Shown here: positions 1 to 64,000 of the stretch, piece by piece
How the letters are laid out: each line of letters begins with the position of its first letter
How positions within the stretch are numbered: the stretch's first letter is position 1
Assembly: GCA_963701965.1 (NCBI GenBank)
Contig: OY969695.1
Coordinates: 2,560,001 to 2,624,000, forward strand
Source of the DNA: an uncultured Gemmatimonadales bacterium
Lineage (GTDB): Bacteria; Gemmatimonadota; Gemmatimonadetes; Gemmatimonadales; Gemmatimonadaceae
Length of the DNA: 64,000 bases
Direction of reading: 5' to 3'
The notes under the pieces: generated by a model
Seen by the model: the letters and a program-made list of their open reading frames with translations, nothing else
Told to the model about the DNA's origin: nothing
Database searches by the model: none
Program-made: the position numbers and the translations under genes

Positions 1-269
1 TCGAGAACGCTCTGGCCGAACTTGGCGCCGATCCAATCATCGAGCTCTTCGCGCGTGAATCCGTCGCGCACGGACCCTTCCACGACGCCATGCAGGATGC
101 CGGCGAGCACCGTGTCCTCCGGCTGGCCATATCGCGTGAGAATGACCGCGACATTCGCCGGCCGGGTCAGATACGGCAGAGCCGTACCCTTCCGCACCTG
201 GGTATCGTGATGTTTCGCCGCAAAGGCGAACGCGTGATTGATGCGGTCGGAGTAGCCGGAAATAGTCAA
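1..269 (-). CDS. HD-domain protein of the small alarmone hydrolase (Mesh1/SpoT-HD) type, degenerate motifs; runs off the window
   Basis: Manual translation from TTG at 269: TISGYSDRINHAFAFAAKHHDTQVRKGTALPYLTRPANVAVILTRYGQPEDTVLAGILHGVVEGSVRDG...KFG. This matches the HD_4 pattern (H..Q.RK...PY..HP...LHDVVED) with substitutions. Not in the ORF track. Confidence 0.75.
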   Translation of the reverse strand, partial: MTISGYSDRINHAFAFAAKHHDTQVRKGTALPYLTRPANVAVILTRYGQPEDTVLAGILHGVVEGSVRDGFTREELDDWIGAKFGQSVL

Positions 270-354
270 CGCAGACGCCGAAACGAGAGGGCCAGGGTCG
301 TCGAAGATCGCCAGACGCGAGCCCCCGAGCAAGGGCTTCGGCCCAGTTGGTCCG

Positions 355-804
355 TTACACGTATTGATTCACGACCGCGATGAACCGGGCGTGGAGCGCG
401 AGCAGCGCCGTGCCCTGCACTATTATTCCAAGTCCGGCGCCGATGCCCCCGGCCCGGCGTCCTTGCGTCAGCACGACGGTCGCCAGCACGAGCGTCAACC
501 CCGCGGCGGCGAAGCCAATGTCCAGACCGCTCTCCAGCCACAGGAGACGGCTGAGGCGTGCGGCGGCGCCCAGATCGCGGAGTGCGAGCCCATGTAGACG
601 GCGCGCCGCCACGGCCAGTTCGACGGCGCCCCAAGCAAGCGTTTGGAACGCGAACCCCTGCAAGAGCGGCGAATGCCCCTGACGCCGGCGCAATACCGCC
701 AGCGACGCGAGGACCGCCGTCCCGGCGACGATGGAGATCAGCGCCCACAGCGCGAGTCGCACCAGGTGCGCGCGCTCAGCGAGGAGTAAGGTGTCCGCCC
801 ACAT
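355..804 (-). CDS. Hypothetical membrane protein, about 4 TM helices
   Basis: 149-aa ORF with four hydrophobic segments. TACTTT -10-like box 7 nt before the ATG. Confidence 0.7.
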   Translation of the reverse strand: MWADTLLLAERAHLVRLALWALISIVAGTAVLASLAVLRRRQGHSPLLQGFAFQTLAWGAVELAVAARRLHGLALRDLGAAARLSRLLWLESGLDIGFAAAGLTLVLATVVLTQGRRAGGIGAGLGIIVQGTALLALHARFIAVVNQYV

Positions 805-2461
805 GCCGCCTAAAGTAGCCGATCCGACGTTTCAGGAATGGGCCGAGACGGCCGACGCGATCCGCGCCACGACCAAGCGCCTCGAAAAATCCGCCCTGTT
901 GGAGCACTACTGCGCCGCGCTGCACGGCACCCCGCTGGCGATCGCCGCGCGATTCTTCTCCGGCATCGTGTTCGCCAGGCACGACATGCGCACGACGAAC
1001 GTCGGCGGCACCATCATCTGGCGCGCCCTCGCCGCGCTCACCGGACACCCTCCGGATGAACTGGGCGCCCGCTATCTCGCCCACGGCGATCTCGGCGACC
1101 TGGCCGGCGAGCTGCTGGCCGACCGCGCGCCGAGTGGCATCACGCTCGTCGCGCTCGCCGAGTGGTTCGCGCGGCTCGCCGCGGCCCCCGGCACCAACGC
1201 CCGCCGCGCAATGATCGCCGAACAACTCGGCGCCCTGGGCGGACTGGAGGCCCGGTTCGTCATCAAGCTCCTCGGCGGCGAGCTGCGCATCGGGCTCAAG
1301 GAAGCGCAGGTGGAGGAGGCGCTGGCCCGCGCGTTCGCGCAGACCCTGGGCACCGTGCGCCGCGCCAACCTGCTCCGCGGAGACATCGGCGAAGTGGCGC
1401 AACTCGCCCGCGACGGTCTCTTGGAGACGGCGGTCCTGACGCTGTTTCATCCCATTGGATTCATGCTCGCCCAACCGCTGGCCACCGCCGATGAAATCTT
1501 GGCCACGCTGCCCGCGCCGTTCGCGATCGAGCACAAATACGATGGGATCCGCGCCCAAGCTCACGTGGGCGCCGATCGCGTCGTGCTCTTCTCCCGCACC
1601 TTGGATGACGTGTCACGGGGATATCCCGAAGTCATCGCGGCGCTGTCGCGCGTGCCGTCCGGTCTCGTGCTCGACGGCGAATTGATCGCCTATGATTCGG
1701 ACAATGCGGACGACCCAACACGCGCGCTCCCGTTCCTCGCATTACAGAAAAGGTTGGGCCGCAAATCGCCCGGCGCGACGCTGCTGCAAGAAGTCCCCGT
1801 CGCTCTCGTCGTCTTCGACATCCTGGCCGCGGACGGCGCGCTCGTCATCGACGAGCCATACACCGCGCGGCGCCAACGCCTGGAGGCCATGACCTGGCCG
1901 CCGCCCACGCTCCGCCTGGCACCCGTGATCGTCGCGCAAACCGTCGAAGAGGTCGACGCGGCATTCCGTGACGCGCGAGCGACCGGCAACGAAGGGTTGG
2001 TCGCCAAGGATCGGGCATCGACCTATACCCCCGGCCGCCGCGGCAAAACGTGGATCAAGCTCAAACGCGCCGAGCATACGCTCAATGTGGTGGTGACCGC
2101 CGTCGAGCGCGGACACGGGCGGCGTCGCGACGTGCTCTCCGATTATACATTTGCCGTGCGCGCTTCCGACACGGACCCGACGTTGCTCGACGTCGGCAAG
2201 GCGTACAACGGTCTCACCGACGCGGAGATCGCGGCGATGACGAAACGATTCGAAGACCTCACCATCACGCGGCGCGGCGGGTACCATGTCGTCCAACCCG
2301 AGGTCGTACTGGAAGTCACGTTCGACATCGTGCAGCCGTCGGACCGGCACGCCGCCGGCTACGCCCTGAGGTTTCCGCGCATCGTGCGCATTCGGGACGA
2401 TAAGCCCGTCGCCGAGATCGACACCCTCGATCGCGTGCGCGCGCTAGCGGCGGCGCTCTGA
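803..2461 (+). CDS. lig: ATP-dependent DNA ligase (LigB/archaeal-like)
   Basis: Motifs EHKYDGIR, LDGEL, FDIL, EGLVAK, WIKLK, LRFPR. Start placed at ATG 803. Confidence 0.93.
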   Translation: MPPKVADPTFQEWAETADAIRATTKRLEKSALLEHYCAALHGTPLAIAARFFSGIVFARHDMRTTNVGGTIIWRALAALTGHPPDELGARYLAHGDLGDLAGELLADRAPSGITLVALAEWFARLAAAPGTNARRAMIAEQLGALGGLEARFVIKLLGGELRIGLKEAQVEEALARAFAQTLGTVRRANLLRGDIGEVAQLARDGLLETAVLTLFHPIGFMLAQPLATADEILATLPAPFAIEHKYDGIRAQAHVGADRVVLFSRTLDDVSRGYPEVIAALSRVPSGLVLDGELIAYDSDNADDPTRALPFLALQKRLGRKSPGATLLQEVPVALVVFDILAADGALVIDEPYTARRQRLEAMTWPPPTLRLAPVIVAQTVEEVDAAFRDARATGNEGLVAKDRASTYTPGRRGKTWIKLKRAEHTLNVVVTAVERGHGRRRDVLSDYTFAVRASDTDPTLLDVGKAYNGLTDAEIAAMTKRFEDLTITRRGGYHVVQPEVVLEVTFDIVQPSDRHAAGYALRFPRIVRIRDDKPVAEIDTLDRVRALAAAL

Positions 2462-2952
2462 TGGACGGCGCATCGCGGTTCGCGGTGCGGCTGGCCACGG
2501 CCGCCGACGCCGACGTCATCGCCCGGCACCGGGCCGGGATGTTCCGGGACATGGGCTCCCTCCGCGCCGATGCGTTCGACGCGCTCGTCGCCGCGTCGCG
2601 CACGTATCTCGCGCAGGCGATCTCACGCGGCACCTATCGCGGTTGGCTCGCCGCGCCGGTCGATCGCCCGGACAACATCCTGTCCGGAGCCGGGGTCCAT
2701 ATTCGGGACATCCTGCCCCGACCCGACCGGGCCGGCGGCCTCATGGCCGGCCCCGAGGCGCTCGTGGTCAATGTCTATACCGACCACGGCTGGCGCCGCT
2801 TGGGTCTGGCCGAGATGCTCATGCGCCACATCATCGAGTGGTCGGAGACCAACGGGATCCAGCGCATGGTGCTGCACGCCTCGGACGCCGGCCGGAGCCT
2901 CTATATGCGGCTCGGGTTCAGCCCGACGAACGAGATGCGATACAATCCCTGA
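2461..2952 (+). CDS. GNAT family N-acetyltransferase
   Basis: NVYT...RRLGLA acetyl-CoA motif and LHASDAGRSLY..LGF. TGATG coupling to the ligase. Confidence 0.9.
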   Translation: MDGASRFAVRLATAADADVIARHRAGMFRDMGSLRADAFDALVAASRTYLAQAISRGTYRGWLAAPVDRPDNILSGAGVHIRDILPRPDRAGGLMAGPEALVVNVYTDHGWRRLGLAEMLMRHIIEWSETNGIQRMVLHASDAGRSLYMRLGFSPTNEMRYNP

Positions 2953-3041
2953 ACAAACCTGAACAAACCCGTTGGGCGTCGGTGGTGTCATACCGGTAAC
3001 CACAACAGTTGGAGCACGCTGTGTTACCGATTGACAATCAC

Positions 3042-3647
3042 ATGCTGCGCGCCGCGCTCGTTGGCGCGCTGTTCGGACCGGCCGACACCATCGATCAGCT
3101 GATCGACCAGAAAATTCCGGTGCAACCGGGGGAGCGGCTCGTCATCGGGCTGGGCACCGGAGGCGCGGTCGAGATTATCGGATGGCACGAGCCGGCCGTG
3201 TCGGTCGTGGCCGCCTTGCGGGACGGCGCCTGTCCCGACGGCCGGATGACCGTATCGCGGGAGAACGGTACCGTGTCGGTGACGTCGACGTTGCCGGACG
3301 GCGCGGGCCATCGCGTGTGCGCCGTGCCCGATGTCATCGCGATCAAGGTCCCCGATCACTTCGACGTCTCGATCGAGTCGAATGGCGGCGGCGTGACCAT
3401 CGCGGGCGTGTCGGGACGGATCGAAGGCACGACAAACGGCGGGAACGTGTCGCTGGCCCGCCTGGACGGACGCGTACATCTCACCACCATGGGGGGCGAC
3501 GTCGCCGTGACGGCATCGCATCTCGAGGGATCCGTGCATACGCTGAGCGGCCACGTCACGTTCACGGACGTCTCGGGCGGCGTGCACGGCGTGTCGGACT
3601 CCGACGGAGGGGACGTTACGGGCGGGGCGACAGGCGGCCACGGCTGA
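3042..3647 (+). CDS. DUF4097/putative adhesin beta-strand repeat protein
   Basis: Repeated SNGGGVTI / TNGGNVSL / TMGGDVAV / TLSGHVTF motifs after IKVPDHFDV. Start uncertain (3009 or 3042). Confidence 0.75.
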   Translation: MLRAALVGALFGPADTIDQLIDQKIPVQPGERLVIGLGTGGAVEIIGWHEPAVSVVAALRDGACPDGRMTVSRENGTVSVTSTLPDGAGHRVCAVPDVIAIKVPDHFDVSIESNGGGVTIAGVSGRIEGTTNGGNVSLARLDGRVHLTTMGGDVAVTASHLEGSVHTLSGHVTFTDVSGGVHGVSDSDGGDVTGGATGGHG

Positions 3648-5290
3648 CCGGCCGGTTCACGCGGTGGGGCGCCACGGGAGCAGCGTCGGCGTCCCAGAGG
3701 ACCACGCCAGCGAGGCGCATGCCGGACGCGCGCAAACTCTCGGCCGACGCCGCGAGGCGGGCCAGCGTGGTGTACGCGATGCGCGCGCAGAGCACGGCGG
3801 CCGACCCCGGCAACACGCTCTGGGGACCCACTTGCGACACGCCCTCCGGCGCCACGACGATCATGATGTCGTAGCGACGGGCCAGCCGCGTGAGATCATC
3901 GCGCAACACCGGGCCGGCGGCCGCCGGCGGATGACTGTCCGGCACGCGCTCGCTGCCCGCGGGAATCACATCCAGTCCCCGTTCGCGCCCGATCGTCACC
4001 GTCGTGATCGCATCGGCCCAAGCGACCATTCCGCCGAGGACATCGGCGACGCCCGGCGCCAACCGCGCCCCCACGATGCTGGTCGCCGACGCGGCGTCGT
4101 GCTCGGCGTCGACGAGGAGCGTGCTCCGCGAGTCATAGACCGCCGCGACCGCGATGTTCGCCGCGACCGTGGCCACGATCTCCGCTTCCTCACCGGCGAC
4201 GGTAACTATAGGCAGCTCGGCCTCGACGCGCGTGTTGACGAGATCGAGATACAGAAGTCGATATTGCGCCGACGTCGCGTCGATGAGCGGAGACAGCGCG
4301 CGATCCGTACTGCGGCGCGAGCGCTCGGGATTGGGCTTGGGCAGCGCCAGCACGGCCAGCGTGCGCGTCCCGGTCAACCGCTCGGCCTCGCCACCGTCGG
4401 CGACCCGCGGCTGCCGCGCCTCCTGCGCGAAGGTCACGGCGAAGCCAATGGCGGCGCCCAGCACGAGCGCGGCGGCCAGCAGCGCGATCGGCGGCGCACT
4501 GACGTTGGCCAGCTCACGCGCCCGCTCGACGCGCTGATCGAGCGCGGCGATGCGAACGCGCCCCGCCGCCACGCCCGCCCGCGCCACGGAATCCGCGGCC
4601 AGCAACGAGTCGAGCTTGACGTGGGCGCGCAGGGTTTCCGCCGCGACCACCGGCGCCGACGGGAGCGAGCCGCCGAGCACCGCCAGCTGCGCGCGCAACG
4701 CGCTGCGCTTGTCATCGCCAATGGCCACCAGCGAGCGCCCGATGGCGTTGAGCCGCGCGGTCAGCGCCACGAAGATCGGGTCCACGCCGCCCGCGCTGCC
4801 GAACGCCTCGCGCGCGCGTTGAATGTCGCCGAGCGAGTCGAGGAGGATGGGGACGCGCGGGTCGGCGCGCAGCGGATGGGTGGCCGCCAACGCGCGGTAC
4901 GACGCGGGGAGCGGCGACAGCTCGACGCGACCCAGCGCCCGCGTCAGCTCGCCGAGCGCGGCCGCCAGCGAGTCACGGCGCGCGGACAGCGCCGGCGCCA
5001 GCGTATCGGCCGCCGCGAGACGCAGGGCCCGCGCCCGCGAGCGAGCCAGGGCCGAGTCCGCGGCCGCCACGGCCGCGGCGCTCGAATCCGCGCGCCGCAA
5101 TAATCCGGTCGTGTCCGGATACTCCCCCGGCCGGGGAAGGAGGAGGCGCGCACTGCGCGTGGTTTGCCGCGGGATGAACGCCAGCGCGACGAGCGCGGTC
5201 ACGAAGACCGCGAGACTCACCCCCCGATGCGCAGCGGGCGGCGGAGCGCGTTACGCGCTCGCGCCGCCAGCCATCGGGGCAGCGGAATGT
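3616..5290 (-). CDS. Wzc/CpsD-like membrane protein with degenerate P-loop domain; apparent frameshift near 5221
   Basis: TM, coiled coil, TM, then a CpsD/CapB-like domain (TLLVDA, GVADVL, LDVIPAG, RRYDIMIV). An N-terminal WLAARARNALRRPLRIG segment lies in another frame upstream of a G5 run. Start is approximate. Confidence 0.7.
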
Positions 5291-5331
5291 TCGAGGAAAC
5301 GGGGAGCGAAGCGCCCAGTTGCCCCTTCCGG

Positions 5332-5856
5332 CTACTGGACGGTGATCGTCCCCCGCATGCCCAGCGCCAAATGCGGCGTGCAGTAGTACGAGTACTTGCC
5401 CGGCTTCACACCCGCGAACGACACCGTGTACGTGTCATTCGGATTGATGAGGAGCGGTCCGATGAGCGGAGACGTGGTGTGCGGCATGTTCGCCCCCAGC
5501 TGCGACGCCGTCCCGGCGGGAATGCTGTCCGACCAGAACGACACGTTGTGCGGGCCGCCGGTGACGTTGGTCCACTTCACGCCATCGCCAACCTTGATCG
5601 TGATGTTCATCGGGTCTTCCCGATACCCCTGCGCGTCGCCCACCATCTTGACCTCGACGGTCTTGCCGGTGATCGCGGCGACCGCACCAGCCGCGCCTGC
5701 CGGAGCCGCGCCGCCTGGCGCGGGAGCCGGGGCCGCCGCCGCGGCCGCGGTGTCGGTCTTGGCGGCGGCGTTGTCGCCCGCGCCTTTGTCACCGCCACCA
5801 CACGCGCCGAGCGCCGCCGCCGCGGTTGCCGCGAGGATCAGCCCGTAAATCCGCAT
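5332..5856 (-). CDS. Plastocyanin/azurin-family blue copper lipoprotein
   Basis: Lipobox LGAC, Ala/Pro linker, type-1 Cu ligands GPHNV and YYCTPHLALGM. GGAGG RBS upstream. Confidence 0.92.
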   Translation of the reverse strand: MRIYGLILAATAAAALGACGGGDKGAGDNAAAKTDTAAAAAAPAPAPGGAAPAGAAGAVAAITGKTVEVKMVGDAQGYREDPMNITIKVGDGVKWTNVTGGPHNVSFWSDSIPAGTASQLGANMPHTTSPLIGPLLINPNDTYTVSFAGVKPGKYSYYCTPHLALGMRGTITVQ

Positions 5857-5900
5857 GTCACAACCTCCAATATCGTTCACGTTTAATGATCGCCTTAGCC

Positions 5901-5918
5901 TTGTGAAGTTATTCACAA
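5901..5918. promoter_or_regulatory. Rex-type operator TTGTGAA-N4-TTCACAA overlapping the -10 box of the blue copper gene promoter
   Basis: Perfect inverted repeat TTGTGAAGTTATTCACAA. Minus-strand promoter TTGAAA (5934-5929), 17-bp spacer, TAACTT (5911-5906). Confidence 0.8.
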
Positions 5919-5962
5919 AGTGGCCCAATTTCAATCTGGATCGCCTCTGACGCCGTATCACA

Positions 5963-5991
5963 TTGACGTGTCACCACGTGCGCTCTAGCTT
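5963..5991 (+). promoter_or_regulatory. sigma70-type promoter of the his operon
   Basis: TTGACG, 17-bp spacer, TAGCTT, ending 7 nt before the leader-peptide ATG. Confidence 0.75.
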
Positions 5992-5998
5992 GGTTCCC

Positions 5999-6091
5999 AT
6001 GTCTACCGCACGGCGTCACCACCATCATGCGCAGCACAGCCATGGCCCGACGGGCCCTGGTGTTCGCTCGCGTGCCTGCTCGGTGGTGTAG
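5999..6091 (+). CDS. hisL: his operon leader peptide (30 aa)
   Basis: MSTARRHHHHAQHSHGPTGPGVRSRACSVV*, six His codons with four in tandem, directly upstream of hisG. Confidence 0.88.
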   Translation: MSTARRHHHHAQHSHGPTGPGVRSRACSVV

Positions 6092-6118
6092 CGCCGGATT
6101 ACGCGACAGTCGAACCCC

Positions 6119-6151
6119 AAGGCCCGTCCGAATGGACGGGCCTTTTTTGTT
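6119..6151 (+). terminator. his attenuator terminator hairpin
   Basis: AAGGCCCGTCC-GAAT-GGACGGGCCTT followed by TTTTGTT. The leader segment GACGGGCC (6049-6056) can pair with the 5' arm as an antiterminator. Confidence 0.88.
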
Positions 6152-6174
6152 GGCGTACTCTCGAACCCGTTCTC

Positions 6175-7032
6175 ATGCTTCGCATTGCCCTTCCCAACAA
6201 AGGCCGTCTCGCCAATGAGGCGCGCGCGCTGTTCGCCAATGCCGGACTCGGGGTCCGCGGCGGCAACGACCGCGCCCTCACGGCCTCGCTCGGCGGCGAG
6301 TTTCAAGCGCTGTTCGTCCGCGCCCAAGATGTCGCCGAGTTCGTCGCCGACGGCGCCGCGGACGCCGGTGTCACCGGGTGGGACCTGGTCGCCGAGTCGG
6401 AACGCACGCTGGACACGCTGCTCGATCTCGAGTTCGGGCGCTGCCGCCTCGTCGTGGCGTCGCACGAAGACAGCGGAATCGCATCGCTCGACGACATGGC
6501 GCACACATCCCCGCGCGTGGCCACGGTCTTCCCCCGACTGACGCGGCGCTTCTTCGATGGAACGGGCTATCCGGTGACGATCGTCCCGGTGTCCGGCGCC
6601 GCCGAGGTCGCGCCCCACTTGGGGATCGCCGATATCGTCGTGGATCTGACGTCGAGCGGGTCGACACTCAAGGTGAACGGGCTGCGCGAGCTGGCCACGA
6701 TCCTCGACTCGACGGCGCGACTCATCGCCGCCCCGGCGGCCGGCGCGCGGCGCCGCGGCCTCGACGAGCTGTGCACGGCGCTCGATTCGGTCGTGCGAGG
6801 ACGCTCGGCGCGCTATCTCATGGCCAACGTGCCACGCGCGGCGTTGGACCGCGTGACCGCCGTCCTGCCGGGCCTCAACGGGCCCACGGTCATCGACATC
6901 CAGAACGGTCACACGATGGTCGCGGTGCACGCGGTCGTTCCCGCCGACGGCATCTATCGCACCATCGGTGCCCTCAAGGCGCTCGGCGCCGAAGGCGTGC
7001 TCGTGACCCGCATCGAGCGGCTGATGCCATGA
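6175..7032 (+). CDS. hisG: ATP phosphoribosyltransferase (long form)
   Basis: MLRIALPNKGRL, DAGVTGWD, DLEFGRCRL, ADIVVDLTSSGSTL, plus the C-terminal regulatory domain. Confidence 0.97.
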   Translation: MLRIALPNKGRLANEARALFANAGLGVRGGNDRALTASLGGEFQALFVRAQDVAEFVADGAADAGVTGWDLVAESERTLDTLLDLEFGRCRLVVASHEDSGIASLDDMAHTSPRVATVFPRLTRRFFDGTGYPVTIVPVSGAAEVAPHLGIADIVVDLTSSGSTLKVNGLRELATILDSTARLIAAPAAGARRRGLDELCTALDSVVRGRSARYLMANVPRAALDRVTAVLPGLNGPTVIDIQNGHTMVAVHAVVPADGIYRTIGALKALGAEGVLVTRIERLMP

Positions 7033-8297
7033 CGGTCTTCTCCTGCATCGGCTCGATCGCCGCGGGCGCGTCGGCGCTCGGCGATCGTTCCACGTCGGCC
7101 AATGACGCCATCCGAACCGAGACCGCCGCCATCATCGCCCGCGTGCGGCGCGATGGCGACGAGGCGCTCCGCGCGTTGGCGCGCACACTGGATGGCGTGG
7201 AGCTCGAGGCGCTCGAGGTGCCGCGCCGGGCGTGGGATGCGGCGCTGGCATCGACGAGTCCGGCGCTGTATCAGGCCATGGAGCGGGCGATTCGGAACAT
7301 CGAGCGCGCGCATCAGGCTTTTCGTCCCGTGGGCAGCGAGATCGAGACGGAGCCCGGCGTGACGGTCGGCCGGCGTCCCGACGCATTACATCGCGTCGGC
7401 GTGTACGCGCCGGGCGGGCGCGCGACGTATCCCAGCAGCCTGTTGATGGGCGCAATTCCGGCCCGGGTGGCCGGCGTCCGGGAGGTGATCGTGTGCTCGC
7501 CTCGTCCATCGTCCGCCATCCTCGCCGCTGCCGCGCTCGCCGGCGTCGATCGCGTGTTCGCCGTCGGCGGCGCCGGCGCGATCGCGGCGATGGCGTACGG
7601 GACGGAGACCGTTCCCCGCGTCGATCGCATCGTCGGTCCCGGCAACGCCTACGTGGCCGAGGCCAAGCTGCAACTCGCCGGCGTGGTCGCCAGCGAGGCG
7701 CCGGCGGGCCCGAGCGAGCTCCTCGTCATCGCCGACGCCACCGCCAGTCCGGATGGGATCGCCCGCGAGGTCCTGGCCCAGGCCGAGCACGATCCACGTG
7801 CCGCCGTCGTCGTGGTGGGGATCGGAAGCCCAGTGACCAGTCGGATCGGCGACGCCGTGGCCGCGATGATCGCGGGCGCCGAGCGCCGGTCGATCATCGC
7901 CGAGGCGCTGGCGACGCGCGGCGCGCTGCTCGTGGCCGAAAACGTCGGAGAGGCCGTGCAGTTCGCGAATACCTGGGCGCCCGAGCATCTCCTGCTGGCG
8001 ATCGCCGAGCCAATGGCCGCGCTCGGCGACGTCCGGAACGCCGGCACGGTGTTTCTCGGCGAGTCCAGTTCGGTCGCGTTCGGGGACTATGTCACGGGCG
8101 CGAATCACGTCCTTCCAACGGGCGGGCTTGCGCGTTCGTACAACGGTCTGTCAACGTCCGATTTCGTGCGGTGGACGACCTATCAGCGGGTTGACCCGGA
8201 AGCGGCGGCTCGTCTGGCGCTGGACACATCTGTGTTCGCCGAGGCCGAACGTCTCACCGCGCACGCCGCCGCGGCGCGCGCATGGGAGAAACGATGA
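7029..8297 (+). CDS. hisD: Histidinol dehydrogenase
   Basis: VGVYAPGG, YPSSLLM, GPGNAYVAEAK, AGPSE, QAEHD, APEHL, GDYVTGANHVLPT. ATGA overlap with hisG. Confidence 0.97.
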   Translation: MTVFSCIGSIAAGASALGDRSTSANDAIRTETAAIIARVRRDGDEALRALARTLDGVELEALEVPRRAWDAALASTSPALYQAMERAIRNIERAHQAFRPVGSEIETEPGVTVGRRPDALHRVGVYAPGGRATYPSSLLMGAIPARVAGVREVIVCSPRPSSAILAAAALAGVDRVFAVGGAGAIAAMAYGTETVPRVDRIVGPGNAYVAEAKLQLAGVVASEAPAGPSELLVIADATASPDGIAREVLAQAEHDPRAAVVVVGIGSPVTSRIGDAVAAMIAGAERRSIIAEALATRGALLVAENVGEAVQFANTWAPEHLLLAIAEPMAALGDVRNAGTVFLGESSSVAFGDYVTGANHVLPTGGLARSYNGLSTSDFVRWTTYQRVDPEAAARLALDTSVFAEAERLTAHAAAARAWEKR

Positions 8298-9328
8298 GAG
8301 CCGCCTATCGCGACGTCGCGCTCTATGTCAACGAGAAACCGCCGTGCCCGGTCGACCTCAGCGACAATACGAACCTGTGGGGGATGCCGCCCGCCGCGGC
8401 CGAGGCGGCAGCGCGCGCGGCGGTAGCGTCCACGCGGTATCCGACGGTTTACGCCGGGGCGCTCAAACGGGCGATTGCCGAGTACCTCGGCGTCACGCCC
8501 GACATGATCGTCACTGGCTGCGGGTCGGACAATGTGCTGGACTCGGCCATCCGGGCCCTGGCCGAGCCGGGAGACCGGTTCGCGCATCCGGACCCGACGT
8601 TCCCGATGGCGGCGACATTCGCGCGCATGAATGCCCTGGAGCCCATCGGCGTGCCACTGACGGCGGGATGGGACGCCAACGCCGCCGCTTTTCTCGACAC
8701 CGGCGCGCGCCTCACCTACCTCTGCTCGCCCAACAATCCGAACGGCGGTGCGTTCTCCCGCGACGCCGTGGCGGATGTGGTCGCCGGTGCGGCCGGAGTC
8801 GTCGTGATCGACGAAGCCTATGGTGAGTTCGCCGACCGGTATGACATCGATCTTCTTGCGCGCTCGGATCGCCTCGTCATCGTGCGGACTCTGTCCAAGG
8901 CGTTCGGGCTCGCGGGCCTCCGCATCGGCTACGCCGTTGGCACGCCGGCGCTCGTGGCCGAGATCGAGAAGTCGCGTGGTCCCTACAAGGTCAACGTCGT
9001 CGCCGAGCGCGCGGCCGTGGCCGCGCTGACGGAAGACCTGGAATGGGTGTCGGCCCGGATCGCCGAAGTCCGCCAGAACCGGCGGCGCTTCGCGGCGGCC
9101 GCGGCGGCGATCGGCCCATATGATCCGTTGCCCACGGATGCCAACTTTGTGCTGCTCCGGATCACGGAGCTCGACCTGGGAAGCCGCGAGGTCGCGCTGC
9201 GGTTGCGCCAGCGCGGCATCGCTGTGAGGCCGTATACAGGTCTGTCCGGGATCGGGGAGGCGGTGCGTGTCACGATCGGACCGTGGGACCTGATGGAAGA
9301 GTGCCTCGCGGCGCTGGGGAGTGCCTGA
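8294..9328 (+). CDS. hisC: Histidinol-phosphate aminotransferase
   Basis: SPNNPNG, IDEAYGEF, RTLSKAFGLAGLRIGY. Confidence 0.95.
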   Translation: MRAAYRDVALYVNEKPPCPVDLSDNTNLWGMPPAAAEAAARAAVASTRYPTVYAGALKRAIAEYLGVTPDMIVTGCGSDNVLDSAIRALAEPGDRFAHPDPTFPMAATFARMNALEPIGVPLTAGWDANAAAFLDTGARLTYLCSPNNPNGGAFSRDAVADVVAGAAGVVVIDEAYGEFADRYDIDLLARSDRLVIVRTLSKAFGLAGLRIGYAVGTPALVAEIEKSRGPYKVNVVAERAAVAALTEDLEWVSARIAEVRQNRRRFAAAAAAIGPYDPLPTDANFVLLRITELDLGSREVALRLRQRGIAVRPYTGLSGIGEAVRVTIGPWDLMEECLAALGSA

Positions 9329-9330
9329 AC

Positions 9331-10059
9331 GTGCGCGTCTCCGTGTTCGATTACGGCGCCGGCAACTTGCACTCGTTGTGCAAGGCGCTCGAGGCGCCCG
9401 GGATCTCGGTGGGGATCGAGACCGACCCGATGCAAGCGCTCGCCGCCGACGCGCTCGTCCTGCCCGGCGTCGGCGCATTTCCCACCGCCGCCGAGCGGCT
9501 GGCGCCCGGCCGGCTGGCCGTCGCCGATGCGCTGGCCTCGGGGATGCCATGCCTGGCGATCTGTCTCGGGATGCAGCTCTTGTTCGACGACAGCGAGGAA
9601 GGCGAGGGTGAGGGCCTGAGCGTGATTGCCGGCCAGGTCACGCGGCTGGTGTCCCGCCGCGTGCCCCATATCGGCTGGAGCGCGTTGGAGCTCGCGGAGC
9701 GGGAGGATCCCGGCTCAGCCGGGATCAGTCCAACCGACCCCGGATCTCGCGACGCGGCGCGGCGCAGGGATCCCGGCGCAGCCGGGATCAGTCCAACCGA
9801 CCCCGGATCTCGCGACGCGGAGCGTCGCAGAGATCCTTTGTTCGTCGCGTCGGGGTTGGACGTCGCGTATTTCGCCCACAGCTATGCGTGCCGGCCGTCG
9901 GACGCCAAGCTCGTGACCGCGTGGACCACGGAGGGCGATGATCGTTTCGCGGCGGCGATCCGTTGGCGCAACGTCTTGGGAGTCCAGTTTCATCCCGAGA
10001 AGAGCTCGGCGGCTGGCGTGCGATTCGTGCGCGGATTTCTGGCGCGGGCGGCGGCGTGA
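9331..10059 (+). CDS. hisH: Imidazole glycerol phosphate synthase glutaminase subunit, with a 42-aa in-frame repeat insertion
   Basis: DYGAGNL, LPGVGAF, ICLGMQLL, VPHIGW, QFHPEKS. GTG start. Confidence 0.95.
   Translation: MRVSVFDYGAGNLHSLCKALEAPGISVGIETDPMQALAADALVLPGVGAFPTAAERLAPGRLAVADALASGMPCLAICLGMQLLFDDSEEGEGEGLSVIAGQVTRLVSRRVPHIGWSALELAEREDPGSAGISPTDPGSRDAARRRDPGAAGISPTDPGSRDAERRRDPLFVASGLDVAYFAHSYACRPSDAKLVTAWTTEGDDRFAAAIRWRNVLGVQFHPEKSSAAGVRFVRGFLARAAA
9706..9831. repeat. Two tandem 63-bp double-hairpin units inside hisH
   Basis: Second unit reads GATCCCGGCGCAGCCGGGATCAGTCCAACCGACCCCGGATCTCGCGACGCGGAGCGTCGCAGA. GATCC recurs at 9832. Same unit as at 47086-47526. Confidence 0.95.
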
Positions 10060-10769
10060 TTGTGCTACCGGCGGTCGACCTGCGCGGCGGCGCCTGCGTC
10101 CAGCTCATCGGCGGATCGTACGATCACGAGCGCATTCGCCTGAGCGATCCGGGTGCGGTCGCCCGGACGTGGCAGGACGTGGGATTCCGACAGCTGCACT
10201 GTGTCGATCTCGACGCGGCCACGGGCCGGGGATCGAATGAGGGCGTCGTTCGCGAGATTCTCTCGATCACCGACTTCGAGGTCCAGGTGGGCGGCGGGGT
10301 CCGCGACGATGGACGCATCGAGGATCTTCTCGCGGACGGTGCCCGCCGCGTGATCGTGGGCACGCGCGCGCTCGAGGACGGGGCGTGGCTGGATGAGATG
10401 GCGGCGCGATTCCCGGACGAGCTGATCGTGGCGGCCGACGTGTTCGACCGGCGGGTCGTGACCCGCGGATGGACGCGCGCGCTGCCGGTCGACATTCTCG
10501 ACGCGATCGAAGAGTTGAACGCGCTGCCGTTGGCGGGGATCCTGGTGACGGCGGTCCACCGCGAGGGACAGCTCCAAGGCACGGACCTGCCACTCATGGA
10601 AGACGTCGCCGAAGCCGCGGCCTATCCCGTGTACGCGGCGGGCGGCATCACGACGGTGCACGATCTCCGGGCCTTGGCCAGTCGTGGCGTGGCCGCCGCG
10701 ATCATCGGCACGGCCCTCTATACCGGCGCGATCGACCCCCACGCCACCGCAGCGGAGTTTGGCGAATGA
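10056..10769 (+). CDS. hisA: ProFAR isomerase
   Basis: VLPAVDLRGGACVQL, LHCVDLDAA, QVGGGVR, AAGGI, GTALY. Confidence 0.95.
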   Translation: MIVLPAVDLRGGACVQLIGGSYDHERIRLSDPGAVARTWQDVGFRQLHCVDLDAATGRGSNEGVVREILSITDFEVQVGGGVRDDGRIEDLLADGARRVIVGTRALEDGAWLDEMAARFPDELIVAADVFDRRVVTRGWTRALPVDILDAIEELNALPLAGILVTAVHREGQLQGTDLPLMEDVAEAAAYPVYAAGGITTVHDLRALASRGVAAAIIGTALYTGAIDPHATAAEFGE

Positions 10770-11299
10770 CCACTGTCACGCGCGAGACCAAGGAAACCCG
10801 GATCCAAGTCCGGATCGAGAAGGCCCGCCCCGGTGCCGTGGAGGTCAGCGCGGTCACCGGCGAACCGTTCCTGGACCACATGTTGGTGACGTTCGCCCAC
10901 TACGCGGCGCTCAACCTGCACATGACGGCGGCGGGGGATCTGCGGCATCACCTGATCGAGGATACGGCGATCGCGATCGGGCAAGCGATCGCGCTCGTCG
11001 CGCCGCCGGGCGCGGCCCGCTACGCGGATCGCACGATCCCGATGGACGACGCCCTGGTGCAGGTGGCGCTCGATGTCGGCGGGCGGCCGTACTACGACGG
11101 CAAGGTGCCGAGCGCGCTCTACAATCATTGGTTCCGCTCCTTCGCCGACAACGCCCGCAGCACGCTCCACGTGCGCGTGCTGCGGGGGCACGACCGGCAT
11201 CACATTGTCGAGGCGGCGTTCAAAGCATTGGGACTGGCGCTGCGCGACGCGCTCGTGGATACCGGCGCCGTCATGAGCATCAAGGGTGCCGTGCAGTGA
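10766..11299 (+). CDS. hisB: Imidazoleglycerol-phosphate dehydratase
   Basis: RETKET, FLDHML, GDLRHHLIED, PMDDAL, DRHHIVEAAFKA. Confidence 0.96.
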   Translation: MTTVTRETKETRIQVRIEKARPGAVEVSAVTGEPFLDHMLVTFAHYAALNLHMTAAGDLRHHLIEDTAIAIGQAIALVAPPGAARYADRTIPMDDALVQVALDVGGRPYYDGKVPSALYNHWFRSFADNARSTLHVRVLRGHDRHHIVEAAFKALGLALRDALVDTGAVMSIKGAVQ

Positions 11300-12069
11300 T
11301 GCGTCGCATCATCGTGTGTCTCGACGTTGATGCCGGGCGGGTCGTCAAAGGCGTGCAATTCGAGGCGTTGCGCGATGTCGGCGATCCCGCGTCGCTCGCC
11401 GAGCGCTACGAGGCGGACGGGGCCGACGAGATCGTCTTTCTCGACATCTCGGCGTCGGCCGAGGGGCGGGCGACATTGCTCGACGTGGCCCGCCGGACGG
11501 CGGAGCGACTCTTCGTGCCGCTGACGATCGGTGGCGGCATTCGATCGGCCGACGACGTCGGCCGGGCGCTGCGCTCGGGGGCCGACAAGGTCAGCATCAA
11601 CTCCGCCGCCGTGGAGCGGCCGGTCGTCCTCGGCGAGGTGGCCGAGCGATTCGGATCGCAGTGCGTGGTGGCCAGTATCGACGCGAAATACGACGAGACG
11701 TTCGCCGCCGACGGACGTCCGCCGTGGCGCGTGTACGTCCACGGCGGACGCACGCCGACGGGCCTCGACGCGGTAGGATGGGCGCGCATGTGCGTGACGG
11801 CGGGCGCCGGCGAGATCCTGCTCACGAGTATCGATCGCGATGGGGCGCGCACGGGGTACGATTTGGCGTTGACGGCGGCGGTCACGGCCGCGGTCGATGT
11901 GCCGGTGATCGCGTCCGGCGGCGCGGGGAATCCCGAGGACGTGTGCCAGGTGCTGAGCGAGGCGCAGGCGGACGCCGCGCTCGTCGCCGGCATCGTGCAC
12001 GATGGGGTCACCACGGTCGGTGCCATCAAAGCCGCCGTCGCTTCCGCGGGGATCCCATGCCGGCGATGA
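11299..12069 (+). CDS. hisF: Imidazole glycerol phosphate synthase cyclase subunit
   Basis: CLDVDAGRVVKG, GADEIVFLDI, GGGIRS, GEILLTSIDRDG, ASGGAG. Confidence 0.97.
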   Translation: MRRIIVCLDVDAGRVVKGVQFEALRDVGDPASLAERYEADGADEIVFLDISASAEGRATLLDVARRTAERLFVPLTIGGGIRSADDVGRALRSGADKVSINSAAVERPVVLGEVAERFGSQCVVASIDAKYDETFAADGRPPWRVYVHGGRTPTGLDAVGWARMCVTAGAGEILLTSIDRDGARTGYDLALTAAVTAAVDVPVIASGGAGNPEDVCQVLSEAQADAALVAGIVHDGVTTVGAIKAAVASAGIPCRR

Positions 12070-12826
12070 GCCTGCTGCACGCGGTCGCCGAGCTGGCGCA
12101 GCTCGTTGGTGATACGGCGCTCCAACACTTCGGCAACGCCGATCTCGCGGTGGAGACCAAGGCGGACGGGTCGCCGGTGACGATCGCGGACCGGAACGCC
12201 GAGGCAAAAGCCCGCGAGTGGTTGGCGCGGCGGTTCCCCGACGACGGCATCATCGGCGAGGAGTTCGGCGCCGAGCGGTCCGGGGCGCGGCGGCGTTGGA
12301 TCATTGATCCCATCGACGGCACGAAATCTTTCGTGCGCGGCGTGCCGCTGTGGGCGACGCTCATCGCCGTCGCCGAGGAGGACACCGTGCTGGCGGGCGC
12401 CGTTCACTGCGCCGCGGCGGGCGAGTTGGTCGCGGCCGCGCTGGGCGAGGGCGCGTGGTGGAACGGCTCCCGGTGCGCCGTGTCGTCGGTCGCCAATGTG
12501 GCGCAGGCGACGATGTTGACGAGCGGCGATCGGTTCGACGGGTATCCCGAGCGCCGGGCGCGGTGGACGACGTTCACGGATGCCGCCGCGGTGTACCGGA
12601 CCTGGGGCAATGGATTCGGTTACCTGATGGTCGCCACGGGGCGCGCCGAAGTCATGGCCGACAGCGCCCTGCAACCGTGGGATGCGGCGGCGCCGTACGC
12701 GATCGTCACCGAGGCCGGCGGCCAGTTTGTGTCGTGGGCCGGAGTGGATACGGCGTTCGGCGGAAACGGGATCGCCACCAACATGGCGCTGGCGCCCGCG
12801 GTGCGCGCGGCGTTGCTGGATCGGTG

Positions 12827-12827
<1 letters not shown>
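12066..12827 (+). CDS. hisN: Histidinol-phosphatase, inositol monophosphatase family
   Basis: KADGSPVTIAD, IIGEE, WIIDPIDGTKSFVRG, PWDAAA; located inside the his operon. Confidence 0.9.
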
Positions 12828-15958
<3,131 letters not shown>

Positions 15959-15965
15959 CGGCGCG

Positions 15966-17148
15966 TCAGCGCTTGAGGCGCTTCATGCCGTTGCCCCACA
16001 ACAGGCCGATCCGGGCCGAGATCGCGGCGTAGAGCATCGCCATCCCGATGCCCTGCGCGAATGTCCCGGCGCTTTCCGTCGGTCCCCAGAACACGTATCG
16101 CCAAGGGCCGAGCGGCTGGTTGTACTCCCACTGGTCGGCCGCGAAGAAATAATTGCGGGCGGCCGGTGTGAGCATGAAGTCCGCGAAGAACCACTCGACG
16201 GCCAGGAGCACGGCGACGAACGCCACCCCGAGGACGGCCGCGAGCTGCCAGTCGCGCCCCGGCCCGATCCGGCGCATCAGTACATCGATGACGACGGCCG
16301 GGACGACGAGGAGCAGCGGAAAGAACGGCGGCACCATGTGCGTGACGAGAATGGTAGATCGGCGCCAGCTTGGGCGTGGCCGGAAACGCCTCCAACGTCC
16401 ACATCATGATGAGCACGATACCCATGTAGATCGCCGCCGTGACGGTGGCCGGCCATTTGAGCCGTCCGGCCCGCGCGAACGCGATCAAAAAGATGGGAAA
16501 CACGGCGCCCAGCACCTTGTAGGCGGACGCCGCGTGCATGCGGTTGGGCGCCGCCGCGTATTGCATGATCAGCGTCGCGATCATGGTGATGAGGATCCCG
16601 CCGGCCAGCGCGTAGCTCAGCGCGTATGGGCGCACATCATCGTCCTTGGCGCGATTCTGCGCCGCCAGCGCCATGAGCATGGCGCCGACCTGGACGGCGA
16701 CCATGCCGGTCGCCAGCACCATGTGCGGCGGGCTCACGATCTTGACGTCGAGCCCGTACGCGTTGTGCCACCAGTCGTCGAACGGTGCCGACGTGATCAT
16801 GAGGAGGGTGCCCCAAATGCACACCCAGGCGCCCAGCGGTCCGCGAAATCCCCAGAACCGCACGGTCGAGGCGCGGTCGGCGACCGAGCCGGCAAACGTC
16901 GTGCGGAGCACCAGCCAGCCGCAGGACAAGCCGGCGACCGAGGCGCCAAGCTGCTCCTCGAGATGCGGCAGGGTCCAGAACGTGTCGCGTCCCACGGTGC
17001 GGTGCCACGAGATGTCCCAGATGAGACCCGTGACAATGCACAGCGAGGAGAACATCACGGCCGCCATCGTCCACGTAAGATCGGACGCGGCAACCCGTTC
17101 CAATGCGTCGGCGCGGTAGGTCGGACCCGCGGCAAGAGTCGTCGCCAT
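15966..17148 (-). CDS. Polytopic membrane protein with two D-x3-H...H motifs; apparent frameshift near 16350
   Basis: WDISWHRTVGRDTFWTLPH and FDDWWHNAYGLDVKIVSPPH, about 9-10 TM segments. The C-terminus continues in ORF 15966..16337. Confidence 0.8.
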
Positions 17149-17194
17149 GCGATAAATGTTGCGACCGTCGCCCGGCAGCACCAGACTGTATGCA

Positions 17195-18082
17195 ATGCTC
17201 CTGCGCAATGTCTCCGATACTGCGCGCTGGGTCGCCATGTACCGGGCACTCGAGTCGGAACGTCCGGACGCGATCTTTCGCGATCCGTTCGCCCGCCGGC
17301 TCGCGGGCGAGCGGGGCGCCGAAGTGGTGCGTACGGTGCCGGGCGCGAAGCAGCTGTCGTGGCCAATGGTGGTGCGGACGGCGGTATTGGACGAGCTGAT
17401 CCAGCGTGCCGTGGCGCGCGATGGCGTCGATCTCGTGCTCAATCTCGCGGCGGGCCTCGACGCCCGACCGTACCGGCTCGCGCTGCCGCCGTCGCTCCGG
17501 TGGGTGGACGTCGACCTTCCCGAGATCCTCGCCTACAAACAGGAGATGATGAAAGGCGAGCGGCCGGCCTGCGCCCTGGAGACGATTCCGACGGATCTGG
17601 CCGACGCGGCGGCGCGCCGGGCCCTGTTCGAGCAGATCAACGCCCAAGGGCGGCGCGTGTTCGTGGTCTCGGAGGGTCTGCTCGTCTATCTCACGCGCGA
17701 GCAGGTGACGGCGCTGGCGAAGGACCTTCGCGCCGAGCCGACGTTCGAGTGGTGGGCGTTCGACCTGGCGTCGCGGGGTGTGCTGCACATGATGCAGAAG
17801 CGGTGGCAGCCGCATCTCGGCGGCGACGCCCGCATGCAATTCGCCCCAGCCGAAGGCACGGGGTTCTTCACGGCGCTCGGCTGGTGGGTGAGCGAGTTCC
17901 GGCTCACGATGACCGAGGCGCGCCGCCTGCACCGGCAAATGCGCCTGGCGTGGCTCTTCCGCCTGTTCGGCGTCCTCGACGCCCGGCGGCCACAGGAGAA
18001 ATCCCTGTGGCGCACCGGCGTGGTCTTGCTTCAGAACCCCGTGACGGCGGCGCGCGCGAGCTTGGTGGTATCGCCGACGTAG
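17195..18082 (+). CDS. SAM-dependent methyltransferase, leucine carboxyl methyltransferase-like family
   Basis: VSDTARWVAMYRA, FRDPFA, NLAAGLDARPYRL, DVDLP, SEGLLVYL. Confidence 0.9.
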   Translation: MLLRNVSDTARWVAMYRALESERPDAIFRDPFARRLAGERGAEVVRTVPGAKQLSWPMVVRTAVLDELIQRAVARDGVDLVLNLAAGLDARPYRLALPPSLRWVDVDLPEILAYKQEMMKGERPACALETIPTDLADAAARRALFEQINAQGRRVFVVSEGLLVYLTREQVTALAKDLRAEPTFEWWAFDLASRGVLHMMQKRWQPHLGGDARMQFAPAEGTGFFTALGWWVSEFRLTMTEARRLHRQMRLAWLFRLFGVLDARRPQEKSLWRTGVVLLQNPVTAARASLVVSPT

Positions 18083-19333
18083 GCGAACGCGATGTCGCTC
18101 ATGTAGCGCTGCGTCACGCGGCGCACATCCTCGTTCGTGACCTGGCGGAGCTCGGCCACGAAGCGGTCCGCGACGCGGTAGTCGCCCCGATACAGCTCGG
18201 CCCGGGCCAGGAAGTTCGCCTGGTCGGCGGTGGTTTCGTTGTCGAGAAAGTATTCGGTGATGAATTGCTGCACGAGCCGCTCCAGCGCGTCGGGATCGAC
18301 GAGATTCCGCTTGAGAATGGGCGATCTCCGTGTGCATGATCTCGAGCACGGAGTCCGGTGAGCCGGTGGTGACGTACAGGCCGCCCTCGGCCAGTGCGCG
18401 TTCGACGAACGGGGCGTTGACGGCGTACGACAGGTTCCGCTTATCGCGCACTTCGGAAAAGAGGCGGCCGGAGAGGACGGCGGTGGCGACGCGCAGGGCC
18501 TGATAATCCGGACTGGTGGCCGCCGGGCCCTCGTAGTAACCCAGCAGGTAGTTCGTGGGCAACTCCCGCGGGACGGCGCGCAGCGTACTCGTGCGGGGGG
18601 GGGTCGGCGGCGCGGCGGGCAGCGTCCACTTGTAGGTGCCGAGCGGCAGGCCGGCCAGCGTGCGGGAGATGAGACGCTCCATTCGAGCACGATCGACGTC
18701 GCCCACCACGACGATCAGCATCCGCGAGCGGACCATCTGGGTCGCTTGGAAGTCGGCGAGTTGCCGGCGTGTGAGCGCGGCGATCGAGCGCTCGGTGCCG
18801 CCGACGGAGCGGCTGTACGGATGGCCCGCGTACGCCGCGCTATCGGCGAGATAGTCGACGAGGGCATCCGGGCTGTCCTGCCGTTGCCGGATCGCCGACG
18901 TGTACTGCGTACGGATCAACTCAATGTCGGCGCCGTCGAGGGTCGGGTACATCAAGCGGTCGGCCAGCACGACCCAGGTGGAGTCGAAAGTCTCCGGGGT
19001 CGCCCGCACGCCGATGGACGTCCAATCGGCCGTAGGGTCGACCACAATCGAAGTGCCCAACCGGGCCATCGTCCGGCGGAGCAACGCGCGGGGGAAGTGC
19101 TTGGTGCCGCGGTCGGAGACGTCGAGCAGAAACGGCTCGATCCCCGCGGTCGCGTCAGTCTCCTCGCGCGCGCCGCCCAACAGATACACGTCGGCGGTCG
19201 CCACACCGGCCAATGTCGAATGCCGCAGGATCACCGGGATCCCGGCGACGACGAATCGCGACGTCGCCGTGTCGGGCGCCGCCGGGCCCGACGGGCCAGC
19301 GAGCGCGGTCAATAGCGCGATGGCCCGGATCAT
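18031..19333 (-). CDS. M16 (pitrilysin) family peptidase-like subunit without HxxEH; apparent frameshift near 18316
   Basis: Signal peptide, YLLGG, DRGTK, GHPY, SGRLFSEVRDKRNLSY. The last ~95 aa lie in the frame of ORF 18031..18690. Confidence 0.85.
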
Positions 19334-20727
19334 TGGTTGGTGTGTCCGGCCAACAAGTCGGCGTCCGTCAAGCTGATGGTCCGGCGGTCTTCGGGGGAGA
19401 TGAGCACGCCGGTGACGTGGGGCTTGCCGACAATGTATCGCCGGGTATAGTCGGCGAGATCCCCGGTCGTCCGCGCCGCCATGTTGTCGACATACCCCAT
19501 GTAGTACTCGAGATTCGCCACCGCCCACCAAAACCCGATCGTGTGGGTGTAGCCGGACGTCCGCTCGCGCCCGAACGCGGACGACACCGTGCGTTGGGCC
19601 TTGGACTCGGCCAGTTCCTCGTTGGAGACGTATTCGGCGTCCGCGAAGTGCGAGATCTCGTCCTCGAGCGCCGCCAGCGCCGGCCGCAGCTTCGCGGGCG
19701 AGGTCTGCCCGCTGATGGTGATCGGCCCTTTGTTGTCCAACGTGTAGTAGTTCACGACGACCCCTTCCCACAGCCCGCTGTCGACCAGCCGGCGCTGGAG
19801 ACGCGACCCGGGCTGGTTGGCGATGTCGGAGAACACGTCCGCCGCATACGTGGCGTTGGGATCCTTCCTGACGCTGGGTCCCTGCCACTGCACCTCGACC
19901 GTGATCGCGCTCACGGGCGCCTCGGCGATCACGCTCTGACTGCCGTCGAGGGCCGAAATCTCGGGCACCGGATCGGCGACGAACGGATCGGCGCCCCGCG
20001 CCCACCCGCGAAACGCGCTATCGGCCAACGCCACGGCCCGCGCCGGATTGACGTCCCCGGTGACGAGCAGCGCGGAGTTGTTCGGGACGTAGTACCGCCG
20101 TTGAATCTCCCGCATCTGCTCGGGCGTCACACCCCGCACCACGTCGCGATCGCCAATGACGTTTTTCCGGCTGAAGTTGCCCGGATACAGCTTCTTGGCC
20201 ATGGCCTGGTCGAGCGCGAAGAAGGGACTAGCCTCCTGCCGGTCGTACTCGCCCAGGACGACCTCTTTCTCCCGGGCCAACTCCGACGGCAGGAAGAGCG
20301 GGGCCTCGACCGCGGCCGCCAGGAACCGCATGCCCGCGGCCAGACTGTCCGACGGCAGCGTCAAGTAATAGTTGACGCGCTCCTCGGTCGTGGTGCCGTT
20401 GAAGACCGCGCCCAGGTCCGCCGCCCGGTCCACGAACGCCCCCGGCTCCGGGTAGGTGGCGTTGGCCTTGAAGAACATGTGCTCGTACATGTGCGCCAAC
20501 CCCGCGTAGGGCGGCGTCTGGGTGAACGAGCCGTTCTTCACGTCGATCTCGATCGTCGCCAGGGGGACGCCATGGTTCTCCACGACGATCACTTCCAGGC
20601 CGTTATCGAGCACCCGCCGTTGGATGGTCTTCTCCAACTCGGCGCGCTGGGCGCCTGCCGGCGCCGCGGACACTATCAGCATCATGCTGGCGGCCCATGC
20701 GGTCCACCGGCATTTTCCTGTTCGCAT
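19330..20727 (-). CDS. M16 family zinc metallopeptidase
   Basis: LDNGLEVIV, GLAHMYEHMFFK (HxxEH), EKEVVLGE, YYVPNNS. The start could be a later ATG near 20685. Confidence 0.92.
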   Translation of the reverse strand: MRTGKCRWTAWAASMMLIVSAAPAGAQRAELEKTIQRRVLDNGLEVIVVENHGVPLATIEIDVKNGSFTQTPPYAGLAHMYEHMFFKANATYPEPGAFVDRAADLGAVFNGTTTEERVNYYLTLPSDSLAAGMRFLAAAVEAPLFLPSELAREKEVVLGEYDRQEASPFFALDQAMAKKLYPGNFSRKNVIGDRDVVRGVTPEQMREIQRRYYVPNNSALLVTGDVNPARAVALADSAFRGWARGADPFVADPVPEISALDGSQSVIAEAPVSAITVEVQWQGPSVRKDPNATYAADVFSDIANQPGSRLQRRLVDSGLWEGVVVNYYTLDNKGPITISGQTSPAKLRPALAALEDEISHFADAEYVSNEELAESKAQRTVSSAFGRERTSGYTHTIGFWWAVANLEYYMGYVDNMAARTTGDLADYTRRYIVGKPHVTGVLISPEDRRTISLTDADLLAGHTNQ

Positions 20728-21667
20728 GATCGATCCTGAACATCTCGAGTCCTTGGCCGCCCGCCTCGATCCGCGCCGCCTCAAGCGCGGTGAGCCGTTG
20801 GCTCCCTACACGACGTTCCGCATCGGCGGACCCGCCGATCTCTTTTACGATGCTACGTCGGCCGACGATCTCGCAAATGCGGTGCTCGCCGCCCGGACTG
20901 CCGGTGTCCCCTACTTCATACTCGGACTGGGCGCGAACGTTCTCATCGGAGACGGTGGCGTGCGCGGCCTGGTCATCCATAACGTCGCCGATCGCGCGAC
21001 GTTCGGCGAGGATGGGCGCCTGTGGACCGAGAGCGGCGCCGTCCTCGGCCGGCTGATCCCCCAGGCCGTGGCCCGGGGATGGTCGGGACTGGAGCACTAC
21101 GTCGGCATCCCGACGACCGTTGGGGGCGCGATCTGGCAAAACCTGCACTTTTTATCGCCCGCCCCGGCGCGCGAACGGACCATGTTCATCGCCGAGGTGT
21201 TTGCCTCCTGCGAGCTGTTGACCGCGGATGGCGGGCGCTGCATCGCCGACCGCGCCGCCATGCAGTTCGGCTATGACACCAGCGTCTTGCACTATCAGCG
21301 ACACACGGTGCTGTCGGTGACGTTTCAGCTGGCGGCGGGCGACATCGCGGCCATGCACAAGGTCATGCAGGAGAACCTGAGCTGGCGCGGGGCGAAACAC
21401 CCGTGGCTCGAGTACCACCCGAGCGCCGGGTCGATCTTCAAGAAAATCGAGGGCGTCGGCGCCGGACGGCTCATCGAGCAGGCGGGGCTCAAAGGCTATC
21501 GGGTCGGCGACGCGCAGATCTCGCACATCCACGCCAACATCATGGTCAACCTGGGGCAGGCCACGGCCCGCGACGTCCGCACCCTCATCGCCACTGCCCA
21601 GGACGCGGTCGAGCGTCAGTCGGGCCATCGCCTGGAGCCGGAGATCGGCTTCATCGGGGACTTCTAA
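20726..21667 (+). CDS. murB: UDP-N-acetylmuramate dehydrogenase
   Basis: TTFRIGGPAD, LGLGANVL, GIPTTVGGA, SAGSIFK, HANIMVN, LEPE. Confidence 0.95.
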   Translation: MIDPEHLESLAARLDPRRLKRGEPLAPYTTFRIGGPADLFYDATSADDLANAVLAARTAGVPYFILGLGANVLIGDGGVRGLVIHNVADRATFGEDGRLWTESGAVLGRLIPQAVARGWSGLEHYVGIPTTVGGAIWQNLHFLSPAPARERTMFIAEVFASCELLTADGGRCIADRAAMQFGYDTSVLHYQRHTVLSVTFQLAAGDIAAMHKVMQENLSWRGAKHPWLEYHPSAGSIFKKIEGVGAGRLIEQAGLKGYRVGDAQISHIHANIMVNLGQATARDVRTLIATAQDAVERQSGHRLEPEIGFIGDF

Positions 21668-21668
21668 G

Positions 21669-22436
21669 ACGGCGACACGCAGAAGGGCGGGGACGACGGC
21701 CGGAGGCACGTACTGGCAGGCGAGCCACCAGGCGCGCTATAGCCTGCTATTCGCGCTCCCGCTGCTCGCGGCCTACGAAGCGCTGGTGGTGATCCTGTCG
21801 CACGGCCCCGCGTCCGGGGTGCGGAACGGCGCCGACGTGATCCTCCAGCAGGCGGTGTACGCCATCGCCGGCCCCTATGAGCCGATCGTGTTCGGCGTGG
21901 CGGTGCTCGGCCTGGCAGGGTGGCTGGTCGCGCGCGACCTGCGCCGGCACCGGGGTCCGCTGCGCGGGTGGATCTTCGCCGCGATGCTGGCCGAGTCGGC
22001 CGTACTGGCCGCGGCGTTCGGCGCGGTGGTGGGGACCATCACGGCCGATCTGCTGCACCTGACCCGCCACAGCATGATGATCGGTGGCGGACCGCTGGCC
22101 CAGTCCTCCTTAGGCACGCGCGTGATGCTCTCGCTGGGCGCCGGGATCTACGAGGAGCTCCTGTTCCGCGTCCTGATCGCGGGCGCCATCTCCGTCGCGG
22201 GGCAACGCCTCCTCGGCTGGAGCGCGCGCTTGGCCGGCGTCGTCGCCGTTCTCGTCTCGGCGTTCGTGTTCGCCGCGTGTCACTACATCGGTCCCTACGG
22301 CGACCCGCTCCGCCTGGACTCGTTCGTCTACCGCCTGATCGGCGGTGTCGCTTTCAGCGCGCTGTATCTGGTGCGTGGGTTCGGCATCACCGCCTGGACC
22401 CACGCCCTCTACGACTTGCTGGTGCTCGCGCTGTAG
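21669..22436 (+). CDS. CPBP (Abi/CAAX) family intramembrane glutamic endopeptidase
   Basis: GIYEELLFR, FAACHY, WTHALYD. The open frame extends upstream of the track start to include YWQASHQARYSLLFALPLL. No canonical start there; ACG at 21669. Confidence 0.88.
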   Translation, partial: TATRRRAGTTAGGTYWQASHQARYSLLFALPLLAAYEALVVILSHGPASGVRNGADVILQQAVYAIAGPYEPIVFGVAVLGLAGWLVARDLRRHRGPLRGWIFAAMLAESAVLAAAFGAVVGTITADLLHLTRHSMMIGGGPLAQSSLGTRVMLSLGAGIYEELLFRVLIAGAISVAGQRLLGWSARLAGVVAVLVSAFVFAACHYIGPYGDPLRLDSFVYRLIGGVAFSALYLVRGFGITAWTHALYDLLVLAL

Positions 22437-23101
22437 GGCAGGGCGCAGGGCTGGTCGTAAGGCAGCGTCACGACCACGTGCAGCGCGTCGGTATTAGCGA
22501 AGCGAATTTGCTCGGCGCGGCAAAAGGGATTGGCCGCGTGGAACGCGCCGTCTTCGCCCGCCAGGATCCACGACGCCGGAATCACGCCGCGCGAGGCGTC
22601 GGCGTAGGCGGCCATCTTGCTGGCCAGATCGGAGAACGGCGCGGGATCGCGCACGACGCACTCGTACGTCGCCACCGAGTCACCCGGCGAAAACCGGCAG
22701 GAGTCGGTGCTGTCCGCGGCACCGGTGAGCTGGAGATGGGCGTCGTAGAAGTTCGAGCGCGTGACGTCCGCCGGCATGGTCCCGCTATCCATGACGATGG
22801 TCCAATAGTCCGAGCGGTTGTTCGCGCTGCTCAACAGCGAGCCCAGCGCGACCGCGAACTGGTTCTTGATCGCCTGCCGCGCGTGATCCATGCGGTCGAA
22901 CCGGTCTTCGATGGCGCCCGCCACTTCGGTGGCAGCGGCCACGGCCTTGTGCCGCACGCGCGCCATCGGCGTGGGTGCGGGGGCGCTCGGCTGCACCGCC
23001 GCGGGCAACGCCTTGGCGGTCTCTTTCTTGTCTCCCTGGCAGGCCGTCGAAGCAAGCGCCGCCAGGGAGATGATGACCACGGGAACCGAAAAACGCCTCA
23101 T
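22409..23101 (-). CDS. Hypothetical lipoprotein
   Basis: MRRFSVPVVIISLAALASTAC lipobox followed by a soluble domain with four Cys. Confidence 0.65.
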   Translation of the reverse strand: MRRFSVPVVIISLAALASTACQGDKKETAKALPAAVQPSAPAPTPMARVRHKAVAAATEVAGAIEDRFDRMDHARQAIKNQFAVALGSLLSSANNRSDYWTIVMDSGTMPADVTRSNFYDAHLQLTGAADSTDSCRFSPGDSVATYECVVRDPAPFSDLASKMAAYADASRGVIPASWILAGEDGAFHAANPFCRAEQIRFANTDALHVVVTLPYDQPCALPYSASTSKS

Positions 23102-23121
23102 ATGATACCGCCCAATATACG

Positions 23122-25116
23122 CTACCAAATCTGCGGCCGCTCGGATTCCGGACGCACCATCGGATCGCCCACCTTGCAGTGAAACGCCTGTGCAAACTGC
23201 GGCATGTTCGAGAGCGGTCCGTTCACGCGCCACCGGCCCGGTGAGTGCGGATCGGTGATGGCCAACTGCCGGGCGAACTCCGGTCTGGTACTCTCCCGCC
23301 AGGCTTGTGCCACGGCGAGGAAGAACCGCTGTTCCGGCGTGAAACCCGCGATCGTATCGCGCGGCTGGTTCGCGTACACATGCTCCATCGCCGTATAAGC
23401 GATGGTGATACCCCCCAGATCCGCTATGTTCTCGCTGAGCGTGAGCCGGCCGTTCACGTGGACGCTGTCGACGGCGATGTAGCCGCTGTACTGCTCAGCC
23501 ACCATGTTCGCCCGCTGGTCGAACGCCTGCGCGTCGGCCGGCGTCCACCAGTCGCGCAGATTCCCTTGGGCGTCGGATTTGCGCCCCTGGTCGTCGAACC
23601 CGTGCGTCATCTCGTGTCCGATGACGTACCCGATGCCCCCGTAATTCGTGGCATCGTCGGCCTGGGGATCGAAGAACGGCGGCTGCAGAATCCCGGCCGG
23701 GAAGACGATCTCGTTCATTGAGCCATTGTAATAGGCGTTGACCGTCGGCGGGGTCATCGTCCATTCCGTCCGGTCGACCTTGTCCGCCAGCTTGCTCAGC
23801 CGGCGGTGCACCTCGAACTCTCGCGCGGCGAGCACGTTCTGGATGAACGGCCGGCGCGAAATGGTGAGTGACGAGTAGTCACGCCACTTGTCGGGATAGC
23901 CGATCTTGTTGGCGAACGCCGCCAGCTTCACGATCGCCGCCTTGCGGGTCTCCGGACTCATCCAGGCGAGCGTCGTCAGATCGTTCTTGAGCGTCTCCTC
24001 CATGTTGTGGACGAGGGCCAGCGCGCGCGCCTTGGCCTCGGGCGGGAACGCTCTCGCCACGAATGCCCTACCCAGGTCATCCCCCAACCCCTGGTCGGTC
24101 GCTTGGACGCAACGCTGCCACCGCGGCAACATCTCCGGCGTGCCCGTCAGGGCCTGCTGCATCCTGAAGTTCTCGTTGACGAACGACGAATCCAGCCAGG
24201 GCGCGGCGCTGCTCAGGAAATGCCAGCGGAGATACGCCCGCCACAGCGCGATCGGCTCGTGTTGCACGAGGCTATCGACCGCGGTCAGGAATCGCGGCTG
24301 CATCACAATGACGTCGGCGATTTTCGGGGCCTGCAGGTCGGTCAGCCACGTGCGCCACTCAAGGTGCGGCGCCAGGGAGTCGGCGGCCGCGAGCGACATC
24401 TTGTGATACGTGTTGTACGGGTCGCGCCGCTCGACACGCGTCATCGACGCGTAGGCGAGGGCGGTCTCCAACGCCAGAATGCTGTCCGCCTCACCGCGCG
24501 CGGCCGCCGGTTGCACCCCGCCCAAGGTCAGGATGCGCGCCACGTGGGCGGCGTACGCCGCACGGGTCTTCGCCGACGCCGAGTCGGTCTTCGTGTAGTA
24601 ATCGCGATCGGGGAGCCCGATGCCACCTTGCGAGAGATAGAGCGCTTCGCGCGTGCTCTCCTTGCGATCCTGGTTGACGATGAGCGCCACGGGCACGCCA
24701 ATGCCATAGCCCTGCAGGCGCGCGATCTCCGCGCGCAGACCGGTTTGGGTCGTGACGGCGTCGATGTGATTCAGCTCGTCCTCGATCGGCTTGATCCCCG
24801 CCGCATCGGCGCCCGTGGAATCCGTGCACGTCGCGTAGTACGTACCGAGCTTGGTCGGCGTCGGCGAGGCCGCGGCCTGGTCCAACACGTCGTGCAGGAT
24901 GGCGCGATTGCGTTCCTGCATTTCGGCGAACGCGCCCCAGCGGGGGAACGCGGCGGGAATCGGCGTGCGCGCCCGCCAACCGCCCGTCGCGAACTGATAG
25001 AAGTCCTGGCAGGGCGCGCAGGTCGTATCCAGGTTGCTCCGATCGACCCCGTGCGTTTGGGCAACGGCGCGCGCGGAGCAGAAGAGGAGCCCGCAGATCA
25101 CGGCGAGACGTTTCAT
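23122..25116 (-). CDS. M13 family metallopeptidase (PepO/neprilysin-like)
   Basis: PCQDFYQFATGGW, KIGYPDKW, VNAYY, GHEMTHGFDDQG, SENIADLGG, DPHSP. Confidence 0.96.
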   Translation of the reverse strand: MKRLAVICGLLFCSARAVAQTHGVDRSNLDTTCAPCQDFYQFATGGWRARTPIPAAFPRWGAFAEMQERNRAILHDVLDQAAASPTPTKLGTYYATCTDSTGADAAGIKPIEDELNHIDAVTTQTGLRAEIARLQGYGIGVPVALIVNQDRKESTREALYLSQGGIGLPDRDYYTKTDSASAKTRAAYAAHVARILTLGGVQPAAARGEADSILALETALAYASMTRVERRDPYNTYHKMSLAAADSLAPHLEWRTWLTDLQAPKIADVIVMQPRFLTAVDSLVQHEPIALWRAYLRWHFLSSAAPWLDSSFVNENFRMQQALTGTPEMLPRWQRCVQATDQGLGDDLGRAFVARAFPPEAKARALALVHNMEETLKNDLTTLAWMSPETRKAAIVKLAAFANKIGYPDKWRDYSSLTISRRPFIQNVLAAREFEVHRRLSKLADKVDRTEWTMTPPTVNAYYNGSMNEIVFPAGILQPPFFDPQADDATNYGGIGYVIGHEMTHGFDDQGRKSDAQGNLRDWWTPADAQAFDQRANMVAEQYSGYIAVDSVHVNGRLTLSENIADLGGITIAYTAMEHVYANQPRDTIAGFTPEQRFFLAVAQAWRESTRPEFARQLAITDPHSPGRWRVNGPLSNMPQFAQAFHCKVGDPMVRPESERPQIW

Positions 25117-25661
25117 TAGGGATACCCGTTGGCGCGAACGGTGTCGGCGAGCGCCCGCAGGGCCGCCGAGTGAGGGTACAGCCGAAGACCGCGGGCGACG
25201 ATGTCGCTGGCTCGCGGCGGAAGTCCGACGGCGATGGCCTCCGACGCCGCGGCCCGGAACGTCTCCTCGGGCGGATTGGGCGCCGCGAGCAAGGAGTCGT
25301 AGCGCACGCTCGCGGTGTCGCGGACGGCGCGGAAGTGGAGCAGCCGGTCGTCGTTGGGATGGCGCTTGATGGCGTACTGCATGAGCATGCGCGCGTTGCT
25401 CATGTACCCCTGCTCTACCAGCAGATTCGCCAGGGAGACGATCGCGTCGACGTTGTCCTTGTCCAAATTCACGGCGTGTTCGTAGTCGAGACGGGCGCTG
25501 TCGGCCTGCCCCGCGGCGAGCGCGGCCTTTCCGCGCGCGTAGTAGTCCTTGGCCTTTGCCACGCGCGTCGCGCTGTCCATGGGCGGGGGAGATTGGCCAT
25601 AGGTCGGCCGGCTCCCCAGGAGAGCAGCACACACGCTCAGCGCGCAGATCAAGAGTCTCAC
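25116..25661 (-). CDS. Exported tetratricopeptide-repeat protein
   Basis: Signal peptide from GTG 25661, then TPR-like YYARGKAAL...YEHAVNLDKDNVDAIVSLANL. TAATG coupling to the M13 gene. Confidence 0.75.
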   Translation of the reverse strand: MRLLICALSVCAALLGSRPTYGQSPPPMDSATRVAKAKDYYARGKAALAAGQADSARLDYEHAVNLDKDNVDAIVSLANLLVEQGYMSNARMLMQYAIKRHPNDDRLLHFRAVRDTASVRYDSLLAAPNPPEETFRAAASEAIAVGLPPRASDIVARGLRLYPHSAALRALADTVRANGYP

Positions 25662-25668
25662 GTGAACC

Positions 25669-27611
<1,943 letters not shown>

Positions 27612-27615
<4 letters not shown>

Positions 27616-27959
27616 TTGGGCATCCAGTCGCGCCAGGTATCCTCGGCGGCACCGACGGTCAGCTTGCTTTGCCAGCGCACGAGCGGGGTGCGAAGCAGCA
27701 TGGGGTCCTCGACGAGCCGCTCGAGCCACCGGGCGTCCGAATATCGCGCGCTGGAGAGTCCGAGGTCGGCATAGCGCCGCCCGTCGCGGTCAATGAGCGC
27801 GCCAAGGCCGAACTTCTGCGCAAATCGCGTGAGCTCGCCCGGCGAGGCGGCGCGCTCGACGAGGTCCACGAAGTGGGTCTTGATGCGCCGTTCCGAGAAA
27901 AACCGCAGGGCCTTGCGGGTGTTCGCGCACTTCTTTGTCCCGAAAACCTGAACTTCCAT
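27612..27959 (-). CDS. ArsC/Spx family thioredoxin-fold protein
   Basis: QVFGTKKC..TRKALRFF..., LLRTPLVR. Confidence 0.88.
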
Positions 27960-27982
27960 ACGACCAAATGTATGGTTCGTGA

Positions 27983-28996
27983 ATGAGCGGAATCGAGTAC
28001 CGACCGGCCTGGTGGCTCCCGGGACCGCACGTCCCCACGCTCTGGGGACGGTTCATGCGCCGGCCCACGCCGGTGCCGACGCGCCGCGAGCAGTGGGAGA
28101 CGCCCGACGGCAATGTGCTGGACGTGGAACGGGTCGACGCGGCGCCGGACCGCCCGCGGCTCGTGTTGTTGCATGGCCTCGAGGGCACGATCCGCTCGCA
28201 CTACGCGCGGGGTATGCTCGCCGAAGCCTGGGGGCGGGGATGGGGTGTGGACTTTTTGCTGTTTCGATCGTGCGGCGGGACGCTCAACCGGACCCGCCGT
28301 TTCTATCACTCGGGCGATACGGCGGATCTGGCGTTGGTGGTGGGCCGGGTGATCGAGGAGTTTCCCGCGGCGCCCGTGGTGTTGGCGGGGTTCTCGCTCG
28401 GCGGCAATGTCTTGCTCAAGTGGTTGGCCGAGCGCGGGGACGTGCTGCCGGCGGCGGTGCGGGCGGCGGCCGCGGTGTCGGTGCCTTTTGATCTGGCGCG
28501 CGGCGCCCGGCACATCGATCAGGGATTCGCGCGTGTGTACCAGGCGCACTTCGTGGCGTCGCTCAAGCGTAAAGTGCGCGAGAAGCTGGAGCGATTTCCG
28601 GACTTGGTCGATCGGGCGAAGCTGGACGCGGTGCGGTCGATCTACGAGTTCGACGAGCTATTGACCGCGCCGCTGCATGGGTTCGCCGGAGCGGAGGACT
28701 ATTACGCGCGATCGAGCGCGTTGCGACGGCTGCCGGCCGTGCGGTTGCCGACGTTGTTGCTGAGCGCGGTCGACGACCCTTTCTTGCCGGCGAACGTGCT
28801 CGATGAGGTGCGCGCGCTGGCGGAATCAAACCCGGCGCTCGAGGTCGAGTTCGTGGAGCGCGGCGGACACGTGGGGTTCGTGAGCGGCGCCGTGCCGTGG
28901 CGGCCGATCTACTACGCCGAGCGGCGCGTCACGGCGTTTTTGGCGTCAGCCTTGTCGCGCCAGCGCGGTGAGCACGCGGGCGCGCTCGGTGTCTGA
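27983..28996 (+). CDS. YheT-like alpha/beta hydrolase
   Basis: LLHGLEG, FRSCGG, YHSGDT, GFSLGGN, DDPF, GGHVGF. Confidence 0.93.
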   Translation: MSGIEYRPAWWLPGPHVPTLWGRFMRRPTPVPTRREQWETPDGNVLDVERVDAAPDRPRLVLLHGLEGTIRSHYARGMLAEAWGRGWGVDFLLFRSCGGTLNRTRRFYHSGDTADLALVVGRVIEEFPAAPVVLAGFSLGGNVLLKWLAERGDVLPAAVRAAAAVSVPFDLARGARHIDQGFARVYQAHFVASLKRKVREKLERFPDLVDRAKLDAVRSIYEFDELLTAPLHGFAGAEDYYARSSALRRLPAVRLPTLLLSAVDDPFLPANVLDEVRALAESNPALEVEFVERGGHVGFVSGAVPWRPIYYAERRVTAFLASALSRQRGEHAGALGV

Positions 28997-29902
28997 GGCG
29001 ATCGTCCGCGCCGCCGCGATGTAGGCGGCGCGCACGGCATCATCGGGGGCGCCGCGGCCGGCAATGGCGATGAGGACACGGGCCTTCTCGTGGTCGCCGG
29101 CCAAGGCCTGCGCGGAGGCGATCGTGGCCAGCGCGAGCTCGTCGGATCCGGCGCCGCTGGCCGGTCCGGCGCTGATCGTCGCGAGCAGCACCCGGCTGCG
29201 GGGATAATCGCTGGTCATGGCCGCGACGGCGTGGAAATAGGCGTCGCGATCGGAAGCCGACGTCCAGTCCATGTGCGGGGCGGCCGCGATCAGGAGCTGG
29301 GCGCGCTCGTCGTCGGACGTCATGGTGCCGGCAATGATAGCGACCTGGCGGGCGCCGTCGGCATCGAGGGTCGGCGTGGCCGCGAACAGCTTCATGAGAT
29401 AGATGTGCTTGGCGCCGTCCGACGCCGCGGCGACGTCGTCGAGCACGGCGGATGGGCCGCCGGCGGCCATGAGCTGTGGGAAGCGCACGTCGACCAGAGC
29501 GCCGCTGGCGTGGTCCACCTGCAGGAGCAGACCAGCGAACCAACCCTCGGCCTCGGCGTCCCACAGGTGCGCGGCGCCGTCGATCGTGTAAATGCGATCG
29601 ATCATCGCATCCGTCGCATTCGTCATCGGGCGGAGTTGGACGCGCCGCGTGTGGCCGCCGGATTGTTCGGTGACGTCGACCGACCCGCCCGGTTGGAGAT
29701 CGGCGACGTCGGTGGCATCGGGGGTGAACGTGACGGTCCCGACCGTCGTCACATCCACGCGACAGCGGGGGGTGGCCCACAGGAGATGCCAGCGGGGGCC
29801 GTCGGCATCGGTGTGCACCGAGAGGTGTCGTTCACTGTGCCAGCTCCCAGCCCCAAACTGGCACGCGGTCAGAATCGCGGTGGCAACGGGAAGGGCGAGC
29901 AT
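28946..29902 (-). CDS. Hypothetical lipoprotein with C-terminal helical repeats resembling the BlaR1 C-terminus
   Basis: ILTAC lipobox. Repeats SDGAK, SDDERAQLL, SDYPRSRVL, GDHEKARVL, SDTERARVL. Confidence 0.75.
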   Translation of the reverse strand: MLALPVATAILTACQFGAGSWHSERHLSVHTDADGPRWHLLWATPRCRVDVTTVGTVTFTPDATDVADLQPGGSVDVTEQSGGHTRRVQLRPMTNATDAMIDRIYTIDGAAHLWDAEAEGWFAGLLLQVDHASGALVDVRFPQLMAAGGPSAVLDDVAAASDGAKHIYLMKLFAATPTLDADGARQVAIIAGTMTSDDERAQLLIAAAPHMDWTSASDRDAYFHAVAAMTSDYPRSRVLLATISAGPASGAGSDELALATIASAQALAGDHEKARVLIAIAGRGAPDDAVRAAYIAAARTIASDTERARVLTALARQG

Positions 29903-29925
29903 CGGGGCACCCGGTTCAGGTCATG

Positions 29926-32477
29926 TCACTCGGACACGGTCGTGAGGCAGATCTTGAAGTCGCGCTGCACGGATTCGTTGGTCATCCAGCCGCCGCGCAC
30001 GAGGGCGCGGAGAACGCGCACTTTGTCGTCGGTGGAGCTGAGCTTGGACGTAGAGCCAATGGCGGCGCGGGCGACGGTGAGGGCGCCGTCGGGATGACCG
30101 GCGGAGCGGGCCCGGGCCTCGCCGAGTACGGCGAGGAGCACGCCGGCGCGGTCCGTGTTGGAGGTCATCGTGTTGGTGGCCGCGAAGAACTCGTGGCGCA
30201 CGTCGGCGTTGGTCAGGGGGTCGAGGCCGGCGACGGTGCGGAGGACCAGGCCCTTGTCGGCGTCGGACGACATCATCGTCGCGGAGCGGAGGATCCCGGT
30301 GACCGTCGCGGCGTCGCGGGAGCCGCGGCCGAGGAGGCCGAGGAGAACGCGGCGGCGCTCGGTATCCGACGAGATGGTGTTGGTCGCGGTGAAGAACGCG
30401 CGACGCAGGGTGTCGGAGCTGCAGTAGTGTTGGGCGATCTCGAGCAGGACCGAGCGTTTGGTCGCGTCCGAGGCGATCGTGGCGACTTCGGCGGCGACAT
30501 CGGCCAGTAGTACGTCCTTTGTGGCCTTGTGGCGCGCTATTAGCTGTATACTGTCGCGATGAAGGCTCGCTAACGTGAACGTCGCCTCAACCGGGCTGAG
30601 GACGATCGTGGCGGGCTGCGGGCGCGCTACGGCGGCTTCCATCGGGTGGACCGACGCCAGGGCGAAGACCACGGTGCTGGCGGCGGCGACCGTGGTGGCG
30701 ATGCGGCGGCGACCAATGGGGTCGCGGCGCACGGCCCGATCGAGGATCGCCAGCAAGCGGCCCTCGATCTCGGTCCGGCGGGCCATCGCCAGGGCGGCGG
30801 CCGCGGGGGCGGCGGCGCCGCTCAGCGTCTGGACCAGCTCCAGCAGGTCGCCCGCGTAGCGCGACGGGCGGGCGCCGGCGCCGAGTACCAGATCGTCGCA
30901 GGCGCGTTCGCGTTCTTGGCGCATGTGGGTGGCGGCTAGCCAGGCGAGGGGGTGGTACCAGAACAGGGCGACCGCGAGTTGGCCCACGATGTGGGTCAGC
31001 ACGTCGTAGCGGTGCACATGCGCGAGCTCGTGTGTCAGCACGAGCGTCCGCCGTTCCTCATCCCACTCCGCGGCATCGGCCGGCAGGATCACCAGCGGGC
31101 GCAGGATCCCGCACGTCACCGGCACCGAGCCCGCCGCGCCGATCCGGATCGAGACCGGGCGCCGGAGGCCGAGGCCGTGCGAGATCCGCTCGGCGAGAGC
31201 CGCCCAATGCGGCTCGGCCGGGCGGGCGCGCCGGACGATCGCCCTGAGGCGCGTGATCCCCATCAGGAGGCGCGCGATGACGGCGGCGGTCCCCAGGATC
31301 TGGAACAGGATCCAGAGGCGGGACAGGAACCCGGCGAGGCGAACGGTGCCGGCGCCCGACAGCGCCAGCGGCACGTCGCCCTCTTCGCGCAGAGCTTCGC
31401 GGCCCGCGCTTCGCGCGGCCGCGGCGCGCCTTCCGACGCGCGCGGCATCCGCGTGGGCGAGCACGCGTGGTGCGTTGCTCGTGCCGCCCGGACCATCGCT
31501 CGTGGCGTTGCTCAGCGCCTTGCTCGTGCTATTGCTGGTGACGTCACTCGCAGCGTTGGTCACGGCGCCGCTGATGACGTTACTCGTGGCGTCGCCCGTG
31601 CCATAACTGGTGGCGTTGCTCACCACCTCGCTCGTGCTATTGCTCGTCGCGTTACTCGTGGCGTTGCTCATAGCGTCGCTCGCGACGTTACTCGCGGCTG
31701 CGTTACTTGCAGCTGCGTTACTTGCAGCTGCGTTACTTGCAGCTGCGTTGCTTGCAGCTGCGTTACTTGCAACTGCGTTGCTTGCAACTGCGTTGCTTGC
31801 AACTGCGTTGCTTGCAGCTGCGTTACTTGCAGTCGCGTTACTTGCAACTGCGTTGCTTGCAACTGCGTTACTTGCAGCTGCGTTACTTGCAGCCGCGTTA
31901 CTTGCAGCCGCGTTACTTGCAGCCGCGTTGCTTGCAGCCGCGTTGCTTGCAGCCGCGTTGCTTGCAGCCGCGTTGCTTGCAGCCGCGTTGCTTGCAGCCG
32001 CGTTGCTTGCAGCCGCGTTGCTTGCAGCCGCGTTGCTTGCAGCCGCGTTGCTTGCAGCCGCGTTGCTTGCAGCCGCGTTGCTTGCAGCCGCGTTGCTTGC
32101 AGCCGCGTTGCTTGCAGCCGCGTTGCTTGCAGCCGCGTTGCTTGCAGCCGCGTTGCTCCCGCCTGCATCGCCGATTGCGTCGCGCGTACCGCGCCCGTCG
32201 GCGATAGCCGACGGCGCCGGTGCCGCCGCGGGCGGGGCAGCCACCGCCGGCGCGTGAGACAGCGCGCCGAGCGCGCGAAGCGCGGCGGCGGGATGAACCG
32301 CGGGCAAGGGCACGGCCCACGTCGGGACGACCGCGGGCAGGACGGGCAGGACGAGCAGTCCGCCGAGGACCGACGCCCACACGAATGGCGCGCGGCCGCC
32401 GAGGATCTCCGGAGCACACCAATGACGGCAAAGGCGACGACGAGCAGCGCGGTCGCCCGCACGAACAAGTCAATCAT
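29926..32477 (-). CDS. M56 family (BlaR1/MecR1-like) sensor protease with a large (AASNA)n insertion; apparent frameshift near 32384
   Basis: PVTCGILRPLVILP, LTHELAHVHRYD, WYHPLAW, ERACDD. The N-terminus MIDLFVRATALL...SAAARH lies in ORF 31668..32477. Directly downstream of blaI. Confidence 0.92.
31685..32156. repeat. 15-bp tandem repeat (~31 copies) encoding AASNA/VASNA, followed by degenerate 12-bp SNAT-type repeats
   Basis: Plus-strand unit GCGTTGCTTGCAGCC with variants, homogeneous over about 31923-32156. Confidence 0.97.
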
Positions 32478-32480
32478 AGT

Positions 32481-32870
32481 TCAGCGCCCCTCCTCGCTAG
32501 CGCGCCGAATGAGCGCAGTCAGCCGCGTTCGCTCGGCGGCCGTCAACGCGCGCGCCGAGCCATCGAGCAGCGCGGCAACCGCCTGCGCAGTGGACCCGTC
32601 AAAGAACGTCGCCACGAGATGGGCCATGGCATTCTTCTGCGCCGCCTCACGCGGCACAGTGGGGACATAGACGTACCTCGGCCCGTCTTCCCAATGCCGC
32701 ACATGCCCTTTGTCCTCGAGCGTCCGCAGCATAGCGCGGACCGCCGAGTAACTCGGCGGATCCGGCATCTCGGCCACGACGTCCGCGACGGTGCCTTGGC
32801 CGCGTCGAAAGAGCACGTCCATGATCTGCCGCTCGCGGCGACTAAGCCGATTACTGAGAGCTTCCGCCAT
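32481..32870 (-). CDS. blaI: BlaI/MecI/CopY family transcriptional repressor
   Basis: LSRRERQIMDVL, SYSAVRAMLRTLEDKG, TFFDGS. Confidence 0.94.
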   Translation of the reverse strand: MAEALSNRLSRRERQIMDVLFRRGQGTVADVVAEMPDPPSYSAVRAMLRTLEDKGHVRHWEDGPRYVYVPTVPREAAQKNAMAHLVATFFDGSTAQAVAALLDGSARALTAAERTRLTALIRRASEEGR

Positions 32871-32905
32871 GCTAGCTATCTAGCATCATGCTGAAAAACT
32901 AGCAA
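32869..32905. promoter_or_regulatory. Tandem palindromic operators, probable BlaI autorepression sites
   Basis: Perfect ATGCTAG-CTAT-CTAGCAT (32869-32886) touching the blaI start codon, and an imperfect ATGCTGA-AAAA-CTAGCAA (32888-32905). CTAG is otherwise rare in the window. Confidence 0.8.
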
Positions 32906-34295
32906 GTCCCACATCCGCCCGCCCGTCGACCCCATTGATCCCATTGATGCCACCGATCGGCAACCGCACGGTGGCCACGCACCCGGTCGCTTGAACCCGA
33001 TTGGCGAGGGTCACCGACCCTCCATGCGCCTCGGCGATCTGCCGGCTGAGCGCCAGCCCAATGCCAGAGCCATGGGGCTTGGTCGTATAGAACGGCACGA
33101 ACAGGTTGGCCGTCGCCCCGACGCCAGGCCCTTCGTCCTCGACCGCCACTTCGATATGCCCGTCCGCCGCGCTCCACCCGATAGTGACCCGCCCTCCAGT
33201 CTCCAACGACGCGTCGGTCGCATTCCGAACGAGATTGATCAACAACTGATCGAGCTGATCCGCGTCGCCGATGATGGCGACCGGCGCCCCGTCCGTGATC
33301 GCGACATCGAGCCGCGTCTCGATCGCCGCCGTCCGCCGAACCCACGCCGCGACGTCGACCACCGCTGCTCTGGGCGGCGGCAGCTGGGCGAGCCGCGCAT
33401 ACGATGACATGAACCGCGACAGCCCCTCCGATCGCCCGGCGATCACGGTGAGCCCGCGGATGACATCGGCGGCCAGATCCGGCGGCGGCGGATCCCGGCT
33501 CACGATGGAGCGGAGCGTGTGCGCGATGGACTGGATCGGCGCCAACGAGTTGTTGATCTCGTGGCTCAGCACCCGCACCAGTCGCCGCCAGGCCGCCAGC
33601 TCTTCCTCGCGCAGCGTCCGGCTCAAATCCGTGAGCACGAGCAACGAGTGGGGCCGGCCGTCCTGCCGGAACGTGCTCCGCCGCACCCCCCAACGCCCGG
33701 TCGCCCCGCCCGGAAACGTCAACTCCTCGACGCGCGGCACTTCGCCTTCCAACGATCGACCCAGACCCAGCGCGTCGGCGCTCCGTCCCAACAACCGCGG
33801 GGCGGGCTCGCCGAGGAGTTTCTCCCCGGCGCGATTGATGAGCCGGAGCCGGCCATCGTCGTCGAACGCGAACACGCCGAGGTCGATCTCGGCCATGACC
33901 GTTCGCAGCAGCGCCGCCGCTTCCAGCTCGCCGAGCCGCCAGCTGCGCAGCTGCTGGCTGAGCAGGTTGGTCTCGAGCAGGGCCAGGCCGAGGGCGTCTT
34001 CCGGGTACGCGCTGGTCGCCCGCATGGAGTAGTCGCCTTCGCGCAGCGCGGCGACCATGTTCGACAAACTCTGGAGGGGCCGCACCACCGCGGCCCGCAG
34101 CGCGAGCGCCCCGCCGATCCAGGCGCCGAGCAGCACCAATACGATCGTGGCGCGCGCGGCGCCGGTCAGCGGCGTGCGTGCGAGGTAATAGGCACTGAGC
34201 AGGAGCGCCGGCACGGCCGGCGCCAGCGCCAAGAACAGCACGCGGCGCTCGTGGTTCCGTCGCCGGCCAAGACGCGGGGGCCGTTCACCGGCCAT
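32886..34295 (-). CDS. Sensor histidine kinase (NtrY-like, HAMP-PAS-HisKA-HATPase)
   Basis: LSHEINNSL, NLVRNA, DEGPG, FYTTKPHGSGIGL. Confidence 0.93.
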   Translation of the reverse strand: MAGERPPRLGRRRNHERRVLFLALAPAVPALLLSAYYLARTPLTGAARATIVLVLLGAWIGGALALRAAVVRPLQSLSNMVAALREGDYSMRATSAYPEDALGLALLETNLLSQQLRSWRLGELEAAALLRTVMAEIDLGVFAFDDDGRLRLINRAGEKLLGEPAPRLLGRSADALGLGRSLEGEVPRVEELTFPGGATGRWGVRRSTFRQDGRPHSLLVLTDLSRTLREEELAAWRRLVRVLSHEINNSLAPIQSIAHTLRSIVSRDPPPPDLAADVIRGLTVIAGRSEGLSRFMSSYARLAQLPPPRAAVVDVAAWVRRTAAIETRLDVAITDGAPVAIIGDADQLDQLLINLVRNATDASLETGGRVTIGWSAADGHIEVAVEDEGPGVGATANLFVPFYTTKPHGSGIGLALSRQIAEAHGGSVTLANRVQATGCVATVRLPIGGINGINGVDGRADVGLASFSA

Positions 34296-35646
34296 TACTC
34301 TCCAGACGGCGATAGAGCGCGCTCCGGCTGAGCCCCAGTGCTTTGGCGGCGGCGCTCACGTTGCCGTCGCAGCGGCTGAGCGCCCGCTCAATGAGCACGC
34401 GCTCCGCTTCTTCCAGCGTCATGTCCTCCAACCGCGCGGTCGGCCCGCCACTCGGCGGCCGGAGCCCCAGGTCCACGGCCTGCACGGCATTGCCGGAGGC
34501 CATGAGCACGCCGCGCTCGACGGCGTTCTCCAACTGACGCACGTTCCCGGGCCAGCCATACTCGAGCAGCGCGTGCACGGCTCCCGTATCGAAGCCCAGT
34601 CCGCGGCGCCCGTAGTGCGTGGCGTGCCGCTCGAGAAAGTAGCGCCCCAGCGGCAAGATGTCGTCGCGCCGCTCGCGGAGCGGCGGCAGCGCGATCTCAA
34701 TGGTGTTGAGGCGAAAGAGCAGGTCTTCCCGGAACCGGCCCGCGGCCACTTCGTCGGCCAGCACCGCGTTGGTGGCCGCCAATATCCGGACGTCGACGCG
34801 CCGCGGGCGCGAGGAGCCGACGCGCTCCACTTCGCGGGTCTGCAGCACGCGCAGGAGCTTGGCCTGCTGGGCCATCGACACGTTGGCGACTTCGTCGAGG
34901 AAGAGCGACCCGCCGTCGGCCAACTCGAACCGCCCCATGCGGTCCGCGCGCGCGTCGGTGAACGCGCCTTTGACGTGCCCAAACAGCTCGCTCTCGAACA
35001 CGCCATCGGCCAGCCCGCCGAGATTCACCGCGACAAACGATCGCCCGGCCCGCATCGAGGCGCTGTGCAGCCACTGCGCGACAAGCTCTTTGCCGGTGCC
35101 GTGCTCGCCGGTGATGAGCACATTGGCGTCCGACGGCGCGATACGCGCCATCAGCTCCAGCACGGGCCGCATGCGCGGCGACTCGGCGATGAGGAGCGGC
35201 CGCCCCGGCGTCGGCCGCAGCGCTTCCAGCTCGTTCTCCAGCTGCCGCCCGGCGCGCAGCGCGTGGGCCATCTCGACCTGCCGCCGCATGGTCGCGATGA
35301 GCCGCGCGTTCTCCCACGGCTTCTCGATATAGTCGTAAGCGCCGCGCCGCATGGCCTCGACGGCGAGGTCGATGCTCGACCACGCGGTCATGACGGTCAC
35401 CGGCAGCGTGGCATCGAGCGCTTTGATGCGGGCCAGGAGCTCCATGCCCTCGCGGCCCGACGTCGTGTCGCGCGCGTAATTGAGATCGATCAGCGCGCCA
35501 TCGAACTCCTGCCGCTCCACGGCAGCCAATATCCCCGCGGGCGACCGCGCGCTCTCCAGCTCGAACCCCTCGGCTTTGAGCAGAAGCGCCAGCGCCTCGA
35601 TGATGTCGGGCTGGTCGTCCGCGACGAGCAAACGCGGCCGCTTCAT
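34285..35646 (-). CDS. sigma54-dependent response regulator (NtrC family)
   Basis: Receiver domain, GEHGTGKE, ESELFGHVKGAFTDA, FLDEV, WPGNVRQL, Fis-type HTH. Confidence 0.95.
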   Translation of the reverse strand: MKRPRLLVADDQPDIIEALALLLKAEGFELESARSPAGILAAVERQEFDGALIDLNYARDTTSGREGMELLARIKALDATLPVTVMTAWSSIDLAVEAMRRGAYDYIEKPWENARLIATMRRQVEMAHALRAGRQLENELEALRPTPGRPLLIAESPRMRPVLELMARIAPSDANVLITGEHGTGKELVAQWLHSASMRAGRSFVAVNLGGLADGVFESELFGHVKGAFTDARADRMGRFELADGGSLFLDEVANVSMAQQAKLLRVLQTREVERVGSSRPRRVDVRILAATNAVLADEVAAGRFREDLLFRLNTIEIALPPLRERRDDILPLGRYFLERHATHYGRRGLGFDTGAVHALLEYGWPGNVRQLENAVERGVLMASGNAVQAVDLGLRPPSGGPTARLEDMTLEEAERVLIERALSRCDGNVSAAAKALGLSRSALYRRLESNGR

Positions 35647-35665
35647 AGTAGATGGAATTTAGGCC

Positions 35666-38114
35666 TCACTCGGCGCGCAGCGCGACGACGGGATCGACGC
35701 GCGCCGCCCTCCGGGCGGGGAGATAGCTGGCCACGGCCGCCACGGTCCCGAGAATCCCGACCACCGCCACCAGCGTGACCGGGTCGCTCGGACCAATGCC
35801 GTACAGGAGCGACCGCATGGCGCGGCCCAGCGCCACCGCGCCGCCGGCGCCCACCACCAAGCCGGTCCCCACCAGCGCGGCCGCGCTCCACGCGATCAGT
35901 CGGACAATGTCCCCGGCGCGCGCGCCCAGCGCCTTTCTGATCCCCATCTCGGCGGTCCGCTGCGTCACGGAATAGGCGATGACGCCATAGAGGCCGAGCG
36001 CGGCCAAGATCAACGCGACACCCGAGAACAGCGTCAGCAGGGACATGACGAGCCGCTGGCGCGAGACGCTGAAGTCGATCGCGGTGTCGCCGGTCGACAG
36101 ATCCCGCACGGGCATATCGGGATCGATCGCCGCGACGGCCCGCCGGATCGGGTTGATCAGCGACGCCGGTGGCATGGACGTGCGCACGTACACGCCGCCG
36201 GCGGCATACGGGTGGGTGATCGGCAGATACACGGCCGGAAAAGGCTTCTCGTCCAGCGTGAACTTCTTCACGTCGCCCGCGATGCCGATCACGACGGTCC
36301 GGATCGGCGTGCCGAACCCCTGATCGCCGTGCGCGCCATTGAGCACCGTCATCACGTGTCCGATCGGATTCGCGTTCGGCCAGTAGCGTTTGGCCGCGGT
36401 GGCGCTCACGATCGCGGGGATGGTCCCGCTCAGCATGTCGGCGTCGGTGAAGTCGCGGCCCATGGTGATCGGTATGCCCAGAGTCGCGAAGTAGCGCGCG
36501 CTCGCGGTCTCGAATATCGCGCCCACGGTGTCAGCGACGGCGTCGCGTCCGTCAGGCCCGACCTGCGTGAAGGTGCCCCCGCTATTCAGGGGCCCATGGT
36601 TGACCAGCGCCGCCGACCGCACGCCGGGCATCTGCGTGGCGGCCATGACACGCTGGTAGAGCGCGAACCGCGAGGCGTCATCGGTATACTTGCCCTTCGG
36701 CGGCGCGAAATCCCAGGTGATGAGAATGGCTGGTATCGAACCCCGGATCGACGGCGCGCAGGAGCGCGAAGCTCCGGATGAGCAGGCCGGCGCCGGAGAT
36801 GAGCACGACCGAGAGGGCGATTTGCGCGGTAACGATCGCGGAACGCAGCCGGAGTCCGCGGCGCGCAGCGCTGGAGCCGCGGCCGCCAGCCTTGAGCGCC
36901 GGGACGAGATCGCGCCGCCCGGAGACGGCCAACGGCGCCAGTCCGCACAGAATCGCCGCCAGCGAGGTCGCCGCCAGCGCCGCGCCGAGCGCGCGCCAGT
37001 CCAGATGGACTTCTTCCAGCCGCGGGATGTTGTCGGGCGCCGCGCCCACAAAGATCCGCACAGCGGCGAACGCGAGGACCACGCCCAGCACGCCGCCGGC
37101 GACCGCGACCAGGCCGCTTTCCGCGAGCAGCGCGCGCGCGATGCGCCCTCGCGTGGCGCCGAGTGCCGTTCGCACGGCGATCTCCCGATCGCGCGCCGTG
37201 GCACGGACCAGCGCCAGGTTCGCGACATCGGCACAAGCCAGGAGCAGCACCAGGACCACGCCCACGGTCAGCACGGCGAACGCGGGACCGATATCGCCGA
37301 CCACTTGATCGCGCAGCGGCGGGAGCGCGATGAACTGGAACGCCGAATCCGAGGCGGGATAGGCCACCGCCAGGCTGGCGGCGATCGTCGCCATCTCGCG
37401 CTCGGCTTGCCCGCGCGTGACGCCGGGCTTCAACCGGGCCAGCGTGCGCGCATCGGCGTGGCTCGTCCGCTTGCCGTGCCCACCGCGCATGACGTAGGGC
37501 GCACTCTCTAACGGGATGTAGAGCTCGGCGCGCCTCCCGGGCACCCAGTCGGGATAGGCCTGCCCGACGTCGAGCACGCCGACGATCGTGTAGGTGCCAA
37601 TGGTGAGATCGAGGGCACGTCCCACGACCCGCGTGTCGCCCGCGAAGTCGTTCAGCCACATCTCGTGCGACAACACCGCGACGGGTGCGGCGCCCGGACG
37701 GTTGTCCTCCGGCGTGATCAGGCGGCCGATCGCGGGTCGGGCCCGCAGCAGCGGGAAGAAGTCGTCGGTGACCATGGCGGCCAGGATCGACTCGCTACCG
37801 CCGGCCCGGCGATACGTGACTCCGTCGCCGGTGATATAGGCGAAGCCGGAGAAGACGTCCTGCTGCCGGTGGAAGTCCTGGAACGCGGGGTACGACAGCA
37901 CAGTCGAATCGCGGCCGCGCGTCGTCGCCAGGACGCTCACCAGCTGCTCGGATTCGGCGAAGGGGAGCGGCTTGAGGAGCACGCTGCCCACCACGGTGAA
38001 GGCGGCCGTCGTGGCGCCGATGCCGATCGCCAGGGTGGCGATGGCGACGATCGTGTACAGGGGAGTCCGGGCGAGCGCGCGCCACGCGTGGCGCACCTCG
38101 TCGACCGCGGTCAT
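35666..38114 (-). CDS. Duplicated MacB/FtsX-type ABC permease (ADOP family); apparent frameshift near 36725
   Basis: TLAIGIGATTA, LLACADVANL, REIAVRTALGA, DPGF, GLYGVIAYSVTQRTAEMGIRKALGA, PARRAARVDP. Confidence 0.92.
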
Positions 38115-38842
38115 GCCATCCACCCGTCGCGGAGCGTCACGATGCGACGGCCAGCGGCGGCGTTTTCCTCGGAGTGGGTGACCTGCACGATGGTCGTGCC
38201 GCGCGCGTTGAGCTCGCGAAAGAGGGCCATGATCTCGCGGCCCTGGCTCGAGTGGAGATTGCCGGTCGGCTCGTCGGCCAGGATCACGGCGGGCGCGGCG
38301 ATCACGGCGCGCGCGATCCCGACGAGCTGCTGTTGCCCGCCCGACAGCTGGCGGGGATAGAGATCTTTCTTGCCGACGATGCCAAACCGGTCGAGCGTGT
38401 CGGCGACCAACGCCTGCCGCTGGGCGCGCGGCACGTCGCGATACGACAGCGGGACGTCGAGGTTCTCCGCCACGGTCAGGTCATCGAGCAGGTGATACTG
38501 CTGGAACACGAACCCGATGTGGCGCTTCCCGAGCGCGACGCGGGACTTGTGGGGCAGGGCGTGCACGGCCTGGCCGGCCAGGTGGTACTCGCCGGACCAA
38601 CCCGAGTCCAACATCCCGAGGAGGTTGAGGAGCGTCGACTTGCCGGCGCCGGACGGGCCCATGATGGACACGAAATCGCCGGCGGCGATGTCGAGCGTGA
38701 TGTTGCGCAGCACGTAGGTCCGGTTGCCCCCGGCCTCGTACCACCGTTCGACTCCGCGGAGCCCGATCAACGGCTCGCCCGGCTGGGCGACCGGCGGCGG
38801 CGGCTCGACCGCCGTTTCGGTCCGTCTCGACCAGATCATCAT
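38111..38842 (-). CDS. ABC transporter ATP-binding protein (MacB/LolD type)
   Basis: GPSGAGKST, LSGGQQQ, LADEPTGNL, VTH. Confidence 0.94.
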   Translation of the reverse strand: MMIWSRRTETAVEPPPPVAQPGEPLIGLRGVERWYEAGGNRTYVLRNITLDIAAGDFVSIMGPSGAGKSTLLNLLGMLDSGWSGEYHLAGQAVHALPHKSRVALGKRHIGFVFQQYHLLDDLTVAENLDVPLSYRDVPRAQRQALVADTLDRFGIVGKKDLYPRQLSGGQQQLVGIARAVIAAPAVILADEPTGNLHSSQGREIMALFRELNARGTTIVQVTHSEENAAAGRRIVTLRDGWMA

Positions 38843-39159
38843 GTGGGGCAACCTGACGGCGGGGCGGCGCTGACGGCAAGGACCCGCGACGGGCCGTGGC
38901 CGGCCACCTGCACACAGACCGACGAGGCCAGCATGTGGCGCGAGGCGTTCACCAGGAAGATCGCCGCGAGCAGCTCGCCGATCAGGAGACCACGGCGGAA
39001 CCAGCCCCGCGGCGGCCGCACGAGCCCGACGCGGAGGTCATCGATCGCCGAGGCCACCACGGGGATCACCCCGCAGGCCACGACCAATGCCACGACCGCC
39101 ACATTGCTGAGGCGGATCGCCGACCCGGCCAACAAGACCCCGCTGATCTCTGTCATCAC
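38839..39159 (-). CDS. Small hypothetical membrane protein
   Basis: 106 aa with two hydrophobic segments, filling the operon gap with an ATGA overlap. Confidence 0.5.
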   Translation of the reverse strand: MMTEISGVLLAGSAIRLSNVAVVALVVACGVIPVVASAIDDLRVGLVRPPRGWFRRGLLIGELLAAIFLVNASRHMLASSVCVQVAGHGPSRVLAVSAAPPSGCPT

Positions 39160-39182
39160 CCGCCCCCGCCCCCAAGTCTCTG

Positions 39183-39934
<752 letters not shown>

Positions 39935-39938
<4 letters not shown>

Positions 39939-41179
39939 TCTACCCGGACCTTGTTGACGTTGTCCCACGCGGACATATCGGAAATGATCACATGGTCGCC
40001 GGCCACGAGTCCCTGCAGGACTTCAATAGTGGTGACCGAACTCTTGCCGAGCTTCACGGTGCGACGCACCGCAGTCCTGCCATCGGGTCCTATCGTGAAC
40101 AACGTGACGGTGCCGTCGGGCTGGCCGAACGCCGGGCGACCCACGTACAGCACGTTGTCCAACCGCTCGATCTCGATCGTGCCGTCGACGCTGAGATCGG
40201 CGCGGGCGCCGTCGGGAAGCTTGCCCTCGAGCGAGACGTCGACGCCCACAGTGCCATTCTGCACGGACGGATCGATGCGCTCGACGCGTCCCGGCACGGT
40301 GCCATTGCGCGTGTCCACGGAGACGACTTGGCCGACGATGACGTCCTTGGCCTGGGTCTCGGGCACGTTGAGCACGGCCTTGAGTTTCCCGGGCTGGGCG
40401 ACGCGCGCCAGCATGAGCCCCGGAGTCACCCATTGTCCGAGCAGCAGCGGCAGCTCCTGCAACACGCCGGGCTCGCCGGCCGTCACATGCATCGACTGGA
40501 TGCGCCCTTGTTGGAACCGGGAGATCGCCTTGAGGTGCTCGACTTGCTCGGTCTGCAGCGCAATCTGCTGGTCGATCGATGAGGTCAACACCGCGAGGCG
40601 GTCGCGCTCGATCTGGAGCTTGGTCTTCGTGGACGTGGCGGCATCGCGGGCCCGGGCCAGCTCGTTGCTGCCGGCCAACCCTTTCCCATCAAGCGTCTGA
40701 AAGACGGTCTGGTTGCGCGCGGCCTCATTGGCGTCCATCTCCGCGGTCGATACCGCGGACGCCTGCGTGAGGCGCTGATTCTCCAATGATTGCTTGAGCG
40801 CGACTAGCGCGCCCTCGGCGACCGAGAGTTGCCGTTCGGCGTCCAAAGCCTCGAGCTGCACGTCGGGGTTCGATAGCTGCGCGATCACGGTCTCAGGCGT
40901 CACGGTCACGCCGGCTTTGATCGGCAGGGTCTCGACGCGCCCCGCGGTCACAGCCGCGATGATGCGGACGTGATCGGGCAGCAGCGTGCCTGGGGCGCGC
41001 ACTTGCCTCAGCATGGTCCCGCGGCGCACCGAGTCGATCCACAGCGTGCTTCTCTCCACTGATGGTGGACGGGATTCCAGTCGGCTGACCGACACGGAAA
41101 GCGCGGTGATCGCGACGACGGCGCCCGCAATGATCAGATACCGGCGGCGGGATTTTGGTTTGCTACGAACGATGTCCAT
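39935..41179 (-). CDS. Periplasmic adaptor (HlyD/MacA-like) subunit
   Basis: N-terminal TM, lipoyl half-motifs around a coiled coil, RIDPSVQNGTV, C-terminal GLVAGDHVIISD. Confidence 0.92.
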
Positions 41180-41192
41180 GGCCACCTGTATA

Positions 41193-41308
41193 TGGAAGTC
41201 GTGTGCCGGCCGGGGTTGGCGGCTAATGTGTTGATTTTATTGCGGTTGCATGATGAGCAACCGGATGGTGTTCACCCGACGCTGGGAACGACCGTCCCAG
41301 AATCGGAC
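41193..41308 (-). promoter_or_regulatory. sigma54-type promoter architecture: -24/-12 element, IHF site, upstream activator palindrome
   Basis: CGGCACACGACTTCCA (41208-41193; imperfect -12). Exact IHF consensus AATCAACACATTA (41236-41224). GTCC-N7-GGAC palindrome (41294-41308). The operon encodes its own NtrC-like activator. Confidence 0.65.
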
Positions 41309-41321
41309 AGGCGCCGGCCGG

Positions 41322-41741
41322 CTAACGCCGGGCGCGAACGCCGGCGTAGAGCGTGAGCGCGACCAACACGGCGAGGCCAATAAACACGATCGCGATCATG
41401 TGCGAGGCCAGGCCGAGGGCGGCACGCATGGCCGCGACCTGGATGATGGACATGAACGTGACGGTGCCAAAGGCAACGATCTCGACCGACTCACGGGCCC
41501 GGGGATCGTTGGCCCGCCGGGGGTCGAGGCGGACGGCGATCTGCATCGAGACGAAGATGAGCGCGGTGACCACTGGCAGGAACCACGCGCCGAACTCCCG
41601 GCTTGCCCAACGGGTCGGCTGGCCATCGAGACCCCACTTCATGGGGACGCGCGCGGGCAGGCTCGGGTACACGGAGAGCGTGTACACGACAGCCACGGCG
41701 AGCGCCGCGACGGGCACCAGGGTTCTCAGAAGTCGGCCCAT
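41322..41741 (-). CDS. DUF1648 (SdpI N-terminal-like) membrane protein
   Basis: YPSLPARVPMKWGLDGQPTRW plus four TM segments. Confidence 0.82.
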   Translation of the reverse strand: MGRLLRTLVPVAALAVAVVYTLSVYPSLPARVPMKWGLDGQPTRWASREFGAWFLPVVTALIFVSMQIAVRLDPRRANDPRARESVEIVAFGTVTFMSIIQVAAMRAALGLASHMIAIVFIGLAVLVALTLYAGVRARR

Positions 41742-41789
41742 ATCTTTTGGACGACCTTAGCGTACAAACCGATTCAGGGAGACTGCATT

Positions 41790-42215
41790 ATGCCGACACG
41801 TCACGCGACCGCCACGTGGGAAGGGGGTCTGCAAAAAGGAAAGGGATCGTTCTCCGGCGAGAGCGGCGCCATTGGGGCGTCGTACTCGTTCGGTTCGCGG
41901 TTCGAGAATGCCAAAGGCTCCAACCCCGAAGAGCTGCTCGCGGCCGCCGAGGCCGCGTGCTATAGCATGGCGCTGGCCGCCGGGTTGGAGCAAGCCGGCA
42001 CGCCGGCGACGCGGGTGGACACGCGCGCGACCTGCACCATTGAGAAACAAGGCGCCGGGTTCACCATCACCGGCATCACGTTGGTCGTGAAGGCCAGCGT
42101 CCCCGGCATCGATGCCGCCAAGTTCAAGAAGGCGACCGAGGACACCAAGGAGAACTGTCCGGTATCCAAGGCGCTCAAGGCCGTGCCCATCACGCTGGAC
42201 GCGCAGTTGGTGTAA
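41790..42215 (+). CDS. osmC: OsmC family peroxiredoxin
   Basis: ATWEGGL..GKG, YSFGSRFE, NPEELLAAAEAACYSMAL, CPVSKAL. GGGAG RBS. Confidence 0.95.
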   Translation: MPTRHATATWEGGLQKGKGSFSGESGAIGASYSFGSRFENAKGSNPEELLAAAEAACYSMALAAGLEQAGTPATRVDTRATCTIEKQGAGFTITGITLVVKASVPGIDAAKFKKATEDTKENCPVSKALKAVPITLDAQLV

Positions 42216-42245
42216 GCGGGCGGCCGGAGTAGCCGCGACCGGTGA

Positions 42246-42692
42246 TCAGTGGTTCGCCACCAGCGTGGCGCGCAGCATGGTCACCGTGTCCGCGGTGTCG
42301 AAGGGGAACCCCGGCGCCGGACCGGTGCTCTGCCGGATCAGCATGTTGAAGTGATTCGAGTCGCCGCCAAACGCGCCGCGCACCTGCAGCGTGTCGTGGC
42401 TCGCGTCAGCGATGCTGAGATTGACCGGCATGATCAACGGGCAGGGACAGTTGCAACCGCAACCCGCGACTCCCGTGTTGCGGCCCGCGATACTCAAGGC
42501 CATCGCGCCGATGGACCCTGTCCCGGCGATCGAGTCGCCGGTCTGAATGAGCGTGAGTGTGAGGACGCGCTGGGCCGTGTCGGTCGCGCTCCACATGCCG
42601 TTCACTGACGGACCACGCGCGGTCGCCGAGGTCGGGGCGCTCGAGCAGGCGGCGACGAGGATCAGGGCGGAGACTACGAGACACAAGCGCAA
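42246..42692 (-). CDS. Hypothetical lipoprotein
   Basis: VAAC lipobox, GMW..TLTLIQTGDSIAGTG beta-rich fold. GGAGG RBS before the TTG. Confidence 0.7.
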   Translation of the reverse strand: MRLCLVVSALILVAACSSAPTSATARGPSVNGMWSATDTAQRVLTLTLIQTGDSIAGTGSIGAMALSIAGRNTGVAGCGCNCPCPLIMPVNLSIADASHDTLQVRGAFGGDSNHFNMLIRQSTGPAPGFPFDTADTVTMLRATLVANH

Positions 42693-42704
42693 GCGAGCCC
42701 TCCT

Positions 42705-43181
42705 TTATGCCTGGATGGACCCCCGCCGGTCGGATCGGGTCACGGGCGCGGCCGCGCATGTCCGGTCCAGCCAGCGGCGAAAAGTGTAGTCGGCGCCAAA
42801 GTAGGGCAGGACGTAGGCCACGGACCAGAGCGCGATCTGGGCATTGATCAATCGTCCATGCGGCCACCGATCGAGCCCGATGAGGATCAAGAGCGCGCTC
42901 AGGGTCAGGACGAGGCCGAGGAGGGCCGTGAACCGGAGCTCGTAGCGGACCCGCCAGGGCTCGCCGGCGTTGGCGCCAATGGTGACGCGTCCGGACGAGA
43001 TGGCCAATGACACACCTCCGGCGGCCAGCCGCCAGGGCGGCGGCATCCAGAAAGCGAACCCTCCAATGACGGAGTGGTCGACGCGGGCGCCGATCGCGGA
43101 CAGTTCGTGTCCGACGTGGAACAGAATCTCCCGCGTCTGGCGTGCCGTGGGCTGCGGATCGAGCGGAAGGGATCTCACCAC
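42705..43181 (-). CDS. Hypothetical membrane protein
   Basis: 158 aa with two C-terminal TM segments. Start uncertain. Confidence 0.6.
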   Translation of the reverse strand: MVRSLPLDPQPTARQTREILFHVGHELSAIGARVDHSVIGGFAFWMPPPWRLAAGGVSLAISSGRVTIGANAGEPWRVRYELRFTALLGLVLTLSALLILIGLDRWPHGRLINAQIALWSVAYVLPYFGADYTFRRWLDRTCAAAPVTRSDRRGSIQA

Positions 43182-43191
43182 GGCGCCGCCG

Positions 43192-44110
43192 TCATGACAG
43201 AATCAACTCCCGCCGGCCGAGGGCCGCTGGCGCCGCACGCCGGCCGGCGAGGACGGCGAGCGCGATCAGCGTGAGCACGTACGGCAACGCGAGAAAGAGC
43301 TGGTAGGGGGCGTGCCAGCCCATAGCCTGAAACAGGAACTGGAGCGCCGAGGCCGCCCCAAAGAGGAGCGCGCCGATCGCCGTGCCCACGGGGTGCCAGC
43401 GGCCGAGCGCAACGACCGCAATGGCAATGAACCCGCGGCCGGCCGACATGCCCTCGGCGAACGTCCCGACCTGCGCCAGCACGAGCGTGCCGCCGGCGAG
43501 TCCGCCCATGACGCCGCCAAAGACGACCGCGAGGAGTTGAATGCGGCGCGCGTCGAGTCCCGCGGCGCGGGCCGCGTCGGGATTCTCGCCGACGGCGCGG
43601 AGCGCCAGGCCGGCCCGCGTGCGGTACATCGCGTACGCCATCAACGGAACCAAGAGGTAGACGGCATACGTGATGGCCGGCTGGTTGAAGAGCGAAGGTC
43701 CAATGACCGGTATACGCGCCAGCACCGGAATCGCGGTGGCGGGCTCGGTCGGCGTGGACAGTGCGGCGCCAGCGGCGCCGAACGCGCGCCGGTAGAGCGT
43801 GCCCGTGAGACCCAGGCCGAGGAGCGTGATCGCCGTCCCCGTGATGATCTGGTCGGCGCGCAGCACGACAGCAAATCCCGCGAAGAGCAGCGCCACCAGG
43901 GCGCCGCCGGCGGCCGCCGCCGCGAATCCCGTGGCGACGCCCACCGCCTGCGCCCCGACGAGCGCGGCGAAGGCGCCGACGATGATCGATGCCCTCGAGT
44001 CCGACATTAATGACTCCGGCGCACTCGGCCACTGTTTCGCCGAGCGCGGCCAGCGCCAGGGGCGTGGCCGTGCGGATCGTCGCGGCGAGAAAATCAGTGA
44101 GCGCGTGCAC
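43192..44110 (-). CDS. Nucleoside/simple-sugar ABC transporter permease; apparent frameshift near 43987
   Basis: ATPLALAALGE..AGVINVGLEG in one frame, then GLALRAVGENP and AGRGFIAIA in the next. Confidence 0.9.
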
Positions 44111-45131
44111 GCCAGCGGGACCCCGGAATGAGAAAGACGAGGATGAGCACCGCTTCGACGACCGAGACCACGACGGAGGGTACGCCGGCATCGCGCTGCA
44201 TGGCACCGGCGCCGGCCTCCAGCGCACCGAACAGGATGCCCGTGAGGATCACGCCATAGGGGGAGAGGCCGGCGAGCAGCGCGACCGCGATGGCCGTGTA
44301 GCCATAGCCAGGCGAGATGTTCTCGTACAGCGCATAGGTCACGCCGGTCACCTCGACCGCGCCGGCCAGGCCAGCGAGCGCCCCGCTCACCAGGAACGCG
44401 CGCGTTGTGGTGCCCGGCACGTCGATCAACCCGGCGCTCGCGGCCGCGAACGGATTCGCACCGGCGGCCCGGAGCCGAAATCCGGGCGCGGTCTCCCGCA
44501 ACACCCAGCCGGCGGCGAGCGCCGCGACGAGCGCGATCAGGAATCCCGCGTGCAGACGCGACCCCGGGACGAGTCCGCGCAGGAGGCGCGGCATCGTGGC
44601 GATGGCGGGGAGGTTCGCGGTCTGGGGATAGATGTGCGTGGGCTCCTGCAGCGGACCGCGCACGAGCCAGCCGACGGCGTCGAGCGCGATGAAGTTGAGC
44701 ATGATCGTGCTGATGACTTCGAGCACGCCGAATCGGCGCCGGAGCCACTCGGCGATGCCGGCCCATCCGGCGCCGGCCAGGGTACCCAGAACGAGCGCCA
44801 CGGGCACGGCGACTGCCGTGTGGGCGGCGGCCGTGATGCCGTACGCCGCGGCGGCCGTGGCACCGGCGAGGAACTGCCCCTCGGCGCCGATGTTGAGCAC
44901 ATTGGCGCGAAAGGCGATGGCCACGCCGAGGCCCGTGAGGATGAGCGGCGTGGCGCGCACCAGGGTGGCCGAGACGATCACGTAGGGCGAGCCGAACGAT
45001 CCGCGCCACAGGGCGCGAAGGGCGGGGGCCGGGGCGTAGCCGGTCAGCGCGACTACGATGACCAGCGCGAGGACCGCGATGGCCGGGCGGAGCAGGACGT
45101 CACGAAGCGCGGCCGGCGTGAGGGCCGCCAT
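44094..45131 (-). CDS. Nucleoside/simple-sugar ABC transporter permease
   Basis: ATPLILTGL, NIGAEGQ, EVISTIMLNFIA, GYGYTAIAVALL. Confidence 0.92.
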   Translation of the reverse strand: MAALTPAALRDVLLRPAIAVLALVIVVALTGYAPAPALRALWRGSFGSPYVIVSATLVRATPLILTGLGVAIAFRANVLNIGAEGQFLAGATAAAAYGITAAAHTAVAVPVALVLGTLAGAGWAGIAEWLRRRFGVLEVISTIMLNFIALDAVGWLVRGPLQEPTHIYPQTANLPAIATMPRLLRGLVPGSRLHAGFLIALVAALAAGWVLRETAPGFRLRAAGANPFAAASAGLIDVPGTTTRAFLVSGALAGLAGAVEVTGVTYALYENISPGYGYTAIAVALLAGLSPYGVILTGILFGALEAGAGAMQRDAGVPSVVVSVVEAVLILVFLIPGSRWRARAH

Positions 45132-45150
45132 CAGGATCGCGGTCGGGAAA

Positions 45151-45598
45151 TCAGCGGGCCGTGCGCGGCAGCCATCGGGAAGCGCCCTCGGCGTCGCGGC
45201 GAATGATCGCCTCGACCTGGGCGCCAATGGCGTGGCCGGTGAGGCGGACGACCGGATCGTCGGGTGAGCGCTTGGATGGCGCTCGACGACCGGCCGCGCA
45301 TCACGACGGAGAACTGGCCGAGGAACGCCGAGCCATCGCATTCGATCACGATGTTCGGGGGCGCCAGCACCTCGACGTTCGACAGGACGCCGACGATCTC
45401 GATCTCGTGCACTCCGGGCTCGACCGTCGCGTGGCGGAGGTCAATGGTCACTTGCCCCAGAACAGCGACGACCCGCATGTGCCGCGGCAGCGTCCACGGG
45501 CCGCTCAGCTTGTGGTGCGAGAGGAATGTCACGACGCCGCGCGTCCGTCGGACCGGCGGCGTGGGATGCGCGATCGGGGCGAGGTCGTGGGGCTCCAC
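45151..45598 (-). CDS. LiaF/DUF1707-associated beta-rich domain protein; apparent frameshift near 45274
   Basis: GPWTLP..VVAVLGQVTIDLRHA, VECDGSAFLG-like segment, continuing as PVVRLTGHAIGAQVE in another frame. TGcTACATT box 6 nt before the GTG. Confidence 0.7.
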
Positions 45599-45629
45599 GA
45601 CCAGAATGTAGCAGAAATGCGCGGTCGGT

Positions 45630-47573
45630 TTAACTGAGACCCAGCATGACCCGCCCCACGAATTCGCGATCGAACGGGGCGGGGGTATCGCCGGCGCGCG
45701 CGCGGGGGATTTCGCGGACGGCGCCGCGGGCGACCACGAGGACGCGGTCGGCGAGATCCAGCACCTCGTCGAGATCGCTGGAGTGCCACACGATCGCGGT
45801 GCCGCGATCGCGCGCCGCGAGCAGCGCATCGCGGAGGCCGGCGGCGGCCTGGACGTCGAGTCCGCGCGTGGGATTCGAGGCGATGAGCGCGGCAGGTGTA
45901 TCATCGATCTCGCGCGCCAGGACGAGACGCTGCTGGTTGCCGCCGGACAGCGACCGCGCCGAGCTCCCGGGGCCGCCGGTCCGGATATCGTAGCGGGCCA
46001 GCAGGTCGGCGGTGGCCTGTCGGACGGCCGCCCACCGGGCGCGACCGCGGCGCCGGCCCGCGCCCCGCAGGTACACGTTCTCGTAGAGCGGAAAATCGGC
46101 GATGAGGCCGTCGCGCTGGCGGTCCTCGGGGATGAACCCGACCTCCGACGGCACCGTGAGCCGGCCTCCCGTCACCGTCGTCCGACCAGCGAGCGCGCGG
46201 AGCAAGGGCACCTGTCCCTGACCCTCGACCCCCACGACGCCGACGATCTCCCCGGCGTGCACGGCAAAGGTGGCCGCGCGCACGGGACCAATGTCGATCG
46301 CGTCGGCCCGGATCACGACGGGACCAGGCGTGCCCGCGCTCCGGCGCGCGCCCGGCTTTGGCGCGGCCGCGCCGAGCATGGCGTCGACGATTGTGGCTTC
46401 GTCGACAGCCGCCGCGGGCGCGGCGAGCACAGTCCGGCCGCGCCGCAAGACGGTGATGTCGTCCGCCACGCTGAGTGCGTCGCCGAGCTTGTGGGTGATG
46501 AGCACGACGGCGCAACCACGGTCGGCGAGCCGCCGCAGCCACCGCAGCAACTGGGCGGCCTCTTCGGGCGCGAGGACGGCCGTCGGCTCATCGAGGATGA
46601 GCACGCGGGCATCCCGCGCCAATGCCTTGATGATCTCAACGCGCTGCTGGGCGGCGACCGAGAGATCGCCGACACGGGCATTGGGATCGACCCCAATGTC
46701 GTACGGCAGCGGCTCGGCGACATCGAGGCGCATCTCGCGGGCGACGTTCGTCACGACTGTCGCTGCATCACGCGCATTAAAACGCCAGTCGCGCGTCAGT
46801 GTACCGCCGCTGGCAAGAGCGACGTTCTCGGCCACTGTCATATTCTCGACCAGCGCATAGTGCTGGTGCACCATGCCGAGGCCCGCCGCGATGGCATCGG
46901 ACGGGGCACCGAACCGGCGCGGCTGTCCGTCCACGAAGACCGCCCCGGCGTCGGGCCGGATCATCCCGAATGCCACGCGCATGAGCGTGGTCTTCCCGGC
47001 CCCGTTTTCGCCGAGGAGCGCGTGCACGGTGCCCGCGGCCACGTCAATGCGCGCCCCATCGAGCGCGAGAATCCCGGTGTCCCTGGATCTCGGCTCACCC
47101 GGGATCAGTTCAACCGACCCCGGATCTCGCGACGCGGAGCGTCCCAGGGATCCCGGCGCAGCCGGGTCCAGTCCAACCGACCCCGGATCTCGCGACGCGG
47201 AGCGTCCCAGGGATCCCGGCGCAGCCGGGTCCAGTCCAACCGACCCCGGATCTCGCGACGCGGAGCGTCCCAGGGATCCCGGCGCAGCCGGGTCCAGTCC
47301 AACCGACCCCGGATCTCGCGACGCGGAGCGTCCCAGGGATCCCGGCGCAGCCGGGTCCAGTCCAACCGACCCCGGATCTCGCGACGCGGAGCGTCCCAGG
47401 GATCCCGGCGCAGCCGGGTCCAGTCCAACCGACCCCGGATCTCGCGACGCGGAGCGTCGCAGGGATCCCGGCGCAGCCGGGTCCAGTCCAACCGACCCCG
47501 GATCTCGCGACGCGGAGCGTCGCAGAGATCCGAACCGTTTCGTGATGTCGTGGAGCTGGAGCGCCGCGGTCAC
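45630..47573 (-). CDS. Nucleoside/sugar ABC transporter ATP-binding protein with a ~147-aa in-frame repeat insertion
   Basis: ITKRFG, then the insert, then ILALDG. GENGAGKTT, LDEPT, ITHKL, IPEDR, LSGGNQQ, PTRGLD. Confidence 0.93.
   Translation of the reverse strand: MTAALQLHDITKRFGSLRRSASRDPGSVGLDPAAPGSLRRSASRDPGSVGLDPAAPGSLGRSASRDPGSVGLDPAAPGSLGRSASRDPGSVGLDPAAPGSLGRSASRDPGSVGLDPAAPGSLGRSASRDPGSVGLDPAAPGSLGRSASRDPGSVELIPGEPRSRDTGILALDGARIDVAAGTVHALLGENGAGKTTLMRVAFGMIRPDAGAVFVDGQPRRFGAPSDAIAAGLGMVHQHYALVENMTVAENVALASGGTLTRDWRFNARDAATVVTNVAREMRLDVAEPLPYDIGVDPNARVGDLSVAAQQRVEIIKALARDARVLILDEPTAVLAPEEAAQLLRWLRRLADRGCAVVLITHKLGDALSVADDITVLRRGRTVLAAPAAAVDEATIVDAMLGAAAPKPGARRSAGTPGPVVIRADAIDIGPVRAATFAVHAGEIVGVVGVEGQGQVPLLRALAGRTTVTGGRLTVPSEVGFIPEDRQRDGLIADFPLYENVYLRGAGRRRGRARWAAVRQATADLLARYDIRTGGPGSSARSLSGGNQQRLVLAREIDDTPAALIASNPTRGLDVQAAAGLRDALLAARDRGTAIVWHSSDLDEVLDLADRVLVVARGAVREIPRARAGDTPAPFDREFVGRVMLGLS
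47086..47526. repeat. Seven tandem 63-bp double-hairpin units, same family as in hisH
   Basis: Units start at 47086, 47149, 47212, 47275, 47338, 47401 and 47464. GATCC recurs at 47527. Confidence 0.97.
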
Positions 47574-48337
47574 AGCCCGGTCGGGGCGTCGATGAACACC
47601 CATGGGAGTCCGAACGTGGCGCCCGCGTGCTCGGCGAGCGCGCGGGGGCCGATGGTCTCAGTGGCGTAATGCCCAGCATAAATGAGCACGAGTCGCGACT
47701 CTGGCGCGTCAACGGCGCTCCAGTGCGGCCCGTCACCGACTATCAGTGTGTCTACACCGAGCTCGACCGCTTCCCGCATCGTCTCCGCCGAGGCGCCCGT
47801 CCCGGAGCAGATGGCCCACCGCTTCGTGATCCGTCCCGGCTCGAAAGCGCTCGCCCTCGCATCGCCGCCATGTTGCCGCGCGAATTCCCGGGCGGCATCG
47901 AGTATCGAGGCGGTCGGCCGCTGATCCTCCCCGCGCACACCAATCGCGATCGAGTCGAACCGGGCGAACTCGCCGGTCGGCTCGAGGCCGAGCGCGCGCG
48001 CCAGCAGCGCATTGTTGCCGAAGGTCGGATGCCGGTCGAGCGGCAGGTGCGACGCATACACCGCGACGTCGTGGGCAATGAGGGCGCGGATGCGCTCATA
48101 TCGCGGACCGACGAGCGGCTGCACGCCACCCCAAAACAGTCCGTGATGGACGATGAGGAGATTGGCCCCGGCGGCGATGGCACCGTCGATCGTGCGCTGC
48201 GACCCGTCGACCGCGGCCGCGATCGCGCGGATAGGCGCGCGATTGGCGACCTGCAGGCCGTTCACGGCGTTGGGATAGTCGGGCACTTGAGCGGTGCCCA
48301 AGATGCGATCGAGATACTCGGCGATCGCGCCGGCCAT
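47570..48337 (-). CDS. Nif3-like dinuclear metal centre protein (YbgI/DUF34)
   Basis: NGLQV, IVHHGLFW, SHLPLD.HP..GNN, AGHYATE. Alternative GTG start at 48358. Confidence 0.93.
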   Translation of the reverse strand: MAGAIAEYLDRILGTAQVPDYPNAVNGLQVANRAPIRAIAAAVDGSQRTIDGAIAAGANLLIVHHGLFWGGVQPLVGPRYERIRALIAHDVAVYASHLPLDRHPTFGNNALLARALGLEPTGEFARFDSIAIGVRGEDQRPTASILDAAREFARQHGGDARASAFEPGRITKRWAICSGTGASAETMREAVELGVDTLIVGDGPHWSAVDAPESRLVLIYAGHYATETIGPRALAEHAGATFGLPWVFIDAPTGL

Positions 48338-48366
48338 GATCTCCGCGTGCGCAGCCACGCCGGAAG

Positions 48367-49392
48367 CTACTGGGCGGTGAAGGTCCCGGCGACGAGGCGC
48401 TTCTGGACGGAGTCGACGGCGAGCAACGCCGCCGGTGGAATCCGCGACGTGAGCTGGGGGTTGAGCACGAGTCGGACGACGTTGTCCTTCGCGCCATAGG
48501 TGATGGGACGCGAGACGAAGAGCCCGTCGTGCACTTCGCGGGCGATGGACAGGAGGGCGTGGGGCAGATCGATGACGACGCTGCCGAGCGTGACGCCGGG
48601 CGCGAGACTGTTCTGGTCGGAGTTGGCGCCGATGATGAACACGTCGCGCGACTCGCGCACGGCCTGAAAGACGCCGAGTCCAGCGGCGTCTGCGTTCTGA
48701 AAGATGACGTCCGCACCTTGCCCGATCTGGGCCAGGGCCTGCTCGCGCCCGGCGCTGACATCGTCCCAATTGCCGAGATACGAGGTGAGGACTTTCACGT
48801 TCGGGTTCACGGACTTGGCGCCGGACGCGAAGGCGTCGAAGCTGGTCTTCACGGGGGGCAACTCGGTGCCGCCAATGACGCCAATGGTATTGCTCCGCGT
48901 CATCGCACCGGCAACGAGGCCGGCGAGATAGGCGCCGTCCTGAAAGGCGAAGTTGATGCCGGCGACGTTAGGAGAATTCCGGTCGCCCGACGTCACGATG
49001 AAGACGGTCTTGGGAAACTCCTCGGCGACACGGAGCGCGGCGTCCTGAAATTCGAATCCGTGCCCGATGACGAGATTGTACCCCTGCGAGGCGTACTGCC
49101 GAAAATTCTCCTCGAACTCGGCGGGCGTCTTGGTCTGGACGTTACTGATCTCGGCGCCGAGGCTGTCCCGGATGCGCTGGAGTCCTTTATAGGCGCCGCC
49201 GTTCCAGGCTTGATCGGAGATGGGACCGGGGGTCAAGAGTGCCACCCGGAAGGGGCCTTCCCGCTCCGGGCGATCCGATGGGAGGGCGTGCGAGTGGGCG
49301 TTGGGCGACTCGCCGCAGCCGACGCCGAGAAGAACCGCGCCGACTATTGCAGCGTTGGCGGCAATGCGCGCGCAGACTCCGCGCGCACTCAC
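48367..49392 (-). CDS. BMP family ABC transporter substrate-binding lipoprotein
   Basis: GVGC lipobox, DQAWNGGAYKGL, IGHGFEF, GADVIF, IGANSDQ. Confidence 0.93.
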   Translation of the reverse strand: MSARGVCARIAANAAIVGAVLLGVGCGESPNAHSHALPSDRPEREGPFRVALLTPGPISDQAWNGGAYKGLQRIRDSLGAEISNVQTKTPAEFEENFRQYASQGYNLVIGHGFEFQDAALRVAEEFPKTVFIVTSGDRNSPNVAGINFAFQDGAYLAGLVAGAMTRSNTIGVIGGTELPPVKTSFDAFASGAKSVNPNVKVLTSYLGNWDDVSAGREQALAQIGQGADVIFQNADAAGLGVFQAVRESRDVFIIGANSDQNSLAPGVTLGSVVIDLPHALLSIAREVHDGLFVSRPITYGAKDNVVRLVLNPQLTSRIPPAALLAVDSVQKRLVAGTFTAQ

Positions 49393-49826
49393 CGCACGAC
49401 GGCGACGGGGAGAGGCTTGGTGTCGGTGCGGTTGGACTTGACCGACTCGTCCATCCGGACGTTGCCGTTGATCTTGCCGCCTTCGAGCACGACGATGGAC
49501 TTGGTGTGAATGTCGCCGTTCACGCTGGACGTGCCCTGGATCTCGACGCGTTCGCCGGCAATGACGGTCCCATCGACGCGGCCGCCGATCACGACTTCCT
49601 TGGCGTGCACATCGCCTTTGACTTCTCCTTGCCGGCCGACGAGCACTTGCCGCGCGCCGCGAATGGTGCCTTCGACCGTGCCTTCGATCTTGAGTACGCC
49701 CGTGGTGTCAATGTCGCCGTGGACTTTCATCCCGAAGGCGATGATGGAGAGCGCCGCTTCATTGGAGGCGCCACCGCCCTGCTTCGTTTCACTCTTGTCG
49801 GGGGAATCTTTTGTGAACATGGCCAT
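49389..49826 (-). CDS. Bactofilin (polymer-forming cytoskeletal protein, CcmA family)
   Basis: SIIAFGMKVHGDI..LKIEGTVEGTI...VKGDVHA..VVIGGRVDG..VNGDI..GGKING. Confidence 0.93.
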   Translation of the reverse strand: MAMFTKDSPDKSETKQGGGASNEAALSIIAFGMKVHGDIDTTGVLKIEGTVEGTIRGARQVLVGRQGEVKGDVHAKEVVIGGRVDGTVIAGERVEIQGTSSVNGDIHTKSIVVLEGGKINGNVRMDESVKSNRTDTKPLPVAVVR

Positions 49827-49900
49827 GGCGAAAAATGATGGGCTGAGGGCTCGGAGGGGATCGGCTGACTGACGATCAATGCATCGGAGCGGGCACTTGG

Positions 49901-50449
49901 TCAATCCATGGGATCGGCGGGCTTCGGCGGTGGGGTCACGGCGCTGGAGTCCGAGGCCGGTGACACCACTGGAGCACTCACTGGTTCCACGGATTGGTCG
50001 ACAGCTTTTGGGGTACGCGGGGCCCGCACGACGCGATGCAATGTATCGCCAGCAGCGGGAAATGCCTCAGTCGGCGTGGCACTCGCGCCGAGCATGCGCT
50101 GGACTTGATCGTAGCGCTTTTGCAGCCCGGCGAGCGAACGCTCCAGCGTATCGAGACGGGCCGCGTCATGCTCGAGACGGGCAAGCCGATAGGTGAGCGT
50201 GGGAACGCGCGCGGCCTGGGCGGCAATGACGGCGATGATGGCGACCATGATGCCGAGCAGCACGCGTCCGACGTTGGACCGCAGAAAGAATCTGAGGAGC
50301 CGTACTTGTCTCTGGGTCAGGACGAAGGTCCGCCCTTGGAGTCCGCTCTCGCGCGCGACCTGAATGATCATCGAGCCCGCATGCGGCGTGTAGATATTAC
50401 CGTAGCCGCGCGGCGCGTCGGATTTCGGCGCGCGGGAGAGTCCGATCAT
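49901..50449 (-). CDS. Hypothetical single-TM coiled-coil protein
   Basis: Short cytoplasmic segment, TM, heptad coiled coil, Pro-rich tail. ATGA overlap with parB. Confidence 0.75.
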   Translation of the reverse strand: MIGLSRAPKSDAPRGYGNIYTPHAGSMIIQVARESGLQGRTFVLTQRQVRLLRFFLRSNVGRVLLGIMVAIIAVIAAQAARVPTLTYRLARLEHDAARLDTLERSLAGLQKRYDQVQRMLGASATPTEAFPAAGDTLHRVVRAPRTPKAVDQSVEPVSAPVVSPASDSSAVTPPPKPADPMD

Positions 50450-51399
50450 AGGCGTGCCTCGCTGCTGTCAGGTCCGAGCATCCGCTCCAACAGACGATCG
50501 AGGTCGTCGTTGGAGTAGAAGCGGATCGCAATCGTGCCGTCTTGGGGTCCGCTCAAATCGACGCGTACGTCGGTCTGAAGATACGTCCTCAGCCGATCCT
50601 CAATCCGCCGGGCGAGCGGATCTGGGGTCGACGCCTCACCGGTGGTCGCGCCCCGCCGCCGCTTGCGCTGGGCGCCAGCTCCGGAGCCCCCACCGGCCGC
50701 CACGCCGGTGGCCAACTGGACGCGCTGCTCGACGTCGCGCACGCTGAGTTTGCGCACCGCGATGATGTGGGCGAGATCTATCCGCGACCTCTCCCCCGGC
50801 AGCGCCAGCAACGCCCTCGCATGACCGGTAGAGATCGCTCCATCGCGAAGTAACAGGCGAACGCTTTCAGGCAACACCAATATGCGCAACATGTTAGCGA
50901 TTGTGGATCGATCTTTACCTACGACCTCGGCGATTTCGTTTTGGGTCAGATGGAACTCAGTCGCCAGGCGCTGATAGCCCTCGGCTTCTTCAATAGGGTT
51001 GAGATCGGCTCGCTGGAGATTCTCTACGAGGGCCAGGGTCAGGGCAGCCCGGTCGTCGATGGGCTTGACCAGGGCGGTAATCTCCGCCCACCCCAGGGCC
51101 TGCACCGCCCGAAACCTCCGCTCCCCGGCGATGAGCTCGTACCCGGGTCCGGTCGGCGACGGACGAACGGTGACGGGCTGCAAGAGTCCGTTCGCGGCAA
51201 TGCTCTCCTTCAGCTCTTTGATTTCCTGGGGATCGAACTCTTTGCGGGGCTGAAAGGGATTGGGTCTGATATCGCCGACAGGAATTTCGCGCAACGGTCC
51301 GGCGTTGACGCTCGGCGCTTCGCCGCCTGCCGGTGCAGCTGTCGCCCCGAACAGGGCCTCGAGCCCGCGACCCAGTCGCCGTGGCTTCTCGGCGCTCAT
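50446..51399 (-). CDS. parB: Chromosome partitioning protein ParB (Spo0J)
   Basis: LGRGLEAL, PNPFQPR, GLLQP, IAGERRFRA, LVENLQRADLNPIEEA, HTH, GHARAL. Confidence 0.97.
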   Translation of the reverse strand: MSAEKPRRLGRGLEALFGATAAPAGGEAPSVNAGPLREIPVGDIRPNPFQPRKEFDPQEIKELKESIAANGLLQPVTVRPSPTGPGYELIAGERRFRAVQALGWAEITALVKPIDDRAALTLALVENLQRADLNPIEEAEGYQRLATEFHLTQNEIAEVVGKDRSTIANMLRILVLPESVRLLLRDGAISTGHARALLALPGERSRIDLAHIIAVRKLSVRDVEQRVQLATGVAAGGGSGAGAQRKRRRGATTGEASTPDPLARRIEDRLRTYLQTDVRVDLSGPQDGTIAIRFYSNDDLDRLLERMLGPDSSEARL

Positions 51400-52265
51400 T
51401 GCTGCTGATCCAGCTGAGCCAATGTCTCGGCGTCCGAAAACCAATCCCCGTCCGTATCAGCAGGACTCTCAGCGACCGCCGTCGTTGCGGGTGGCTTCAC
51501 GGCATACCAGTCGAGCAGCTCTCTCGCCGCACTGATATACGACTGCGCGCCAACCGATCCCACGTCGTACTGAATGATCGGCTTGCCGAAACTCGGCGCC
51601 TCGGCGAGGCGGATGTTGCGCGGGATGACGGACTGGAGCACGCGATCGCCAAAGTGTTCCCGCGCGTCGAGCGCCACCTGGCGGGACAGATTGAGACGGG
51701 TGTCGTACATGGTCAGAAGCACGGCATCGACCTTGAGCTGGGGGTTCTCCGAACGCTGAATCAGCTGCACGGTGCGCAGCAGCTGCGACAGGCCTTCCAG
51801 GGCGTAGTACTCACACTGCAGCGGGATAAGCAGGCCATCCGCCGCCGCGAGCATGTTCAGGGTAATGAGTCCGAGCGAAGGTGGACAATCAATAAGGATG
51901 AAGTCGTAATCATCGCGTACCGCGTCGAGCGCCACGCGCATTGCCTGGACGCGGTTCGAATGGTCGACCAGCTCCACCTCAGCTCCCGCCAGATCGGGCG
52001 TAGCCGGCAAGACGTCCAGATGCTTAAACAGCACCTCTCTCAGCCGGGCCTCGATCACCGGTGTTCTGTTGACGAGCACATCGTAGATACTGAGCCCGAC
52101 CTGCTCGGTTCTCAGCCCCACGCCACTCGTCGCATTGGCCTGTGGATCACCATCCACGAGCAGCGTGCGCTGCTCGGCTACGGCTAGGCTGGCGGCCAGA
52201 TTGATGGCGGACGTTGTCTTTCCTACGCCGCCCTTTTGATTCGCGATCGCGAGCACATGCGCCAC
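51396..52265 (-). CDS. parA: Chromosome partitioning ATPase ParA (Soj)
   Basis: NQKGGVGKTT, DPQANAT, IDCPPSLG, QCEYYALEGL, IPRNIRLAEAPSFG. Confidence 0.97.
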   Translation of the reverse strand: MAHVLAIANQKGGVGKTTSAINLAASLAVAEQRTLLVDGDPQANATSGVGLRTEQVGLSIYDVLVNRTPVIEARLREVLFKHLDVLPATPDLAGAEVELVDHSNRVQAMRVALDAVRDDYDFILIDCPPSLGLITLNMLAAADGLLIPLQCEYYALEGLSQLLRTVQLIQRSENPQLKVDAVLLTMYDTRLNLSRQVALDAREHFGDRVLQSVIPRNIRLAEAPSFGKPIIQYDVGSVGAQSYISAARELLDWYAVKPPATTAVAESPADTDGDWFSDAETLAQLDQQQ

Positions 52266-52326
52266 GGCACCCTCTCCGGCAATCGAGCGTTGGGCCGATA
52301 AGATAAGCGATCAAGCGGGCATATCG

Positions 52327-52342
52327 TGTTTCACGTGAAACA
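52327..52342. promoter_or_regulatory. parS: parS centromere site (perfect)
   Basis: TGTTTCACGTGAAACA, the consensus palindrome, about 60 bp upstream of parA. Confidence 0.96.
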
Positions 52343-52374
52343 CAGTCTCGTGATCGGAAAGGACGGGACTGGTG

Positions 52375-52390
52375 TGTTTCACGTGGAAAA
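52375..52390. promoter_or_regulatory. parS: Second parS site (one mismatch to consensus)
   Basis: TGTTTCACGTGGAAAA. Confidence 0.8.
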
Positions 52391-52437
52391 TTACGTGGGC
52401 GAAATCAGGGTCTGGTGCGTCGAGACACAAACCGATT

Positions 52438-53126
52438 GCGGCGGAGCACGGCGACAATTCGTCTCCGGCGTCTCGATACAGCAGGCCGCCTGCGACGAAT
52501 TGTCGCCGCGCTCTGGTCGATCTCGTGGCAGGGAAAGCAGGGCTAGAGACTCAAGCAAAGGGACAGTGACACCTCATGATCGGGGGCGGCGTCGCCAGGC
52601 GATAATTCGTCGCCAACGTCTCGATACAGCAGGACTGCCGGCGACGAATTATCGCAGGCTCTGATCGAGCACAGTTTGTTGGATGTTACTACGCCTGGGT
52701 CGGGTTGGGAGGCAGACAACTCCGCTCGTTGGCCTCGGTCTGGGAGCGCCGGGCTCTGGCCGGGCGCTGCGGGGATTTCGCCTTGCTAGGCCTGGGAAGA
52801 ACGAAAACCACCGGCCGTCTCTCGGACACGGCAAGGGGCTGAGCCGCGCTAGCCGGGGTTCAGCTGCAATCTCATGCGACACCAGCCTGTTGTCTCGATG
52901 AGAGCCTGCCGATAATTCGTCGCCGGCAGTCCTGCTGTACCGAGACGCTGGCGACGAATTATCGCCTGGCGACGCCGCGCTCAATCAGGAAACGCGCCGC
53001 CCCGCTCGATTGAATCTCATGCCTTGCTTTCCCTCCCTCTACCTCGACCAGAGCACGGCGATAATTCGTCGCAGGCGGCCTGCTGTATCGAGACGCCGGA
53101 GACGAATTATCGCCGTGCTCCGCCGC
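52438..53126. repeat. Four ~70-85-bp palindromic elements nested as A-B-core-B'-A'
   Basis: A (52438-52520) is the near-exact reverse complement of 53045-53126. B (52588-52662) is that of 52901-52976. Each copy is itself a hairpin around GTCTCGRTACAGCAG. Confidence 0.92.
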
Positions 53127-53156
53127 TATCACTGTTCAGACGCGCTACTGTCGCTA

Positions 53157-54593
53157 TTATGCCGCTGAAACGGCAGCAGATGTCAGCATGTTCCATGTCT
53201 CAGCAACATGCCTCCGCTCCGTCCGCAAATTCCCAATCGCAAGCCGGAGAACAACTCTCCCACCAAGCTTGGTATGCGACAGATACGCCCGCCCAGAACG
53301 GTTGACTTCGTCAAGCACACGCATGTTCACCGCGTCCGCTGTCTCCGGCGCCATCCCACCCGGCTCATACCGAAAGCACACGACCGAGAGCGGCGCCGGC
53401 GCAACCAGCCGCCACTGCGGCTCCGCCCCCACCCACCCGGCAAACTCCCGCGCCAAAGCACAGTGCTCTCGCAGCCGTTCCACCAACCCACTGGCCCCAA
53501 ACGCCCTTATCACCGCCCAAAGCTTGAGCGCCCGGAACCGGCGACCAAGCTGAACACCATAGTCCATGTAGTTCACGACCTCACCGGCAACTGACGTGAC
53601 CAGATAATCCGGCACCAACGCAAACGCCCGCTCGAGCACCGCCGGATGCCGGGTGTAGAACGCCGAGCAGTCGACCGGCGTGAACAACCACTTGTGCGGG
53701 TTCATGACCAGCGAATCCGCACCATCGACGCCGTCGAGGATGTACCGCAGCTCCGGCACCATGGCCGCAACGCCACCATACGCCGCGTCGACATGCAGCC
53801 AGACATCATTCGCACGACAGATCTCCGCGATGTCCGGCACCGGATCGATACTCGTGGTGCTCGTCGTACCGACCGTCGCCACCACAGCGATCGGCAGCAT
53901 GCCCTGCGCGCGATCCGCCGCGATCGCGCGCGCCAGCGCGTCAGGTCGCATGCGATACTCGGCGTCCGCCGCCACGTGCACGACATTATCGCCGCCGAGC
54001 CCCAGCGTGATCGCCGCTTTGTCGATCGACGAGTGCGCATGCTCGGACGCATAGACGCGCAGCGTCGGCAAGTCCCGCCGCCCCGCCATGCCACGCCGCC
54101 GAATGTCCAACTCCGGATGCCGCTCCCGCGCGGCCGCGAGCGCGAGCAACGACGAGATGGACGCGGTGTCCGTGATGATCCCAAACCATCCCGCGCCGAG
54201 CCCCACCAACTGTCGCAGCCAATCCAGCGTCAGCTGCTCCAACTCGGTCGCCGCCGGACTCGTCTTCCACAGCATCCCGTTCACATTGAGCGCCGTCGCC
54301 ACCATCTCGGCAAGGATCGCCGGCGCCGACGCCGAGTTCGCGAAGTAGGCGAGAAACCCCGGGTGATTCCAGTGCGTGATCCCGGGCACCACATATCGCT
54401 CGAAGTCGGCAAAGATCGCGTCCCACGATGCCCCACCGACCGGCGGCGTCGCCGGCAACGCCTCGCGCACGTCTCCCGGCGCGACCCGCGACAACACTGG
54501 ATACTGCTCGACATCAGTGAGATATCGCGCGATCCAGTCGACGACCTCGTGGCCAGCCGCGGCGAACTCGGCCGGCGAGAGCGCGTCCTTCAC
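53157..54593 (-). CDS. PLP-dependent group II decarboxylase (aromatic-L-amino-acid decarboxylase-like)
   Basis: PGITHWNHPGFLAYF, SPAATELE, HSSIDKA, HVDAAYGG, NPHKW, GRRFRALKLW. Confidence 0.95.
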   Translation of the reverse strand: MKDALSPAEFAAAGHEVVDWIARYLTDVEQYPVLSRVAPGDVREALPATPPVGGASWDAIFADFERYVVPGITHWNHPGFLAYFANSASAPAILAEMVATALNVNGMLWKTSPAATELEQLTLDWLRQLVGLGAGWFGIITDTASISSLLALAAARERHPELDIRRRGMAGRRDLPTLRVYASEHAHSSIDKAAITLGLGGDNVVHVAADAEYRMRPDALARAIAADRAQGMLPIAVVATVGTTSTTSIDPVPDIAEICRANDVWLHVDAAYGGVAAMVPELRYILDGVDGADSLVMNPHKWLFTPVDCSAFYTRHPAVLERAFALVPDYLVTSVAGEVVNYMDYGVQLGRRFRALKLWAVIRAFGASGLVERLREHCALAREFAGWVGAEPQWRLVAPAPLSVVCFRYEPGGMAPETADAVNMRVLDEVNRSGRAYLSHTKLGGRVVLRLAIGNLRTERRHVAETWNMLTSAAVSAA

Positions 54594-54688
54594 TCGGCCA
54601 CCTCTCCACCTTCCGGCCCAGAGAAGAAGACCCACGCCGCGAAATCCAAGTGCACGTGCATCGTCGGCGTGCCGCGGACAGTCGGCAT
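54590..54688 (-). CDS. Candidate 32-aa small ORF coupled to the decarboxylase
   Basis: GGAG-N6-ATG, MPTVRGTPTMHVHLDFAAWVFFSGPEGGEVAE*, GTGA overlap with the decarboxylase start. TATCTT box upstream. Confidence 0.4.
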   Translation of the reverse strand: MPTVRGTPTMHVHLDFAAWVFFSGPEGGEVAE

Positions 54689-54737
54689 CGCGTTCTCCGT
54701 TGGGGGGGACGCAAAGATACCGGCGTGGGGCGAAACG

Positions 54738-54773
54738 CACGAAGGCCCGGGTCTGATCCCCCGGGCCTTCGTG
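54738..54773. terminator. Strong 14-bp hairpin, probable terminator
   Basis: CACGAAGGCCCGGG-TCTGATCC-CCCGGGCCTTCGTG, with only a weak U tail. Confidence 0.75.
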
Positions 54774-54774
54774 T

Positions 54775-54865
54775 TCACAGTGACCACTGGCCGGCCGCGC
54801 GTGTTCCCGGCATTCTGTGTCGCAGACCCATTCGGGTACGCCTGGCGGAGCGCGAATTTCCGCCC
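54775..54865 (-). ncRNA. Candidate structured RNA downstream of the BECR-like gene
   Basis: Hairpin GGCGGA/TCCGCC, three-way junction GGCGT[ACCC/GGGT][CTG/CAG]ATGCC, and loop TCGCGC complementary to downstream GCGCGG. Folded by eye only. Confidence 0.4.
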
Positions 54866-55279
54866 TCAGTGGCCACCATCGATTTCTCTCACCGCAAATC
54901 TAGCGTTCCGCAACATGCGTTGCAACGACCGCCCCCTCATCAAATGCAAGGTGGAGATCCAAATCTCGTCGCTTCCGCTATGGCTCTTCGCTTCGCTCAC
55001 GAACTTAAAACAGATCCTCAGCCAACACTGCGGTCGACCCAACACCCGCTCGATGATGAAGAACCGCCGCTCATCATGCAGTTCGCGTCCGCAGTAATCG
55101 GGATTGAACACTCTTCGGCGCAGAACATCGACGATCGCTCCCAACTCGTCGACCAGTCGCTGCCCGACGATGTGAGCCATCGTGCTCTCCTCGAGCATCA
55201 CCGCTCGGGTCGACGAACGGAGGCCGAGAGCCACGCACACGTGCTCGGGCAACTCGCCCACGACCTTGAACTGACGCAC
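54866..55279 (-). CDS. Hypothetical protein, possible BECR-fold (PBECR-like) ribonuclease
   Basis: 137 aa, visibly lower GC than its neighbours. Pattern HI...NPDYCG...K.V...EIWISTLH recalls PBECR domains. Recognised from memory, no search run. Confidence 0.55.
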   Translation of the reverse strand: MRQFKVVGELPEHVCVALGLRSSTRAVMLEESTMAHIVGQRLVDELGAIVDVLRRRVFNPDYCGRELHDERRFFIIERVLGRPQCWLRICFKFVSEAKSHSGSDEIWISTLHLMRGRSLQRMLRNARFAVREIDGGH

Positions 55280-55327
55280 GCCATTCGATATCGCGGCGCG
55301 TCAGCCCGGCGTCAGCTCCCACGCGAT

Positions 55328-56647
55328 CTACGTGGCGGCCGCCACCACGCCCCGGCAATCGCCGAAGCCGATGCGCGCAAAGCCCGCGCGCTCGCAGGAT
55401 GCCCGGAGCGTGATCTCGTCGTCGTCCGCCAAGAACGCCCGCGTCTCGCCCGTCGGCAGCGTCAGCGGCGCCGCGCCACGGCGCGTCAGCTCAAGCAGAC
55501 AGCCCAGCGAGTCCGGCGTCGGCCCCGAGACCGTGCCACTCGCCAGCAGATCTCCCGGACGAAGCGGACAGCCATTGCTCGCGTGATGCGTGAGCAGTTG
55601 CGCCGGTGTCCAGTACATGTCGCGAAAGTGTCCGCGACTAAGCCGGATCGCCGTGTTGCGCGCCGCCCGCATGCGCGCGCTCGTCAACCACACGTCCAGC
55701 ACCAAGTCCACGCCCCCCGCATCATGATCCGCCGGCAATGCCAGATACGGGAGCGGCGCCGGATCGCCCGCCGGCCGCACCGCCGCCGGCACCCGATACG
55801 GCGCCAACGCGTCCCGCGTCACCACCCAGGGCGACACCGTCGTCGCGAAACTCTTCGCCAGGAACGGACCGAGCGGTTGGTACTCCCAGGACTGGACGTC
55901 GCGCGCCGACCAATCGTTCACCAGGCAAAACCCGAACATGTGGTACTCCGCATCCGCCAGCGGAATCGGCGCCCCCTGCGCATTGCCCGTCCCCACGAAC
56001 AACCCCACCTCGGCCTCATAATCGAGCGACCGCGTCGGCGCGAAGACCGGCACCTCGGCTTCCGCCGTCTTGATCTGCCCCCACGGCCGCCGCACCGGCG
56101 TCCCACTCGGCACCAGCGACGACGCCCGCCCGTGGTACCCGATCGGCACGTACTTGTAGTTCGGCAGGAGCGGATTATCCGGCCGGAACATCCGCCCGAC
56201 ATTCGTCGCGTGGTGGATCGACGCGTAAAAGTCGGAGTAGTCGCCAATCGCCGCCGGCAGCCGCATCGTCACCTTCCCCTGCGACACCAAAATGCGATCC
56301 GCGGCCCCTTTCGCCCGGCGCCCCGCGCCCGTGTCGTCGCTGAGGAGCACGCTCACCTGCGCCCGCAACGACCGCCACGCCGATGGCCCCAGCGCCAGCA
56401 GCGCGTTGAGCGCCCCATCGACACACCGCTCGGCCGCCGTCTCGGCCTCGCCGGTGAAGAGCCCGACGCTCCGCGCCTCCGCGATGTCCAGAATCTCGGT
56501 CCCAATGGCGATGCCGACGCGACCCGGTCCTTGCGCATCCCGGGCGAACACGCCGAACGGCAGATTTTGGATCGGAAAATCGGTACCCGGCATGTGCGCC
56601 GAGCCCACCCAGGAACGCAGCGAGGCCCGATGCGTGTCGTCGATCAC
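55328..56647 (-). CDS. fahA: Fumarylacetoacetase
   Basis: FPIQNLPFG, DYSDFYASIHHATNVG, YHGRASS, LDYEAE, NDWSARDVQSWEYQPLGPFLAKSF, SGTVSG. Confidence 0.96.
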   Translation of the reverse strand: MIDDTHRASLRSWVGSAHMPGTDFPIQNLPFGVFARDAQGPGRVGIAIGTEILDIAEARSVGLFTGEAETAAERCVDGALNALLALGPSAWRSLRAQVSVLLSDDTGAGRRAKGAADRILVSQGKVTMRLPAAIGDYSDFYASIHHATNVGRMFRPDNPLLPNYKYVPIGYHGRASSLVPSGTPVRRPWGQIKTAEAEVPVFAPTRSLDYEAEVGLFVGTGNAQGAPIPLADAEYHMFGFCLVNDWSARDVQSWEYQPLGPFLAKSFATTVSPWVVTRDALAPYRVPAAVRPAGDPAPLPYLALPADHDAGGVDLVLDVWLTSARMRAARNTAIRLSRGHFRDMYWTPAQLLTHHASNGCPLRPGDLLASGTVSGPTPDSLGCLLELTRRGAAPLTLPTGETRAFLADDDEITLRASCERAGFARIGFGDCRGVVAAAT

Positions 56648-57573
56648 GCGATGAGGCGCAACGCGCGCAGCTCGTCGATCGGCTCCTGGAACGAGCACGA
56701 GCCAAACGAGAGCGCGTAGTTGGCCCGCGCGGCCGTGACCGCGGGCGTCGTGATCCGGCGGTTGCGCCACGTGATCCCGCCATCGACAAACGCGAACGCG
56801 TCGGCCGACGTCTCCTCCATCATCGCGACCGCGTCGTTGGCCGGAATCCCCGTGCGCACGAAGGCGGCGGCGCAGAACACATTCAGGAATCCATGCATGA
56901 CGGCCGACGCGCTGTCCGGCGCGTACGTCAGCCGGTACGGGCCGCGGGCGGCATGATGCAGACCCGCGGTCGCCTTGAGCGGCACCGCGGCTCGCGCGCA
57001 CGCGCGGAGAAATCGCACGACCTCGGCCACCGCCGGGATCGCGTCCGGCGTCACCCCACCCGTGCGAATCTTCGCCTGCGCGCCCGCGCGCGACAGCTCG
57101 CCGATCAACGCCAATGGATCCGCCGCGGTCGGGATCTCGACCACCAGGATCACATCCGTCGGACACGCCTGGGTCAGCACCGCGATCTCCGCCGCCGTCG
57201 ACGCGCGTGCTTCGACCACGTCGATCGTCGCACGCCCCGACCCTCGGCCCGGGCGGTGCCGGCGATTGAACTCGGCCACCCGGGCGACATCGGACCCCAC
57301 GTCCGGGCCGGCGAGCGCGCTCAGATGCCACGCGGCGCCCACACTGGCGCGCGTCAGGAACGGCGCCGCCACCGTCTCGAATTCCTCGAGTCGGGCGGCC
57401 GGCACGATAAAGCGGCCAAGGAAACGGCGATCCGCGTCCGTTTGATAGGCCGCATAGTTGCGCACTGCCGTCGGCATATCGAGACTCGCCGGAGGAAAAA
57501 GACCGGCATAGTCGATCAACCCGGCCATCAGCGCCTCGATCGCGGCGTGCGGAGTCGAATCCGGCACAGGCAT
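56644..57573 (-). CDS. Conserved hypothetical protein coupled to fahA
   Basis: LIDYAGLFPPASL, AKIRTGG, KATAGLHH, HGFLNV, SFGSCSFQEP. GTGA overlap. Confidence 0.85.
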   Translation of the reverse strand: MPVPDSTPHAAIEALMAGLIDYAGLFPPASLDMPTAVRNYAAYQTDADRRFLGRFIVPAARLEEFETVAAPFLTRASVGAAWHLSALAGPDVGSDVARVAEFNRRHRPGRGSGRATIDVVEARASTAAEIAVLTQACPTDVILVVEIPTAADPLALIGELSRAGAQAKIRTGGVTPDAIPAVAEVVRFLRACARAAVPLKATAGLHHAARGPYRLTYAPDSASAVMHGFLNVFCAAAFVRTGIPANDAVAMMEETSADAFAFVDGGITWRNRRITTPAVTAARANYALSFGSCSFQEPIDELRALRLIA

Positions 57574-57771
57574 AATATCAACCGGAATGACCGGCCGCGA
57601 AACACCAGCCGCCTCCCAGGCGGCCAGTTGTTCTATCGCCCAAGTCGCCCAGCCCCTGCCCCCGATTTTCTCGGCGCCGCTTGGCGCACCGCAACGACCC
57701 CTCTGGCAGGCCCACGCCAGCCCCGCATCTCCCGTTGGCGCCCCTTCGCACGCCGAGACCACGGCTTTTCG

Positions 57772-58095
57772 GCCGACGTGAATACGCTACCGTCCCCGAA
57801 GCTCACAGTCCCCATACGCCCGTGATGCCCCTGACTCTCGATCCGAGCACGGCGATCATTCGTCGCAGAAAACCGCGGCCTTCTGGGCGACGTACGCTAC
57901 CATCCCCGGAATCTCACGGTGCCCCACGCCCGTGATCCCTCCAGACTCACGATCGGAGCACGGCGATCATTCGTCGCAGGCGGCCTGCTGTACCGAGACG
58001 CCGGAGACGAATGATCGCCGTGCGACCCCGCGCATCGCCGTACGACCCCGCGCAGTCGCCGTACGACCCCGCGCAACGCCATACGACCCCGCGCG
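57772..58095. repeat. Repeat cluster: imperfect ~110-bp tandem duplication, further copies of the palindromic element, and four 20-21-bp tandem repeats
   Basis: Partial element at 57845-57868, full element at 57956-58023, CGACCCCGCGC four times at 58023-58094. Confidence 0.85.
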
Positions 58096-58103
58096 TCCGC
58101 AGG

Positions 58104-59141
58104 CTACATCGTGAGCACGATCTTCCCAATGTGCTCACTAGAGTCGATCCGCCGATGAGCGTCGACAACCTGCGCCAGCGGATAGGTATGGTCGATGACC
58201 GGCCTTACCCGCTCAGTCTCGAGCAACGGCCAGACCTCAGCCAGCAACTCCCGCGCAATGACGCCTTTCTCCCCGGGCGACCGGGGCCGCAACGTCGACC
58301 CCGTCACCGTCAGCCGCTTCCGCATGACGACATGGAGATCGACCTCGACCTTGCTCCCTTCGAGCAGCGAGATCTGCACCAACCTCCCGTCCACCGCCAA
58401 CGCCGCCAAATTCCGCGCGACATACGGCCCCCCGACCATGTCGAGGATGAGCTGAACCCCCACGCCACCCGTGCGCTCCCGCACCTCGGCGACAAAATCG
58501 CTCTCCCGGTAGTTGAACGCCGCGACCGCGCCAAGCTTCACCGCGGCCGCGCATTTGACGTCCGATCCCGCGGTCGCGAACACCCGCGCCCCAAACGCAT
58601 GCGCCAGCTGGATGGCCGTCGTGCCGATCCCACTCGCCCCACCATGGACGAGAAAGGACTCACCAGCCGCCAACCTCCCGCGCTGAAACACGTTCGTCCA
58701 GACCGTGAAGAACGTCTCGGGAATCGCCGCCGCCTCGATCATGGACAACCCCGCCGGCACCGGCAGACACTGCACGGCCGGCGCCGCGCAATACTCCGCG
58801 TACCCCCCACCGGCCACGAGCGCGCAGACCGCATCCCCCAGCGCCCAGTCACCCGCCCCCACCCCACGCGCCACGACGCGCCCCGCCACCTCGAGCCCGA
58901 GGATCGGCGACGCCCCGGGCGGCGGCGGATACGTCCCCAGTCGCTGCGCGACGTCCGGACGATTAACCCCTGCCGCCTCGACCTCGATCAAGACCCCGTC
59001 CTCCGGCACATCCGGCACCGGCCCGGTCGCCAGCACCATGACGTCCGGCGGCCCACCTCCCGGCACCCTCACGTCGACATACCGCATCGTCGACGGGATG
59101 GCCGACGCCCCGCCGGGCGCGATCGCCGCCGCCCGCGCCAT
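58104..59141 (-). CDS. NAD(P)H-quinone oxidoreductase (PIG3 family)
   Basis: GVNRPD..QR.G.YPPPPGAS.ILGLE, HGGASGIGT, GSTLRPR, HIGKIVL. Confidence 0.94.
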   Translation of the reverse strand: MARAAAIAPGGASAIPSTMRYVDVRVPGGGPPDVMVLATGPVPDVPEDGVLIEVEAAGVNRPDVAQRLGTYPPPPGASPILGLEVAGRVVARGVGAGDWALGDAVCALVAGGGYAEYCAAPAVQCLPVPAGLSMIEAAAIPETFFTVWTNVFQRGRLAAGESFLVHGGASGIGTTAIQLAHAFGARVFATAGSDVKCAAAVKLGAVAAFNYRESDFVAEVRERTGGVGVQLILDMVGGPYVARNLAALAVDGRLVQISLLEGSKVEVDLHVVMRKRLTVTGSTLRPRSPGEKGVIARELLAEVWPLLETERVRPVIDHTYPLAQVVDAHRRIDSSEHIGKIVLTM

Positions 59142-60040
59142 CACGCGCGCCCGTTCCCAGCGCCCAACCCCGCATTCTCCGCCGCGACACGCCCCAACAC
59201 CGCCTGATCCCGCGTCTCGTACCCGCGCGCCAGCGCGGTAACGAACGCATCCCGCACCACGCTGGCGATCGGCATCGGCACCCGGAGCGCCTCGGCCGCC
59301 GACAGGCACAGTCGCACGTCCTTGAGCGCCAACGGCACCGCAAACCCCGCCTTCTCGTCCGCCCCCGCCGCGATCAGATCCCCGTACGTCCGGTAGACCG
59401 GCGCGTTGAACAAGGATGTCGTCAGCAACTCCTTGTACTGCTCCACGTCCACCCCACCCTTCCGCACCAGCGCAAACGCCTCCGCCAGCGACTCGATCGC
59501 GGACTGCAGCAGGAAGTTGCCCGAGAGCTTGATCAGGTTCGCCGCCACCGGATCCGTCCCCACCCGATACGTCCGCTGTCCGACCACGTCGAATATCGGC
59601 TGCATGGCCGTCACCGCGTCGTCCGGACCCGCGACCACTACGAAGAGCTTCCCGGCCGCCGCCGCATCCGGCCGCCCGAACACGGGCGCCGAGATGAACC
59701 GCTGCCCCGCCTTCGCATGCGCCTCGACCAACCGGCGCGACAACGCCACGCTGATGGTGCTCATGGAGACGTGCACGGCGCCGGTATCGAGCACGTCCAG
59801 GATGCCGTCCGCCGCGAACACCACATGCTCCAGCGCGTCGTCCGCCGCCACCATCGTAATCACCGCATCCGCCCCACGCGCCGCCGCCTCGGGCGTCTCG
59901 GCGACCACCGCCCCGCGCTCCCGGAGCGACGCGGCCCGCGCCGCCGTCCGGTTGTAGACCGCCAGCGCGTGGCCGGCGGCCAAAAGCCGCTCCGCCATAG
60001 CGTGGCCCATCTGCCCGAGCCCCACAAATCCAATGCGCAT
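59141..60040 (-). CDS. NAD(P)-dependent beta-hydroxyacid dehydrogenase (3-hydroxyisobutyrate DH family)
   Basis: GFVGLGQMG, YNRT, MSTIS, APVFG, catalytic K in ANLIKL, LALKD. Confidence 0.93.
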   Translation of the reverse strand: MRIGFVGLGQMGHAMAERLLAAGHALAVYNRTAARAASLRERGAVVAETPEAAARGADAVITMVAADDALEHVVFAADGILDVLDTGAVHVSMSTISVALSRRLVEAHAKAGQRFISAPVFGRPDAAAAGKLFVVVAGPDDAVTAMQPIFDVVGQRTYRVGTDPVAANLIKLSGNFLLQSAIESLAEAFALVRKGGVDVEQYKELLTTSLFNAPVYRTYGDLIAAGADEKAGFAVPLALKDVRLCLSAAEALRVPMPIASVVRDAFVTALARGYETRDQAVLGRVAAENAGLGAGNGRA

Positions 60041-60104
60041 ATATGGGCGAATCTAACGACCCCCCGTGACAGGCCCGTGATCGGGCGCGACAATACTTGG
60101 CAGT

Positions 60105-61490
60105 ATGCGCTACGACCTGATCTCCATCGGCAGCGGACCGGCCGGCCAGCGCGCCGCCGTCCAGGCCGCGAAGCTCGGCCGTTCGGCTGCGATCATCGAG
60201 GCCGGCAGCATGGGCGGCGTCTGTACCGCCACCGGCACGATTCCCAGCAAGACGTTCCGGGAAGCCGTGATGTCGTTCGCCGCCCCATCGGTCGCCCTGG
60301 ACAACGGGCCCCGCGTGAGAGCCAGGCCGAGCGCGACCGAGCTCCTTGCCCGCGTCGAACAAGTGATCGAACGCGAAGCCAACGTCATCGCCAACCAGCT
60401 CGGCAGGAATGGCGTGGAGATGGTGCAAGGCAAGGCGTCATTCGTCGACCCACACACGATCCTGGTGCAGACCGCGGACGGCACGCGGCGCCTCGAGGCC
60501 GAGCACGTCCTGATCGCCGTGGGGACGACCCCCGCGCCGCCGCCCGGCGCCGCGTCCAATGGCGAGTTCATTCTGACCAGCGACGATATCGGCGGCCTCA
60601 AGCGCCTGCCCCAGTCCATCACCGTCGTCGGCGCCGGCGTCATCGGCGTCGAGTACGCCTCGATGTTCGCCGCCCTCGGCATCAACGTCACGCTCATCGA
60701 CCGGCGGGACCGCCCCCTCGAGTTCCTCGATCAGGAGATCGTCGACGAGCTGTTGCACCAGCTCCGCAAACACAACGTCGCCTACCGGCCCAACGAAGCC
60801 GTCGACAACGTGGAGCGCGTCACCAACAACGGCGGCGTGCCGCGCGTCGCCCTCACGACCGAGTCGGGCAAGCGCATCGTCTCCGACATGGTCCTGTTCT
60901 CGGTCGGCCGCACCGGAGCCACCGCGGGTTTGGAGCTGGAACGCGCCGGCCTCGCGGCCGACGACCGCGGCCGCCTCGCCGTGGACGAGCACTTCCGGAC
61001 AGCCGTGCCGCACATCTACGCCGCGGGCGACGTCATCGGATATCCCAGTCTCGCCGCGACGTCCAGTGAACAAGGCCGCCTGGCGGCGTGCCACGCCCTC
61101 GGCGCGTCGGCGCGGCCCATGGCGCCGCACTTCCCCATCGGCATCTACGCGATTCCCGAAGTGAGCATGGTCGGTGCACCCGAGCACGAGCTCACCAAGC
61201 AAAAAATCCCGTATGAGATCGGCGTCGCGCGATACCGGGAGATCGCCCGCGGTCAGATTTTGGGCGACGACAGCGGCTACTTCAAGATGCTGTTCCACCG
61301 CGCCGATCGCCGGTTGCTCGGCGTGCACATCATGGGCACGAACGCCACCGAACTGCTGCACATCGGTCAGGCCGTGCTCGGCCTGGGCGGCGGACTGGAT
61401 TATTTCCTGGAGACCGTCTTCAACTACCCGACCCTCGCCGAGTGCTACAAGGTCGCCGCGCTCAACGCCGCGAATAAGTTCGCCGCGTAA
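60105..61490 (+). CDS. sthA: Soluble Si-specific NAD(P)+ transhydrogenase
   Basis: GSGPAG, GGVCTATGTIPSKT (CxxxGT), GVIGVEYASMF, EQGR, FNYPTLAECYKVAA. Confidence 0.93.
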   Translation: MRYDLISIGSGPAGQRAAVQAAKLGRSAAIIEAGSMGGVCTATGTIPSKTFREAVMSFAAPSVALDNGPRVRARPSATELLARVEQVIEREANVIANQLGRNGVEMVQGKASFVDPHTILVQTADGTRRLEAEHVLIAVGTTPAPPPGAASNGEFILTSDDIGGLKRLPQSITVVGAGVIGVEYASMFAALGINVTLIDRRDRPLEFLDQEIVDELLHQLRKHNVAYRPNEAVDNVERVTNNGGVPRVALTTESGKRIVSDMVLFSVGRTGATAGLELERAGLAADDRGRLAVDEHFRTAVPHIYAAGDVIGYPSLAATSSEQGRLAACHALGASARPMAPHFPIGIYAIPEVSMVGAPEHELTKQKIPYEIGVARYREIARGQILGDDSGYFKMLFHRADRRLLGVHIMGTNATELLHIGQAVLGLGGGLDYFLETVFNYPTLAECYKVAALNAANKFAA

Positions 61491-61508
61491 GCGCTGGAAC
61501 CTACGCGC

Positions 61509-62882
61509 TCACTCTCTGGACGTCGCCTTCGTCCAAATGACGATGGCCGAACACCGCGTCACGCCCGCCATGGCGATCATGCCGGCCGGTACTTCCTCTG
61601 GCTGATACGCCTCGACGGCAATGACGTCGTTGCCCGGGACCGCGGTGTCGATCGCGCCGCGCGGCACGTCGGTGAACGGAAACCCGTCGATCGAATACAC
61701 GACACAGGAGCGTCCGGTGCCCACGCCGCGCCCCTGCGTGATGTACTGCTGGTTGTTGCGCCCCGTCCGTACGGTGAACCCGGGAAGCCGGCGCGCGATG
61801 TCCGACACCACCTCTCCCTCCGTGTTCCCGAGGCGGTCACCGGTCAGGAACGTGCCGAGGCCAATGTGCTGGCGCTTGTTGAACCCGACCCGCTCCAGCG
61901 CGACGTTCCGGACCGCTTGCACATTGACCGTCGACAGCGTTGGCGGCGCATGGCCGAGCGTGAGCGCCAGACGGAGCGGGTCCTCCGTCGACAGTGTGAC
62001 CGCCGTGTCCGTGGCCCGGTACCCCACCTTGCGCATCTCGATCGTCTGCGATCCGCCCGGCAATCCCCGGAGCGCGAACACCCCGCTGTCCGACGTCGTC
62101 GTCTTGACGTTCGACCCCGTCACCGCCACATCGACATGCGCGACCGGCGCGTCATGCTCATCGACAATGCGGCCCGTGACCACCGCCGTGCCGCGCCCGA
62201 GCGTATCGAGCCGCAGCGTCACCATCGCCAGCGCCCGATGCGAGAGATCGGCCACGATCTCGCCCGTGACGAACTTGCCGCGGGTCGCCACCACGGTGCC
62301 GCTCGAGCCCGGCGGGATGCCGCACAGGCGATATGTCCCGCTGGCATCCGTCTTGGTTTCGCGCGAGCCCCGCGTCTTGGTGAGATGCTTCCCGTCCACG
62401 ACGTACGAGACCCACGCGTAGCGCACGATCGCGCTCGCGATCCCGCCCTCGCTGCCCGCGTTCAGCACATGGCCGAGCACCACCGCGTTCCCCAACGCCC
62501 GGTCGGCCTCCGAGCAATACAGCGCCACCACGCTCGGCACGGACGGCGTGGCCAGGATGACCGTCGTCACCGAGTCCGCGCCGAATTTGAGGTCTTTGGT
62601 CGCGATCGACACATCGATCGAGTCCAGGAGCGGATCAAAGACCCCGATCGCGTGCGCGCCGGGGGGAATGCTGTCAATGTAGAATCGGCCCGTCGAGTCG
62701 ACGCTGGCATGCCGGTCGGTCCCCGCGACGATGACCTCCGCGCCCCGCAGGACACCACCGTGCACGCTGTCAATGACCGCGCCAACAAGCGCGGAATAGT
62801 GGGTTGGCGCGGGCGGTTGGGCGGCGGCCGTGACCGCGGTGCCGATCACGGTCAGGAGCAGGGCGATCGAGGGCCGGAACAT
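61509..62882 (-). CDS. Exported protein with three carboxypeptidase-regulatory-like domains and a C-terminal plug-like domain
   Basis: Signal peptide, DSTGRF / DASGTYRLCG / DSGVFAL repeats, C..Y.IDG...AVEAY...CSAIVIWTK. Confidence 0.85.
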   Translation of the reverse strand: MFRPSIALLLTVIGTAVTAAAQPPAPTHYSALVGAVIDSVHGGVLRGAEVIVAGTDRHASVDSTGRFYIDSIPPGAHAIGVFDPLLDSIDVSIATKDLKFGADSVTTVILATPSVPSVVALYCSEADRALGNAVVLGHVLNAGSEGGIASAIVRYAWVSYVVDGKHLTKTRGSRETKTDASGTYRLCGIPPGSSGTVVATRGKFVTGEIVADLSHRALAMVTLRLDTLGRGTAVVTGRIVDEHDAPVAHVDVAVTGSNVKTTTSDSGVFALRGLPGGSQTIEMRKVGYRATDTAVTLSTEDPLRLALTLGHAPPTLSTVNVQAVRNVALERVGFNKRQHIGLGTFLTGDRLGNTEGEVVSDIARRLPGFTVRTGRNNQQYITQGRGVGTGRSCVVYSIDGFPFTDVPRGAIDTAVPGNDVIAVEAYQPEEVPAGMIAMAGVTRCSAIVIWTKATSRE

Positions 62883-62926
62883 GGCGGGGCGAATATAGCG
62901 AGTCGTCGACCCGAAATCTCTAGTGT

Positions 62927-64000
62927 TTATTCGCGCGCGACGATCAGGCGCGTGACCGAATCGAGACCGCCCCGATAGAACGCCGGTCGCGCGTCCGGCG
63001 CCGCGCTCGACGGATGCACAAGCCAGATCTGTCGTCCCGCAAATGCAGCGATCAACGCCGTGTCGCGCGCGCCCAAGTCCCGCGCGTAGACGTTGCCGTC
63101 ATCCAGAATGGACAGTGGCGCGAGCGGGGTGACGCCACGCGCGGTTTCCACGGCCAACCCCGCGCAGTGCGCGGAGTACGGATACCCGACCTGGGCGCGC
63201 ACGCGGGCGCCGGTTCCCAGCTGAATGGCCCGCACCAGCGCCGAGTCGCGCTCCAACGCCCCAAGGTCCACGGCGCGGCGCGTCTCCAGCGCCGTCACCG
63301 CGCTGTCCAGCCGGCAGGCGTCGACCGTGCGCATCAGCCGCTCGACGGCGGGCGCCGATACGCCCGCGGCGCCGAGGCGCGCCGCGAGTTGGCCCTCCCA
63401 TCCTTCGCGAACGAAGACGAGCGCGTCATGCACGCCAGCGGCGCGCGCGACATCGGGCTGCGCCCAGCGCTCGGTCGCGAAGCTCGAGGACCATTGCGCC
63501 ACACGCGCGGGCGCGCCCACCACCAGGGCGACCCCGAGACTCGTGGCCAGGGCGAACGTCGCGGTCCTCTGGAGGAAAGCCGAGCGGGGGAAGACCCGGA
63601 CGCTTCGCGCCGTCCACAGCGCCGCCAGCGGCGTCAACGCGAAGAAGAATCGGGGCCCGAGGAAGAAGCCCGGGTGCCAGTACGCCGCGTACAGCGCGGC
63701 GAGGAGCGCGGCCGAGGCCAGGAGATAGCGGTCCGGCGCGCGGAGACTCCGCGCCGACGCCAACGCGATCATCGCCGGAGCGAGCGAGGGAATCGGCGTC
63801 TCGAACAGATACTGGTCGAGCTGCACGACATACGTGCTGATGAACCGGAGCCCCTCCGCCGGCGTATGCACGCCTCCCACCGGCGTCTCGTGAAATCCCA
63901 GATCGTGAGCCGCGCCCCACAGCACCTCGTACCCGAACAAGAGCGGCGCCCCGGTCGTCCGCGCGTTCACATAGAGCATGGCGCCGACCGGCAGCGCGAC
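62927..64000 (-). CDS. Membrane protein, probable GT-C-type glycosyltransferase; 5' end outside the window
   Basis: YVNARTTGAPL, TM segments, GPRFF motif, soluble C-terminal domain. Confidence 0.6.
   Translation of the reverse strand, partial: VALPVGAMLYVNARTTGAPLLFGYEVLWGAAHDLGFHETPVGGVHTPAEGLRFISTYVVQLDQYLFETPIPSLAPAMIALASARSLRAPDRYLLASAALLAALYAAYWHPGFFLGPRFFFALTPLAALWTARSVRVFPRSAFLQRTATFALATSLGVALVVGAPARVAQWSSSFATERWAQPDVARAAGVHDALVFVREGWEGQLAARLGAAGVSAPAVERLMRTVDACRLDSAVTALETRRAVDLGALERDSALVRAIQLGTGARVRAQVGYPYSAHCAGLAVETARGVTPLAPLSILDDGNVYARDLGARDTALIAAFAGRQIWLVHPSSAAPDARPAFYRGGLDSVTRLIVARE

Follow-up and report, generated by a model that had tools for sequence, protein, structure and literature searches.

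A probable genus-restricted family of gene-less double-hairpin DNA elements carried in frame in genes of a Gemmatimonadaceae bacterium

The 63-bp repeat that interrupts hisH and an ABC ATPase gene in the 64,000-nucleotide stretch analysed here (the window) very probably represents a subtype of a double-hairpin DNA element that carries no gene and is restricted to one genus. The 5.1 Mb genome contains 53 loci with 83 units of this family, and the hisH and ATPase arrays are two of these loci. The dispersed palindrome family proposed in a sequence-only reading of the window was therefore borne out and is far larger than the two known arrays; the 63-bp unit, taken there for the family itself, is real but is merely one subtype, and about 60% of the 53 loci lie outside genes. 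All members follow the same layout, in which hairpin 1 is followed by a 12-nt core (WGTYCAACCGAC), a spacer or arm, and hairpin 2. Genome-wide, 77 units of hairpin plus core were found, compared with 0–8 for 15 shuffled cores. Co-variation was observed in the stem of hairpin 1 (pair 3, TA 26/GC 20; pair 5, TA 30/CG 14; pair 7, GC 34/CG 13), pairing being part of the search filter, and GNA loops were present in 37 of 49 hairpins 1. Based on the boundaries, we distinguish subtype A (63 bp, GATC-bounded, 27 loci) and subtype B (CTAG-bounded, 15 loci); in-frame forms of 66, 72 and 75 bp were found in congeners.

The features of the two loci are listed in Table 1. The earlier description of them stood up in most respects. 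Two units are present in hisH (9706–9831) and seven in the ATPase gene, the arrays have the same DNA orientation in host genes on opposite strands and encode the peptides claimed, and each is closed by the repeated GATC(C/T), namely GATCC at 9832–9836 and 47527–47531. The claim that internal ATPase units are stop-free in all six frames holds for all five (47149–47463); the hisH array has stops in two of six frames. The two hairpins with GNA triloops were confirmed in hisH unit 2 (−27.3 kcal/mol, z −6.3, as good in 0 of 200 shuffles) but are lost in the internal ATPase units, which fold weakly (−16.3, z −1.5).

Table 1. Features of the element and its host genes in the window
Feature	Position	Strand	Remark
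hisH, host gene, 242 aa	9331..10059	+	Pfam GATase
hisH unit 1, 63 bp, 21 codons, slightly eroded	9706..9768	+	
hisH unit 2, hairpin 1: 9-bp stem, GCA loop	9769..9789	+	
hisH unit 2, conserved core, WGTYCAACCGAC consensus	9790..9801	+	
hisH unit 2, hypervariable 3-nt spacer	9802..9804	+	
hisH unit 2, hairpin 2: 14-bp stem, 1-nt bulge, GGA loop	9805..9836	+	end (9832–9836) is the duplicated target
ABC ATPase, host gene, 647 aa if GTG start	45630..47573	-	
Eroded stretch, 12 extra bp	47068..47085	+	probably an eighth unit that collapsed
Seven 63-bp units, read antisense	47086..47526	+	directly after conserved K-R-F-G turn
Closing GATCC	47527..47531	+	duplicated target

In HisH, the catalytic Cys79 and His-Pro-Glu 221–223 are intact. 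The suggestion that the insert sits in a tolerant loop agrees with the length of this loop, which varies from 9 to 89 aa across homologues (92 parsed of 120), and with the pLDDT above 90 of the model core. Compared with congeners, the net insert in the ATPase is 151 aa (7 × 63 + 12 bp). The GTG start of this gene overlaps the TGA of the upstream gene, while the public protein (P0121, 470 aa) begins after the array; the element thus misleads gene callers. The AlphaFold model of the ATPase is uninformative for the N-terminus, since the alignment put the N-termini of homologues on repeat residues.

A search of relatives gave positive results in five of five congeners and in none of 35 other genomes, and 295 other Gemmatimonadaceae genomes showed background level alone. 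The element was thus found here in one Gemmatimonadaceae genus only. No matches were obtained in viral contigs, nor in metagenomes with the strict 63-bp pattern. Empty orthologous sites, which the sequence-only reading named as a check, were found for nine hosts (hisH, ABC ATPase, pyruvate kinase, DUF58, PaaD, PD40, Lhr, a TMEM260-like gene and imuB). At the threshold applied, congeners yielded no orthologues of AlkA/ogt, and those of PhzF (38–46% identical) are too distant to define a junction. The net insertion of the 63-bp subtype is 63 bp, or 21 codons, and direct repeats of 4–6 bp at the element ends represent a target-site duplication. As the congeners are just 70–85% identical to this genome, exact junctions in it are blurred. 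Presence at orthologous positions is patchy, and one site holds the element in both orientations.

Tandem expansion after insertion, also anticipated, is seen at one site with a single copy in L023 and two copies in L100. In total, 11 arrays with locus-specific periods and variants were found; the six with a period of 63 or 69 all lie in genes, and those of 62, 65, 66 (with stops), 68 and 68 lie outside them. In one DNA read run covering 6% of words, only short contigs were obtained, none of which spanned an array; two of them carry variant copies of the unit. The lack of spanning reads in this run would suit a reading of the arrays as misassemblies or as strictly local VNTRs, which we consider scarcely credible given the 53 dispersed loci, the locus-specific periods of the 11 arrays, the frame-dependent survival and the dimer and monomer found in independent assemblies.

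Survival in frame and in either orientation was confirmed by the tally of coding and intergenic copies: subtype A is in frame at 19 of 27 loci and uses five of six frames, and both copies in the frame that normally hits TGA carry a variant that removes it. This coding share comes near the expectation set by the available targets, 86% of the genome's RGATCY sites being located in genes. Subtype B is found inside genes at none of 15 loci (A versus B, Fisher p 8e-6). Hosts of inserts include HisH, pyruvate kinase, Lhr, AlkA, Ogt and ImuB. Most coding copies are in sense orientation (15/19, p 0.02), and overlap with a stop or start codon is frequent among intergenic copies. Both features could point to a functional RNA structure at gene ends that controls stability or translation, with coding copies as by-products, and the excess of G-T over A-C pairs on the top strand of subtype A hairpin 2 (17 versus 5) agrees with this. 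We nevertheless regard such a role as very unlikely, because hairpin 1 has the opposite ratio (3 versus 6), because orthologous presence is patchy and both orientations occur at one site, and because C(GNA)G triloops are a feature of DNA mini-hairpins. Moreover, an Rfam scan of 11 loci gave no match above chance, its two weak matches being below the gathering score and away from the element.

The arm 3′ of the core is often the reverse complement of the adjoining host DNA, a point absent from the sequence-only reading. In the outer stems of subtype B, 42 of 56 pairs are Watson–Crick, compared with 17.3 after permutation (maximum 37 in 20,000), and at least three arm matches are present in all 11 parsed loci. 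For subtype A spacers, no clear match to the host was seen (29/81 versus 22.1 expected, p 0.054), and in DUF58 the arm stays consensus even though the host target deviates. At gdhA, five empty alleles contain the 3′ arm as host coding DNA, and three filled alleles carry its inverted copy as the 5′ arm; in L136, the arm mirrors a synonymous change of the host. Where one site holds copies in both orientations, each agrees with its own flank, over 8 and 7 nt. A stricter test against empty alleles gave a weak signal, with 42 versus 35.5 (p 0.02) for eight hand-picked one-off pairs and 46 versus 42.7 (p 0.11) for nine subtype A pairs.

It could be argued that the arm becomes complementary only after insertion, by quasi-palindrome template switching in replication and perhaps by selection for a longer stem. 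According to PMC5941160, template switching perfects inverted repeats in bacteria, and, as here, the fold-back turns one arm into a copy of the other; the paper treats it as an error in replicating pre-existing repeats and not as an insertion step. The mirrored change in gdhA fits this explanation, as do the least diverged 63-bp copies (hisH, ATPase and pyruvate kinase), in which 0, 1 and 0 of 3 spacer bases are paired, compared with the matched arms of the more diverged subtype B. However, matches of 6–8 nt occur where the flanks of empty relatives are still 94–98% (L072) or about 80% (L129/L085) identical, and the matches at all parsed subtype B loci would require many separate stem-extending events, directed outward and not to internal correction. 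On balance, later template switching seems rather unlikely to us.

The genomes were also searched for a mobiliser. A link to RAYT/IS200 transposases, suggested earlier, was not supported: the Y1 domain PF01797 was absent from all six genus genomes with working controls, five of these being drafts 67–95% complete. TnpB (PF07282) was likewise found in none of six, and the Y2 transposase of IS91-type rolling-circle elements (PF04986) in none of six with a control that was silent in all. IS110 (PF02371) in three of five genomes, DDE (PF01609) in two of five, DUF772 in one of six and reverse transcriptase (PF00078) in one of six (this genome only) had no element adjoining. GIY-YIG genes are present in five of five genomes (PF01541 search alone), including a 510-aa frame located roughly 1 kb from an array; counterparts of similar size in congeners have no adjoining element, and a small single-domain gene flanked by the element was not found in these five genomes with PF01541. 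No recurring mobile gene was seen among proteins adjoining the loci (67 against NCBIfam and 27 against Pfam, overlapping sets, of 91 called). At the 53 loci, GTAG precedes hairpin 1 in three, CGTC occurs in one and the SRM consensus in none.

These results bear on a possible mobilisation in trans, in which a REP/BIME-like or SRM-like element would be the substrate of a HUH enzyme (RAYT/TnpA-REP) or an Ssn GIY-YIG nuclease that was lost or has diverged beyond detection. In PMC3733652 and PMC8266576, GTAG/CGTC REP/BIME elements share with ours a short folded ssDNA hairpin adjoining a conserved motif, clusters, overlap with TAG stops and intragenic copies, and PMC11893778 describes Ssn nucleases acting on NTS/SRM hairpin repeats as ssDNA, with sequence and structure both conserved. 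Unlike REP/BIME, the present element has no GTAG/CGTC tag, carries its 12-nt motif 3′ of hairpin 1 and occurs in a genus in which no Y1 transposase was detected; CGTC REPs have an 8–9-bp stem, a 4–5-nt loop and head-to-head dimers, compared with a 3-nt loop and a head-to-tail arrangement here, the latter being called rare for REPs in PMC3733652. With neither the SRM consensus nor an adjoining small GIY-YIG gene, mobilisation in trans by either enzyme appears improbable.

A MITE of a DDE insertion sequence, recognised by the terminal inverted match of about 10 bp in the 63-bp subtype, is even harder to accept. This match is 10/10 in four of 24 subtype A loci and 7–9/10 in most others, and short direct repeats flank the element as in a MITE. 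However, the match arises from the 3′ arm common to both hairpins, and other subtypes lack it. No autonomous IS with element-like ends was found among repeats of at least 250 bp; the multi-copy IS of the genome, which we take to be IS3-, IS21-, IS256- and IS30-like from their protein sequences, have unrelated ends, and the sole IS5-type gene survives just as a broken piece whose ends do not match. Apart from the partial repeat in subtype A, the match to an IS or MITE end that was named earlier as a refutation was not found among these; we judge a MITE origin very remote.

Several other resemblances were rejected. Resemblances to the IS200/IS605 right end and to IS1182/IS5 ends were not supported. 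An IS200/IS605 PATE does not fit, as TnpA/TnpB and lagging-strand bias were not detected and target duplications are present. Integron attC was considered because the core fits RYYYAAC; by eye, no partner box follows the core. Replichore strand bias was not seen (26/53 loci), and Mantel tests for local hopping were not significant (overall distance–similarity rho 0.11, p 0.20). Of the 15 loci of one hairpin 1 variant, 13 cluster within 500 kb close to the GC-skew origin (p 5e-5), the variant having been picked after the cluster was seen.

Based on the above results, we suggest, with moderate confidence, that a gene-less element inserts, in folded single-stranded form, into short targets that resemble it and become duplicated, and that a facultative fold-back forms the arm during copying. 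Annealing of a nicked target end to the 3′ end of the element would account for the likeness between the two, the targets being RGATCY in the 63-bp subtype and CTAG in subtype B; the element would next be copied by a polymerase. Read-through of hairpin 2 would leave the arm consensus, as in most 63-bp copies; alternatively, the new strand may fold back on the inner hairpin, copy 4–15 nt of host and rejoin at the core, as in older and one-off copies. The timing of the fold-back, during insertion copying, is put forward only tentatively. Later growth of the arrays would probably come from slippage or unequal exchange between direct repeats at the element ends. Copies that are stop-free and a multiple of three would survive in genes, and the remaining ones would persist between genes, often on a TAG stop. 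More speculatively, there may be a 55–75-bp class of elements using target-primed copying with programmed fold-back, in which each new copy makes an inverted duplicate of its landing site and so spawns subtypes, the 63-, 66-, 72- and 75-bp forms invade proteins in any frame, and the enzyme is unrecognised or a host polymerase or nuclease, not a known transposase.

Coding palindromes as a phenomenon are not new, since in-frame REP clusters of 43–82 aa are reported in PMC3733652 and Rickettsia RPEs are also known. Thus, for the "undescribed" coding palindrome family claimed earlier, novelty of the phenomenon itself does not stand. As PMC10969869 and PMC3733652 summarise the work of Ogata (2000 and 2002), RPEs are likewise dispersed gene-less palindromes in frame in unrelated genes, and the related CGTC class has no known dedicated mobiliser. 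By description, RPEs are about 150 bp with one conserved peptide, whereas the present unit is 63 bp, uses five frames, forms tandem arrays of up to 151 aa, has a host-complementary arm and no CGTC tag, and resides in a free-living, high-GC host. PARCEL (PMC2996958) likewise builds tandem in-frame peptide arrays out of palindromic DNA repeats, but PARCELs are 25-residue amphipathic domains of dedicated ORFs; here, housekeeping enzymes are interrupted and intergenic copies occur too.

A free-living bacterium thus carries DNA-structure-derived inserts of 21–151 aa in housekeeping enzymes. Its filled and empty alleles, its opposite-orientation copies at one site and its host-specific arms make a copying mechanism testable in this element family, which bears on the movement of RPE-like and CGTC-type palindromes.

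Based on a re-reading of the window, which is contained in one 5.12-Mb contig of 67% GC, both arrays have the positions, encoded peptides and closing GATC repeats described in the sequence-only reading. Six-frame openness was found, as claimed, in the internal ATPase units only; two of the hisH array's frames are interrupted by stops. The proposed double-hairpin fold was recovered for the second hisH unit (z -6.3) but not for the internal ATPase units, which no longer fold in this way (z -1.5).

The element consists of hairpin 1, a 12-nt core, a spacer or arm, and hairpin 2. Scanned for the core preceded by a 9-bp hairpin, the genome yielded 77 units, compared with 0-8 for 15 shuffled cores. 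Adding six profile hits gave 83 units at 53 loci, with a few further variant-core copies excluded from these counts. Sorting by eye assigned 27 loci to subtype A, which measures 63 bp and has GATC ends, and 15 to subtype B, which has a 66-68-bp period and CTAG ends; the other 11 are one-off forms. The core is almost without variation; hairpin 1 stems co-vary, base pairing being itself a filter criterion of the search, and 37 of 49 hairpin 1 copies have GNA loops. Neither strand bias nor an overall Mantel signal was found among the loci, except that one hairpin 1 variant is clustered near the origin. The window holds parA/parB.

Locations of arrays, clusters and other repeats (G000:C1, contig of this genome)
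Feature	Location	Strand	Details
hisH array	window 9706-9831		2 x 63-bp units
ABC ATPase array	window 47086-47526		7 x 63-bp units
BlaR1/M56 peptidase ORF	window 29926-32382	-	degenerate 12/24-bp repeats follow the (AASNA)n stretch
(AASNA)n repeat	window 31700-32157		15 bp, 30.5 copies, in frame, N-terminal part of the BlaR1/M56 ORF
Short tandem repeat	window 58014-58094		20/41 bp, immediately ahead of gene end
Clustered hairpin 1 variant	G000:C1:2261575-2732788		13 of 15 loci within 500 kb, around GC-skew minimum (~2.69 Mb)
Mobile-gene cluster	G000:C1:215000-255500		broken IS5-type fragment, two IS110 matches, two reverse transcriptases
Uncounted variant-core copies	G000:C1:339316, 380456, 395810, 576727, 896646, 1082008, 2076852, 4814455		hairpin plus core

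The element pattern was present in all five congeners and in none of 35 other relatives. With a looser pattern, 9 of the 295 other family genomes had one hit each, compared with 8 for a reversed control; no other result depends on the unpublished G153, one of these nine. In a collection of 185,579 genomes, all 17 hits were titled Gemmatimonadaceae or Gemmatimonadales. Sixteen metagenome loci carry the element, and none was found in the viral contigs searched.

Coding status was assigned from a purpose-made gene caller (84% coding), Pfam matches and frame inspection. Nineteen of the 27 subtype A loci lie in frame inside genes, one is ambiguous and seven are intergenic or unresolved; no copy at these 27 loci visibly splits a gene. 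Nine of the in-frame hosts were compared with congeners, and an empty orthologous site was seen for every one: hisH, the ATPase, pyruvate kinase, DUF58, PaaD, PD40, Lhr, a TMEM260-like gene (a gap of exactly 63 bp) and imuB (four units). Other in-frame hosts (SNF2-like helicase, TraG, metallo-beta-lactamase, AlkA, Ogt, abhydrolase and four more) were assigned from open frames and domain matches. Coding in either orientation also holds: of the 19 copies, 11 share one sense frame, four share a second, and the remaining four are read antisense in three different frames. One frame would ordinarily run into TGA, and the two copies read in it both have a variant lacking that stop. Because the share of sites inside called genes is 86% for RGATCY and 42% for CTAG, subtype A is only slightly depleted in genes (p 0.05) and subtype B strongly so (0/15, p 3e-4). 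The six arrays with a period of 63 or 69 all lie in coding sequence, and the remaining five do not. Tandem expansion comes after insertion, as had been supposed.

Congeners have forms of their own: compared with this genome, the net length is 75 bp at four sites of G003 and 66 bp at one of G004, and L151 carries 72 bp relative to L233 (L handles denote sequences of other assemblies); the frame was read through in L065 and L151 only. In G002, a one-off copy (L027) sits in frame and antisense within an oxidoreductase-like ORF; its hairpin 2 measures 19 bp and has a 3' arm readable as host codons, and a search for a confirming orthologue found none. By eye, an insertion of net 59 bp close to a gene junction (L078 versus L235) appears to give the downstream gene a new ATG.

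The HisH insert loop sits between two blocks alignable to solved HisH, and the model is confident in the core (mean pLDDT 90) but not at residues 131-160. Of 120 homologues, 92 could be parsed, and in these the loop past the P-H-I-G-W motif spans 9-89 residues. Different in-frame inserts occupy it in HisH of G004 (L048) and 11 metagenome relatives (P0009, P0011, P0026, P0034, P0040, P0043, P0047, P0064, P0080, P0085, P0087). Several of these inserts have peptides resembling those of hairpin 2 (DAERR, DAKRR), and the G004 insert DNA contains a GAA-triloop hairpin; these inserts are possibly relics of the same superfamily. In the ATPase, the insert directly follows K-R-F-G, which we take to be the nucleotide-stacking A-loop. 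In an alignment of 90 proteins, at least 90% conserve this motif. The GTG start codon shares bases with the TGA of the upstream gene, but the public protein starts past the array. As the model is silent on whether the first strand rejoins the domain, the array may impair this gene.

Possible analogues include cyanobacterial small dispersed repeats and alphaproteobacterial RIME/Bru-RS elements. In-frame palindromes have already been described as Rickettsia palindromic elements (RPEs; PMC10969869), and intragenic REP clusters span 43-82 aa (PMC3733652). A RAYT/IS200 link was not supported: the tags and enzymes of REP/RAYT (PMC8266576) are matched by neither the element nor the genomes searched. 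The same holds for those of SRM/Ssn (PMC11893778), and PARCEL (PMC2996958) differs from the family. An Rfam scan gave no description of the family, a literature search mostly outside subscription papers returned no account of it or of repeats of this sort with arms copied from the host, and passages of a genome-language-model preprint leave Gemmatimonadota unmentioned. The family is real, a variant of the RPE/REP kind and apparently undescribed so far. No mobilising enzyme was found across six genomes of the genus, five of them drafts, and the mobile-gene cluster contained no convincing element copy.

In subtype B, the stretch between core and CTAG is largely complementary to the flank outside the element: 42 of 56 bases pair, compared with 17.3 with flanks permuted (11 script-parsed loci; 3970009 was unparsed, and the script classed three of the 15 by-eye loci elsewhere). 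At gdhA, the 3' arm corresponds to the final host codons read antisense, and five empty alleles (L195-L198, L200) contain it; the three filled alleles (L046, L132, L136) have in addition hairpin 1, the core, an inverted copy of 13-15 nt and the loop. The L136 arm mirrors a synonymous host change. The penultimate codon is TAT, matching the arm, in all filled alleles and TAC in all empty ones. L132 shows a 6-bp duplication (net 61 bp) and clusters with three empty genomes (support 99), which implies recurrent gain or clean loss. The L072 arm has a 6-nt match to the flank of its empty relative, L129 and L085/L090 occupy one site in opposite orientations with each arm matching its own-side flank (8 and 7 nt), and the arms of L074 and L131 partly match orthologues in this genome. 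Counting against a host-copied arm are the marginal match of subtype A spacers (29/81 versus 22.1) and the DUF58 copy, whose target is deviant yet whose arm does not follow. Exact-match tests on empty alleles were weak, both for eight pairs picked after inspection, one with a misplaced window (p 0.02), and for nine subtype A pairs (p 0.11).

Target-primed copying of the element with optional fold-back, our proposed mechanism, would account for the short duplications, the targets like the element's 3' end and the optional inverted host copies. Later template switching (PMC5941160) would explain a host-complementary arm almost as well. The host-templated arm is the aspect worth pursuing.
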